From Amoebophrya sp. A120 (Eukaryota > Protista > Dinoflagellata), in contig CAJINV010000002.1 in assembly GCA_905178155.1 (NCBI GenBank), positions 9,125,412-9,189,411 on the forward strand: 64,000 bases of DNA. The letters are read 5' to 3'. The notes beneath the pieces were generated by a model. That model was not told the DNA's origin. It saw nothing but the letters and a program-made list of their open reading frames with translations, and did not search any database. Below are positions 1 to 64,000 of the stretch, piece after piece. Position 1 is the stretch's first letter, and the number at the start of each line of letters is the position of its first letter. The position numbers were made by a program, and so were the translations under genes.

Positions 1-1098
1 GCCGGGCGCGCGAGGCGAGCAAGTCTGTCCGTGGACCTAGGAGACATGGACGACGACTGGAAAAAGCCAAAGCCGCAGCTGACCAACACGTCGAGTGACA
101 GTGGCAATTCCCACAGCAACAATACCGCGGCGGGCACAATAGTGCAACCCAGTTCCACCTCCACCTCCCCGACAGCAAACAACAATCGGCGAAACAGCCA
201 GTCCCGCCGTGGGTCGGAGCGGCGGACGTCGCTCGGCCACGAGTTGGAGCTGAACGAGGAGGACTTGGATGAGAGCGCCAAAAACCCAGCAGTGAAGGAG
301 CGACAAGCGAACTCGCTCGGTTTGAACGCGGCGCAGCACCAGTTGCTCCTGCAAAAGGGGTACGCGGTGTTCCGGGACGTGATTCCCATCTCCAAGGAGG
401 AGCAGGAACTGCTCGCCTCCGTGGTCGGCGCCTACCAGTGGTACGTGTTTCTCCGCTACCAGTCCCGCGCGGGGTGCAAGTTTTTCACCTCCTTCCTCTT
501 CCTGTTCGCGCCCCTGCTGGCCACCGCCGTCCCGACGGACGGCGACAAGCTGCCGGGCTTCAAGGGCCTGGACGACTACCGCTACTTCGTCGCCGGGCTC
601 ACCTTTCTGATCGTCGACATCCTGGAGTGGTTGTTCGTCACTTTTTTGTTCCAGTTTCCAAATACAAAAGACATCCACAGCAAGGTGGACTACTACCGGC
701 AGCTACTCTCCAAGGACCGCATGACGCTCTTTTTGCTGTTCACCTTCTCCTGGGTGGCGGGGGTGTTTATGTTCAACGTCTCCTGGAACCCGTTTAACGC
801 GAAGAAGCTGGCGAAGAAGCTCTACGACATCGGGATGGGTAACCAGGCGGTGGTGCCTGTGCAGAGCAGCTACAGCGCCGCGGAGTGGGCCAATTTGAAA
901 CTCTGCACGGGGATGTACGAGGACAGTGTGGGGTCCGTCGACTCCAGCATGTGGCGCGCCGAAAACGAGGCCAATTTCATCATCACCCCGCCCGGCGTGG
1001 TGGACCAGTACTGTGCCGGGGCGTTTCTCTACCCAAGGGAAGACACGCAGAAACTCGGAACCTTCTTCTACGGCTTCGTGTTTGACCACTGCAACTAG
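1..1098 (+). CDS. 3' part of a hypothetical membrane protein (5'-truncated by the window)
   Basis: Frame is open from base 1 to TAG at 1096-1098 with high GC3 codon usage. A Ser/Asn-rich region is followed by about 3 hydrophobic helices (FFTSFLFLFAPLLA, YFVAGLTFLIVDILEWLFVTFLF, TLFLLFTFSWVAGVFMF). Confidence 0.7.
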   Translation, partial: AGRARRASLSVDLGDMDDDWKKPKPQLTNTSSDSGNSHSNNTAAGTIVQPSSTSTSPTANNNRRNSQSRRGSERRTSLGHELELNEEDLDESAKNPAVKERQANSLGLNAAQHQLLLQKGYAVFRDVIPISKEEQELLASVVGAYQWYVFLRYQSRAGCKFFTSFLFLFAPLLATAVPTDGDKLPGFKGLDDYRYFVAGLTFLIVDILEWLFVTFLFQFPNTKDIHSKVDYYRQLLSKDRMTLFLLFTFSWVAGVFMFNVSWNPFNAKKLAKKLYDIGMGNQAVVPVQSSYSAAEWANLKLCTGMYEDSVGSVDSSMWRAENEANFIITPPGVVDQYCAGAFLYPREDTQKLGTFFYGFVFDHCN

Positions 1099-2456
1099 AG
1101 AGACCATTGTGTAAGTGGTGATGTGCGTGATGGAAAGGAAGCGCTGCGCACATCAGTGGTCCGTGTGCTTGTGCAGCGTACATTTTATTCTCCTAGCAGA
1201 TTTCTTTTTTGAAGTTTCAAAACAAATATGTGCTGCAGCTTCGGGTAGCACCAGCAGGTTTAGATCGTTGCCAGTTTTTGAACCTTGTAGGATTGTTGAG
1301 GAAAAAGTAAAAGCCCGGAAAAGTAATGAACGTGTAAAAAATTATCAGAGATTGAGAATGAGATAGTGAAAAATAAAACCTGTTTCATGAAGTGAAGTGA
1401 TTCATAGAGGGCGGGTAAGCCTCCTACCATAGCTGCATGGGGTACGATACGGTTTCTCTTTTTCCGGTTTCAGTTTCTGCAGTGCTTGAAAAATTATTTG
1501 CTTTTACATACTTACGCACAATCTGGCGCGCTATCGCTACTGAAAGGCATCGGAGGAAAACCGATGGAATTATAGCTGGCTCTACAATCTTGATCTTCAG
1601 TCGTGCAAGTGAGGACTTGACAGGTTTCCGAACTTTGATTTATTTTGGGGGCAGCATTAGCAGACTGCCAGGCTTGTCTTTGTCAGTTGTTGAAAAAGTA
1701 TGTTGGAGAGGAAAAAAACAGCAGGCATGGAGGTGAGCGAAGACATGGTTTATCTGAGTAGCACCGGTATCAAATACCACTTCTAGGACCGAATTTTTTT
1801 ACTAAGTAGCACCGAATTTTTTTACTAAGTAAAAAATGACAATCCCAAACCCACAGAGAGAACCATCGGTGTGTTGTAAGTGTTTTTTTCATCAACCAGT
1901 AGGTACGAGTGTGAAATAGATTTTAAGACAGGAGAGCATAGCACCACCGAGTGCTCACTTCTTTTGTGGAAGTTGCATCATTGACTATTCGCAGGGTCCT
2001 TTTTTGGTGTTGGTCATCGTATCGCTCGACGTCAACTGCAATCGGATTATCCCATCGTACTACGTAGTCACGTATCCCCTTTGCTAAGTTTAGTGTACAC
2101 AACCACGACTTCCTAAGAAAACTCTAGCCACCCTGAACAAGAGTGCAGTTTTTTTCCCACCTATCAAGTGTTGCATGTAAAAATCCTGATTCTGATTGTT
2201 TGATTCAACAAGGCAAATAAACGTTGAGTTGCGCCACAGCTGAGCCAGGAGCATCTTACTTGGCATACGAAACGTGTATCCGCAAGAACGACGAACCCTC
2301 AACAGTTTAGCAGTTTTTGTGAACAATCGAAACTAACCAGTAGGAAAGGTTCGAGGAAGCTTTGATTCAAGACCTATCCCAAGAAAGATTGATTGTCGAA
2401 GGAAATAGTACCAGTTTCCAACGAGTATATTGTAAAACTCCACAAGCAGCAGCAAA

Positions 2457-2870
2457 ATGGCTTCCGCGGCAGAAGTAGCGAAGCACAACTCCGAGGGGGA
2501 CTGCTGGGTGATCATCGACGGAGAAGTTTTCGATGTCACCAAGTTTCTGCCGGACCACCCCGGCGGTCCCAAAGCGATCGTCATCTACGCTGGCAAGGAC
2601 GCCACGGAGGAATTCGACATGCTGCACGAGCGAAAGGTACTTAGTGGGAAATAAAATGAAACGGGTTTTATTTCTTGTTGTAAAAATAGATGAAGTCTGC
2701 AAGAAGATGTAGAAGTGAATCCTCCGATACTGCACTCGATATGTGAATGCTCTAAGCTCGATGAATACGTGCTTGCTGGCATAGAATTACTTTTCGAAAA
2801 CGAAACAAAAACAAAAAGGTGATTGAAAAATACGGAATCAAGAAGGGCGTGGTGACAAAAATCGGAAAAT
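2457..2870 (+). CDS. Cytochrome b5-like heme-binding protein (at least 2 exons; 3' end uncertain)
   Basis: EVAKHNSEGDCWVIIDGEVFDVTKFLPDHPGG...AGKDATEEFDMLH is the cytochrome b5 signature with both His ligands. A GT-AG intron at 2637-2818 joins to VIEKYGIKKGVVTKIGK. Confidence 0.85.
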
Positions 2871-4474
2871 TCTATGAAATGCGGAAAATCTTCCGACAGA
2901 AGATGGTTCAGTTTCAAATTTTACACGTTCCGAATGTGAATGCCTTTTCAGCGGGGCCAAGTCTTTGCGTTTTCCCCAACTGTTTTATGGAAATTTAGAA
3001 GTACACAAATTGCGCAATAGAAATAATCGCGGACCGACGGCCTGCTGTTGCAGTAAAAATCGACGCGTGCATATCTATTCGAAAAAAAGAGAAAACAAAA
3101 CCGTTTTCCGGCACGAGAGTTTTTCCGTTGCATATCGGGAAGTGAAGTATCACTTTTGGCGATCCTTGAAGAGAAGATGATAGAAGAGCAACAAAACACC
3201 ACCACCAGAAAACGTCAACACAACCCGAGATTCCGCATCGCCGCAGAAAGACCAGTTTTGATGACTATCAAGCGTATGAAAAATAAATTTTCCTTCTTTC
3301 GGACATGTCATCTCATTTGTGTGTTGGAAATTCAACTAGAGACGATGTCGTCTGGTGTAACTATACCAATCTACCACGACTTTTTGAGTAAGTAAGGACA
3401 AAAAAAATATATTTTCCGAAGTTTGCAGATTGATGATTATCCTCGGAACAGTGGTATGAAACGAAAACGTAAGTACAGGAACCAATCGGATGATCACGAT
3501 CAGCAGACTCCTAGTAGCCATATGAAAGATTTGCCGAAGATCCATCTGGGTCAACGTTCCGTCCTCAGCCCTTCGAACCTCTGTTAAAACTTCTTGGAAA
3601 AATTTTTTTTCTGTGAAGGGAAAAAAGCTTTTATCTGTGATTTGAAATAGCGACAATTTTTCCAATACTTACAAAAGTTTGTAGTTTTGATCGAAAAAAG
3701 AAAAGTTACCGGAGTAGGGAAGGAACAGATCAAGTAGTTGCGCCTCGCACAAGAAAACTTCTTGGATGTATTTTGTGAATGGTAGACAAGAAAGAAGGAG
3801 GCAATCACATGATTAAGCAACCTCGATGGGACGAGTCTTGACATAGGCTGAACACATGGAGAAAAAATGGACACTGAAGCGCCTTAGAATAGTAGCTAGG
3901 GCAAGTATCAAGAAAGAATGTGTTACCTCATGCAAAGTAGCTCACTGCATCATGTAGTATTGCCGTTGTCGACCTCGATGCGTTGCACACGTCAAAACTG
4001 TATTGCGAAAGTCATCTGATCCTGCGCATGCACCAACAATTGCGGCATTTTGCGAGATCCCTGCGTGCGTTTCGATCTCTTTTTTGCGGCGTCGTGCGTA
4101 AAAGCGTCATTTTTTCTTTTGCGATTTGATTTTTTTTTTGCTAAAGAAGCTGCGATGGCGAATTCATTTCGACGATCTCGCTGCGTTTGGCTGGAATATG
4201 CATGATTTTCCTGCGACCGCGTTTTAACAAACAAGATCTCGCTTTCGACAATTATCTCACGAAGTTTTTAATAGGCACGCCTCATCTACTGATAAGGCAT
4301 TTTGATGCACACAACTGATTTTGGATTCGAAAAAATTAAGATACCTTCTTAGATTCGTGTAACTAAGTCGTTACGACGAGTATTTTTGACTGCGAAGCAA
4401 TTAATCTAAACTTTTACAAAAACTATTCCGTCGCTGTACACAAACGCGGAAAGAAAGAATCGCATTGAAACAAA

Positions 4475-7400
4475 ATGACGAAAAGCGGCTTGCTGCTCCT
4501 TTCCGCTGTGTGCGGATTCCTTTCGACCACCTATGCCGCCCTGATTGACTCCCCGCCGGGGGGTGTGGAGGAGCTTTCGCAAGTGCTTCTGAAGCAGCTG
4601 CATCGCGACGTTGATTTGCGGCTGTTCCATTGCACTAGCGGACCGAATTACAGGTACTCTTTTTGGCGTTTTTTTCTTCCTATCTTTTTCATAATGGGCA
4701 ACTCATCTCCTACTCTTAGTCGACAACGCTTAGGTAGAGGTACGCACATACTCACACTTTATGATTTACGATTACGGTGGTCGTGTAGAGTAGTAGCTTT
4801 GTATCAATACCACTGTCAAAGTAAATCCATCGTGGTTAGAGCGGCATTTTTTCCTGCCCCCAAAAGAAATTTAAACTCGCAGATGCCCGGGCAATATGCC
4901 TGCCCGCGAGAATCTGGTCGACCGCTTGGCCGAAGTCTTGTGGAAAGAAGAGAAGGTATCGAAGCCACTGCAGCGCTTGCTGCAGTCCGCCACTGCAGAG
5001 GACATCAGCACTACCCCCGCGGTCAGGGGAAGGGGCCATGGGAAGAAATACGGTATCTACTTTGGTAAGTTTTCACGAACGAGAGCTTGTTTAACTCTGA
5101 ACACGGCGAAGAATAAATGTTGAACGTACCAGGACGGTTGTGTTGATGGCTTTTCATCTGCACGCCACAGCAATTGATCTTCAGCATTCTGCGTAAGTAG
5201 TTCAATGAAAATAAAACAGCGAACACCAAGATTTTTCTCGATCTGGTGAAGCGCAGTGCGGCGAATCCGGTGACGAGTGGGCAGTTTGACTCCGACCAGC
5301 CGCTCACGTTCAAGGAGAGCGTCCAGCTCAGGTCTTTCTTCGATCGGACTCTGTCCTGGGAAAAACAAAAGATCCGTGGCTGGAACAGCCTGGTCGTGGG
5401 GAGGTCCACCTCTGTTGGCAGCTCGAGTTTCGGGTCGCTTCTCCACACATCTAAGCACGCGCAGATGTCGCCGAAGGTCACGTTCACCACGAAACTGTTC
5501 CTCTTCTTTCTCCGGTTCGGGCTTCTGCGCGGGTTGTCGTTCGATTGCGACGGAACCCTGATTCACAGCATGGAGTGGTACTGGTACACGTGGGACTTAG
5601 GTTTGAAAGACTCGCTAAACCTGCCACTGAATGGTGCAGCGGCCACAGTTGGTGTGGATCTGCCGGAAGAGCACCGGTTCACCTACGATTCGTTCATGCG
5701 CGTCTACGGGGGGCAGAGCCCGCAGCGAATCTTGCAGACGCTGGTGGATCTGGGAAAGCCGGAGGAGCAAGAGGCAGAGCTGCGGGAGCTGAATCCGAGA
5801 GAGTATGAGAACCTGATCAAGGCGAAGAACGAAAAGATCGGGAAAGGCAATTACAAGGACATTTTGAACCGCCACTTATGGAAAGGCAGAAAACGTAGAA
5901 TTTTGAGTCAATTCACAATTGCATCTGTCGTTACTACAACGAATGCGTTAAATAACCGGCGCAGACTTGTATGCATAATAATTTTCCTAAAAACGGCAAG
6001 AGGAATCTTTATCTTTTCTATTGAGTCGAGATCAGAGATTTATATAAGCAATGCGACTCGCATTGAGTCGCAAACCGGTCGCGGTTTGTCGCATTGCTCG
6101 CATTGCCCGCATTGCTCGCAAATCGCGGGGGTCTGCCAGCAGTTAGGTGCCCAGCGATTCCGCGCCCGCCTTACTGCCTTGTTTCGCGAATTTCCCGGCG
6201 GGGGCCTGGCCTGCAGGTGCAAGATTTTTGCTCTTGGGTTCGGACTGTAGCTTGTGGAGGTCTCCCCGCTCTCTTAATTGGGGGCGCAGTGCTTAGGTTT
6301 TAGATTGTTTCTCAAGCGAACCAACAAAAACAACCCGCTACACGACTGAAGGCGGTCGTCGCGGGGCCCGCGTTAGATGTAGCTAGGTTGGTCCGGAAAC
6401 GAGAAGAACACGCAACCACGCTACCGCTGGGGGTAGGAACATTACATAAACACGGCGCCGAACTGAGGCCCAAAAGTGGGCACCCGCAGGCGAAGTCGCG
6501 AGGAGTACTCGCAAGACTTGCGACAGTTCCGCGCGCTCGCAACTCGCAAAGCGTCGCACCCCTGTCGCATTGCTCGCATTGCTCGCAAATCGCGGCCGTC
6601 AGATCCTTATATAATTGCCTGCGAGATTGATGTTTTCTTTCCATATCCACCTGTCCCGATGACTGAGCTCGGGGAAATTCTGTACGGCTCCTCGGCTTTT
6701 AACAAGGACGGTCAGGCCGCGGGTCCGGTCGCAAAGAAGCCGCGAACCAGCGCAACCTTGTCGGGGGCGAGCAGCAGCAGCACAGGTTTTTCCCCCGTGA
6801 GCTTTGATGACCTTTCCTTCGGCACGCGGCCGCAGGAGATTAAGGGGGTGACCGAGATCGCCAGGTGGTTGGACACCCAGTACAACAGGTTTGCCGCGAA
6901 ATCCCTCCCGAGCGGCCCGATCCGGCTCGCCGTAGCCAGTTCCGCGGACCGGGTCTCGTTGCAAAAGCACTTGGGGCACATCGGGCTGCTCGAGCATTTA
7001 GATTTGCTGGTCGGCATCAAGGTGGGCGAGAAGCACGTGCTGGAGGCGTTCTGGCCGGGTGAGAGGTTCGCGAAATTGTACCTGGACGGGACAAAGACAG
7101 CAACAGCAAAGCGTTCGTCGACTAGTAAGCAGAAGAGAAACTTCGCGACGAATTTGATCACCAGCAAGTTCCCGAGCGAGTTTGCGAAAAACCTCTTTCC
7201 AAAAGCCGGCTCCATCTGGCAGAAGTCGAAGTTCGTGCGCTCGCAGGCCGGGTGGGAGGTCGAGTTCGAGCGGGACTCGGAGGTGTCGAAGCCGTCGAAG
7301 GAGCTGTTCAGCACCGCGGCGCAACTGATGAATTTGGAGCCCAAGTACTTGATCGGCTTCGAGGACGCGCAGAACGGGATTGAGTCGTTGGAAAAGGCGC

Positions 7401-9662
7401 AGTACCCGCTGATCGTGGATGTGACGAACTTCGTGTCCCACCCGGACATCCGCGGTTTGGTCTTCTTTTTGAACGAGATCAACGGCGGCCTGTTGAACCT
7501 CGTGTACGAAGTGATCCGGCAATACGACGGGTTCCACCAACTATGATAGTGGACAATTTTCATTTGTCCCTCGTACGCCTCGTTTTTTGCAGGGCAGTAG
7601 CAGCACCAGAAACAAGGTGTCGATTTTAGCTCTTGCATGAGAAATTCAGGTACAGACACCATTTGTAGTTTTCAGGTTTATTTAGAAGCGTTTGGCTTTG
7701 GCATGAACATGAAGGTAAGATGAGCAGTACCGGGGAGCAGGCAATTGTCCATTATCATACCGACTTGCCCTAGTTTCCGCCTTTGACGAGCAGACGACGG
7801 ATAAAATTTTGGACACGTTGAGCAAGTTCAAGGGTGAAGATTACTTCGAGAACCGTTACCGAGAGAAGCAGCCGCTGAAATCCTTCTTCCAACGCATTGT
7901 GTACAACGGCGATGTTGTAGTTGCGACTGGCGGGGAGCAGCAGCAGGAAGCCGCTTCACCGACAGAGGATTCGATGAAGGCTATGAATTTCAATTGCCTG
8001 TTCAGTTCCATTCTACTCGATTCCGACGCGGATCTGAAGTCTAGCAGCGCGATTTCCAGTTCCTCGTCCAGCAGCGACCACAGTGTCTTCAGCGCTGCCA
8101 GTGGCGGAACTGCCTCAGCGGGAGCCGGTTCTGCGGGGTCATCGTCGTCCTTTTTGAGCGTCGACGTTGGACAGCGGCAGCAACAAGCTGCACAACGAGA
8201 GCTGACCGAAAAAGCTGCGGCTTCTGCGTACCGGCGGCGCAGCAACAATTGCAAGCTGTACTTTCCGAAGAATGCGCCAAAGTGGAGGATCGGGGCGGAC
8301 AAGGCCATGCTGTTTGTCGACAATGAAGTGGTTGCCGACCAGGGGAAAAAGTTCGGCTTCAAACAGGTCTTCGACGTGCGCAACGACCAAAAGTACTTGC
8401 AACTGCTGAGGAAAAATACGGGAACAATCTCGACGATCAGCTCTAGCAGTCCTGCTATAATCGCAGCTCCCGTGTTGACCACGGGTCTGTCGAACCAAAA
8501 TATGATCACGCAGCTGTTGGAGAACCTGCACCGCGAGCGCGACGGCCAGCGGACCAAGCAGACGAAGAAAACCTTGGCGTTTGTCTTCGACATGGACGGG
8601 ACGCTGATCGACTCCATGCCGGTTTACTACCAGTTTATGGAAAAAGTTCTGGAAAAGTATTTCAGCGAAGATGCTACTCAAAATAAATCCAACTCCGCTG
8701 CTGGTGCTCAAAATGTTGAGCAGGCACAGTTGGCCGCGACTTCCAAAAGCCAAAGTTTCCAGAGTAAGAACAAGTATTACCCGAGTTTACAAGAATTTCT
8801 CACAGAGCTCGCGGGCATGGCGCCGGTGGACATCTGGCAAAAGGTGATCGACAAAAATTGCCAGCGGAAGAGCGAGCTTTGCAAACGTGGCCTGCCCTCG
8901 GCTGCGGAGCTTTTCGAAGAGGAGAAAAAGTCGTCGCCGAACCAGAGCCAGGTCCGAATCCCGCGGATCGACGTGGTTGCGGACTTCGTCCAGCGGCTGA
9001 ACGAGCTGAAAGAGCTGGCGCTGGAGCGGAAGAATGTGGACGTGGAGTTCAAGTTTGCGGTGGCCACGTCCAGTTCGTACGAAAAGGCGGAGAGGTACCT
9101 GAAACAAGCCCACCTGTTCCACCACTTCGACGTCGTGTTCGGGGGTGACGACGCCGAGCTGCAGTACCGCGTGGAAAGGCTGAAGCAGGTGGAACGAGCG
9201 GCCCCGGGCGCGTTCGACATCAACTTCGCGTTGGAGAAGAAGCAAATCCTGTGGCAGCTCGCCGCGGAAAAGCTCGGGGTTTCCACGAAGCAGTGCGTGG
9301 CCTTCGAGGACGCGGTGGTCGGGATGGAGGCGGCTTACCGCGTCGGGTACACCAAGGTGTTCGACGTGCGGAACGAGCGCAACTACCCGCACTACAGCGC
9401 GTTCGTGCCCTTTTTCGAAACCGAATACAAGCAAATGTTCCAGCGGCTGCGGGACGGATTCGTGGCCGAGAAGGAGGCCCTGGAAGGCCGGGAGTCGTTG
9501 AACGTTGTCGAGAAAAAGCAGCAGCTTGCACGCGCGGAGTTTTTCGACTTGAAGGTGGAAACGGTGGGCGAAGACAGTCTGCCGGCTCTCTTTCCTCAAG
9601 CGCTGGAGCGGCAACTGATCTTCGTCGAAGACTACCTGAAGGAGGGGGAGGAACGAAAATAA
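4475..9662 (+). CDS. HAD-superfamily (beta-PGM/CbbY-like) hydrolase with two tandem HAD domains and an N-terminal signal-peptide-like segment; multi-exon (could be two genes split near 7550-7790)
   Basis: Domain 1: FDCDGTLIHS (~5540), VASSA, KPSKELF, GFEDAQNG (6476-7546 ORF). Domain 2: FDMDGTLIDS, VATSS, AFEDAVVG (7809-9662 ORF). GT-AG introns near 4653-4883 and 5065-5219 join frames correctly. N-terminus MTKSGLLLLSAVCGFLSTTYAA is hydrophobic. Confidence 0.75.
6040..6614. repeat. Repeat-rich intronic insert in the HAD gene (possible MITE)
   Basis: Bounded by inverted TTATATAAG (6040) / CTTATATAA (6606-6614). It has two direct copies of GTCGCATTGCTCGCATT..GCTCGCAAATCGCGG (~6088, ~6564) and a TGCGACTC/GAGTCGCA hairpin. 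Confidence 0.4.
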
Positions 9663-10289
9663 GTACATGGAATAGCGTTAGCGTGCTCCTTGAGTGTGCC
9701 TGTGTTATCAGTATGGTAAACTACGGAATTCCTTGCTTCTAATTCTATCAACGATTTTCACTACCACCGTTTCCATTAGTGACACTGTGCGATTTTCGTT
9801 TTGATAGACATTGACATTGATACTTGCACTTTTACTTGCTAATTTCCTTAGCTTCGCTAGCAGGTGGCAAACGAAACCTAATGACTTTTTGGCCAGCTTT
9901 AAGTCGAGCAGTGAGTGTGCAGGAACAAAAAAAGCATAAGATCACCACATCTAATGACTATTTACAAATCTAACGATGGATGTTGCTACAGCAAAGTACT
10001 GGATTCTGGATTTAGAAAATCTAACGACCCCTTGTGCTCACAGTCACACAACTCTGATGAACTTCCGCAACGCAATTTTTGAAGGAGAAAGCAGTCTGGC
10101 CTCTCACCCGTTGATGCCGCAGGAGGAGAACCAAGAATGTGAACTGCTGATGACTTTGGAAGTGGAATAATATTTCCGATCGTGGCGATACTGCGCTTAC
10201 GAGCTTCCATTGTTCCGCACTACGCGTGGTATTACGAGAGGCACAGGGCAGAAGTTGTGCAGCCATTACATGCTTATTCTTAGCGCGGA

Positions 10290-13200
10290 AATTGTACGGC
10301 GCGCGTTGGGGTTCTGGAGAGCCCGGGCGGGAAGGCCTGCCCGAAGCTAGGCCCCGGGAATTCAGCCGGTTCGCCGCGGCCGCGATTCTCGGCGCGGCGG
10401 CGCGGCCCGGCTTTGAGTATATCGGCACGGCGAAGATCATTCCGCGGGCCCATTGCGGCAGCGGCCCCGGTCTTGGAAAGGTCCTGCAGCAAGAAGGCGG
10501 ACGCACTCGCCGAGTGGGGCCACGGGGCCCGCGAATTCGTGTTCTGGGACCCGAACAAAGACAGCGACTTGATGGGCCTGCCCGTGGACCGGGAAAAGGA
10601 GCCGGCCCCGGAGCGCGAGCGAGGGGGGCGGCTCCGGCTCAGCGACTTCGGGCGCGGCCCCTTGCAGGCTGGACGGCTCTGCAGCTTGCCGTGGTCATCG
10701 CCCACCTCAATGAATGGGGCGCAGCCACCGGAGCGGTGGGCCTCGCCCGGGTAGCCAAAAAAACCGGGGCCGCATTGGCCCGCCTTGCTCGGCGGCGGGG
10801 GCGGCAGAGAACATGGCCGTTGGGTGCCCAAAAGCCCGGGCATAAAGCACGTGGATGCTTTCGGGCGTCGCCGAAGGTATTCGCGCGAATTCGCAGGCAT
10901 GCCCGCAGGGAGTCGTGAGGAGTGCCCGCCGTCTTGGGGCGCTGTTAGTTTTTCTTTTCTCGCCGCCTCTTCAAATCTCGCCCGAGCATGATCGGAAAAG
11001 CCGGGGCACCCGCGAAAGCCGCGCCGCCCGGCAACGCCGGGCCTCCCCCGAAAGCCGGGCCCAGCGGGAAAGCCGGACCACCGGCGCCTTGCCCCGGAGG
11101 TTTTTTGAAAGCGAGGGGAGACGCAGACACTAGCGCGCGCGAGTTTTTCCACCGGGGGAGGATCGTCTTCATCGGCCGGGGCGGCGACGCTTCCATCTTA
11201 GCCGAAACCACGCGGCAGGCCAGGCGCTGCAGGCGCTCCCGGGGGACGACGCCCGGCCAACCCCACCGAAGCAAGGAAAGGTCACGCCGGGCATATCTCG
11301 CCCGAGCATGATCGGGGCCGCAAGGAAGAAGGCGGCAAGCCCCGGCCCGGCGGGCCGTTGCGTGCTTCCGTCCGGTTGGCAAAACCGTGCGCGCGCCGTG
11401 CCGCGCCGTGCCCGCCCCGCGCCGGGAGTGCCAGCGCGGGCGCTTCTTCGAGGGGGGAAGGCAAGGGGGGGGGCCGGCGGCCGGCGTATGGGCCAGGGGG
11501 CTGGGCTCCGCTCTTCCCCCGGCCTCCCGGCCAGACATGGTTCGGTTGGCCCCGCTTTGGTGGGCTTACGGACATCGCTCGGTGTCATTAGATGGCGCGA
11601 ACGTGGCCGCGCGCTCGCCGCATCCATCCATCGCTCGGCGAAGCCGATCCGTCGAAGCCAATGGCCGGCGCCCGTGCTTCCACTCACAAGATAGACGGGG
11701 ACTGGCGCTTTTCGCCATCATCGGGCTTTGAGGTGTTAGAACATCGCTCCATTGGGCCGGGCGCGTTGCTGCTTGCGTCGCTGTGGGACAGCGTCACGCT
11801 TGCGCATTCCTTCTTATTCAGCAATTAACAGAGCAATAAGGAGGATGCTTCTGCTCGCCCTCACGCTCGCCTACTCATAGTGGAGGCCATTCGCGTAGTG
11901 TTCGAAAAATTATTATATTTACTAGGGAAAGCAGTCCGGCCCCTGGCCAGTATAGTTAAAGCAAAAAGTTACAGACTGAAGGCTGCAGAATTAGGGCGGC
12001 TAGGCACAAAAAGCCCGCGCGTTGTCGTTCGTTCGAAAAATAATAAGAAACTGCGCGCCAAGATTTTCGTCCAAACGTTAAGTCAAAAAGTGCCGTCGGT
12101 GTCGTGCAACCGCGCTTCGGCGCGCAGCCCCATCCAAACGCTAAGCCAGGGGCCCATCGGTAACGGGCCCCCATCGGGCCGTGGCGCCCTCGCCTGGCCC
12201 GCTACCGATCCCTGCCGCCTGCCCGCCCGACCCGCGGCCGCCGTTCCCCCGCCCCCCATTCCCCTCCCCCGCCAGCTACTGGCCCCTGCCGCCTGCCTGC
12301 CCGGCCCCCCCCCCCGGCGGCCGAGGGGGGGGGAGGGGGGCGCGGCCCCCCCCCATTCCCCGCCCCCGCCAGCTGCCGCTCCCTGCCGCCTGCCTGCTTG
12401 CCCGCGGCGCCCGGCCCCCGGCCGCCGAAGAGGGGGGNNNNNNNNNNNNNNNNNNNNNNNNNNNNNNNNNNNNNNNNNNNNNNNNNNNNNNNNNNNNNNN
12501 NNNNNNNNNNNNNNNNNNNNNNNNNNNNNNNNNNNNNNNNNNNNNNNNNNNNNNNNNNNNNNNNNNNNNNNNNNNNNNNNNNNNNNNNNNNNNNNNNNNN
12601 NNNNNNNNNNNNNNNNNNNNNNNNNNNNNNNNNNNNNNNNNNNNNNNNNNNNNNNNNNNNNNNNNNNNNNNNNNNNNNNNNNNNNNNNNNNNNNNNNNNN
12701 NNNNNNNNNNNNNNNNNNNNNNNNNNNNNNNNNNNNNNNNNNNNNNNNNNNNNNNNNNNNNNNNNNNNNNNNNNNNNNNNNNNNNNNNNNNNNNNNNNNN
12801 NNNNNNNNNNNNNNNNNNNNNNNNNNNNNNNNNNNNNNNNNNNNNNNNNNNNNNNNNNNNNNNNNNNNNNNNNNNNNNNNNNNNNNNNNNNNNNNNNNNN
12901 NNNNNNNNNNNNNNNNNNNNNNNNNNNNNNNNNNNNNNNNNNNNNNNNNNNNNNNNNNNNNNNNNNNNNNNNNNNNNNNNNNNNNNNNNNNNNNNNNNNN
13001 NNNNNNNNNNNNNNNNNNNNNNNNNNNNNNNNNNNNNNNNNNNNNNNNNNNNNNNNNNNNNNNNNNNNNNNNNNNNNNNNNNNNNNNNNNNNNNNNNNNN
13101 NNNNNNNNNNNNNNNNNNNNNNNNNNNNNNNNNNNNNNNNNNNNNNNNNNNNNNNNNNNNNNNNNNNNNNNNNNNNNNNNNNNNNNNNNNNNNNNNNNNN

Positions 13201-13641
13201 NNNNNNNNNNNNNNNNNNNNNNNNNNNNNNNNNNNNNNNNNNNNNNNNNNNNNNNNNNNNNNNNNNNNNNNNNNNNNNNNNNNNNNNNNNNNNNNNNNNN
13301 NNNNNNNNNNNNNNNNNNNNNNNNNNNNNNNNNNNNNNNNNNNNNNNNNNNNNNNNNNNNNNNNNNNNNNNNNNNNNNNNNNNNNNNNNNNNNNNNNNNN
13401 NNNNNNNNNNNNNNNNNNNNNNNNNNNNNNCGGCCCCCGCCCGGCCCCCGCCCGGCCCCCCCGCGTGCCTCGCGCGTTACGCGCGCGCGCGTTACGCGAT
13501 GCGCAGCGCGTTACGCGCCCGCCTGTACGCGTTACGCGCGTGCGCGCATTACGCGCGCTCGCGCACGCGTTACCCGCGCGCGCGTAACGCCCGCGCGCGC
13601 GCGCGTCTTGAAATTTTTTGCCGTTTTTCTGTGGCCAGGGG
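10290..13641. repeat. Very GC-rich low-complexity/repeat region around the assembly gap
   Basis: GC is far above the flanks. Direct repeat CTCGCCCGAGCATGATCGG at ~10977 and ~11297; poly-C/G runs before the gap; CGCGCGTTA-like reiterations at 13470-13605. Confidence 0.55.
12438..13430. other. Assembly gap (993 N)
   Basis: Run of N. Confidence 1.
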
Positions 13642-13861
13642 ATTTTGTTTGTATTAATATGAGTTATATCCCTGTCGCCAACCTAAACGAGCACCATAGT
13701 GACATCGTCACGCTCGAGATCATTTATTTCAACCACGGCAGTGTGTGCTCGTGAACGAGGTGTAGTGTGTCAAACTGTGGACATGTGTAAATGAAAACCT
13801 AGGCGGCTTCTAAGTCAATGCTCGAAGACGGTACAGAACATAAAACGATGCCAGCAACATT

Positions 13862-16057
13862 ATGCTTATTATTTTTAACAACAGGAGCTCATTGGCCATA
13901 CGCCTGCCCGTTACATCGAAGCGGAGAGCTCTCAGTTGCGTAAGAAGCAGATTCACAGGGCCTCGACCCTTCTGCGAGCATGGGCGGCCACGACAAGCAA
14001 GCATGCGCTCTTTCGCCACCGGGTCGTCAACTCGGATCTATCTTGACGTGGGCTACCTGGGGACGCGATTTTGTGGATGGCAGGCACAGGAACTACGACA
14101 ATGGAATACTGCAAGTCGTTCACCTCTGCGTCACCAACGGGAGCAGGAGAACAGCACCTCAAGAGAAGAACTCTGTCGAAATTTCAACCGGCGTCGCGGA
14201 TGTCGGCTCGATCGTTGCTCGAAGTTGCATTTATGCAGCTTCTGCGGGTCGGACGACCACGGCGCTTGGGAGTGTCCGGAGCGAATGATGAGCAGCGGCA
14301 GAGTAGAAGATAGGTTTCGTTTCCGTGATAGTTTCGCCAATGAAAGCGGTTGCAATATAGCAGCTGAAAAAGGTACACAAACTCATAGCCCTTGCTCGCT
14401 GCGCGTCAAGAAACCAGCTACTGGTGTGCTGCAGTCCGTGCAGGAAGTGGTGACGCAGTGGGTCCGAGAGACGTTGCGAGCAGGAACAAGCGGTGTCACC
14501 ACGGCACGCCAAGTCCATGGCAACAGAAGCGACCCAATCGTGCACAGTCTGAGCAGAACGGATCGCGGGGTCCACGCACTATCGCAGTTGTGCTACTTCG
14601 ACGTCATCAACGCTTTTCCGCTGTACTGTGTTGAGCCGCAGGGTCTAGCAAGCATTGAAACCAGGAAAACAAATGAAACTGCAACCGGGCCTGCCGTCAG
14701 CGAAGGCGACAAGAAGATGCCAACAATTGTGGAGCTTTTGGTAAGCCATTCCGGTGGCCTTTCTACAGCGGATGTTTGGCTGAATGGCGTACGAGAGGGC
14801 ACAGAGCAGGAAAAGATGCTGTTACCTCCGTTGCACCAAACCCGGAAAAGGGAACGAGCCCTAGAGCCACTGCGGGAAGTGTTCAAGCTTGAGGAACGAT
14901 CGCCACTGGACGAGCGCCACAGTAGTTCGCTTCTACCTGAACCTAGGATATATTCGCAACATGTTGGAAGAAAGCCGGGCGCTGCTGTTCAGACGGCTCG
15001 CGTTGTCTCGACTGACCTGGAAGCGCGAGACAACCCAAGGACTGCTCTGAAGCAATACCGATACTATGTGCTTTTTCGCTTCGCTAGTGGCAAGGAAAAC
15101 ATGGATCGGCAGACTAGTACAGCGACGTCTTCTTTTTCTAAGGAACACTACCCTAGAAGGTCCGGCGTGGCCCGTGGCAGCAGGCTGACTGAAAATTTTG
15201 AAAATGAGACTTGCGAAAAAGTAGAAGGGGCGCTTTCAGAATTGGATTCGCTTTCCTTTCTTGATGACATGGAAGTCACCAGGGACGCTCGAGGAGACGT
15301 GCGCACAAAGTCGGATGATGCGTCGATATGGTGGAAGGTGGCTGGTGAAAAAGATAAATTACCCGAACCCACGAATTCTACCTCTGCGACTATTGAGGAT
15401 GTTGCGTGGGTCGTGGACCTGGTCGGGGATGAGCTGTTTGAAGCTGACACCAGAAATGCCTCTCGTATTTCTCCCTTTTGCCTCGACTCGATGTCGATCG
15501 AGAAGTATGCACGTGAGCATCTGATAGGGAAACGGGACTTTGCGCGATTTGCGACGCCGGGAAACGCGGGTCGCCGGCGAAGAGATTGTAATCGGGTGGC
15601 AAGCAGGGGAATGCACGACGAGCCAGCCGAAGGTGGGAGTTCTTCGCGTAAGCTCTCAGATAGGAACACGACTCGCACTCTGCACGAAATTTGCGTCCTA
15701 TCCAAGCGGCAATCTTCTGGAGATGCAGACGAAGACGCCGAGACGAAGAGTCTGTGCTTAGAATTCCGGTTTTTTGGAGAAGGGTTCTTGCGCCACATGG
15801 TCCGGAAAATGGTTTGGCACCTGCTAGAGGCGGGCTTGGCCGGTGCTTCGAATTACTTGCGTGACACGGTACTACTTCATCCTTCCTCAACTGGTAAAAG
15901 ATTTTTGCCTGCCTCGTCGCGAGCTGAAAGCGAGAAAATCGCGCCACCGCAGGGCCTGTGGCTTTGGGGCAGGACCGAATGGCCGAGGGCGACGACTTCA
16001 TTGTTTTGCAGCGAAAAACCGACTGACCCAAAAGTGACTATGGCCTATCAAGAATGA
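13862..16057 (+). CDS. truA: TruA/Pus1-family tRNA pseudouridine synthase with an inserted zinc-finger segment; apparently single exon
   Basis: YLGTRFCGWQAQ, SRTDRGVHA (catalytic Asp), GKRDFARF, GEGFLRHMVRKMV, APPQGLWL. Also CRNFNRRRGCRLDRCSKLH (CCCH-like) and CSFCGSDDHGAWEC (CCHC knuckle). Confidence 0.85.
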   Translation: MLIIFNNRSSLAIRLPVTSKRRALSCVRSRFTGPRPFCEHGRPRQASMRSFATGSSTRIYLDVGYLGTRFCGWQAQELRQWNTASRSPLRHQREQENSTSREELCRNFNRRRGCRLDRCSKLHLCSFCGSDDHGAWECPERMMSSGRVEDRFRFRDSFANESGCNIAAEKGTQTHSPCSLRVKKPATGVLQSVQEVVTQWVRETLRAGTSGVTTARQVHGNRSDPIVHSLSRTDRGVHALSQLCYFDVINAFPLYCVEPQGLASIETRKTNETATGPAVSEGDKKMPTIVELLVSHSGGLSTADVWLNGVREGTEQEKMLLPPLHQTRKRERALEPLREVFKLEERSPLDERHSSSLLPEPRIYSQHVGRKPGAAVQTARVVSTDLEARDNPRTALKQYRYYVLFRFASGKENMDRQTSTATSSFSKEHYPRRSGVARGSRLTENFENETCEKVEGALSELDSLSFLDDMEVTRDARGDVRTKSDDASIWWKVAGEKDKLPEPTNSTSATIEDVAWVVDLVGDELFEADTRNASRISPFCLDSMSIEKYAREHLIGKRDFARFATPGNAGRRRRDCNRVASRGMHDEPAEGGSSSRKLSDRNTTRTLHEICVLSKRQSSGDADEDAETKSLCLEFRFFGEGFLRHMVRKMVWHLLEAGLAGASNYLRDTVLLHPSSTGKRFLPASSRAESEKIAPPQGLWLWGRTEWPRATTSLFCSEKPTDPKVTMAYQE

Positions 16058-16767
16058 AATGCACCCGTAAATGCGGCAAAATGCCATTTTTACATTGGCA
16101 TTATTTCCTGGACGCAAAGTTCTGTGAGCTGAAAGCGTTCGCGTGTTTTTTGGCATACGGTATCAGTGTACTACGATTCCCATTTCCCGATCGCAAACGA
16201 GTTTTGTGGAAGTTGATGTTGGCGTCCTGATTCTGTGCGCAAGCTGCAGAGTTTAGAGTGTTTCCTCTACATGTCAGAACTATGCCGATTTTCATCTTAC
16301 GATGCGGTCTGTTTTCTTGCGGCTGCTTTCCTGCCTCTGTTTGTTCTTTTCTTGACCTCTGAGTGTGGTTCTTCTCCAAAACTGGAGTAGACGACCGCCG
16401 AACGTATGGTCGATTAACCAGCTGAGTCGTATAGAAAACCTGCAACAAGAGAGCAATGTGATTTCTCTTGAAAAAGAACAACGCCACCCGAGCGTGAAAA
16501 ATATGCTAATTTGATTTGAGTTGCAAAACCAAAAGGATGCGAGCGCTGACGCTGCTACAGTGGTCCTACCGAGCGGCGGACTTACGCCCTTGTGTGCGTT
16601 TTGCGACTAAGGGTCACACGAGGGTCGTCCCAACATTCACCCAGACTCCCAGGACTTTCTTCTGGGTTTTCCTTCCTGATAAAAATCCTCGTTCTCGTTT
16701 AGATTTTACGTTAAGATAAGTGGAAGACAGAGTTTTGTCTTACATACAGCCTGAACTATTCCAGAAA

Positions 16768-19700
16768 ATGGCGTGCTTTGGTAGACCGGCGAAGGAAAAA
16801 ATTGTCGAGAAGATCGTCGAGAAGTATGAGGCGGAATAGAACTACTTTGTCATGCATACGCAAGAGCTGAAGCAAATGCAAATCATGTAGTTGCTAACAA
16901 AGTATTACTGCTTATGCATGACCAAGTAGTCTTTTTCTTCTCTATAGCAAGACGGTCGAAGTCGAGAAGCCGGAGGAGCTGATCGCTTGCGTCGCTTCCC
17001 ACGGCGTTCCGGACTGGGACAAATGGTATGAATTTTTCCTACTTCATGTGCGACAGACATTCGCCCGAGCAAATAAGTCGAAACTTGTGAAGATGCTGAA
17101 GCTGCGCGGGCATGACTGTTAGTGTGTGTACTGATCTGGTAACCAAATGCGTGCGCGCGCGCGCGCAGAGCGCGCGCCGGCCCACGAAGCCGGCGCGCGC
17201 GCTCTGCGCGCTTGCGATATTGCTTAGCAAACGCAGCGCGAAGGCAGTTGCCGTTACCATATAGGGCAACCGCCGGGAGGCGTGAAGGTCAGGGAAATGG
17301 CCAGAAATGAAGCGGGGGAAGGGAAAAAAAGCGGACCAGATGGGAAAATGGCCAGGAGCTCAAAAATGTCGCAAAAATGGCAGAAACCAAGCGGGAGAAG
17401 GTGAAAAAAGAGCATTTTTGCGGTTTGGCCCACTTGATATCTGAAAAAGAGACGGACTATTTTTTGCTCCGCCCGGTGGCCAGCTGCGTTGGAGAAGCAG
17501 GCCCGCGACCTGTCCGGAAGCCTTGGGCCGCTTCGTAACTGGAAAAAGTTGGAAAAAAATGACAAAAAATTGCTTCATAACGTGGGTGAAAGCAATCGTC
17601 GGATTTTGTGCAGATCACCCGGGCCACTTGAAAAATGAAAAAAGATGAGAAATTGCGCAAAAGCGCAATCCTTCCGCAGGCTTCAAAACTGCAAGTCAGA
17701 TGCGGGCGGTAAAAATGTCCAGGTCGCCCGGGCCACTTGGAAAATGAAAAAACATGAAAAATTGCGCAAAAGCGCAATCCCTCCGCAGGCTTCAAAACTG
17801 CCAGTCAGCTGTGGGCGGTGAAAATGTGCAGGTCGCCCAGGCCACTTAGAAAATGAAAAAAGACGAAAAATTGCGCAAAAGCGCAATCCCTCCGCAGGCT
17901 TCAAAACTGCCAGTCAAATGTGGGCGGTGAAAATGTGCAGGTCGCCCGGGCCACTTGGAAACCAGGAAAAGATGAAAAATTGCGCAAAAGCGCAATCCCT
18001 CCGCAGGCTTCAAAACTGCCAGTCAGCTGCGGTCGGTGAAAATGTCCGGAGCCCTTCGGCCACCTAAAAACCTGAAAAAAGAGCGAAAATCGCAAAAAAC
18101 CGAGAACCCTCGGCAGGCTTACAAACTGGCCGCCAAGGGCGGTCCGGCGGGCGCGTGGTCGCGCCATACCATTGAGATTGTGAAAAAAAAGCCGCACTAG
18201 AAGCGGGCGGAGGCATGTCACAAAATCCCGACTTGGCCGGGGTTGTGGGCACCAATTCGGGACCTCCGCCGCGTCTGAAGTGGCCGATTTTGGTTGCCCG
18301 GAAGGGTTCGCGGGTTTTCGGCTTTCCGCATACCTTCCTGGCCAGGGGGCCAGTTTGTCATGCAGGGGGCTAGAGAGGATGCCCCGCTGCGAAATAGCAG
18401 ACCGGATTTCGCCTTCAATGCTTATCGCAGGAGCCTGCGGGCCGCCGCGGGCGACAGTAGTTGTCCGCGGCCCTTCGATAAGCTTTGAATGCGAATCCGG
18501 AAGCCCCCGATGACCCAGATACCTTCCTGGCCAGGGGGCCAGTTTCTCATGCAGGGGGCTTGAAGAAGAAGGAGTGGGACTGTAATCAAAAAGAAATAGC
18601 GCCAAAGCGCGGCCCGCAGGGCCGCGCTTTCGCCGCGCGGCTGGTTAGGCTTTCGCGCTGGTTAGAATTTCGCGCACGCATTTGGTTACCAATATCGCCC
18701 TCCGGGCGCGATCTTCATACCTACACAAGTGCATCAAGATCCGCGTTCTTTCGCACAAGCTGGTTTTGATGAACAGGTATGAGGAGTACCAGAAGATGAC
18801 CTCCGGCACGGACCCGACGTCGAACTTCCACATCCCCTTGGGCGTAAAAATCACCTTCCTGGGCTGTTCCACTGATGCGGAGGGCAAGCAGCGCACCCAC
18901 GTCATCCATGTCCTGCCGAAGAAAAACAAGGAGCTGTGCCAGAAAATCCTGGACTTCAACGCCCCGCCCTTCGTCGGCGGACCGGACTTCATCAAGAACG
19001 GTTCTTATTTGATTTCATGTTCGTACGTCAAGCTCAAGTGGAGTACGGGTGTAAGTTGTACCGAAGGAGCTTGCAACTTCTGGTCGATAATGCCAATTTT
19101 TAGTGCATGAGCATCCATGACTTCTAACACAACTACATAGGTATCGTCATCCCTCCGTGCAATGCCGCCTACTACGAAATCACCGATGTCAACTTTGCGG
19201 CGATGTTATGAGAGGCCGCGGCGTTGAATGAACATGATTTGTGCAGATGACGTGTTTGTCATGCAAAAGCAGAACTCGGACTATGCTAGGAATTATCACC
19301 GAGTTGTACGTCTATGTGACTGTAAGGCTGAGTGTGCATAATTGCATTAATAATTCTACTACTTCCAATCACCATCGCAATAAAAATCATGTTCTTGCAT
19401 TTCCCCCCGGATACCTCTTTCGGAAGGAGCACATGATGGGCACTTTTTCGCACGGCATCAAGGAATACAAAGAGTGGCGCGCAAAGTACTACGGTGCCCA
19501 GGACATGGAGATCGGCGGAATCGATGTCAAGCCGATGTTAGTCGGTAGAGTTTGAATTTCTTTTGCTACACATTTCATTACATACAGCGACGTCCTGATC
19601 GTAGAAAATGACATTATTTGATGGATAAAAGCCAGGCACAGTGATTTTTTTGCATTGTGCTAGAATTTGCAAGAGATAATTTCCACCAAGACCAATTTTT

Positions 19701-19898
19701 ACAGGTTCCTGTGATGACGGGAAGAAGTGCTTCGTTGTGAACGCGTGGCCGAAGGCGGATGACGACAAGATGAAGGCTATGATGGACTTCGACAGCGAGG
19801 AAAACCCGGTGCAGGAGTACATCAAGGCTGGGGACATCATCTTGCCGATGGAGAAAGAGTTCGTGGAGTGGAAGGCCATTGACCGTCACATCCGCTAA
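16768..19898 (+). CDS. Small multi-exon hypothetical protein with internal duplication (missed as a whole by the ORF track)
   Basis: Exons: ATG 16768 MACFGRPAKEKIVEKIVE; ~16948-17025 KTVEVEKPEELIACVASHGVPDWDKW; 18777-~19000 YEEYQKMTSG...DFIKN; ~19141-19205; ~19410-19544 ...SHGIKEYKEWRAKYY...; 19705-19898 ...DRHIR*. Most joins are GT-AG and in frame, with high GC3. Confidence 0.7.
17137..18691. mobile_element. Non-autonomous TIR element (~1.55 kb) inside intron 17026-18776
   Basis: Perfect 21-bp TIR TGGTAACCAAATGCGTGCGCG (17137-17157) / CGCGCACGCATTTGGTTACCA (18671-18691). No TSD found and no transposase ORF. Confidence 0.65.
17615..18130. repeat. 109-bp tandem repeat, ~4.5 copies
   Basis: ATTGCGCAAAAGCGCAATCC recurs at 17652, 17761, 17870 and 17979 (period 109), with a degenerate fifth copy. 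Confidence 0.9.
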
Positions 19899-20820
19899 AG
19901 GTTTTTTTTGTTCCAGTGGAACGGGCTGGGAGACAATGCGAATTCGAACAATTATCACAAGGCAGATAAAGGGAAAAAATGTCACTGTTGTATCAAGCAA
20001 AGAAAAATAAATCTATAAATGTTTCTCTTTAACGTTTCGGTTTCAGTTTCTAGTCTTCGGGGCGTGATCGCTACAAGAATTTAGCTAGGTAAGGAATCAG
20101 CGAGTGGAGGAGAACAGTTTCGCACTCATGCATGTATCATAACGTTTGTGCAACGCAGCGAACCTTAAAACGTGGCGCAAAGGTGGTTCGCAAATGTATC
20201 ATCCAGAACATGAATATGCAATCCGCACGGAATTCAACTTCGTTGCGCGCCAAAGACGAGGAGGAGACGAGAAAGAGCGCAGGAAACGCAGAGCAGGCAT
20301 AGCGGTGCATGAACCTAGTTCAATGCTGTTGTTTGTCTAGGAAAACAAGATTCACAGCATGATTGGAAACGAAGTGTTTACACACCGCAACCAACACGTG
20401 GAGCTTCCGCCTGACCTGCTGTGCACTAGGTCCTGGAACGCAAAGCAGTGTTCGATGTGCAGTGCAACAATGTGTGCAAGTGCACGAACGCGGCGTATTT
20501 TTGAATATCCCGTAGGCACCGGAGAGGAGAATGTGTGGCTCCGGCGCAGATCACAGTGCGCGGGAGACGAGGCAAAGCTAGAGGGAATGAAAACTGCATA
20601 AGAGAGTGAGAAACAGTGCGTTGTGCCCAAGAACATCTCCTTTGTTTGTTTCTTCCTAAGTGTAAGTATGAAAATGCCTCTGATAGATAAGGATAACAAA
20701 ATCAGTAACGCATGCTAGCACTACGTAGTTCGAAGTAAGTGAAATTTTGCTTGGACTTTCTCTATTTTACGCAGTTGGAGGCAACTAACTTCAGAAGAGG
20801 CTTCTCCAAAAAACGTGACC

Positions 20821-22168
20821 ATGGCTCCTGTGACGGCGATAGCCGGAGCCGGGGGCGTGTCCGCAACCGGTGCGTTTCTACCCGCGGCAAAAGCCCTGAA
20901 ATACGGCGGAGCAAACGCGAGTTTGTTGTCGAAGTCGTCAAACTTTCTCCAGAAGTATTTCCCCTCAGTCAGTAGCTTTGTCGAGCTCGACGCGGGCATA
21001 GTACATTTGTTGTTCGTCTGCGCGTGCATTTCCATCATTGTTTTCCGTGGCTCCGCGTCCCAGTTTTCGGCAAGGACCCAAGTGTTGCTGCTACTCTGCT
21101 ACTGCTGCAACTTACTGCTGAGAAAAATCTCCGCGAGCTACTGGTGGGTGTGGGGGCTGTGCGTCGCGCAGGGCTGTTTGTGTACCACTTCTTTGAGGTG
21201 CTTTGGTTTCGTTTGCAATTTGCTCAAGTGAAGTACCTGTTTTTGTCCTGACCAGCACCACTAGGTAGTTACCTGCATCTCTATGCTTAATCAAGGTATC
21301 CTGTTCTACCCGAATTTACGAAAGTACGGCTTGGGCGACAAACGGGAGCGCACCTTGGTTGGCTGCGTCGTTGGGTTGGCGATTGTGCTCGGTATTGTGC
21401 ACTACGAGTTTTCATCCGCCGCAGCTTCGAGTCCTGCTGGAATACCAGGACAACCCCTCGACGCGTCTGCAGCAGCGAACGCAGCAGCACCCACACCTAA
21501 CGGAGAAGCTGGCACAGCCAGTAGTACGACACCCTCAACAAACTTCCAGTTCAGCAATATCTTCGGCAGCCACCGACTCACGCTCTTCGGAAGTGACTCC
21601 GTCCTGAAGCAAAACACGCATCAAGCGCTCGCGAAGTATTTTTCGTCTATTTAGTTGGTTCGTTTCGATGCTGATGCTCGTCGGAATATGAATGTGTAGC
21701 ACGTGCGTGTAGCTCAATTTGATACAAGAAATACTAAATTTCACTTCTAGCGCCAAGTCCGAGTCCCTTCTGCACTACTTCGGGCAGTCGGTTTTCAACT
21801 TCTTCGCCCCTTTCCTCATCGGCTTCAAACGCAGTCTGGAGGGGCTGGCGATTTTCCCGCAGTATCGGTCAGCGGTCTACCTGACCGAGTCCATTGATTG
21901 GCGCATCTACGCCTGGATACTGCTGTTCGCGAGTTACGAACTGCAGCTCGCGATTGCGTACTTCGGGCTCTTCCACTTCATACCACTCCTGGAAATGGGC
22001 GGCCTGGTCTGGTTCGCCATGATGACCACGAGGAAAATTGTGCGAAAAAACAGCAAGCCAAAATACGAGGATTTCGGGATCTCGGGGCGCAGCATCGACG
22101 CGGAATTAGCGGAAATCAGGGGATTGATGGAAGACGCGCCGGTCATGGGAAGCTGGGACGTGTTGTGA
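20821..22168 (+). CDS. Divergent ERD2/KDEL-receptor-like (PQ-loop) membrane protein, multi-exon
   Basis: Three hydrophobic + strand ORFs in series. SQFSARTQVLL and FKRSLEGLAIFPQY resemble the ERD2 motifs SxKSQ and LESVAILPQL. Confidence 0.5.
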
Positions 22169-23196
22169 TATCAATTTCGCCTTCATCCATCAAATCAGAC
22201 GTCGTTTTCGTTTGGCGAAACTATCGTTTTCTGATTCGTCCTTGAAAGAGGCTGCGCTCTGTACCAATTGAATACTTGTCGCCTGGCTCCCTTTCAAAGT
22301 TGTGTTGTATCTTGGAGGCGCGCTACCGCATCTATGGACAATCAGAATCATGGGAAGTGCTTAGATACGAAAAAAATTATGTGAAAACCAGCATGCAGAA
22401 ACCACACTCCAAGAGGAGCTCAGCGGTTGCGTCTTGTCTGGCTGTATCGTGAAAATGTAAAAAACCTTGAACACAGAAGTTTCAGACCTGCGGCTGAGCG
22501 CAAAGCGGCAAGCTCATTGCTGTTTGTGATCGTTTTCTAAGCGTGCCTGTCCTCGCAGTCCGTCTGCGACCGTCTCTCGTCACACAATCGCTTTCGTGCT
22601 TTCTTCTTACCGGCTATTTATCAGAGCAGGCGTGCTCGCAATATCGTTGAACCGTAACTGAAACGCAACAAGAAGCTTTTTGTTGTCACGACATTTAGTA
22701 GTGAATACACAGTAAGACACGAGTTTCGTCCCCCTCAGTTTTCGTACAACAGCTTCAAAATACGTGCCGACCAGAGAGTGCTTCGTCCAGAGGATCAAAG
22801 AGAGCACGTTCTCGTTCGTCTTATTTTGCGAATGTAATCTTCAGAAGACTCGTAGCGTGAAAGAATTTTTCGTCTAGGGTTCTTAGACTTACTCGACTTT
22901 ACCAATGAAAAATGAATTGAACAGGGACACCAAGTACTATTGGTATCATTGCACGTAGCTGCCTCACCCCTTGGCGGGAAAAAGCAGAACAAAAGGAAGA
23001 ACAAGAAGCAAGTATTTTGCCGAACCAAAAAGCGCATCAACGATTTCTCTTTCCAATCAATCCAATTTAGGACAACTACATCGATCGAGTCGGACGGTTC
23101 GATCGGTGTAGGGCAAAGAGGACGAGAGTTGGGAAAATGTTTTTTTTACCGTAGAATCGTTTTGAAGATTTTTAGCAGGGAAGCAAACCCACAGCC

Positions 23197-26100
23197 ATGA
23201 TATCCGACCAGGGCGGCGGGTCGTCCTCGGCTGGCGGCGCCACTTCCAGCGGGAGTGGCAGCCAAAACAAGCGGAACAAGACCCAGCAGAGCAGCAACCT
23301 GAGCGTCAATCTCCCACTCTTGAAAAAGATAAAATTGTCCGAGGAGGCGCTATGGTCCTTGTCCGAGAGCCGCACCAACCCGGCGCAGGCGAGCGCGAAG
23401 AAGTGGAGCAACAAGAGCGCGTCGTTCGGCAGCCTAGAGCAGTACGACCACAAGCACAACACGTGGAAATTTTCCGAGAACGACAAGCTGACCAAGGGGG
23501 ACTACCACTTGGCGAAGCTGGCCAAGTCCATCCACCACGCGAAGAGCCTGGAAAATCTGAAGATAAACGCGCCGAAAATGGTCTTTCAGTCGGAAAAGAA
23601 GGAGCGGGAGGAGGTCGACGAGGACGCGCTCTGGGCGGAGAATAAGCATTTGCTCCAGCTGCACAAAATGTACGTGCCCCAGCCGGTTTTGGGAGAGGAA
23701 CTCGCTTCGAAGACAACGGAGGAAGGACCGCCAACCAGTCCAGAGCAGGGCCCGGAATCCCCCGGGGGGTTACAAGTCACCTTCGAAGCAGACGAGGAGG
23801 GGGAAAAGTCCAGTTTGGTCGCGCACACGCCCGTCGGGCCGATCAGCCGGGACGTGGCGATGAAGCATTTGTTCGCCGAGTCCGCGGAAATGGACGTGGA
23901 GGCCATAACCGAGGAGCAGATTATGAACATAAGAACCGGCGACGACGCCATAAGTTTCTTCGCAAGGAACTCCGCGACGACCCGGTTGAAAATAGTCTAC
24001 TGCAACCGAATACCCCCCTCGCCGGTCGAGTTCCGCCCGTACGACTTAGTAGTCGTGCCGGAGAAGAAGGCGGACCCGGAGTACTTCACCATCTCCCCCA
24101 CCGGCATAGTCCACTGCCAGCCCGGGCAGGCGAGCGAGTACTTGTCGATCCCGGAGTGGATAAGCGAGTCGCTGAACTACAACGTGATAGTCTCCATGAA
24201 CACGTTTAAAAACTACGTCCCGTGGAAAATCTTCGGCAGCTGGCGGAAGAACGCCCGGTACGACGTGTACAAGCAGAAGAGAAAACAGCTGGCGAAGAGG
24301 TTGTTCCTCGTGAAACCTTTGTTCGCGCAGGACCTCGCCAAGTGCTTCCAGGCCCGGCACGAGCTTTGCAGCAGTGTGAAGGTGCTGGCGCTGACGGACC
24401 CCAAGAGCTACCAGCAGTTCAGCTACTTCCAACTGCAGGAGTTTATCGACCTGCAGAAGGCCATACAAACCACCGCGGGGAAGGAGTTGGAAGCCAGGCA
24501 CGACCACTTCGTCTCTCTCCTGGATGCGTTGATCCACAAGGTGGTGAAAGCCACGGGGGTCGGCCAGGACGAGACCGCCGGGAAGGACCCGTTCCTTGAC
24601 GACGCCGCCGCGAAGACCAAGTCGATCGTGCAGCTGAAGTTAGAAGCGAAGGAGCGGGCGCGGAGAAAAAAGCTGGCGATCCACGACCAGGGCATGATTC
24701 AGGAATGTATTCAGCTAGTCGACTACATCTTCCAGTCCTGCTCCGTGCAGATCATGATTGACGCCGCCAAGGAGTTCTACATGCGCATCGAGGGCGATCC
24801 GCGACAAGCGGCGAACCGGTTGTTTTCCGTAAATGTGAAATTCGCGGAAAACTTGCATCTACTGGAAAAAGACTCCGACACCGGGATGCAGCTGGAGCCA
24901 GACGCGGACGCGTTCGGCAAGATGCTAAATAACTTGTGGCAGTCGGCGATCGCGGTGTTAACTTCGGTGCCGCAGTTCATCATGTGCCGGCAGTACGAGC
25001 AGCACCTGCGGACGATCGATCTGCGGAACATGCAGGGCACGCAGCTGTCGATCAACGAGATTTGCCGGGACAACTTGGCTTTTTCCGACTTCACCATGTC
25101 GGTCTTGACGAAAATAACCTCAGAGCTGGAGCGCGCCGGCACCTACGCGGACGAGACGTTTCTGAAAATGTACCGGCCCGTGTACGAATTCGGTCTGCAG
25201 TGGGACGAGATCGTCTTCCTCCAGCACCACACGCAGGACAACGTCGGAGAATTAGACGTCGCCATGGCGAAAATGCGCGCGTTTGAGGAGGCGGTCGAGA
25301 AGTGCCGGGTGAGCCACAACGTCGGGTTCATCTTGATCGACGCAAAGGGGCTGAAGAACGAGCTGACGCCGATCCCGGAGAAGGCGCTGCAGTGCATGAA
25401 GCAACTGCTGAAGACGATAGGCAGCACACTGTGCGGCGAGGCAAGCAAGGCGTTTGAGGGGGTGAATAAGATACTGGATCAGAGACCAGATAAGTTGTCC
25501 AACTACGCCCAGTTTGTGCACAATTTCACGGAGATTCTGACCAACAAGGAGTTCTTGATCAAACAGAGGGACCAGGTGGAACAGATCTATTCCATGCTGA
25601 CCAAGGTGTACAAAGTGAACATCAGTTTGGAGGATCAAGTGCAGTTGGAATCGATGCAGCTCAAGGGGAACGACTTTGTGCAGACGAAGCTGCAGGAAGC
25701 GAAGCAGTTCATGACGGACACGTCCAACAACATGCTCGACGAGAACAAGCAGAAGTGCGTGCAGGTCGAGGAGCAGTGTCAGGTGATGCAGGAGGAGCTG
25801 CTGAAGGAAAATTTCATCGACGTGGAAAACGTGTACGACCCGCAGAAGACGCTCGAGGTGCTCACCGCGTTGGAGCAGATCGTATCAAATGCAAAAATGT
25901 CTGGGTCTGGAAACTTGCGTTGGGAATAGTGAATGCTCTGTAATGCACAGCCAGGCATGAGAAATATCTGCGCTTCTTTGTGTTGCGTTTTTCGCATGAC
26001 AAACTGCGTTTTTGCATGACAGGCAAAAGGGTTTCTTCTTGGACACGCATCACAAAATTTTTGGTCATGCCAGACACGCATGACAAATCTCGCCATCTTC

Positions 26101-29100
26101 CAGACCCAGACACTTTTGCATGTGATAGATCGAGGAGAAACTCGATTTCTGCGAGAAGTCCGCGGCGACCTTCACGAACTACGAGGATTTGTTCAAGCTC
26201 CCGGAAGAGGAGAAGGGCGCGGTGGATTTGGGGCTTGGAGACGAGATGGAAGAGGAGGGCGACGTGAAATTTGAGTTCGTCATGATGGAGCGGGCCCGGG
26301 AGCTGTTCAACTCGCAGATGAAGCTGTGGGAGATGGTGTCGCAGTGGAACGACTTGACCAGGAAATGGTCCCACTCCGACTTCACAACGTTAGATGCGGA
26401 AGTGATGAACAAACAGACCGCGCAGTGCTTTAAGGTAATTTCTATTTTGCTTTTGTTTCTTGTTTTCGATTCTGTACACTATGTCTGTTTGATCGAACTC
26501 GCAGGAGCCTGCAAATGCAAATCGGAAGCAAAACGAGCCAGTACTATGAAGATGCACCTCAGGTTTTTTATTTCCAATTTTCCCCATACTAAGTAAAAAC
26601 TAAATCCTAAAACCCGAACTCCTTCAGGTCGCCTACGGTCTGGAGAAGACCTTTGGCCCCAAGAACCCGAAAGTCGTGAAGGCGGCACGGGAATCCATCG
26701 AGAGATGGCGTGGCAACATGGGCAGCATCATGGATCTCGGGAACCCCGCCATGCGCCCCCGGCACTGGGAGAAGCTTTTCAAGGCGATGGGGATGGGCGG
26801 CAACGTGAAGGGGATGTCCATCACTCTAGCGCTTTTAGAGAAGAACGGCATCTTCGCGCCCAACCTGAAGGAGCTGATCGGCGAGGTCTCGGCCACGGCC
26901 TCCGGGGAGTTCGCGCTGGAGCAGTCTCTGGATAAGGTGATCGCGGTGTGGTCCGACTGGAACATGCCCATCCAGAACCACCGAAACCAGAAGGACCTGT
27001 TCATTTTGGGCGACGTCAGCGAGATTATCGTGCAAATTGAGGACCACTGCGTCACCATCGCGACCATGATGGGCAGCCGCTACATCGGCGGCATCAAGGA
27101 AAAGGTGGAGATCTGGATGAAAAAAATCTACAACGCGGCGGACATCTTGGACGAGTGGATCATCATGCAAAGGGCCTGGATGTACCTGGAAAACATCTTT
27201 TCCGCCGAAGATATCCAGAAGCAGCTGCCAGGTATAGAATTAAATTGGTTCTACTTTGACTTCTTCATGTCTGTGTTTGTTTTTGTTTGAAATGCTCACG
27301 CTGGGCCAATGCATGATTTTGCCTCGCCTACTGCAGCTTTGAGGACTGCATATCAGCGGTATTGATATTGACGACTACGCCAGTGACGTCTAAATTCTGT
27401 GAGGCCGAAGAGATTCACTTCGAAAAACCCTTCTTTACAGGTGAGACCACGAAGTTCAAGCAGGTGGACCGATTTTACCGCGAGCTGTTCCGCAAGGTGA
27501 AGTCAAAGCAGTACCAGAACGCGATGACGGCGATGAACATGCCTGGTTTGAAGGACCAGCTTACCTGGGCCAACGAGACGCTGGACGCGGTTCAGAAGTC
27601 GCTCGAGGCGTACTTGGAGACCAAGCGCCAGGGCTTCCCGCGGTTCTACTTTTTGTCCAATGACGAACTACTTTCAATTTTGTCGCAGACCCGAAACCCC
27701 CGCGCGGTGCAGGAGCACTTGGTGAAGTGCTTCGACAGCATCAACCACGTGAAGTTCACGGAGGCCAACACCATCACCGGCATGCAGGACCACGTCGGCG
27801 AGCACGTGGCGTTCGCGAAAATTGTGGAGACCACGAAGCCGGTCGAGCACTGGCTGTGCGACATCGAGATGCAGATGATCGAGGGCCTGTACGTGGACGC
27901 GGCCGCCGCGGTCGGGACCTACCCCGAGGACGGGCGGGCCCGCCGGGAGTGGCTGTTCGGGCCCACGGCGAGTCAGAACATCCTGTTCATCGACCAAATT
28001 CACTGGACCAGCGAGACCGAGGCCGCCATCGTGGCCATGGAACAGATGGACGCGGCGAGCTTAAACTTCAAGCCGATGGAGAACAACATCCAGTTTCACA
28101 ACGAGCAGCTGGCGAACTCCGTGCTGCTGGTGCGGGAAAACCTGACGAAACTGCAGCGGACGCTGATGGGCGCGCTGATTGTGCTGGATGTCCACGGTAT
28201 CACCGTGCTGGAAAATCTCTTGGAGGACAAGTGCCACGCACTAAACGATTTCAACTGGTCGAAACAGCTGCGGTACTACTGGTACACGGGCGAGACGCCA
28301 CTGGTCACCTCCATCGGCAACGAGGTCAGCGAGGACTGCATTCTGCGGCAAACCATTTCGTCTTACAAGTACAGCTACGAGTATTTGGGGAACACACCGC
28401 GGCTCGTCGTCACCCCCCTGACGGACAAGTGTTACATCACGTTGACGGGCGCCCTGCACTTGAACTACGGCGGTGCGCCCGCTGGGCCGGCCGGAACGGG
28501 GAAGACGGAGACGACCAAGGATTTGGGAAAAGCGCTTGCCGTGCCAGTGATCGTGTTTAACTGCTCCGACGGGTTGGATTACAAAATCATGGGTCGCTTC
28601 TTCTCCGGACTCGCACAGGCGGGCGCCTGGGCGTGCTTCGATGAGTTTAACCGTATTCCGGTCGAGGTCCTGTCCGTGATTGCGCAGCAAATGTTGACCG
28701 TGACGCAGGCGATCCGGCAAAGGAGAAAGACCTTCGAGTTCATCGGGCAGAAAATTCCGTTAAATACTCGCTTCGGTGTCTTCATCACGATGAACCCCGG
28801 TTACGCCGGGCGTGCGGAGCTCCCCGACAACCTGAAGTCGCTGTTTCGCCCGGTCGCGATGATGGTGCCAGATTACGCACTGATCGCCGAGATCATTCTC
28901 TACTCCGAGGGTTTCGGCGAGGCCAAGGGACTTTCGAAAAAGATGGTGAAGATGTACTCGCTCGCGTCCGAACAGCTGTCCAAGCAGGACCACTACGATT
29001 TCGGTATGCGCGCCGTGAAGTCCGTGCTGGTGATGGCGGGTCAGCTGAAGCGAAAGTTCCCGGATCTCCCCGAGAACGTCACTCTGATCCGGGCGCTCCG

Positions 29101-32100
29101 TGACTCCAACGTGCCCAAGTTCCTCGCACAGGATCTGCCGCTGTTTATGGGAATCATCACAGATTTGTTCCCCGGGGTGGACATTCCGAACGTGGACTAC
29201 GGCAATTTGGAGCTCGAGGTGAAGCAGCAGCTCGTGGACGCGCGGTTGCAAACCGTGCCGGCGTTCGTGACCAAAATCATCCAGCTTCTGGAAACCCAGC
29301 TCGTCCGCCACGGTGTGATGATCGTTGGGCTGACGATGTGTGGCAAGTCGACAAACCAAGTCACGCTGTCAAAATCTTTAACCTCGCTGAAGAAGAAGGG
29401 CGGGGAGACCGCGGACCCGACGTATCAGTTGACCAAGGTGTTCACGCTGAACCCGAAATCCGTGACAATGAACGAACTGTACGGGTCCTTCAATCTCAAC
29501 ACCGGCGAGTGGACGGACGGGTTGATCGCGATCCTCGTCCGCGAAGCGGTGTCGGACACCACGGACAACAAGAAGTGGGTGAACTTCGACGGGCCGGTCG
29601 ACGCGATCTGGATCGAGAACATGAACACGGTGCTGGACGACAACAAGATGCTTTGTCTGGCGAACGGGGAGCGGATCAAGTTGCCCCCGACGATGACCAT
29701 GATGTTCGAGGTGAACGACCTGGCCGTCGCCTCGCCCGCGACCGTGTCCCGTTGCGGGATGGTGTACATGGAGCCGGTGCACCTCGGGTGGAAGCCGCTG
29801 ATCCACGAGTGGCAGCTGAACTTCAGCGACTACAACCCGAAGTGGGCGAAGTTGCTGGCGCCGGCGATCGAGAAGTTCTGCTCGCACTTGATCCCGTTCT
29901 ACCGCGAGGAGCTGAACGAACCCACCGGGTTAGAAACGCTGGACAACCAGATTGTCCACTCTTTCCTGAAGTTCGTCACCACCTTCGTGTCCGCGAAACA
30001 CGGCATTTTCTCCGCGGAGGAGGACGGACTGAGCGACAAACCGCCAGAACAGACGCAGAAGCACGTGAAGCTCTACTGCGTGTTCGCCTGCATCTTCACG
30101 CTCGGTGGCAACCTGCACGAAAAGTCGCGGAAGAAGTTCCAGCAGCACATGCGGCCCGAGTTCGAGAAGTTTCTGGGGCCGGGCGTGTTGCCCGACGAGT
30201 CCGTCGACATGTACGCGCTCTGCGTGGACGACGAGAACGTGGCGTACCAACCGATCGGGGAAATCGTGTCGGAATACCTCTACGATTCCGAAGTGCCCTT
30301 CTTCAACATCCTGGTCCCGACGGAGGAGACGACCAGTCAGCGATTGCTGTTGGAGAACCTGATGCACGCCGGCTTCCACATTCTGTTCGCGGGGGACACG
30401 GGCGTGGGGAAGAGTGTGGGGATCCAGCAGTTTTTGAACACGTGCGGGGAGTCCTACTCCGTGACGACCGCGAACTTTTCCGCGCAAACCAGCTCAGCGA
30501 ACGTGGTTGACATCTTCGAGAACAGTCTGGAAAAGAAGAGGAAAAACCTGCTGGGTGCGCCGCCCGGCACCACGATGTTGATGTTCATCGACGATTTGAA
30601 CATGCCCCTCGTCGAGGTGTACGGCGCGCAGCCGCCGATCGAGTTGCTCCGCCAGGTGATGGACCAGGGCGGGTTTTACGACCGGAAAAAGCTGTTCTGG
30701 AAAAACGTCCAGGACACGCAGTTCATCACCGCGTGCGGTCCGCCGGGCGGCGGCCGGAACAAGGTGACCCCGCGGCTGATGCGGCACGTGAACATGGTGT
30801 GGATGCCGGCGTTGACCGTGAACGCGATGAACACCATTCTGAGCAGCATCCTCGGCGGGTGGCTGGGCACGGTGAAGCCCTCGCTGCGCAAGTACTCCGC
30901 GCCGTTGACCAAGGCGACCGTGGAAGCCTACTTTCGCATCACGGCGGACCTGCTGCCCACCCCGCTGAAGTGCCACTACACCTTCAACTTGCGCGACCCG
31001 GCGAAGATGATCCAGGGGATGATGATGATCGACGTCAAGAAGGGGTTCGAGAACCCCATGGACCTGATCAACCTGTGGATGCATGAGGCCTGCCGCTGCT
31101 TCCGCGACCGGTTGATCAACGAGCAGGACTGCAGCTGGTTCAACAAGATGATCTTCACCAAGCTGAAGCAAAGCGTGGGCGCGGACTTCCCGGAGGCGCT
31201 GCCGAAGGACCTGGATGTCGACGACATCGCGGAACTCGTGTACGGCGACTTCATGGACCGCGTGGACAAAAAGTACATCGCGGTCCCGGACAACGCGAAG
31301 ATGCTCGAGGTGTTCGGCGAGTTTCTGGAAGAGTACAACATCACTTTCCCGACCCAGATGAACTTAGTGTTCTTCTCCGACTGCCAGAAGCACCTCGCCC
31401 GCATGTGCCGCGTGCTGCGGCAGCCGCGCGGGAACGCGCTGCTCGTCGGGGTCTCCGGGGTCGGGCGGAAGTCCATGGCCCGGCTCGCGGCCTTCATGCA
31501 GGAGATCGCGCCGTTCTCGATCGAGATCACGAAACTGTACGATTTGCCGCAGTTCAACGAGGATATCAAACTGATGATGTTCCAGGTCGCGAAGGGCACG
31601 CCGACGATGTTTTTGTTTTCCGACACGCAGATCGTGCGGGAGACCTTCTTGGAGAACATCAACAACATCCTGAATACCGGCGAGGTCCCGAATCTGTTTG
31701 CGCCGGACGAGCTGAACCAGGTGGTGGATTCCGTCCGGCCCCTCGCGAAGGCGGCCGGGAAGCCCGACCAGAAGGACGTATTGCTGCAGTACTTCACGCA
31801 ACTGGTAAGAGAGTCGCTGCACATCGTGAACGCGTTCTCGCCCGTCGGCGACGGGTTCCGCGCGCGGTGCCGACAGTTCCCGTCCTTGATCAACTGCTGC
31901 GCCATCGACTGGTACAAGCCGTGGCCGGCGGACGCCCTGTACTCGGTGGCGGAACGGTACTACAAGGCCGCGCCGAAGGAGCTGAACATCGCGGACACCG
32001 TGGACCAGCTGTCCCAGCTGTCCTGCACGATCCACTCCACGAGCACGGAGTACGCCGACAAGTTCTACGAGGCACTGCGGCGACGCACGTACACGACGCC

Positions 32101-35100
32101 GACGAGTTACCTGGAGCTGATCAAGCTGTTTTGCGACCTGCTGGGACAGAAGCAGGGGGAGCTGAACAGCAAGCTGGACCGGTACCGGATCGGCGTGCGG
32201 AAGTTGGGCGAAACGCAAGTCATCGTGGACGACCTGAAGAAGCAGCTCACCAAGATGGGGCCGGAGATCGAGCAGGCGAAGATCGACACGGCGGCTCTGA
32301 TGGAGCAGGTGGAGAAGGACCAGAAGATCGCGTCCGAGCAGGCGGCGGAGTGCGCGGTCGAGGAGAAAAAGGCTCTGGGGCAGGCCGCGGAAGCGAACGA
32401 GATCAAGAACAGCGTGCAGAAGGATTTGGACGAGGCGCTGCCGGAGTACTACAAGGCGATCAAGGCGCTCGACTCACTGGACAAGAAGGACATCACCGAG
32501 GTGAAGTCCTTTGCAAAGCCGCCCCCCCTCGTCGAGACGGTTCTGTGTGCGGTGTGTCTGCTCATGGGCGAGAAGGAGAACTGGGACAGTGCGAAGAAGC
32601 TGATGAACAAATCCACGTTTCTGGACGACTTGAAAACCTACGACAAGGACGCGCTCGCCCGGGACAAGAAGAAAACGGAAAAGATGCAGAAGTACACGAA
32701 ACGAGAAGACTTCCAGCCCGACGTGGTGAAGAAAGTGTCCAACGCCGCGATGTCGCTGTGCATGTGGGTGCGCGCGATGGAGGTCTACGGGCGGGTCTCG
32801 CGCGAGATCGAGCCGAAGAAGGTCAAGCTCGCGGCCGCTGAGGAAGCGGCGGCGATCGGCGAGGCGGCATTGGCAAAGGCCAAGGGAGAACTCAAAGTCG
32901 TCACGGATAAGGTAAGTCTGCTTCCCACCACGATAGGACGAGTGATTGTACCAGTGTGTTGTGTGTTGCTGTGCTTATGATGAAGATGATCAACAATCAT
33001 GATCAGCATCCTCGCCAGAATTAGAATGAATGAATGTCAAAATCAGGTCGCTGCCCTACGTCAGAAGCTTTTTGCCGCAAAAAGGAAAGCAGAGCAGCTC
33101 GTGAAGGATGCAGATATGTGTCAAGTGAAGCTGGGCCGCGCAGAGGAGCTCCTGAAAGGTAACAGAATACAACTTTATTTGCGATGATGACAAAAGAAAT
33201 TACAGGAGACTATTATTTTCACTTCTGCGTAGGTTCAAGAGCATTTCCATTTGACGAGGCTACTGTCTGAAAAGCACGTACAGAAAAGCAAAAATGCAGC
33301 TTCTTTTTCCAAAATTCAACAGGTCTTGGCAACGAGGCGGTCGCGTGGGAGAAGCGTTCCACGGTGCTCGAGAAGGCGGTCGGTTTTCTGGTTGGGAACA
33401 TTATGCTGGCCGCCGGCTTCATCGCCTACATTGGTCCCTACACGGCGGAATACCGCGCCGAGCTGATCGACATGTGGCGCAACAAGGCCAAGGAGATCGA
33501 CATCGTGGCGGATCCCGACTGGGTGTGCGCCGATGTGCTGGTGGACCCGGCCGAGGTGCGCGCATGGAACCTGGCGGGGCTCCCGCAGGACGACCTGTCC
33601 GTGGAGAACGGCATCATGGTGACCCGCGGGCGGCGGTGGCCGCTGATGATCGACCCGCAGGGCCAGGCCAACCGGTGGATCCGCACCATGGGGAAGGACA
33701 AGAACATCCAGGTGATCAAGCTCTCCAACCCGAACTTCCTGCGCACCCTCGAGAACGGCATCCGGTACGGGAACGCCATTCTTCTGGAGAACGTCGAGGA
33801 GGTGCTGGACCCGTCCATCGAGCCGGTGCTGCTGAAGCAGATCTTCAAGAAGGGCGGCCAGTTGCTGCTCCGCTTGGGAACGGAGGACGTGCCCTACAAC
33901 GAGGACTTCGCGTTCTACATCACCACCAAGATGACCAACCCGCACTATTTGCCAGAGATTTGCATCAAGGTGACCGTGATCAACTTCACGGTCACGCCCA
34001 AGGGGCTCGAGAACCAGCTGGTCGCCGACGTGGTGGCCAACGAGAACCGGGAGCTGTCCGAGCAGAAGGCGTATCAAGTGTAAAAGTGTCTGGGTCTGGA
34101 AGAATGCAACTTGTCATGCTGTCTTTGGATTCCAAAAAAATCTGTATTGCGTGACCAACAACAGGAGTCCAGTTTGTGGCACGCGGAGAGGGCATTTCTC
34201 ATGCGGAATAGGCATCAGGAAGGCCTCTAAAGATATGCGATGCTAGACCATGCATTACAGACATCCTGAGTCATGCAAAATATGCATTACAAACCCAGAC
34301 CCAGACATTTTTGCAATCCATAAGGCGGCCTTGGTGGTGCAGATCGCCGCAGACAAGGCGGAGATGGACCGGCTGGAAGCGCTGATTCTGAAGCTCCTCG
34401 CGGAGTCCAAGGGCGACATCCTGGACGACGACAAGCTCATCAAGACGCTGGCCGCGTCCAGCGTGACCGGCGCTGAGGTGCAGCAGCGCATGGTCGCCGC
34501 CGAGGAGACGCTGACCAAAATCGACGAGGTGACCGAGACGCTGCGGCCGACCGCAACCAGGTTGTCGATGCTGTACTTCTGCATCAGCTACATGGGCTTG
34601 ATCGACCCCATGTACCAGTATTCGCTCGAGTACTTCGCTGCTCTCGCCAAGGGCCGGCTGCAAAAGTCGGAGCAGAGCGAGGACGTGAACAAGCGGATCA
34701 TGATCATCATCGAGGACGTCACGAAGTCGGTGTACCTGAACATTTGCCGCGGGCTGTTCGAGGACCACAAAATGATCTTTTCCTTCATGATCGCGTGCGA
34801 AGTGTTGAAGAACGCCACGCACGCCAACTACATGGGCCGCACGCCCATCGCCACCATGGAGTGGGCGTTCCTGCTCCGCGGCGTGGAGGCCGGGAAGGGC
34901 GTGCTGGACAGCGCGCCCGCTGCCAGCGCGGAGGGCGACGAGGGCGAGGCGGTCGCAACATCACCCGGCGTGCCGGCGGAGATCCCAGCGGAGAAGTGTC
35001 CCAAGTGGCTGCCGTCGACTGCGTGGGAAAAGCTGGCGTGTCTCGAGCGGCTCGCCCAGGTCGGCGGCGTGGACAGCTACAAGGGGCTGTGCGACAGCAT

Positions 35101-37884
35101 AAGTACGAAGAGCACCGAGTGGAACAATTTCTACGAGGACGACGACTGTATCAGCAAGCCGCTGCCGGACAACTTTGACAGCAGGCTGAAGCCGGTGCAG
35201 CGGCTGCTGGTCTGCCGGTCGCTGCGCGAGAACCTGTGGCCGCTGGGCGTGAAGCGATTCATCGGCGAGGAGATCGGCGGGCTGTTCATCGAGTCCCCGC
35301 CTTTCGACCTGCTCGGGTCCTTCGAGGAGTCGAACGCGGGCACGCCCATCATCTTCGTGCTGTCCGCCGGTGCGGATCCGACGGGCTACCTACTGAAGCT
35401 CGCAGAGGACCGCGAGTACTCCGAGCGCCTGCACTTCATCTCGCTGGGCCAGGGCCAGGGGCCGAAGGCCGAGAAGCTGATCGACATGAGCCGCGAGGCC
35501 GGCGACTGGGCCTGTCTGCAGAACTGCCACCTGGCCAGCAGCTGGATGCCAAATCTGGAGAGGATACAGGAGCTGCAGGACCTGGACAAAATCGACCCGG
35601 ACTACCGGCTCTGGCTCACCTCCATGCCTACGCCGATCTTCCCGGTGCCGGTGCTGCAGTCCGGCATCAAGATCACCAACGAACCGCCCAAGGGGGTGAA
35701 GGCGAACATGCTGCGCACCTTCGAGGACATGGGCGAGGAGAACTACGGAAAGGCGGACCGCGCCATGGAGGAGGACCCCACGGCCTTTGAGAACGGCACC
35801 AAGGTGCGTGCCTACAAGCGGCTGGTGTTTGCCTTGGCCTTCTTCCACGCCGTCATCTTGCAGAGGCGGAAGTTCGGGCCCATCGGGTGGAACATCCCCT
35901 ACGAGTGGATGGACAGCGATTTCCAGACCAGTCGCGAACAAGTGTACATGTACCTGGCCACACAGCCCGGCGTTCCGCTGAAAACGCTCAACTACATGAT
36001 AGCGGAGTGCAATTACGGCGGACGGGTCACGGATGATAAGGTACAAAATTTGTGCATCTCTATACTGAAAGAATCTCTTTTTTGATTGAACTCGGTGCCA
36101 GTGTCAGTTTAGATCTCTGTTTTACAAGCGACATACCAAAAGAACGTTTGACGTTCCAGTGGGGTGTACCTCTACTCATCCGGATCATGATGATTGTCGA
36201 TCGAACACAAAGTGACATTTAAGTAGTTAGAACCTCCAAACTGCACGACTCACAGGACGTTCGGCTGATCTGCGCAGTGCTTTTGCGGTACTTCGATAAT
36301 CCTATCGTGGAAGAAGACGAGGCCCGGCTTTCGGCCCTGGACGAGTATTTCATCCCGATGGCCAGCACCTTGGAGGACGTGAAAACGTATATCAAAACGC
36401 TACCTCTCGATGAGGATCCGCGCGTGTTCGGGCTGCATCCAAACGCGATGATCACGGCACAGATGATGGCCACCCGACTGTTTCTATCCACCGTGGAATC
36501 CGTGCAGCCTCGACTGGCCTCCGGCGGTGGCGGGAAAAAGCCCGAAGACATCGTCACGGACATGGCACGAGAGTTCTTCGAAGCCATACCAGAACCCATG
36601 AAAGCCAAGTGGGCACACGAAAACACCTACAAACAAACAGCGGAAGGTATAATACTCGGGAATGGCATAATTAAAGTAGAGTTCGTAAATTTCATGCGTA
36701 TGCAGCTGGGTATGCAGTTGCAGCAGGCAGTAGACGACAACTTCAGTTGCTTACCTCTTTCGCTTAGAATTATTTCCAAAGAAGGTTCTTTGACTGGCGT
36801 GCCACACTATCTAAAGCAAAGTGAGCGGCTTCTGGCACGACAAGCAGCAATGAAAATGATAATGAATACCAAACTCACTGACTTTGATCATTATTTTCAT
36901 ACCAGGTGGCATGGTTTCCCTCGGCGTATTTCACGGCCAGGAGATGGGACAGTTTAACAAACTGAGCAGCATGATCAAGCAGAACATGTACATGCTGGGA
37001 CAGGCTATTAAGGGGTTGATTGTCATGTCAGGACCACTGGAAGACATGTACAATTGCTTCCTGATACAGAAGGTAAGCCTCTGTGTTTTTAGCTTGCGCC
37101 TAGCGTATCTCGTCTACCGAATTCATTCTTTGTAGTGCAAGTGCTGTTAGTTTGTGTACCCTTGATGCTTGTTCTACTCAGCGTTGTGCGTGGGTTGCCG
37201 CGGGTTAGCTCGGTCTCTTCCTCTTTCGTATGCAAAAATGTTTTTCATCCGCAAAACTCACTCCAGGTGCCACCAGGCTGGGGCAAGCTTTCGTACCCCT
37301 GCCTGAAGCCGTTGAATTCGTATATGGATGACCTGCTGAAGCGGCTCGCGTTCTACGAGGGGTGGCTGCGCAACGGGCCGCCAGCGTCCTTCTGGATCTC
37401 CTCGATGTTCTTTCCCCAGGGTTTTATGACCGCCGCCATGCAGACCTACGCGAGAAGTCAGCAGATCGCGATCGACGAGCTGAAGTTTCTGACCCTGCCC
37501 GGCACGGAGCTCGCCGCGGAGGTGACCGAGCCCAAGGAGATCGGCGTGAACGTGCACGGGCTCTTCCTGCAGGGCTGCGGGTTCGACCGGAAGCACAAAG
37601 ACGGCCCGCGGCTGGTGGAGTCGTCGAAGGGCATTCTGTTCGTGGAGGTGCCCGTCATCTGGCTGAAACCCGTTAAGGTGGGCGTGTGGGACGCGCACCA
37701 CAAGGGCCTGCCCATGCCGGAATACAACTCGCCCCTGTACAAAACCAGCGAACGGCGCGGAACTTTGAGCACCACCGGGCACTCCACCAACTTCGTCATG
37801 TACATGCAGTTCAGCTACGCAGAGCAGGACCCCGCCCATTGGACGCGCCGCGGCGTCGCGCTCATCTGCATGCTAGACGACTAG
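23197..37884 (+). CDS. DNAH6: Axonemal dynein heavy chain (DNAH6-like inner-arm type), ~10 exons
   Basis: FPRFYFLSNDELL, RLVVTPLTDKCY, P-loops GPAGTGKT, GLTMCGKS, GDTGVGKS, GVSGVGRKS; stalk; RWPLMIDPQGQA; ISLGQGQG; C-terminal PLYKTSERRGTLSTTGHSTNF...HWTRRGVAL. About 7 canonical introns (e.g. 26435-26627) plus 2 introners. The subtype call is from recalled similarity only. Confidence 0.95.
25883..26127. mobile_element. Introner-like element, family A (245 bp), in dynein
   Basis: TIR TATCAAATGCAAAAATGTCTGGGTCTGGAA / TTCCAGACCCAGACACTTTTGCATGTGATA. TSD GATCG. Removing the element plus one TSD restores EQIEEKLDF. Confidence 0.92.
34072..34322. mobile_element. Introner-like element, family A (251 bp), in dynein
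   Basis: Family A TIRs; TSD AGGCG; removal restores EQKAALVVQIA. Compatible with an exact GC-AG intron 34069-34324. Confidence 0.92.
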
Positions 37885-40177
37885 AAGGTACTGCTTGCTA
37901 AGTACAGCGGCGCGTCGAAGGGTCATACGGTCGAAGTTTTTTCTTTTACCGCGTCGAATGTGCTAGCTCGGCAGCCGTTGTGCAGCTGCATAGTCGTCGT
38001 CTCTCAAGCAGGGTTAGTTTATCTTACTCTACTGCATATGTTCGACTTCTCCGCCGCGGTTGTGTCTCACGACAGAACCGATGCGTGTTGTTGAACTGCC
38101 TACTGCATTTGTCACCTCGTGCACAGAACTTCTTTGTCTCCATAGTCAGTACCAAGAACTTTTCATCCTAATAGCTAACTAGCGCAGGCGATTTGGTAGG
38201 AGGAAAATAAACAACTAGACTTGTCTCTCCTCTAATTCTCTTCGGGCTGGGACAGGTTTTAGTTTTGAAATTCAGTTTGCATTTGCTCCATTTGACTCAA
38301 CGACTCAACTATTCAAAGGCAAGATTTGCGATTTGGATTTGCGATTTTTACCTAAGATTACAGTTTACAGAAAGCCGGTAGCTGGTCGTGAACCTAGCAA
38401 AGGCTGAACAGACTTCTAAGTTTATGCAAGATTACAAAAAAAAAAAAGCACGATCACTTTACAAGAGAAATACGATAGCCACAACGCGGGCGAGCTGCGT
38501 GAGTTTTTACCAAAGTATAAGAACATTGCGTCTGGTTATGAAAAATGTACTCAAGACATATATCCCGTTTTAGTTCTTTATTGCACAGCAAAATGTAGTT
38601 GCGAATACAATTCCATTTCCAATATGAACTTCCTCCTGGAGCAGGAGCATGCTATCCGAGGAAACGAAAATAAGAATGTCGAAATCGAAACTTTATCCAG
38701 AACTATTTCTGTGAATGACAGTGAACTTCAAGAAACTCCTCGTAGTCACCGCAGGAAGGTGAGAAGCTAGCTGCAGCATCCCCAAAGCATCCCGACAAAG
38801 GAGCTCTCGAAATTACATTCGGTGCTGCAACGTCCTATTACAGAACAACCTTGGAACGAAAAAAGGAATGGACTGTCGGTTTGCGTCTTACGACTTCGGC
38901 TGCGTTTGTCGTTTTCGTTTGTGGTCGGTTCGTCGTTCGTTGAGAATTGTTAAGTCGTTCATTCGTGGTACGTTGGAGAAAAAATAAAAACATCTCAATA
39001 TTAAATAACTGCCCGGGGTGCGCTCGTACGTGCTAAAAAAATCACTTCGTTCACCGCTTCTACAGTCATTACTTATGGCGTGGGCACTGATCAAACACGT
39101 TCGACGTACCTTATTTCCCCATGCTTGCTGCAGAGACCCACTTATACTTATTACTTATGTTTTTGTTTTTCCAGTTTCACCCCATTTCGGAATCATCGGC
39201 TTCACGAGCACGCGTTGCTTTCGACACACGACATCTCAGTGCGCACAGCAACCTCTTTGGCACTGTAACTGGTTCTGGTTGTTCTCATAGATCCAACCAA
39301 AACCCGCCAGACCACTGTCCAGTAGTTTTACACTGTTGAAAGGAACAAGAGCCGCGAGGACTTGTCGTGCTTGACCCCTACCGCCTCAGTATTCGGAACG
39401 CACATAAATTTTCTGCTGCAAGAATAAAGTTAAAGAAAAATGGCAGGAGACAAGAAGAACAAAGAAAACTCCCTTCGGGGCCGGTTTTCGAAGTACGCCT
39501 GTCGGAAGCGTGGTACGGTACTGAAAGAGGCTCTCGCGCCAGACTTTTCTCTGCGTCCATACGTGTTAAAAAATGCGCGATGTGTTGCGAAAAAGTATTC
39601 GCATCAGCAAATACAGCACAGTATTTGCATCAGCAAATACAGCACAGGCTACGTAGAGATTATGACGTGCAAGTGAGGTAAGTATAAAATTAAAAAGCGC
39701 AAAGTAAGGAGAGAAATTGTTTGTTGCGGGTGCGAATTTCATTCGTATACAGGGTCGCAGGCTTGCCTTTGCGGAGTTCGGCTTTGCCTGGTTTTTTTCG
39801 ACGCCGGCGCAGCCGGCGGAAGCAGAAAAGCAGGGTCGACCGGGCTTCATGCAGCGGCGTCACCAGGTAAAATATTGATATTCCACTTTGATTGAAGCGT
39901 GTTTACTTTGGAAGGCAAAAAATTCTTGATGTTGGTGCACCACCAGAAAAAAAACATGATCAGATGTATTGTCATGATTTTGGTCTTGAGTTCCCTGAGT
40001 TTGTGTTTTTTTCTCCGTTATAATTTCTCTCTAGCCGCGAAGAAGACCAAGACGATGATTGAAGATCAAGTTGAACAGCGGAAGCGTCAACTTTTCTTCA
40101 TCATCGTCAAATCTTTTTTCAGTGCAAGCGAAAGGCTTGGTCATTGTGGATAAGTACTTACACGATCCTACGTCGAG

Positions 40178-42292
40178 ATGTGCGTGCAGGCACCACTTTT
40201 TCATCTCGTCACACATCAGGTTCATCCGGCCGCGCCCGGGGATGCCGACGACCAGACCGCAACGTCTGAAGCGACGCCTGGTGCTGCCGCGGCGCAAGGC
40301 TCCGCGAACGGAGACTGGGATGAGTTTCTGGACGGAACAAGTTCTGGAGACTTGGGATCTCCGCCGGGGCACGCTCGCGCCGGCGCCAGCGAAGAGCGGG
40401 AGGACGACCTCGAAGCAGGCGGCCGTAGTGCAGCCACAGCGACGACCCCACAGGACCTTGCAGTGCCCGGGGCGGTGCCGCCACAACCCGTTCTCGCGGA
40501 GTTGGACGACGAGTCCGCGACAAGTGCGCTGGAGCGTAATATCGATCCTCTGGCCATTCTGGCGCAACCTCATGCGAATATCATTTCGCTTCTTGGTGCC
40601 GCACCAGACGATTCCCAGCCATCGAGTACGGAAAGTGGTCTACTAGATGATTGGGAGCGCGTCACTGGACGAGACGAGTGCGTGGCGCTCCCCCTTTCTG
40701 AGGACGAAGACAAATGGTGGCGTCCGGACATCGGTCCGGAGTCCCGGTTTTGGAACAATCTAATGAAAGGCAAATGCCAGGATGTAACTTTGATCCTGCT
40801 GAACTTGCAGGCGTGGGGTCTCACTCCCGGCCTGCAATCCCGGGTTGCGGATTACATGGAGCGGGATCTTGCGAATATCGAGGTCGTGGGTGCTCTGATC
40901 ACGGTTGCCTTTAACAATGTATCTGGCTGGTGGGAACGCGTGAAACAACAGACCAAGTACAAAATTTTTAAAGCCCCCGAAGCAAAAAAAATATCCGGGT
41001 TTACGTGCTACGCTACGTTCCTCGTGGACGGTTTTGATGAGCCAACGAATGTATATCACGACGCGCTCGCGCATGGACATCGAGAATTATTTCCAAAACT
41101 CGTCGGCGGCGAACACTTTGAAAAAACAATTCTCCCGCTTATCCGCGAGGTGGAGAGAATTTCTCGCTGTGTCAAGTATGTGGGCCCCAAAGGTGAAGAT
41201 GACTCTGTAACCGTGCTTGCTTACGGCACTGAGCCAGGATCTAACGGTCAAGCTCTTTGGCTTCAGAAGACTGGGCCCGGGATGAAGACATATTACCGAC
41301 ACCAAGGTACAGCGGACGACCTCAATAAAAAAGTCATAGATGCAAGGCGACCGTACGGCTGGGTCTTTTTGCCGTCGCCCAACGCCTGGGAACAAAAGTT
41401 CCTGGATAAAGGAGATGCGGGGAGAGCAAGCGCCGCACCCGTCGAATTTTTCCAGGTCGGCGAGACGCGAGAAGACGAAGCGAGGGGCCGGTTTTTTGAC
41501 GAGCTTGAAAACCTTCTTGAAGCGCAGTTCAGAAAAGCGTTGCTTTTGCACATAGATCGCATGGACGCAGACAAGAACGGACTGCTTTGCCCGAACGAAA
41601 TCACGGATTATTTGATCAAGCATTCCCTGGAGCCGACCATTGAACTGATACTAGCCAGTCTGAAGTGGTCGTTAAAGATGTATCTTGTGGCAGCTGGAAA
41701 CACGCTCAGTGTGCTGTGGCCGAAGTTGCGGGAGATCATCGAGCGGAAGACGGACGCAGCGGTTCACCTCGCTGTAATGCAGATGCGGAGTACTCTTATC
41801 GAAGGAATTTCGGCGGACTCGGATGGCGATGGCCAAAAATCAAATCCCCGAGAAAGTGAAAGAAAAGAGCTTGATCTTCGTTTTGAGGAGAACTGGGGCT
41901 TCAGAGGATCCTGCGTCTCGACGAAACCACCGATGAAGGGGCCAGGCACTCCTCGCGGGGGGCGTCATACAGGAATAAGGGGAACCGACCCAGAATTCTT
42001 GTCCTTGCAAAAGCTCTGGCTGCAGCGTGTTGCAACGCGGTTAGTTCGTCTGTTTGTCAAGGAGTTCAGGTTGAAGGATGCGGCGCCGTCCGGGATCGCC
42101 AAAGACAACGACTTAGAGCAACTGTATAAAGACGCGGTTCTTCCCCCAGATGAGCAAATCGCATTGAAACGCGAAGAGCTGACAACGAGGCAGAATGAAG
42201 AAAGACGGCAGGCAAAGGAGGACAGCAATCGACTTGACGTTGCTTTTGGGCATTCCACTGGTGACCTTCTTCATACTGTCATGTTTCCTTAA
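40178..42292 (+). CDS. Hypothetical protein (704-aa ORF) with one EF-hand-like loop
   Basis: Long uninterrupted ORF with an acidic N-terminal region; DRMDADKNGLLCPNE fits the EF-hand pattern. Start and exon structure are uncertain. Confidence 0.55.
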   Translation: MCVQAPLFHLVTHQVHPAAPGDADDQTATSEATPGAAAAQGSANGDWDEFLDGTSSGDLGSPPGHARAGASEEREDDLEAGGRSAATATTPQDLAVPGAVPPQPVLAELDDESATSALERNIDPLAILAQPHANIISLLGAAPDDSQPSSTESGLLDDWERVTGRDECVALPLSEDEDKWWRPDIGPESRFWNNLMKGKCQDVTLILLNLQAWGLTPGLQSRVADYMERDLANIEVVGALITVAFNNVSGWWERVKQQTKYKIFKAPEAKKISGFTCYATFLVDGFDEPTNVYHDALAHGHRELFPKLVGGEHFEKTILPLIREVERISRCVKYVGPKGEDDSVTVLAYGTEPGSNGQALWLQKTGPGMKTYYRHQGTADDLNKKVIDARRPYGWVFLPSPNAWEQKFLDKGDAGRASAAPVEFFQVGETREDEARGRFFDELENLLEAQFRKALLLHIDRMDADKNGLLCPNEITDYLIKHSLEPTIELILASLKWSLKMYLVAAGNTLSVLWPKLREIIERKTDAAVHLAVMQMRSTLIEGISADSDGDGQKSNPRESERKELDLRFEENWGFRGSCVSTKPPMKGPGTPRGGRHTGIRGTDPEFLSLQKLWLQRVATRLVRLFVKEFRLKDAAPSGIAKDNDLEQLYKDAVLPPDEQIALKREELTTRQNEERRQAKEDSNRLDVAFGHSTGDLLHTVMFP

Positions 42293-42934
42293 GGTGATCA
42301 TGCAATATGATAGAGGAGGCTGCAGCTTAAGTATTTTCATTGTTCCCTGTGGCTGTCCCAATATGTCTGCTCCTGATCACTTTTCTGAAGATCTTTACAC
42401 TCTCCCCTCCCCCACAAACGCCTCTAGAAATAAAGATTACGTGCTGTTGGTTCGATCCACCATTCATCAAATATTCCTACTTACATTCTTCGTTCAATCA
42501 TTCAACTCAGCGTATGTTAAGGGAATCGTATCGCTCGTTTCACGCTTCTTTTTCGAAACTGCTATGAAAAAGTACACTTTTTGCCCTCGTCCTGTGGCTG
42601 TTCTGGTGGGTGCTGTCGAGATCCACGTGTTTCCTGGACCGCACTCAAGATGTCACAGGCACAGCTAGCATTCTTCGAACGGAGACATACATAATTTTGT
42701 ACACAAGTCTAATAATTAAAGCAACCTTTCCCCTTGCGACATGGAAAGTGGGTTGTCCTACAACATTTACTACACTCTTTTGCTCCTGTTCTTCTCTTCT
42801 GATCATGGTCTACAGTCCACTAATGTCGCGATGTAAAGCGAGTAATTGAGCGAAATTCCGGACGCAAAATTGCCCTTAGACCGCGATCGTCTCTTGTGTA
42901 GCTGGACGTTCAGTCTGATGCGAAAAATGCACCT

Positions 42935-45900
42935 ATGTCACAGCCCCCTCGAGTGGACGCCGAAATGACATCGGTACTGTTTCAAAAAATAATGAATATC
43001 GAGTGTTTATTTCAATCGATGTGTGAGCAAGGACTACAAGAAGGAACGTGTTTCCATCGACGGAAAAGAAATAAAGGATGGACGGCGTGGCGGAGCAGTT
43101 TGGAAAGGGTCTGGCAGACCTCGCGGCCCTACTGGAAACAAAGCTCGATGCGAAGCTGGCGGAGCATCTCGGTCGGTTCGAAGGCGAGATCTCGGGGCGG
43201 CTGGAAAAAACCGCGAAGGCGATAGCCGACCGAGAGCATGAGCAGCTGGAAATTTCGGTGCGCGGGTTTTTTAATTTGTTCATGTCTGTTTACTGAAATG
43301 GAACTGGTGTTGGGTGCTGGAAGAAGTTTTCCTCCTGTGCGTCGTACGTCCGGCGTTTCATGCGTGTAAACTGGTAGTCGTAGTATACATAGGTCCCATG
43401 TGCTGGACCTAAAAATTCTGCTCCTTGTCATAATGTGGGTGGCCGCGGAATTGAGTACTGAGTTCGAGGTATGTGCATTGACGTACTTTGTACCGTGCTA
43501 AGAAAAATCCAAGAAATTATCTCAATTAATTTACAACGTCCGCTGCCACAGCAACGCGCCATCGTGGACGAAGTGTTTGAGCCCCTGAAAGAAGACTTGG
43601 AGCAGACAAAGGAGGTGCTGAAGCAGGAGAGCATGCTGGTCGTGGAGAAGGTGTGTGAGAAGCTCGACAGTGTGCAGGCGGAGTATCAAATGTAAAAATG
43701 TCTGGGTCTGGAAGAATGCTTGTGATGCCGGTTTTCCATGACCCATGAGGTCTGGAATGCGAGACCCAGCATGACAGATTTTTGAGGTCTCTATCATGCC
43801 TTTCCTGCATGAGAAACTCCCTCTCAACTTGGTCAAAAGCGGACAGCTTTTGGTACTCACGCAACACAGATTTTTGCATCCTTCGGATTTAGCATGACAA
43901 GTTCAAAAAAGGGTCGTAAAAAAAGGGTCGTAAAAGATTAAAGGGTCGTAAAAAATATGGGAAAAAATCGGTCGTCGTTTTTCGTTCACAAGTCGGTACA
44001 TGATGTAGATGCATTCTAATGACCCTCTTCTGCGACGCGTGTTTTTCGTCATTGCCTGCGACTGGCTGTAAGTTGTGTATCAGGTTGTTGTATGGAAAAG
44101 CAGGCAGGAAACAATGAAAAAGAACAGGATGCGAGCGCCTCCTCGTTGAAGAGGAGGCGCATCCTTGAAGATGATTCCATTACCAAATAAAATAGCAGCT
44201 TTCTTTTTTTTTATTCTTTTGCTCTTTAAGGGTTTAGGTCTGAGGATTTTGAACAAGCGAGGACAAGCTCTTCCTGGCCTTTTTCAGCAACCAGCGCGCA
44301 AGACACCAGAGAGGAGCGCGACAAATCTAGTTGCCCTGGGTCGAGCACACACTCTCTTTGCAGGGTGTGTGTTGCTGATCTCGTTTTTACATGATGGACA
44401 CTATACACAGGGAAGAAGCAGACTGTTCTCTGGGCCATTGCGTCAGTGGATCGTGGGAGACTTGTTGCAGTTTTCAAAGAAAAACAACTCTGCTGCTAGT
44501 CAAGCATGAGAAGCCAGAAGCAATGCGCTTCAGTTTCTATTTTGATAGGTATGTAATACAGGTGGGGGGTGTGGACCTATCGGTCAAACAAGCACACTAC
44601 TCGGTATAAAATTAGCAATTCATAACGATGCAACAAATGATGAGAGCGATCAAGGACCTAATAAAGTGATGACGTTCTACACCAAGAATGACAACACTAA
44701 AAACACGAACCACGAACATCAGGCCCCTGATTATCCTAGTGATTAGCCTCGCAGTAATTATGTCTTGAGCTACCCTGATAGGGTGGATTTATACTCCACA
44801 GCACCGGTGTTCAGAGCACGGGACCACATAGGTTATCAGCCTCTGACTCACTTTAAAAGTTTACTAGTACTAGAATTCAGTCGCGTAGAACTAGAATTGT
44901 TTTGGTTTTATCGATTTACCGTAGGGGTAATTTGTTTACACGAGTTAAAACTTAAAAACTTGCACAGGTTTTAGTAGAAGACAATTTTTAATTTTAAACC
45001 AACAAGCCAAAAATCAAAAATGGCGACCACAGCTCCAACGTCGAAGCCGCTGGAGATGAAGCTGAGCAAGCTTACCCACGTTCTCGGGAAAGGATGAAGA
45101 TTATGCAGATTATCGCTTCCAGCTACGCGCCTACCTGGGTGGCCTTGATCTTTTGAAACCGCTGGACGGACCGGCATCGGCGGAGCAATCGCTGAAAATT
45201 TTTACGGTTCTGGCGAACGGGGTCAAGGGCCAAGGGATCAAGGAGATCCGCGGGGCGAAAGAAGGAGACGGGGAACACGCCTGGCAGCTGCTGGAGACGC
45301 GTTTTAACGCGAAAACCGGGGCACGAAAGTGCAGCCTGGTGCGGGAGTTGTTGACGTCCAAGCCGGAAAACAATTCCCCGGGCGCGGTTGAGTCGTGGAT
45401 CAATCGCAAAATCGAATTGGTGCTGCTGCTTGCCAACATGTCCGTGACTCTCGAAGAGCTTGCGGGCTATGCGGTGGTCGATTTTTTGCCGAACGAACTC
45501 AAGTCGGTGGCAGATGTTTTGACGCATACCGACATGAAAATTGCCAACGTCAAGCCCATCGCGATTGAAAAAGCGCACGCGGTCAAGCGGGCGAAGCAGC
45601 AACCGGCGGCAGCGCTGATCACGAAGGAGAAAGGCGACAAGGGGAAAGGCAAACACGGCAAAGGATACTGGTGGAAGCAGGGCGGTTGGGCGAAAAATAA
45701 CGACTGGGATACGAAGCAGAACAAAAATTCCGGGTGCTATGTCTGTGGTTCGGAATCGCACTACGCTCGGGATTGCCCGAAGAAAGCTAGCAAGGGGGCC
45801 AAGGGTAAGGACGACGCCAAAAACGGAAAAGGCGGGAACAACAACAACAGGGCCTACCTTGTTGTGGAAGATTTGTGACTGTCTCAAGATCAAGATGAAG

Positions 45901-48900
45901 TTTTAGAAAGTCGAAATCCCGATGGTATGATGAAGAGTAGTGCGAGATTTGTCGTTGATTCCGCTGCGGAGAAGAACATAACCACCACTACGGCGGGGGT
46001 TTTGGTTGAAAGTTTTACGAACGAAAAACAGGGAATCGAAGGCGTCGATGGCAGTGTGGTGAAAGCAGAAAAAGTTTATCTGAAAGAAAATTTCATGGGT
46101 TTGAAAAACGCACTACATTCCGAAGAACTGACCCACAACCTGCTGAGCATTTCGGAGCAGATTGGCGAGGGGTGCAGATTTGTTTTTGGACCGGACGGCT
46201 GTTACGCAGTTAGCCCGGGCGGGGAAAGATACGAGCTGGAGAGGCGTGGAGGCCTATTCACGATGGAAATCCAAGAGAAAGACAAGCGCGCGCAGGCGTT
46301 TAAAGTTTCGGAGCAGCGAAACCACGAGCGGCGGGGGCATTTTCACAACAAAGCCGGACGGGTGAAATTTTGCCACGCTTGTGCAGCACAGAAGGGGAAA
46401 CGCAAACCGGTCAAGCAGAAACGGCCGGAAAAGTATGCGGCTACGAAGTTCGGCGAGCTGGTGGCGGGCGATTTAGTCGGGCCGCTTCCGGAGTCGCACA
46501 ACGAGCACAGATACTTCCTGACCTTGGTGGACGATGCTACGGGGTGGCTTGAGGTCTATCCCATAAAAAGCAAAACGGCGGACGAAGTTGCGACAGGGCT
46601 CGCGACTTGGAGAAGACTCAATGGGCATTTCAAAACTTTCAGGTCCGACAATGGCCTCGAGTTTTGTAATGACTTCCTGCGTTCTCTGTTTTTGAAGTGG
46701 GGAACGACGCACACCAGGGCGGCACCATACTCACCGAACCAAAACGGAAAATGCGAACGCTTCAACCAAACGGCGACGGAGTGCGCGCGGGCACTCTTGC
46801 ACAACGTCGACCAGAAACTTTTGGCCGGCGGCGGTCAAGTGCGCGGCGTATCTGTACAACAGGGCAGAACGCAGACGGGAACGGGCGCCGTACTACCTTC
46901 GGTGGAAACGAAGCCCGACCTACGGACACTTGAAAAAGTTTGGATGCGTAGCATATGCCAGGACTCCGGTGCGGAATAAGATGGATGCCAAGTTTTTGAA
47001 GGGTGTTTTTGTTGGATATTCTGAAGATTCACCGGCGTACCGGGTTGCCGTTGTCGCGAAGGACAAGCGGGGCCGCAAGTCGATTGCGGTAATCACATCG
47101 AGAGATGTGAAATTCAACGAGGGCGAACTCGTTGGAAACTTGGTAGCTGGGTCGGTTTTCACAAACGAGGAGTCAGTTTTGGAGGGGTTTGGAGGAAAGG
47201 AAGAAGACAATGTCCAACAGGTCAAGCACGTGGAGACAGCGTTCTTCCATCCAGTCAACGCGATGGAAGTTGAGGGAGAAGATGCGGAATGCGCGGAGCC
47301 ACGACCGGAGAGCGAAATCGTCGACGAAGAGGACGATCTATTTGCAGACGACAGGCCGCAAACACGGGCGGACGACGAAAAGCAGTCCGCAGCCATTGAA
47401 GGAATTCAGTGGGCAGAAGCAGAAAAGCAGGAGGAGAGAGAAGCAAAACGCCAGAAAACGGGACAGGGCGAAACCCTGCCGGACCTCGACGACGGGGACG
47501 AATTCGGTGGGTTCCAGGTTCCAGAACTCGGGGGGGTGCCAGCTGTTCAGCAACAGCAGGAACAGCAGCAACAGCCTGCTCCGATGGACGTCGATTTTGA
47601 AAAATCGAGCGACGAAGAAATGGCGGAAACAGAGGAAGAAGAGGAGGAGGAAGAACTTGACGAGCGAGAAGTGCGGCGGCTACGGCGGCACAAGGCTCGG
47701 GACAAGTTTCTTCAAGAAGAAGCCAAGAAAAAGGGGAAGAAGAAACAGCGGCGGCAGCAGGTAGACAAAACTTTCGGAGCAAAACGCGCGAAAGCTTTTG
47801 TTACGGTGGTACCGAAAAAGGAAGCGCTCAAGGGTCCGGAACAAGAAACGTGGCGGGCCGCGATGAACGCAGAGAAATCCGGTCTGGAAAAGTTGGATGG
47901 CTGGGAAGTGGTTCAACCGGGAACGATTCCGAAGGGCGCAAAAATCCTACCCATGTTCAACATTTTCGAGTTGAAAAAGGACGGACGACGCAAATGCCGA
48001 CTAGTATGCTGCGGAAACCATCAAGAATTGGATCTGCAGTCGGTATTTAGCCCGGCGGTGAGTCAAACCACGCTTCGGCTTTTGGCTATGCGGATGGCGA
48101 AAGGCGATGACAGCTGCGGGCTGGACATCGCTCAAGCTTTTCCCAATGCGCCGCTGGACGAAGGTGAAGAAATCTACTGCAAGCTACCGGAGGAGATGGG
48201 CGGCGATCTGATTAAACTCAGAAAGGCTCTCTACGGGCTTCGCGTATCTCCAAGGCGGTGGAGTTCTCACTTCGCAAGGGAACTAGAAAAAATGGGATGG
48301 ATACGATCGGAATCAGATGCGGGGATTGTTTTGGAAAGAGTGCGAAGACGGCGAGAAGATTTTTATATCTGTATACGTCGACGACGGCCTATTAGTGGGC
48401 AAAACGCACCTGATTCAGACTGAACGAGAAAAAATTCTGCAACGCTTCAAGGGGCGGAAGATCGATCCAGTTCGATTGGACGATGGGACTATGGTCATGG
48501 AGTATCTTGGATTCAAAATCTATCGTCTTCCTACCGGGGCGATTCAGATCGGTTTGGACTACAATAAGATGCTGAAAAAGTTCGACTTCTTACCGGGAGC
48601 ACGCAGGCACACCGATCAAGAAATCCTTGACGCAAACAGGGTCGAAAAGTGCAGACTTGAAGTCTTATCGATCTTTGGTCGGGAACTTGGCATGGCTGCA
48701 GAACGCGCGACCCGAAATCGCCTACGCAGTAAAAGAAGTATCCCGATACATGTCAGCACCGAGCGAAGAAGCAGAAGAAGCGGCGAGGCATCTTGGTTCT
48801 TATCTTTCATCGACAGAAGATCACCGACTCACCTTTTTAGACACAGACTGGAGCACCTTGGTCATGCATACGGACTCGGATTTTGCAAGCGAAATTCCGG

Positions 48901-51900
48901 GGCGGAAAAGCACGACGGGCGTCATGATCAGCATGGGCTCAAGTCACCTCAAGTGGACCAGCGCTACACAGAAACTAGTGGCGACCAGTACGTGTGAGGC
49001 CGAGCATCTTGCTCTCTTCCAAGGGCTGAAAGAGCTAACTTGGATGAAGAAGCTGGCGAGAGAAGTTTTAGGAGTTGATCCTCAGGTCGAGATTAGGTGT
49101 GACAACGTTGCAACCATCCAGCTAACGCAGGAAAGTACAGCAACGGGACGCACTAAGCATTTCGATGTCAAGATGTGTTACGTGGAAGAAACTCTAGATA
49201 GGCACGGCGCTACCGTGCAGTACGTGCATACGAACGAAAACCGCTCCGATTTTCTAACGAAAGCACTAGGACCGACTAAGTTCAAGGAAGTTATATCTTT
49301 TCTTTATCGGCAGTAGCATGCGAGTTTTGTAGATTTTATTTGAGGTAGAAAAATTGCTGATCGTGGACAAGCATCGAGAATTGCAAAAAGAAGATCTATG
49401 CACTATCGAAAAACAGCAAGACAGACAAGATCTATTTATACACTGGATGTGGCATTTGTAATGCAGATTTCTTACTTTTTACAGAATTCACAATGAAAGT
49501 TCTGTGATATCTATCGAAACAGCACTACAGTACAACGAAGAACTCTCTAAACAGCCTTACGAATGAGAAGTAAACTACCATGCAACTTTTTACAAAAAGA
49601 CGCTCGAAATCGGGTATACCACCGGCCGAGCAAAAGATCTAGATGTAAAAATTTTATCAAAAGATCATAGAGAAGCTTACTCTTGCCGGCGGTAGTAGTA
49701 GTAGATTAGATTTTGCAAAAACTAATCTAGGGGGGGTAGTGTGGACCTATCGGTCAAACAAGCACACTACTCGGTATAAAATTAGCAACTCAGAACGATG
49801 CAGCAAATGATGAGAGCGATCAAGGACCTAATAAAGTGATGACGTTCTACACCAAGAATGACAACACTAAAAACACGAACCACGAACATCAGGCCCCTGA
49901 TTATCCTAGTGATTAGCCTCGCAGTAATTATGTCTTGAGCTACCCTGATCGGGTGAATTTATACTCCGCAGCGCCGGCGTTCAGAGCACGGGACCACAGG
50001 GGGAGGTCGCAATCTGTTTCAAAGCTGCCTTGTGTGAAAAATAGACCCAGGGTAAAAGGATAGTAGTATCAAATGAAAAGCAGTAACTGCACAAAGTTAC
50101 TGCTTTTTTCCATAAGTATAGGCCGGCCAAGGTGCAGCAGCAAGCGGACGGGAAAAAGGTGGTGAAGTGAGTATGCTCTGCACTTGCCGGGAAGACCGCC
50201 GAGACGCTTTGCGTGGGAAGCTTTTTGTCGTGAGTTGCTTAAGTGCAACGGCTTCGCGTCGAGGCACATGGCTTCAGTTTTATATGTACGGCTTGGGCAT
50301 CAACCCCGGGAGGATCGTTTTGTATGGTAGAGGAATCGGTCTAAGGAAAGGGAGCTTGTTGTTGGAGGTGTGATCATCAAGCGTTTGGCAAGTAGATTCA
50401 GAACAAGACAGACCTTGCGTTCCCTTCATCCAGTGAGGCCTGACCAGGAAGGGGAGCGCGCGGGGCCCGGACAGGGCGCGGGAGGTGCTGCGCCTCTGGT
50501 CTGAATCTGCTTGGCACACTGTGATGCCTTGCACTTTTATCCGCGTACCAGCCTAATTCTTATCCCCCTAGCTGGCGCATCCAACAGCGAGACCCTGAGC
50601 AGAACCATTTTGCGAATGAGTAAGATTTTTTTTCTAGTAGTCAGGAAAGTGGACCATTGTCAGGAAAGCAATGCGAGTCCGATTCTCTTGTTGCTGCTAT
50701 GTATGCTTTGTATGTTTCCTGCCAGCTTGTAGTCGTCATGAAGCACTTCGTTTTGCCGCTCTTCGTTTGTTTCGTCCAAGGAGCTAGATCGCAAATTCGT
50801 GCGCTCCTTCGCCTTCGAAAAGTTAGATCTTCCCTGTGCCCGGTGTTGTCCCAAGTAGATTTAGATCTCTACCCTTTTACAGTCTTGCGGTCTTCGCCCT
50901 TAGTCTTACTTGCCCCATGTCTTGTAGCGCTAGACGTTCCGCGGACCCCGCGTCCTCGCAGGGGCTTCTCATTTTTTTCCGCCTAGCCAGCGGGTTGTTG
51001 CTTGGGGGGGGTAATAGCTTTGCATGAGAACTTTCTATGCATGCTTTATTCCGTTTCCGGCTTTGCATGAAAAAAATTTATTGGTTTTACTACAGCACCC
51101 TGCAGACTATCTGCTTTGACTGCGTAGAAGCAACCGGTGTAGTTTTTCCTAGCGCACTAGTTTCGCCCGCTGCTACCGGGTCAGTAGTTAGAAAAATTCA
51201 GGTTGCGCGGTCTCTAAATGGTCCGCGGGGGTGGCTTAAGTTTTGACTGGGTGACTTGTTAGCTCTAGAAAAAGTTCGCTTTTGTATTTGCGAAAGCAAA
51301 AACTTTGCATGGCAATAAATTCAGGCTCAGCTCAGCCGGTGTAGATAGTATCCCCCCGCACTGCTATGCCCCCAAACACATCTTTCCGGACGCTGCAAGG
51401 TGAAGAGATGTGGCGTGTGCCGCTGCTACCGGCTCGACACGTAAAGGAAAACGAATCCGCGCGCTCGGCTTGGTAGCTACCCCCATGCCGTTCGGGTTTT
51501 AGCTGCCACTGGCGTCATTGATCGGCGTTGCCAATATCCCCATCCCGATGATTTCCATCTCTACGTTTGTGTATGGTGCGTAGGAGCTTGCTCCTTTTTT
51601 GTGCCGCGGTGTCGGAGGTTTTGCAGCATGCACGCACAAACAGTATTCTTGGAAGCGGAGGGGGGGCGCGGGACCCCCATCAAGTCGCCGCGGCGCGAAG
51701 CCGCAAATCCTTGGGCCACGTCTACCACCAGAAGTATTCCGCCCGGGGGCCGCTCCTTGAACCACCAGAAGTATTCCGCCCGGGGGCCGCTCCATGAACC
51801 TTGAGCCCCGCACTGCTATCCCCATTCCACATTGTTCCGGAGGCTGCGAGATGGAACCATGTGGCGTGTGCCGCTGCTACCGGCTCGACACGAAAAAACG

Positions 51901-54900
51901 AATCCGCGCGCTCGGCGCGGTAGATACCCCCCCGCCGTTCGGGTTTTAGCTGCCACTGGCGTCATAAATTGCGTTCTACAATCTCCTCCTGATGATTTTC
52001 ATTTGTTCTTTTTGTGTATGGTGCGTGAGAGCTTGCACTCATTTTGGCCACGTTGTGGTAGTTTTGCAGCATGCACGCACAAACGGGATTCTTGAAAGCG
52101 GAGGGTGGGGGGCGAGACCCCCATTTAGTCGCCGCGGCGCGAAGCCGCAAATCTCGCGCTCACGTCCACCATCAGAAGTGTTCCAGCACGGGGCCGCTCC
52201 ATGAATTGAATTGAGTCCACCGCCAAGTAGTCGGTTTGAGCGGTTTCACGGCGTCAGCGACCGTTTTCCGGCCTATCGGCCTGCTTCCGAACCTGCTCAC
52301 TCTCCGCCACCCAAGGTCGACATTTGCGGTTATCCCGACGTTGCTGCAGACCCGATAGCTACCGATAGCTCCGACGTGTCGAATTCACATGGCCACCGGT
52401 GAAAGCTTCCCGCTCGTCCTCAACCCGCTGCTGCGGCGCCCTGTCCCTGGTCCTCTACTTACCCCCCGCAGCTCCATCTCGAACTTGCTGATGCCGTTTT
52501 CCGGAAAAGACTAGTTTATGGTGCTGGTGGTCAAAAACCTCGTTCTCCACCTGCTGCTTCGCGAAGCGCCATGGATGCAAAGGGGAATTTTCCCACATTC
52601 CGCTTTGCGCATGGTACGCACGGGAAGCAGCACATACGGGGGACAAGGGGCGCGACTGCCAGCGCCCGCGGACCGGGGCGGGGTTCAACGGCCCCAGCTT
52701 TCCCGCTGCTGCACTACCCGGGCCAGATCACACGACCTTCCTGTACTTCGGCTACCTCAAGTTCCCACTCGTCCGGCGGACTGTGCCTGTACTTCGCGGC
52801 CGTTTTGAGTGGTGTTTTTACGCTCCGCCCTACTCGACTCCCCGTATGCGGTCGGACACCTCCAGCTTGCTGTGCGCCACGTGGCGAGCCGGTTCCAACT
52901 ACAAGTCGTCCGCCGACACGGGGCAGAACTTCGATTATCACTGACGGCGGGGCAGATAGAACTACTTCATCACTTCCACCGGAGGGCTCAACGGTCCCGC
53001 CCCTTCCCCCCTCGTTCGTTCGTAGTACTTCGTTGTAAAAAATTAAAAGTAGTGCTTTGTCGTAAGCGAATAGAGTACTTCTACAACCGTTTTACCAGCC
53101 GCAGGTTTGCATCTGCGGCTACTGCTACTCTGCAAACGCCCGGTGTATTTTTCAAAAAAAAACATGATCTGCCTCGCTGCTACCGGGGTTAGGACGTACC
53201 TCATTCAGGGCGGGCGGTAGCTAAATGCAGACCTGTGCGGGCTTATGTTTTCTGAAGCGCGCACACAGTCACTAGCGTAACGCAGTAGCTTAATCATTTC
53301 TGACCGTTTTACGAACTTCGTCAAAAAATCCGGGGCTGCTTCCTCCCGCAGTAAATAGAAGGGTTTAGGTGTTTAGGGTTTTCCGATTCAGAAAAAAAAG
53401 TTCTTCGTCATCGTGGAAAAAACTGGATCGGACGTGTGCCGCTGCTACCGGCTCGACACGTAGAAAACGAATTTCGCGCGTTGTGCGGGAGTAGCTACCC
53501 CTCCCCTGCTTCGGGTTGTAGTTGCCACGGGCGTCATTGATTGCGGTCGACAATATCCTTTCCCGATGATTTCCATCTCTACGTTTGTGTATGGTGAATA
53601 GGAGCTTGCTCCTTGTTGTGCCGCGGTGTCGGAGGTTTTGCAGCATTCACGCACAAACAGTATTTTTGGAAGCGGAGGGGGGGTGCGGGACCCCCATCAA
53701 GTCGTCGCGGCGCGAAGCCGCAAATCCCTGGTTTTCGTTCACCATCAGAAGTGTTCAACCGGCGGGGCGCTCCACTGAAACTGAAACTGAGTCCAGTCCT
53801 CCCTTGGCAAAAAAAAAAAAAAAAAATTTAGCCTGACAAGTTCTGATCTTCCAGACCCAGACATTTTCGCATTTGATACGGAGCTGGCGAAGACTAAGAC
53901 CAAGCACGACGAGGAGCTGCGGTTGTTGCAGAGCGAGTTGGTGTATCAACTGTAAAAATGTCTGGGTCTGGAAGAATCCAACTTGTCATGCTGATTTTGG
54001 ATTCTAAAAAAATCTGTATTGCATGAGCAGCAAAGAGAGTCCAAGTTTTGCTACACGGAAAGAGCGTTTGCCATGCGGTATAGGCATCAGGAAGCCGTCA
54101 CAAAATCTGTGATGCTAGGGCATGCATCACAGACATCAGGAGTCATGCAAAATGTGCATGACAAACCGAAACCTGGCAATCTTCCAGACCCAGACACTTT
54201 TACATTTGATATGGTGATGCTGGGCAAGCGCCAGCAGGAGGCGGCGCAGGAAGCGGAAAAGGGCCGCAAGACTGCGAACCAGGCCGAAGTCGAGCAGTAC
54301 AAGGCCGTGATCGCGCAGCAGGCCAAGCAGATAGAAGGTTTGGAGAAAGGTTTCGCGCTGTCCCACGAAAAGCTGAAGTCGGAGCTCGAAGCCAAGTTTC
54401 TGCGCCAGGACGCCGAGGTTCGGCACCAGATCGCGAGCTCGGTCGAAACCGTATCTTCCGGTGTTTTCAGCCTCAGGGAGGAGCAAAAGGAGGCGAAGCG
54501 ACTGTTCGAGGAACACGTGCAGACCGTGCTAGCCGAGAAGCTGGAGGAGAAGAGCAACAGCGTACGTAACAAACCAGTCGATGCCGCGGGGTTGTCCGAG
54601 CGACAGCGGGAGCACGTCCTGCAGTTGGTGAAGGAACTCAAGCTGGAAGAAGTGCTGGAACGGAAAATTCACAGCGAACTGGATCTGTTGCAGGAGTCGG
54701 TCGAGTATCAAATGTAAAAATGTCTGGGTCTGTAAACTTGTCATGCTAAATCTGAAGCATGCAAAAATCTCTGTTGCATGATTACCAAAAGTCGTCCAGT
54801 TTTGACCAAGTCGGGAGGGAGATTCTCATGCAGGATAGGCATGAGAGAGATCGCACAGAATCTGTCATGCTAGGTCCTGCATTCCAGACCTCATGGGTCA

Positions 54901-56687
54901 TGGAAAAGCTGCATGACAAGTCGCGCACTCTTCCAGACCCAGACACTTGCATTTGATATCGAGTTGGAGGCCAGCATGCAGAAAAATCGCGTCGATGCGC
55001 TGGAGCGGCTGGTGCGAAACAGGAAATCCTCTGCAAGCGGCACTGCATCAACATCATCCTCGAATAAAGCGCTGCTGGGAGCTGCAGCTCCAGGTGATAA
55101 TCAAGAGCAGGAATTTTTGTCTGAGCCCGACCGGCAGCTCGCGCTTGTCAGCAGGAGCGCCGCAACTGCAGCGAACGGGGGCAACTCCACCGTGCAGGAT
55201 GCAAAGGCGCTGTTGGAAAGCACGCTGGCCGTGCGGGAGGCAAAAGTGGCTCTGCAAAACGAAGGGGCAAGAATAAACACGAAGCTGCTGCAATTCGACG
55301 AGAAAGAGGCGAGACTGCGGAAGGAAGTAGAGTCCCTGCGAGCGGAGTTTCAACGGGTACATTTGATGTTTTTTACTATCCGCAATGCTGCGACGGTGTT
55401 TTGCGTTTGCCTGCTGCACTGCTGACGAGAAAATCAACACTGCATCGATCGGTACTTCTATATTCGTTTGACGATATCGTGGTCTGGTCACCGAAGACAA
55501 AATGAAAATTTATGATAAAACGTTCTTCATCATCATCTTCAGCTCCAATCCGGGTCGGACCAGATGAGTCGCACAGTGGCGGAGTTGCAGCGCCTTGGCG
55601 AAACGAGGATCAAAGACTTGCAAACCAAAGTGCAGCAAGCTGTGACCCCGCGGTACCCGGGGATGCCGCCTCCCGGGCCCGCAGGCGGAGTGAATAGTTC
55701 GACGTCGCAACAAACTACAAGCCAGGTGGCACAGCAAGCACCCGCCGCGAGCGGGACGACCGCGGCCGTGAACCAAACGCAAACACAAACGCAGCAGATC
55801 GTAGCTGCCGCGGGGGATCCGCTGAGCAACACGGCAGCCGGCAATCGGCAAATCACCATGCAGCAGACGACGACCTACAGCACGAATTACAACGTCGGGG
55901 CCGCACCAGTTGTGGGCTACACCCCAGCAGGGCACTTAGTACCCACACTGCACCAGCCCTTTCTCGTCCGCCCGCCCGCCTATCGTACAGAAAACGCAGC
56001 TAGCATCATGTCATGTGTAGTGTAAAATTTTGCATGCGAACAGCCAGTTCATTCTCATTGTTTCCGGTTCTCAGTATGGCGGGGATTCATTTTTAGAAAG
56101 AGCGTCCTCCCACGAAATTATTTTTGTCTTGCAGTGCTTGCTTCCATGTGTGTCCATCGTACTTACGTGCAATTGATGATAAGTAAGTATGTTGGTGTTC
56201 ATCTTCAGCTTGACGCTGTGCTATTTCTTTTCTCTACGATACTCCGGGAGCGCAACCGGCGACTACAGTTTCTGACGCGGATTACCTGCAGGCCCTGTAC
56301 CGAAACCTGGAACTGCAGACGCCGCAGGTCCCGCAACTCCAGCTCCTGCTTGGGGACGTGGAGCAGAAACAGGACTACGCGAATGATCTGAATGTCCAAA
56401 CAACAAACTACAACAGCAGGAGCCCAGGCACTACTACCAGTGCGGTGCTTGGTTATTTGAATAAAGGGGAGGGACTTCAGGAATCGAATTTGGAAAGAAA
56501 ACCAGCGGGTGTAGTTTTGCCGAATGCAACTACGACTAAGACCAACTACGACTACGAAGTAGTAAACCAGAATCCGTACGTGATGAATACGACACAGACT
56601 GCGTTGCAGCCGGTCCGCGGTCCACAGTCGTACTTGCAGCAGACCCCGGGTGGCGCAGACGACACCGGCGGCTGCGGAGTGCAGTGA
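42935..56687 (+). CDS. Coiled-coil protein gene interrupted by three introners (one 10.2 kb) and canonical introns
   Basis: Heptad-rich exons ~43078-43257, 43552-43683, 53884-53943, 54217-54705, 54964-~55356, ~55543-55982, ~56240-56687. Across introners it reads in frame: VQAE|LAKTKTKHDEELRLLQSELV|MLGKRQQ...ESVE|LEASMQK. The start is uncertain. Confidence 0.75.
44570..44828 (+). repeat. 5' LTR of copia
   Basis: TGTGGACC...GGACCACA; about 8 substitutions versus the 3' LTR, counted by eye. Confidence 0.95.
45020..45878 (+). pseudogene. gag: Copia gag (frameshift near the 5' end)
   Basis: ATG 45020; LPTFSGKDEDYADYRFQLRAYL in the shifted frame; zinc knuckle CYVCGSESHYARDC; TGA at 45876-45878. 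Confidence 0.85.
45879..49316 (+). pseudogene. pol: Copia pol (protease, integrase, reverse transcriptase, RNase H) split by ~3 frameshifts
   Basis: PR FVVDSAA; IN HERRGH..CHAC, DLVGP, RSDNGLEF, QNGKCERFN, KGVFVGY; RT LDIAQAF, LRKALYGL, YVDD; RH TDSDFA, STCEAE, CDN, TKHFDVK, SDFLTKAL. Confidence 0.92.
49740..49998 (+). repeat. 3' LTR of copia
   Basis: Direct repeat of 44570-44828, preceded by the PPT and followed by the GGGGG TSD. Confidence 0.95.
51400..53790 (+). repeat. Three diverged ~350-400-bp direct repeats inside the poly(A) insertion
   Basis: GTGTGCCGCTGCTACCGGCTCGACACG...CGCGAAGCCGCAAATC...CACCA(T)CAGAAGT units start at ~51410, ~51860 and ~53430. Confidence 0.8.
53944..54211. mobile_element. 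Introner-like element, family A (268 bp)
   Basis: Family A TIRs; TSD TGGTG; in-frame TAA inside; removal restores ELV|MLGK. Confidence 0.92.
54706..54958. mobile_element. Introner-like element, family A (253 bp)
   Basis: Family A TIRs; TSD TCGAG; removal restores ESVE|LEAS. Confidence 0.92.
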
Positions 56688-57707
56688 AAGGTTGCGGCTT
56701 ATCAGGATGCAGGCCGACTTTTGCATTTTTAGAAGAATTTGTGGCTCATCTTCGGTGGACGGGGCAAAAGATAGAAAAACTACATCGACTTCGAGTGCAC
56801 CAAGCACTGAATCCATTGTCGCGTCGTCGCGTTTTTTCGTTTCACTTTCAACACATTGCGTCTAAACTTAGTTTGTTTCATCGTTGTCCTTCAACTTTGA
56901 ATGACGACTTCGCTAATTGTTCTAGTGCTAGGCCTGTAAAATTTTCCTGGTTTCACATTTCCACTCGTAGCGCGGCTGCAACATGCGATCTGGTGGTATT
57001 CATACACTGCTAGTTCGTTGTCTGTCGCCCATGACAGACGAAAGATGCAATCGATACGGGCGCATCTAGCAGGAAGATATTCGAAATGTACAGAAACGTT
57101 GTAGCGAAATTCATCGTGGTGCCATCCTCATATAGATACTTACCGCAACTGAGAGAGGAGAGAGTGAGTAAGGGAGGAAGTAGTTGGCTTCCTTCAAGGT
57201 CTTCAGAGCGCATTCATATTGTGTTCACGCAGATAAAATTGGTCCCACTACCAGCCGCGATGGCCATCATTGCGAATGACGGTGAGTAGGAAAAGCAAAT
57301 CTCACTGTACCGTACAGAAGCTGAAACTCTAACTCTCTTCCAGTACTTCGATGATACGTTTTTGCTTGACGCTCGGACAAAGCATCGCTTGATTTTCCTT
57401 CGGTGACCCCATCCACAATAACAATAAGTGCCATTGCCCTACCCAGGAACAGGATCCGGTTTATGTGCCCGAAAAAGTACCCTCACCCTCTTTTTGTAGA
57501 GCAGGATTTCTGATACTGATCGTGATGGGATTTCGTTTACAACGAATTGCAGGTGTCGCTTCACTTCTGGACAATACCAGCATGAATAACTAGAACTACA
57601 ATCACTGACGTTTATTCACAGTATTTGCTCGGGATCCACAGCGTCACCACTTTCGGTAATTTTGTGCTGAGTGTCGGTTCGATCTTCCCCGTCTTTCAAC
57701 ATTCAAG

Positions 57708-60700
57708 ATGACAGGTATCAAGGCCGTTGTGCCGGACGCAGTTCCGGAGATGCCCCAGTGGAAGACCACTGGGGAGCACATGTCCATTGCTGGCACCCTA
57801 ACCCTGGATACGTCCAAGAAGTGCTTTTCCGTACCTGGCGTGACGGACACGCCCACGTCGAGCACGACAAGTACCGCGACACCAGGAACGGCGGAGCTTT
57901 CGATCAACGACGTGTTTTTTGTCAAAGAAGGCAGTTTTGAGGACCACCGGGGCGACTACGTGAACGTGCCCGTGCCGTTTCCCGTGCTGGAAGGCGGGGT
58001 GGCTGCTTCGAAGAAGAACGTCGCCCGGGGGTTCCACTGTTCGCCCTTCCCGAAGGTGGTGGGGTGTCTAACCGGAAAAATGTATGACGTGTTACTGGAT
58101 CTACGGACGGCGAGCACGACGTTCGGAAAAATCTTCACCTGCACGTTGCTGCCGAAAAAGGGTATAATCTATAATTTCAGCTGTGATGGTCATGGTGAGG
58201 ATAAGCATAAGAAGAGCTCGGCTTCACCGCCTGTGGTGCTCGGATCTGTTCCTGCCTCTTTTGTAGCCATGATGTACGTAGTCAGTGATCATCAGCATGT
58301 CATTTCTGTCAACATTCTCGCTGCCGTTGCTATTCTTGATTACGAGGAACGAGTATAGTAAAAGCAGAAGCACACGGAAAAAAAAATCGACATCAAAACA
58401 GGCTACCTCTACGTGCCGGCCGGGGTGGCGCACGGGTACGTGGCCCTGGAGGATGACACGTTGACGCAGTACTACAAGGGGGATTTTTTTGATCCCGCGA
58501 AAGAGATCAACGTGAACATGGAAAGCACCGAATTCACCATTTTTGGCACCGCCTCCTTCCCGCTTAAGGCTGAAGACTTGATCTTCTCCGAGAAGGACAA
58601 GGCGCTGCCGAAGTTCGAGGACGTTTACGCGGCCTGTCTGGTCCCGAAAGAGGAGCAAAAACCGAAGAAGGTCTGGTACGCGCTATTACAGTGAAAAATG
58701 CCCCCACCCCCAAAGTTGCAAAAATGTGTGATGCGAAGTTTCCAAATGAAAACCTTTTGCCATGCATGAAAGGAGTATGAATCTTTCTGATGCAGAGTCT
58801 AGGCGTGTATCGCATCGCTTGCATGACAAGCGGTAAGCTTGGTGGAGTCTTCTGCAATACAAATTTTTGCTGTTTACGATTGGAAACCTGTGATGCTGAT
58901 AGATGCAAGAGGGCGAATGTTTCATTTGGAAAGGTTTGCAACACAAATGCTCCCAAGTAATTCGGGGTCGGGGGCATTTTTCATTGTAATACGCGCCCCA
59001 CAAGTTCGAGTCGTACGGGGACGAAGAGTATGAAATGCAAAAGTGTCTGGGTCTGGAAACTTGTAATGCAAGTCAGCCAATAACAAATGCAGTGTAATGC
59101 GCCGCCAAGCATGACAAGTTGCTTCGTGGTTCTGTGCTGCGTATTCCGCATGAGAAACTGCGTTTTTGCATCACAGGCGAGAGAGGCTGTTTGTGGCCAC
59201 GCAATACAGATTTAAGGGCCATGCCAGATCAGCATGACAAATCTCGCAATCTTCCAGACCCAGACACTTTTGCAGTTGATAAAGAGATGATGGCGGTCTC
59301 GCGGTGTCTGCGCGCAGGCTGGCTCGCGCCGGGCCCTATGGATTGCAAAAATGTCTGGGTCTGGAAGATTGCCAGGTTTGTCATGCAGGTTTTCCATAAC
59401 ACATGAGGTCTGGCATGTAGGACATAGCATGACAGATTCTGCGAAACCTTTCCAATGCCTATCCTGCATGAGAAACTGCCTCTCGATTAGCTCAAAAGTG
59501 CACAATTTTTGGCAATCATGCAACACAGTTTTTTGCCTGATTCAGATTTAGCATTACAAGTTGCATTCTTCCAGACCCAGACATTTTTACAGTTGATAGG
59601 CCCGCTGACCTCCCTGTTCCAGCAGAAGGTGTCCAAGTACTTCGGGAAGAAGTACGGCCTGTACGTATCCTGAGTAAAAACGTACCCACACCAGAGTTGT
59701 AATGCAGATTTGCAAAGACAGGAAGACTTGTATTGCGCATCTCCATGAGAGCCATTTCCAATCGTGTTGTGGAATTTGTGATGCTGTGAACAGGATGAGC
59801 AGATGAATCTGTGATGCGGCTGCACTTGTTAACCTGCACTACATTGCATAGTGCAACTTGTCATGCGTGACTCACAAAGCTCCTAGGTTTGTGTTGCAAA
59901 ATCCCCATCCTGGCTCTGGTGTGGGTACGTTTTTACTCAGGATAGTACGTGAATTCCGGGTCCTCGGCGAACCTGATCGGCATGGCCATGTGCGATATGC
60001 CGGCCGGCAGCGAGATCATCACGCCCGCCTGCACCTTCAGCACGGTGTTGGCGCCCATTGTGCAGCTGGGGTTCAAACCCGTGTTTGTCGACGTGGAGCT
60101 GAACAGCTACGTGCCCACGCTGGAAGCGATCAAGAACGCCATCACGGAGAAGACCAAAATGCTGATGATCCCGAATTTGGTGGGGTCGAAGATCGACTGG
60201 AAGGAGATGCGGCGGATCGTGGAGGAGGACCTGAAACGGGACGACATCATTCTCTTCGAGGACTCCCTATCAAATGTAAAAATGTCTGGGTCTGGAAGAA
60301 TGCAAGTTTGTCATGCTTGTCTGCCATGACTCTTAAATCTGTCATGCACATTACCAAAGAGCCCCACTTTTCTGTCATGGAGAAACGTAGTTTGTCTTTG
60401 TCATGCAGAATAGGCAACACCTAGAAGCTCAGAAACTTGTCATGCTGAGCCAGCAATTGTCGCCTCCTCATGATACGCCACACAGCATCACAAGTTTCCA
60501 GACCCAGACGTTTTTCGGTTTGATACTCCTGCGACTGCATGACGTACACGGAGGAGTCCGACATCTCCGCGATCTCCTTCTACGCCTCCCACATCATGAC
60601 GGGCGGTGGCATGGGCGGCATGATCATGATGAACACGGAGAAGCTGCTGAACAAAGCCTTTCAGTACCGGGACTGGGGCCGCATCGGCAACAACGACGAG

Positions 60701-61503
60701 GACATGGCCGAGCGGTTCAAGCAATCCGTCGACGGCATCGAGTACGATGGGAAATTTTTGTACAGCGTGGTGGGCTACAACTTCAAAGCGTGCGAGATGT
60801 CGGCGGCCTTCGCGTTGGCCCAGATGGAGAAACTGAACCGGTTCACGGAAATGCGGAAGCAGAACGTGCTATTCTGAGTAAAAACGTCCCCACACCAGAG
60901 TCAACATGGGAAGTCTGCTAGACAAATCAACCAGCTTTGGTTGTTTGGCATGACAAGTCTGTCCGCGTAGTGTAATCCTGTTTAGCTAGTTCAGAAGCAT
61001 CACAGATCTAGCATAGCATGCGGATTCTAGCATCACAAATCCCGAAACACGAGCTGAAAGCTCTTCGCATAGGGCTGCGCATGAGAAACTTTTTTAGCGT
61101 GCAGAATTGCATGACAGCTATGGGGTGGGGACGTTTTTACTCAGGATGCGTGCGCATGTTCTACGAACGGCTGGAAGAGTACCACAGGCAATCCGGCAAC
61201 AAATCCCGGTACGTCCTCCCGCGGCCCGACTACGATTCCTTGGACTGGCTGGCCTTCCCGCTGCAGCACCCGAACCGAACAAAGTTGATCCGCTATCTGG
61301 AGTCCAACCAGGTCCAGATCCGGGTGATCTTCAGCGGGAACGTGACTCGACACCCCGCGTACCGACAGTATTTAGATACTTATCCCAACAGCGACAAGAT
61401 CATGGAGCAAGGTTTTCTGCTGGGCGCGCACCACGGCCTCGCGGAAACAGATATCCAGCGGGTCCTCGACTTGCTCATCAAATTCGACCAGGAGGAAGTT
61501 TGA
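57708..61503 (+). CDS. Fusion protein: RmlC-like NDP-4-keto-6-deoxyhexose epimerase + DegT/DnrJ/EryC1/StrS-fold PLP/PMP enzyme (ColD/RfbH-like 3-dehydratase)
   Basis: RmlC motifs EDHRG, ARGFH, GKMYDVLLDLR, YVPAGVAHGY. Then KKVWYAPHKFESYG, WLAPGP, YVNSGSSANL, TPACTFST, PVFVDVE, EDSCD, SFYASHIMTGGGMGG, YRDWGR, VGYNFK, RVIFSGNVTRHP. One GT-AG intron (58162-58401) and six introners. Confidence 0.9.
58684..58991. mobile_element. Introner-like element, family C (308 bp)
   Basis: TIR TATTACAGTGAAAAATGCCCCC / GGGGGCATTTTTCATTGTAATA; TSD CGCGC; removal restores VWYAPHKF. Confidence 0.92.
59029..59281. mobile_element. Introner-like element, family A (253 bp)
   Basis: Family A TIRs; TSD AAGAG; removal restores YGDEEMMAV. 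Confidence 0.92.
59337..59598. mobile_element. Introner-like element, family A (262 bp)
   Basis: Family A TIRs; TSD GGCCC; removal restores WLAPGPLT. Compatible with an exact GC-AG intron 59333-59599. Confidence 0.92.
59666..59944. mobile_element. Introner-like element, family B (279 bp)
   Basis: Perfect 31-bp TIR TATCCTGAGTAAAAACGTACCCACACCAGAG; TSD GTACG; removal restores GLYVNSGSSA. Confidence 0.93.
60268..60525. mobile_element. Introner-like element, family A (258 bp)
   Basis: Family A TIRs; imperfect TSD CTCCC/CTCCT; removal restores FEDSCDCM. Confidence 0.9.
60870..61148. mobile_element. Introner-like element, family B (279 bp)
   Basis: TIR TATTCTGAGTAAAAACGTCCCCAC / GTGGGGACGTTTTTACTCAGGATG; TSD CGTGC; removal restores KQNVRMFYE. 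Confidence 0.9.
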
Positions 61504-64000
61504 ATTTTTTATTACGCAGAATTAGTCCCTGAGAAGTCGAGCAAATACAATTGAATTGTTCTTCCCAAATGATGTAAACAAAAACTGGATGATGTTGAGT
61601 TGCACTTAGGTAACTAGGTCTCTGGCTCGCCGACAATGTACATCGGTTTGAGTAGGGATGAAAGCTCATACAATTCAAGCCTTTTTTGTCCCCACACTTG
61701 CATGTTTAAGTAATGCCCTCTTTTATTTTATCGTTTGACGACCGGGTCGTAGCTGCTTCACAGCATAGGAGAAAACTACAACTCCACTTTTCGTCTAGGA
61801 ACTACTTTTACGATTAGATAGAAATCGATGCCTCCTTTCGAGTGAGCAACCCGAATCGAATGCCTCAGCTGAAGCAGCTCCGAGCAAAGCAATCACGAAA
61901 AACAAAAATGCCTCGACTCTGGTGCGTGTGGGGCGTTCCGTTGCGGTGGGCGTTCTTGCTTCACAGTTTTGCGTACAGCAATTTGAGGATTTCCTAGAGT
62001 TGATCTTCGTGGTCGAATCTCGCTTGCGGTGTTTTCTTTGAGGTAGGGGAGACGAAGAGACGCATCGTGGAGTATCAAGAAAGAAACCACAGCACTTCTC
62101 TATCGGCTTTTTGCACGACTGAGAGAAGCAAGTGCCGCTACCTGATGCATCTGCGTAGGACTAAGATCATATACGACTTACGCTGAACAAGGGAAAAAAT
62201 ATGTCTGCCTTCTTTCAGTTATCGTCGAGTATGCTTCAAATCCCTCGATTGTGCCTGAATTTGGTTTAGCCTTTCTGACGGTCGCAGTATCTCTTAGACA
62301 TCCGGCGCCCCTACTATTAACGAGTACAAAACTAGTACCCCTACCCTGCTTTTCATACCTGTGTCTGGCCTTGACCAGTCGAGTTGCAAAGATGTTGGGG
62401 CTTCCCATCACCGTGCGCTCGCCTGTCGCGATTCCCGTGGCGTTTTCCCGCGGAAAGCACTATGACAGGAACACAAAGGGAGGGCATTCTTCGAGCTCCT
62501 CATCAAGCAGTTCTGCATTCACTTCAAATAACGGCAGGATTAATAAATCTTCTTCGGCCACCAGCACATCAGCAGCATCTCGCTCCTTAATCGCCGTGTC
62601 CAAAGACAAAACCGCCACTGTGGTTGACGCCGGGTCCGTTTTTCTCTCGCAAATTTCCGGTGGGTCTGTGTTGGTGTATCGAGTCGGAGATTCCTGCGCC
62701 CCCGCGGAGAGCAATTCTAGCTCTAGGGAACTGCGATCAACACCGTCCTCCGTCGCACCAGCGAAACAGAGCAGCAATGTCACATCTACCACGGGCCAGC
62801 AAACAATCGCCTGCATTGATCTTCAGTGCTCCACCAGCGGCCAGAGGGACGAATCACGAGGGAAGAAGTCAGACGATGTTGTGATCATCGCAGTGGGTGT
62901 CTGCGCCGCCTCCGCAACGCCTGCTACCTCACCCTTGGAACATCAATGCCAATCTGCAGAAGGCAATTATGCTGATGGGTGCGCAAGCGAAATCCATGTC
63001 ATTTCCTGTTGCACCTCGTCCTCGTCCAGCAGCTCGAAAGGGCCAGAAAACGACACGAAAACGAAATCGGTCGCGAAGATCAAACCGGAGGATTTCCCAC
63101 CGTCGTGGCGTGGCGGCGTGTTTCAGGTGAAAGTCGTGCCGCAACCTTCAAAGTCAACCTCGGCGGCCACTTCGACAAAATCTTTGCTCGTTGTTGGTTC
63201 CGAAGAAGTCTTCGACCATTGCCGAAAACCGCCACAAGACGCTCATATAACCGGTTGGGCAGTCGATTTTGATTCCGGTCTGGACACCAATATTGCAGCT
63301 AAGAAGATGAAAACGACTTTATCTGCTTCGTCCCGATTGTTCACCGTTCGTCCTCCGCTGGGCGCGAGCCTGCAGCTGGCGGTGACGGAGGCGAGTGTGT
63401 TCGCTTACTGCAGCGACGAGGATTTCGATTTATGCAGCGGCGGTGGTATAGAAGACAAATTTGGATCGGTGTTTTGTTGGCAGGACGCCCTGCTGGTACC
63501 TCGTCCCGGTGCTCCGTTCTCTCCTGTCCAGCCGAAAATCCTCGTGCGCCCGGACATGCTGAAGCGGTTGCAGAGTCGAGAACAGGTTGAAGAAGCGGGT
63601 GGCGACACTGTGGCGAAACATAAAGCATTCTCTTCGACGTCTTCTCGAGAGGAAAGGCATCACGCAAACGAACAGGACCAAAATAGTACCCGCATCGTCG
63701 GCGTCGTCGCCGTTTCACCGCCGAAGGCTTCCCGATCCGCCTCTTCTGCTGATCGGTTGTTTTGCCTCACCGGTTCCGGCCTGCTGCTGTGTTGCAACGC
63801 GGGCTCAGGGCAGGTCGAGCGCTACACGCAAGTCGTGGCGAGGAAAAAGAACTCAACTGCAAATCATAAAGCCGGAGGACAAGCTCCTTGTCCTTCTTCC
63901 GTAAGAACTGGCGCCAGGGAAGAACTACATGCTCGCCCACTACATGAACCGCAATCCTGTGCGTACGCACTCGTTAGAGTTTCATCTTCAGGACCAAGTG

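Follow-up and report, generated by a model that had tools for sequence, protein, structure and literature searches.

The closest described introns come from Amoebophrya A120 itself. Farhat et al. (2021) reported 29,850 introner copies that show an inverted-repeat (IR) signature and direct repeats, are supported by RNA and have the potential to form hairpins; in the open text of that paper, the border within the repeat and the mechanism of removal were left open (PMC7789003). The A120 families described by Gozashti et al. (2025) are 150-320 bp long, with terminal inverted repeats (TIRs) of about 30 bp, and were assigned to TIR DNA elements of unknown superfamily; in 22 of the 58 A120 rows of Dataset sd07, about half of the annotated ends are non-canonical (PMC12130899). 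Unlike the calls made here, the automated calls of carried or co-opted splice sites in that work vary by family and depend on annotated borders. Nonconventional introns of Euglena also have non-canonical ends, terminal repeats that pair at a set spacing from the junctions, direct repeats that obscure the border, a likely MITE origin and an unknown machinery (PMC12501133, PMC11282704); their genetically defined code reads N3CDG..CH'G N5-6 (PMC12501133). Introns of Fritillaria borealis are likewise derived from TIR elements with target-site duplications and lack GT-AG, and are removed by the host spliceosome; their ends are mostly AG-AC or AG-AT, unlike the locus described here, which has no dominant dinucleotide (PMC11282704, PMC13326754). 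The introners of Micromonas, Aureococcus, Symbiodinium and Polarella, too, are copies of DNA transposons that are removed together with one target duplication (PMC9860276, PMC11282704). An earlier reading of the present locus, made from its letters only, had placed the elements in the introner class already known in Amoebophrya and regarded their excision mechanism as unresolved. The first point agrees with the A120 introners (PMC7789003); as to the second, the literature searched gives no settled account of the removal of such introns, which number in the tens of thousands.

We analysed a 64-kb stretch of A120 DNA (the window). Employing an unbiased search for inverted ends that are flanked by repeats, together with queries with the window's own TIRs, we identified 11 TIR elements with 5-bp duplications, which belong to three families (8 A, 2 B and 1 C; Table 1). 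The elements end in TAT…ATA, with a sole ATG end at 61148, carry TIRs of about 30 bp and measure 245-308 bp, except for a copy of 10,195 bp. The target duplication is perfect in 10 of the 11 and matches at four of five positions at 60268. All features listed by the sequence-only reading were thus present, one duplication being mismatched. TIRs, a duplication of fixed length and the lack of coding capacity, as expected for TIR DNA transposons of the non-autonomous, MITE-like kind, were all found. Based on internal similarity, the family A copies at 43684, 59029 and 59337 lie in the orientation opposite to those at 53944, 54706 and 60268. As in the A120 introners of Farhat et al. (PMC7789003), the IR begins with TAT, seven variable bases and then at least three A, direct repeats (3-5 nt in that report) are found at the border, and the copies form repeated families, many of them in A120, with no internal transposase.

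Table 1. Coordinates of the elements, host genes and nested insertions in the window. X3 to X6 are the runs described in the text; "skipped" refers to contigs of these runs.
Feature	Position	Strand	Details
Host gene 1, dynein heavy chain	23176-37884 (approximate)	+	two elements; canonical GT-AG introns too
Family A element	25883-26127	+	dynein heavy chain gene; duplication GATCG; in-element stop of the reading frame if retained
Family A element	34072-34322	+	dynein gene; duplication AGGCG; exact GC-AG possible
Host gene 2, coiled-coil protein	43018-56025 (approximate)	+	three elements
Family A element, nested insertions	43684-53878	+	coiled-coil gene; duplication CGGAG; joint 43678>53879, 10,200 nt skipped, X5 and X6
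Poly(A)-tailed insertion	43904-53826	.	16-18 bp near-perfect duplication (junction sequences); ~4.5 kb minus Copia
Decayed Copia LTR retrotransposon	44570-49998	+	TG..CA LTRs of ~260 bp; duplication GGGGG
Family A element	53944-54211	+	duplication TGGTG; joint 53938>54212, 273 nt skipped, 4/4 runs
Family A element	54706-54958	+	duplication TCGAG; joint 54700>54959, 258 nt skipped, 3/4 runs
Host gene 3, dTDP-sugar epimerase (PF00908) fused to DegT/DnrJ aminotransferase (PF01041)	57505-61700	+	six elements and one GT-AG intron
Family C element	58684-58991	+	epimerase-aminotransferase gene; duplication CGCGC; 313 nt skipped, X3
Family A element	59029-59281	+	duplication AAGAG; 258 nt skipped, X3
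Family A element	59337-59598	+	duplication GGCCC; exact GC-AG possible; 267 nt skipped, X3
Family B element	59666-59944	+	duplication GTACG; 284 nt skipped, X3
Family A element	60268-60525	+	duplication CTCCC/CTCCT; joint 60261>60525, 5 ambiguous letters, X3; translation EDSCD
Family B element	60870-61148	+	ends ATG; duplication CGTGC; orientation opposite to 59666; 284 nt skipped, X3

Removal of each element with one duplication copy restored open frames in all three host genes, as had been claimed from the sequence. In host gene 3 this yields a frame of 644 codons with both Pfam domains; in host gene 2, the exon scanned gave no Pfam match. Our recount of splice options agreed with the earlier tally: an exact GC-AG intron is possible at 34072 and 59337, the elements at 25883 and 59666 allow GT-AG if one additional codon is accepted, and seven of the 11 elements have no in-frame GT/GC-AG solution at the duplication. 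The GT/GC-AG termini of U2-type introns are therefore available exactly in only 2/11.

RNA evidence came as contigs, in which rare junctions are dropped, from four runs (X3-X6) covering two samples of one study. None of the matching runs is recorded as RNA, and the type of these four is a guess, but they also skip seven GT-AG introns and leave the Copia retrotransposon almost uncovered, as RNA would. In these contigs of probable RNA runs, element plus one duplication was skipped exactly at 9/9 sites examined, with non-canonical ends as in the A120 introners (PMC7789003). A single 2489-nt X3 contig (depth 429) traverses host gene 3 and skips its six elements, each with 5 nt more, as well as the GT-AG intron. 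In host gene 2, an X5 contig (depth 76) skips 10,200, 273 and 258 nt, and these joints were seen in 2, 4 and 3 of the four runs, respectively. The sequence-only reading had proposed mapping of transcripts irrespective of splice motifs and had considered that the host genes might be unexpressed; in the event, the genes are expressed, the nine elements are absent from their transcripts, and at 59666 the assembled contig skips 284 nt while ignoring an available in-frame GT-AG intron of 281 nt. Elements were removed in both orientations, including the two family B copies, and the 10.2-kb copy was removed exactly. In the dynein gene, 8.7-kb RNA contigs reach 6256 nt upstream of 35600 unbroken, which suggests that the element at 34072 is also removed from RNA. 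The DNA-like run X1 covered the whole stretch at a flat ~45-fold; its contigs enter the elements, and none of the element joints was found among the X1 matches listed. Raw reads of two further runs taken to be RNA were few, 203 in X12 and 3 in X13; almost all were partial and on element pieces, which makes them uninformative on the host genes.

To these elements we added a wider sample from the assembly JACKZZ01, in one locus of which, with the same TIR families, an exon is 100% identical to an A120-named protein. The TIR pattern search gave 156 independent loci (266 kb) containing 239 TAT..ATA TIR pairs. A perfect 5-bp repeat flanks 177 of these and a 5-bp repeat with one mismatch another 24; exact repeats of 4 and 6 bp were found in 2 and 0, so that the link between the TIRs and a 5-bp duplication is not due to chance. 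The elements form 11 clusters with at least two copies. Among 326 TIR hits, 13 ends were unpaired, with no evident transposase, and the pattern had 0 matches in viral contigs. A coding model trained on the window served to assign the gene strand. The loci contain 213 elements; 119 of these combine a perfect duplication with a strand call, 117 have sufficient flanking sequence and 69 could be given a frame. Element orientation with respect to the gene strand was 63:52. An exact GT-AG intron was possible in 3/42 and GC-AG in 0/42 confidently oriented copies. Two peculiarities of the window's duplications were dropped as general features: the first four bases are palindromic in 5/11, but in only 2/42 gene-oriented and 9/168 unoriented copies elsewhere, and the fifth base is G or C in 11/11, but in 66/119 elsewhere.

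Ordinary alignments do not reveal where the cut lies: the duplication (bases n1 to n5) is identical on both sides and masks the junction, except where its copies differ. At 60268, T, the fifth base of the downstream copy, is retained in the RNA; the cut is therefore at or before the n4/n5 boundary, and no less than the last base of the upstream copy belongs to the intron. In a Rab gene of JACKZZ01 (locus L038), the copies are TAGCT and TAGAT, the difference being at the fourth base. With the upstream base the residue is Ala, which occurs in 90 of 98 matched homologues, the A120 and A25 proteins among them; with the downstream base it is Asp, which occurs in 1 of 98; this comparison is of protein conservation, 98 of the 120 listed Rab homologues having matched the motif used. 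Conservation of Ala places the cut at or after the n4/n5 boundary. If the register is fixed among copies, the intron would be n5-TAT...ATA-n1n2n3n4 (N/TAT … ATA+4 nt), with ends NT...NN. The two loci are the whole basis of this register, one of them by protein conservation, and the difference in L038 could be a single-base assembly error. Unlike the study of Farhat et al., which covered introns of 40-1000 bp only (PMC7789003), the present analysis brackets the register and includes exact removal of a 10.2-kb nested copy. In the open text of the literature searched, we found no fixed register, no nested copy of 10 kb that is removed exactly and no caveat about aligners; the class is already known, and the bracketing of the cut by two mismatched duplications is new here. 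Mismatched duplications thereby let existing RNA reads fix the register.

In the inferred register, an exact GT-AG intron exists in only 4/119 copies, unlike the introners of Micromonas, Aureococcus, Symbiodinium and Polarella with their real GT/GC/GA and AG sites (PMC9860276, PMC11282704). At n3 (position -2), A was found in 50 of the 119 gene-oriented JACKZZ01 copies and T in 20, compared to 25% A in the flanks; corrected for codon position, A was found in 34/69 versus 21.6 expected (P=0.001). This bias tracks the gene strand, not element orientation (counted by element: A 40, T 53). In the window, n3 is A in only 1/11, and the pooled count is 35/80 versus 25.1 expected (P=0.012, post hoc among 20 position/base cells). 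n5 is unbiased, with a purine in 71/119 JACKZZ01 copies, close to the flank level. Ten copies have one deviant end (9/179 plus 60870); T at +2 was changed in none of them and its partner in six. Four of the six changes retain a U-G wobble, so that pairing alone predicts them too; several strand calls are weak.

Published end tallies were considered as additional support for this register. Aligners in general can slide a junction within a repeat, and we simulated such sliding toward GT-AG. Run on unbiased duplications, the simulation gave the same top classes as Table S4 of Farhat et al. and the end counts of Gozashti et al., and these were rejected as support. The commonest published ends in A120 are all NT and mostly AN (PMC7789003); because sliding within the repeat reproduces such NT…AN tallies, which can be an aligner artefact, they were not counted.

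Independence of orientation and size, disregard of an available GT-AG and tolerance of a mismatched duplication show that the element ends, not GT/AG, position the borders. The sequence-only reading had attributed removal to the TIR hairpin and duplication rather than to splice dinucleotides. Its core, that the element ends direct removal, held; a perfect duplication is not required (60268), and a weak strand-specific A remains at the inferred -2 position. As for the hairpin, paired TIR arms form predicted stems of -35 to -54 kcal/mol, with no difference in duplex energy between sense and antisense strands. On the sense strand, G-U did not exceed A-C mismatches overall (121:112 in 138 copies); among rare TIR variants the ratio was 30:17 (p=0.08), compared to 47:55 inside the element (Fisher p=0.053). 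These counts leave the hairpin and the TIR-end sequence unseparated. Variation is lower in TIRs than in interiors (2.0% versus 3.0%), for which transposase constraint at the DNA level accounts equally well.

We tentatively favour a mechanism in which the TIR ends position the borders like a ruler and the host spliceosome, with a relaxed check of GT/AG, does the cutting. In this view, small non-coding copies of TIR DNA transposons are excised from transcripts with one 5-bp target duplication. Their removal at the RNA level, its exact length, its occurrence in both orientations and its independence of size are observed; the register, which comes from two cases, the part played by pairing and the catalyst are proposed. 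The intron would start 1 nt before the 5' TIR (N/TAT) and end 4 nt after the 3' TIR. The TIR would provide the invariant T at +2 and a donor-like TAT, and pairing of the two ~30-nt TIRs would bring the ends together, so that the 3' cut would be measured from the element end instead of depending on a scan for AG. Given the symmetry of the TIRs, both orientations would work, the interior would be free and each insertion would be coding-neutral; the family could then spread through exons. G/TAT resembles the GTA with which 6/7 RNA-confirmed canonical donors start, a resemblance we counted for a relaxed spliceosome together with the faint traces of T at +2 and A at -2. U2, U4, U5 and U6 are retained in A120, as are almost all proteins of the spliceosome (PMC7789003), and Fritillaria is, by analogy, a precedent for spliceosomal removal of non-canonical TIR introns. 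Counted against it were the stem, which would probably bury both splice regions and need opening, the absence of a detected U1 snRNA in A120 in the open text of PMC7789003, the lack of an overall G-U excess and the 1/11 count of A at -2 in the window.

Somewhat unlikely, in our estimate, is a spliceosome-independent machinery that reads the geometry of the TIR hairpin and joins the exons, of the kind put forward for the nonconventional introns of Euglena. The lack of usable terminal dinucleotides and the unbiased n5 fit it, as do the undetected U1 snRNA (PMC7789003) and the lean of rare TIR variants toward kept wobble. Furthermore, the inferred register pairs +i with -(i+3), an offset equal to the N3/N6 form of the Euglena code (PMC12501133). 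Unlike in Euglena, the CDG/CH'G motif and the exon-start purine are absent here, and the stem of ~30 bp runs from +2 (PMC12501133). A at -2 by gene strand and an unchanged T at +2 are what a spliceosome would leave, and this IR/DR structure is shared by 15% of the canonical introns of A120 (PMC7789003), which suggests a continuum. It is equally doubtful that Amoebophrya has a second splicing code reading paired-end geometry only (1-nt 5' and 4-nt 3' overhang) with the Euglena-like pairing offset; if it had, this code would span 10 kb, would need neither U1 nor terminal dinucleotides and would turn every TIR insertion that has a 5-bp duplication into a scarless intron.

Less likely still, a relaxed spliceosome would read TIR sequence and not pairing, with N/TAT as donor, a branch A in the 3' ATA (-7) and the acceptor at a set distance. 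TAT-N7-AAAA ends are common to all families, many 3' ends are TTGATA and thus resemble YTRAY, the branch motif, the lack of an overall G-U excess fits it, and independence of orientation and size is explained equally well. Against it, one copy (L003, whose splicing is predicted only) has G at -7, and rare variants are equally frequent in the 5' and 3' arms (47/2258 and 45/2264), so no arm-specific signal was seen. It is very improbable that the elements are unspliced and reflect DNA excision, dead genes or hidden canonical sites: run types are guessed and RNA joints cover nine sites but not the two dynein elements, yet X3-X6 behave as RNA at the GT-AG introns and the Copia, X1 is flat and enters elements, and joint lengths equal to element plus 5 refute this for the nine sites. 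A relaxed spliceosome and a separate hairpin-reading system can now be distinguished by direct tests, in which copies that have deviant ends, contain nested insertions or lie in the opposite orientation serve as natural mutants; the outcome bears on how transposons turn into harmless introns.

The element at 43684-53878 owes its length to nested insertions: a family A copy is split by a poly(A)-tailed insertion, which itself contains a decayed Copia. The sequence-only reading makes no mention of this nesting as the source of the 10,195 bp. The poly(A)-tailed insertion is probably retroposon-like, and DNA depth over it is mostly 100-300, compared to ~45. The Copia matched Pfam gag_2, zf-CCHC, rve and RVT_2, with almost no cover by RNA contigs. 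The whole element was considered as an autonomous transposon and rejected, its open reading frames being those of the nested Copia with LTRs and a duplication of its own. The TIR-flanked family 38 of Gozashti et al., which has Copia homology (PMC12130899), could be a nested structure of the same kind.

Insertion phase was uneven among copies in the other assembly, JACKZZ01, of the TAT…ATA elements, which carry terminal inverted repeats (TIRs) and a 5-bp duplication and fall into three families (A, B and C) in the window. The first base of the duplication fell at codon position 3, 2 or 1 in 40, 19 and 10 of 69 copies, respectively, and addition of the copies from the window brought these counts to 45, 24 and 11 (chi-square p ~2e-5). 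In the inferred register, in which the intron runs from the fifth base of one duplication copy through TAT...ATA to the fourth base of the other, the preferred position (first base of the duplication at codon position 3) is phase 0.

At loci L001-L145 of JACKZZ01, retrieved by TIR pattern, some duplications are mismatched, and ~12 of the 17 oriented single mismatches were synonymous in the best frame. This share exceeds that expected for a free intronic copy, and the excess could reflect some variation in register.

The dTDP-sugar epimerase gene at 57710-61500, fused to a DegT/DnrJ-family enzyme, is interrupted by six of these elements; both enzymes are typical of bacterial deoxysugar pathways. 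At 59221-59397, a 50-nt exon separates two successive elements, and the first element's right TIR is 82% complementary to the left TIR of the second. This exon was present in the assembled RNA, and no joint skipping it was found among those listed from RNA contigs.

In a transcript from a different locus, a short piece from the 3' end of a family A element was kept. This piece carries a single TIR, matches window positions 43853-43904 and 54178-54212, and is supported by 184 reads in X12 (raw reads) and by contigs in X3-X6, all runs labelled RNA by guess. Retention of this piece is consistent with a lone end escaping removal.

RNA contigs from three runs of one sample skipped 241 nt at 39512-39752, where no TIR was seen. 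The candidate ends are GG..AG or GT..GG, and the obvious GT..AG intron is 1 base shorter; the skip reflects either use of a donor that is not canonical or a difference of one base in the assembly.

Other repeats and enlarged family A copies are listed below; the 589-bp element is unrelated to the TAT families.

Other repeats in the window and family A copies grown by nested insertions at JACKZZ01 loci
Feature	Position	Size	Repeats or duplication	Location
589-bp element	6033-6621	589 bp	imperfect inverted ends, 6-bp duplication (CGAGAT)	between coding regions
Long non-coding stretch	17030-18770		four tandem units of 109 bp	inside gene
Small inverted-repeat units	18118-18361, 18407-18496		5-bp repeats	inside the 17030-18770 stretch
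Enlarged family A copy	L055:808-1438	631 bp	duplication intact	
Enlarged family A copy	L008:1501-2755	1255 bp	without matching duplication

Follow-up and report, generated by a model that had tools for sequence, protein, structure and literature searches.

The closest described systems are the introners of Amoebophrya sp. A120 itself (Farhat et al., 2021, PMC7789003). In the portions of that study available to us, introns of 40-1000 bp were analysed, with a mean of 240 nt in A120; the introners have TAT-N7-AAA inverted repeats, direct repeats of 3-5 nt over the boundary and non-canonical ends, their removal is backed by RNA, and they exist in many copies with no transposase. The locus reported here shares these features, but its intron measures 10,200 nt and holds two nested retroelements; the word "nested" is absent from the main text of that paper. 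A120 introners with terminal inverted repeats (TIRs) and retroelement homology have also been listed (Gozashti et al., 2025, PMC12130899). In the part of that work at hand, family 38 is about 808 bp long with a 5-bp target-site duplication (TSD) and TA termini, fam3 has matches to copia reverse transcriptase (RT) and integrase and an end coordinate of 16,127, and fam9 (RT matches; 23,826) and fam135 (18,823; all non-canonical) are listed as well. The large figures are probably alignment columns. Such families are read there as unknown or non-LTR introner types and not as nested insertions; the same part describes neither a target site nor nested TSDs and gives no evidence of splicing at single loci.

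Nonconventional introns of euglenids also have TIR-paired ends and TSD-like repeats, with lengths of up to several thousand nucleotides (PMC11282704); unlike the present case they belong to another lineage and have other end sequences, and nested retroelements go unmentioned in the available excerpts. In Xenopus, Tx1 non-LTR retrotransposons target Tx1d DNA transposons, and insertion of Tourist into Tourist has been described in the same source, as far as it was accessible (PMC6719617). The likeness lies in a retroelement using a DNA transposon as a safe haven; unlike Tx1, the target of the type seen here is a spliced intron in coding exons, it spans several introner families, and the inserted copies seen are non-coding, with no enzyme or clade assigned to them. 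A120-type introners, kilobase-sized non-canonical introns (euglenids) and targeting of one transposable element by another (Tx1) are therefore already known. The first-pass annotation of this DNA had implied that a large non-canonical intron would be unprecedented; splicing over 10.2 kb stood, but euglenids and the A120 families make it less novel than implied. The combined case, a 10-kb spliced introner with a nested targeted retroelement, was not found in the literature searched.

The window, that is, the whole stretch analysed, comprises 64,000 nt of Amoebophrya sp. A120 contig CAJINV010000002.1 (positions 9,125,412-9,189,411; GCA_905178155.1). The following features were recognized in and around the split introner.

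43034-43257, forward strand: host exon 1, ATG at 43078; transcript record 9 of run X3 starts at 43034; GT..AG joint 43256>43551
43552-43683, forward strand: host exon 2; its last 5 nt are the left CGGAG (43679-43683)
43684-43904, forward strand: left introner part, 221 nt; TIR 43684-43715; ends in the left insert TSD (43887-43904) with an intact GCATGACAA motif
43905-44569, forward strand: 5' part of the poly(A) insert, non-coding; starts with a 14-nt tandem repeat (43905-43955)
44570-49998, forward strand: Ty1/copia element, structurally full-length, broken; LTRs 44570-44828 and 49740-49998; TSD GGGGG
50004-53826, forward strand: 3' part of the poly(A) insert, 3.8 kb; three repeats of ~350-410 nt; 18-A tail 53809-53826
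53826-53878, forward strand: right introner end; insert TSD 53826-53843 (motif now GCCTGAC), last 35 introner nt, TIR 53847-53878
53879-53943, forward strand: right CGGAG and host exon 3 (53884-53943); joint 43678>53879
53944-54211, forward strand: neighbouring ordinary introner, 268 nt; TSD TGGTG
54217-54705, forward strand: host exon 4, from the X3 contig
54706-54958, forward strand: sibling introner, 253 nt, in the opposite orientation to the split introner; TSD TCGAG
54964-56687, forward strand: host exons 5-7, closed by the stop codon; interrupted by a GT-AG intron near 55357-55542 and an introner-type intron at 55980-56245

The TIRs of the split introner are 32 nt each, differ at two of 32 positions and begin TAT-N7-AAA, as those of A120-type introners do; CGGAG stands at both ends, 10,195 bp apart. 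Among the family arms in the window (eight left, eight right), the flanking 5-mer equals that of the arm's own partner for seven left arms, 43684 included, and agrees at four of five letters for the eighth, whereas every cross pair reaches at most three of five. The 43684/53878 pair is the sole TIR pair with an exact direct repeat (DR) and more than 450 nt apart within the window. The full length of 10,195 nt is far from the ~240 nt of a typical A120 introner (an average, not a criterion); the residual introner without its insert (221 + 35 = 256 nt) fits on its own, the other seven family members in the window being 245-268 nt long. Scored in a 257-nt version, it can be aligned over the full length with the introner at 54706-54958 read in reverse complement (218 identities, 29 mismatches, 16 gap columns). 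The region contains no Ns, and no transposase match was obtained among 20 frames scanned.

The poly(A) insert is bounded by an 18-nt TSD (43887-43904 and 53826-53843) with one mismatch, the right copy following the 18-A tail. The paired TIRs with their CGGAG TSD, the 256-bp residual introner and the 18-bp TSD of a poly(A)-tailed insert had all been proposed from the letters alone and are confirmed by these alignments and repeats. The repeats of the 3' part lie at 51354-51761, 51806-52219 and 53433-53795, and known protein domains were not found in that part. The element is one of a non-coding family with dispersed copies, variable 5' ends and a common 3' core; inserts of 0.92, 0.94, 4.5 and 5.6 kb were found, with more copies in runs X1/X2. 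Tails are 12-21 A long, and TSDs of 16-24 nt occur at four of six tails (none found at the other two). The element does not look like an autonomous LINE, no Pfam match to RT or endonuclease having been found in the 13 insert frames of the window and four frames of the insert at locus L003 that were scanned. Nor does it look like a SINE with a tRNA, 5S or 7SL head (ARAGORN, 0 genes; Rfam, one chance-level match, E 0.88). The structure of the 400-nt repeat is not unusual (z -0.03), and two-sided changes at 12 of 104 consensus pairs, in three copies only, carry no evidential weight. Telomere-like TTTAG runs occur at chance frequency, and searching viral_contigs and genome_contigs with the 27-nt core gave no match.

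The copia LTRs are 259 nt long with TG..CA ends and differ at eight of 259 positions (LTR distance 3.2%). Gag, integrase and RT domains were identified, integrase preceding RT in copia order; however, the coding sequence is scattered across five frames, its start stands apart from these, and an in-frame stop interrupts it. These breaks are real, since a 5,019-nt DNA contig of the interior (44750-49768), at single-copy depth, matches with 0 differences. The first-pass term "complete" thus holds for structure (LTRs, TSD, domain order) and fails for coding capacity. TG..CA LTRs, a 5-bp TSD and the gag-integrase-RT order are common to Ty1/copia LTR retrotransposons, and this broken copy with its single-copy interior is ordinary save for its location. 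A DNA contig across the introner-insert junction (43855-44031) also shows 0 differences, at a depth of 52.7, equal to single copy; both here and inside copia, depth is the same as in the flanks. Two DNA contigs pass from 44569 straight into 50004-like letters and represent copia-free copies of the insert; copia therefore entered after the poly(A) element. The right junction and both LTR junctions were not seen among the contig pieces listed, runs X4 and X5, sisters of the transcript run X3 and compared with 43820-44720, have no cover on 43913-44720, and no single record spans the whole locus.

In run X3, a spliced-RNA-type run whose RNA label is a guess, one contig (record 9; 2,622 nt, depth 117.8) joins 43678 to 53879, so that 10,200 nt, the introner plus one TSD copy, are skipped and a frame of 710 codons is restored. 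The same contig also lacks two GT-AG introns and three other introners. Although two nested retroelements have enlarged it from 256 to ~10,200 nt, this transposon-derived intron, which lacks normal splice signals, is excised with precision in the assembled transcript. The join of exons 2 and 3, for which the first-pass annotation had asked, is present at the exact predicted position, the continuation VQAE|LAKTKT leads into the open frame that it had read as free of decay, and its suggestion that excision is not tied to a size of ~250 nt is upheld because the RNA-type contig carries precisely this join. None of seven cut registers gives GT..AG; canonical use of GT(43683)-AG(53883) was rejected, as it would shift the frame. 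No homologue was found for host exon 4 in homology searches. The raw RNA runs X21 and X22 are uninformative here, as they contain reads of other introner copies only and reach none of the host exons.

It could be argued that the transcript comes from an allele with a short introner, or that the insert was misplaced by assembly: the RNA sample (S2) is not the DNA sample (S1), and a spanning record is lacking. On the other hand, the X3 transcript shows 0 differences from the window over 1,675 exonic nt, although the insertion is old enough for 3.2% LTR divergence; ~12.6 differences would be expected at ~405 synonymous sites had the RNA source split off before copia arrived. Single-copy depth, as in the flanks, both inside copia and at the left junction speaks in the same direction, as do TSDs whose perfect nesting restores a colinear introner, and we regard this explanation as very unlikely. 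Template switching of reverse transcriptase and ciliate-like excision of DNA are general mechanisms by which such a join could be made in cDNA at the 5-nt repeats or in DNA at some stage. Short direct repeats with a strong stem are the usual setting of such artefacts; however, X3 has no depth across most of the intron that its contig bridges, which gives no sign of plentiful unspliced template. That contig lacks all four introners of the gene, and the DNA-type run X1 shows none of the X3 joints among the joints listed. A join of that origin is barely credible. The join itself was seen in one contig of one run.

The ends of the split introner form a computed duplex of -49.4 kcal/mol. The best rival partner of the 5' arm within the intron reaches -24.7 kcal/mol, and we infer that the introner ends may pair as an RNA stem in cis. 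The 3' arm of the next introner (53944-54211) would pair with the 43684 arm slightly better than the true partner does; this better-pairing wrong arm, 333 nt further on, is unused in the main transcript, though skipping of exon 3, like that of exons 3 and 4 together, would be in frame. Removal still occurs with the subterminal motif at the 3' end mutated. These observations point to end pairing combined with the order of synthesis or with DR matching.

The insert lies sense to the host gene and brings an A tail, four AATAAA sites and two LTRs. Transcription might accordingly stop within the insert or LTR and restart, the two halves meeting by TIR pairing, or inner pieces might be removed first. 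In Giardia, the halves of split introns are joined in trans, and contigs cannot tell cis from trans or one step from several. Nevertheless, no internal joint is present among the 15 X3 joints listed, no TIR partner inside the intron pairs with the 5' arm more strongly than about -25 kcal/mol, and an extra promoter would be required. Such joining appears improbable next to removal of the whole intron in cis.

The position of the poly(A) insert was compared among six tails, one from the window and five from another public assembly (four loci, L001-L004). Five tails lie close to an introner end, at distances of 52 (window), 53, 66, 56 and 44 nt, and the sixth (L004) is not in an introner; in the other assembly, four of five thus end 44-66 nt inside an introner end. 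The first-pass idea of introners as safe havens is in this respect supported and extended: these four of five tails favour targeting over mere tolerance. Random positions pass the same test in 1.1-2.4% of cases, and the probability of at least four of five tails near an introner end is ~1e-4 even with the null rate tripled; the sample is small, and the 35-75-nt test range was picked after the tails had been seen. A motif, GCAT[CG]ACAA, is present at four of six tails (window, L001, L002, L003a), always as its subterminal copy, and three introner families with different TSDs were struck. Both introner ends with a perfect DR were found in three of the six cases only: at L002 the DR has diverged and the ends pair weakly (-21.6 kcal/mol), and L003b lacks the left introner end and the motif. 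These two were missed by the automatic DR test and classed by alignment and arm match. A poly(A) run without the core (L004:7974), likewise not near an introner end, was left out of the six.

A preference of this family for a subterminal introner site is likely, judging from the positions of its tails. Insertion without targeting, at random or wherever the motif occurs, with selection keeping the copies inside introners, is possible but rather doubtful. The DNA is compact and gene-dense, GCAT[CG]ACAA is an introner-wide repeat (82 matches versus ~1.7 expected) that is subterminal in only 26 of 82 cases by a simple pattern, and L004 and probably one X1/X2 copy, whose unbroken contig reaches 1.2 kb upstream with letters unlike an introner flank, lie outside introner ends. 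Yet it is not obvious why selection should favour a zone 44-66 nt from the end when the element measures 250-320 nt in all, all four motif-type targets are the subterminal copy, and the tail statistic holds with the tripled null rate. On the targeting reading, the insert would land where the host already splices; landing in coding exons would cost little because introner splicing may need only the paired ends and ignore up to 10 kb between them. We see an even chance that a retroelement family has specialised on introners, nicking GCAT[CG]ACAA ~50 nt inside the downstream end, and that multi-kilobase "retroelement introners" of A120 are often such composites.

The first-pass annotation had further supposed that introners could carry kilobase cargo, as a mobile, Pack-type-like unit whose ends ferry the insert. 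The TIRs and TSD are intact, and in the available text the published A120 family 38 is a ~0.8-kb TIR introner with retroelement-like ORFs in five copies (PMC12130899). At this locus, however, the composite is single-copy by junction depth; another insert copy has a different 5' flank. At L001 the insert occupies the other end of its introner and its TSD differs, and the subterminal motif at the right end of the window copy is mutated. The mobile-unit explanation is highly improbable; the insertions into introners are independent, and cargo transport is unsupported.

Taken as a whole, we consider it probable that an A120-type introner in an expressed 710-codon gene was enlarged by a poly(A) insert and then by copia, with splicing through the end stem and subterminal targeting. 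A non-autonomous TIR element of ~256 nt inserted with a 5-nt TSD, as its structure shows. A 4.5-kb non-coding poly(A) RNA was then likely copied in by target-primed reverse transcription at the GCATGACAA motif that lies within the introner, 52 nt from its 3' end, sparing both TIRs; tail, TSD and family are observed, and the enzymes would have come from a LINE. Copia then inserted into the poly(A) element and decayed, an order shown by the copia-free copies. Removal likely proceeds through pairing of the two 32-nt ends as an RNA stem with a loop of any size, taking whichever complementary 3' arm is synthesised first, or the DR-matched arm, in preference to the arm that would pair most stably. 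We regard the composite as a probable dead end and not as a carrier of cargo.

U1 snRNA was not detected in this lineage, and for the question of how such non-canonical introns are cut the locus is a natural experiment, in which a 40-fold larger loop is yet removed exactly. The targeting pattern adds a possible second-order parasite sheltered by splicing and offers another reading of the published retroelement-bearing introner families. One insertion in the other assembly, at L003, makes a composite of 5,961 nt within a kinase exon. Genes of this kind escape annotation that limits intron size.

The composite introner lies in a host gene (43078-56687) that encodes a 710-aa orphan and contains four introners and two canonical introns. 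No homologue of its exon 4 was found in two large searches. The features of the locus are as follows.

Features of the composite locus (window positions)
43552-43683, host exon 2
43684-53878, composite introner (family A)
43684-43715 and 53847-53878, its terminal inverted repeats (TIRs)
53884-53943, host exon 3
53944-54211, next introner
54217-54705, host exon 4
54706-54958, sibling family A introner

The TIRs differ at two of 32 positions, carry CGGAG on both flanks and start with TAT-N7-AAA, the motif given for Amoebophrya A120 introners in PMC7789003. This is the sole exact-repeat TIR pair in the window spaced by more than 450 nt. Inside lies a poly(A) insert with an 18-nt TSD (one mismatch) and an 18-A tail; its removal leaves a 256-nt introner that aligns over its full length with the sibling in inverted orientation. 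The insert (4.5 kb without copia) contains three 350-410-nt repeats and gave no RT, tRNA or Rfam matches. The copia element within it has 259-nt LTRs with eight differences between them; its TSD is GGGGG, and its domains are gag, integrase and RT. The nested structure described in the first-pass annotation (TIRs, CGGAG, poly(A) insert, copia and 256-nt residue) is borne out by the TIR, TSD and alignment data; its "complete" copia holds for the LTRs, TSD and domains, but the reading frame is disrupted by frame shifts and one stop. The LTR (44570-44828) also occurs elsewhere in the genome between different flanks, probably as solo LTRs, and in one transcribed copy in the RNA-type run X3; the copia interior is single-copy.

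No single record covers the entire composite locus. In the DNA-type run X1, a 177-nt contig (depth 52.7) spans the introner-insert junction without differences, and depth was 43.5 over the copia interior versus 44-46 over the flanks. A 5,019-nt DNA contig showed no differences from the copia. The right introner-insert junction was not found among the listed contig pieces. Two contigs pass from 44569 directly into letters resembling 50004 onward; copia-free copies of the insert therefore exist, and the order of nesting is fixed. Elsewhere in the window (12300-13560), low-complexity sequence that is very rich in GC lies on both sides of a 993-N gap.

Splicing was assessed by aligning run contigs to window 42700-56200. 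In X3, whose RNA label is our guess, a single 2,622-nt contig (depth 117.8) carried the five joints listed below and resumed at 56246.

Joints in the X3 contig
43256>43551, GT-AG
43678>53879, 10,200 nt skipped, 5 nt assignable to either side
53938>54212
54700>54959
55355>55542, GT-AG

The canonical introns are absent from this contig, which is thus spliced RNA; none of the five joints was seen in X1. The exon 2-exon 3 transcript join, proposed earlier as a check on splicing, is present (43678>53879), and the composite is a real, RNA-supported 10.2-kb non-canonical intron, the joint being carried by one contig of one run among the joints listed (50 weaker ones besides). Two raw-read runs had no coverage of the gene. 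The spliced frame comprises 710 codons. GT..AG was absent from the composite boundaries in every cut register. Canonical splicing via the nearest GT and AG was ruled out, as it would shift the frame. Five listed exon pieces of the contig (1,675 nt) showed no differences from the window, which speaks for RNA and window sharing one allele. The copia LTR distance is 3.2%; had the RNA source diverged before the copia insertion, about 12.6 differences would be expected at about 405 synonymous sites, assuming a neutral clock and no conversion.

The study in PMC7789003 analysed Amoebophrya introners of 40-1000 bp only, compared with 10.2 kb here. Euglenid nonconventional introns are described as reaching several thousand nt (PMC11282704). 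In Gozashti et al. (2025; PMC12130899), A120 family 38 is a TIR introner that shows homology to copia and gypsy and whose mechanism is called unknown. Among 56 of the 58 A120 rows of its Dataset S2 are large families that hit copia or RT domains, their end coordinates lying at 16-24 kb, which suggests that nested elements sit unremarked within annotated A120 introns.

The two introner ends probably pair as an RNA stem. The composite end duplex was predicted at -49.4 kcal/mol, versus -24.7 for the best intron-internal rival of the 5' arm. Pairing of this arm with the 3' arm of the next introner is slightly stronger (-52.6 kcal/mol), and the whole left introner body is antisense to the sibling, which lies 830 nt downstream (-326.6 kcal/mol). 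The frame would survive the loss of exon 3 alone or of exons 3 and 4 together. Since the main X3 contig retains both exons despite stronger rival arms, the partner is probably set by synthesis order or by the matching direct repeat (DR). Among the family A arms in the window (eight left, eight right), the 5-mer of the own partner matched exactly for seven left arms and at 4/5 for one; every cross pair matched at 3/5 or less. In the right TSD copy the subterminal motif GCAT[CG]ACAA is no longer present and the introner is still removed, so the motif is dispensable for removal at this end; it more likely serves transposition. A further TAT..ATA introner family (55980-56245) has diverged direct repeats (CCGCC vs CTCCG), a rare opportunity to fix the splice register: according to the transcript join, the cut falls 1-2 nt ahead of the 5' TAT. 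Applied to the composite, the register of this one case would give GT..GA or AG..GG. The direct repeats of introners 60268-60525 and 7542-7759 differ by one base.

The poly(A) family was searched with an exact 27-nt core pattern against metagenome_contigs. Four loci matched, all JACKZZ01 contigs and none the window locus, providing five further core-bearing tails.

Core-bearing tails in JACKZZ01
L001:7571-8777, 1,207-nt family A introner, DR GTGGT; 0.92-kb truncated insert 53 nt from the end, TSD of about 22 nt
L002, introner of the L003a family (70% identity), diverged DR; tail 66 nt from the end
L003a, L003:2495-8455, 5,961 nt in total, another introner family, DR GTTTC; 5.6-kb insert 56 nt from the end
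L003b, third introner family, left side outside the locus; tail adjoins its end at 44 nt
L004, tail outside any introner

The L001 flanks form one open frame when joined. The L003a host exon matched Pkinase (E 7.4e-6, under the curated cut-off for this 49-aa piece), and the flanks of the L003a composite within this kinase exon join in frame. Family tails (window 53770-53826; L001-L004) run from short TGAA-type tandem repeats through 10-25 variable bases, different in each copy, into poly(A). Judging from tail and TSD, the insert was probably copied by a LINE in trans through target-primed reverse transcription; no LINE partner was found for the family. The L001 introner matched the composite introner in reverse (233 identities, 263 nt), placing its insert at the opposite end, and the insertion is therefore independent. 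With the composite junction also single-copy, the earlier proposal that introners carry kilobase cargo was not supported.

In a uniform test for tails near introner ends, with a 35-75-nt distance window picked after the data were seen, four of the five JACKZZ01 tails passed versus 1.1-2.4% of 20,000 random positions (P <=2e-6; about 1e-4 with the null rate tripled for selection). Evidence against targeting comes from the L004 tail and from a further X1/X2 insert copy whose contig is unbroken for 1.2 kb upstream and unlike the composite's introner. An introner-targeting retroelement family is the probable reading. In all three cases with a readable host strand, the insert has sense orientation and lies at the intron 3' end, a number too small to mean much. 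Tx1 is described as targeting Tx1d (PMC6719617). The introner type itself is already known; among the literature listings searched, outside subscription papers, we found no description of a retroelement that targets introners or of a spliced introner of 10 kb.

The motif GCAT[CG]ACAA lies 3-5 nt downstream of the target start in four of six targets and is a candidate protein-binding site. It occurs 82 times in 114 kb (window and L001-L004) versus about 1.7 expected. It is an internal motif common to several introner families and frequently sits some 40-60 nt in from their ends.
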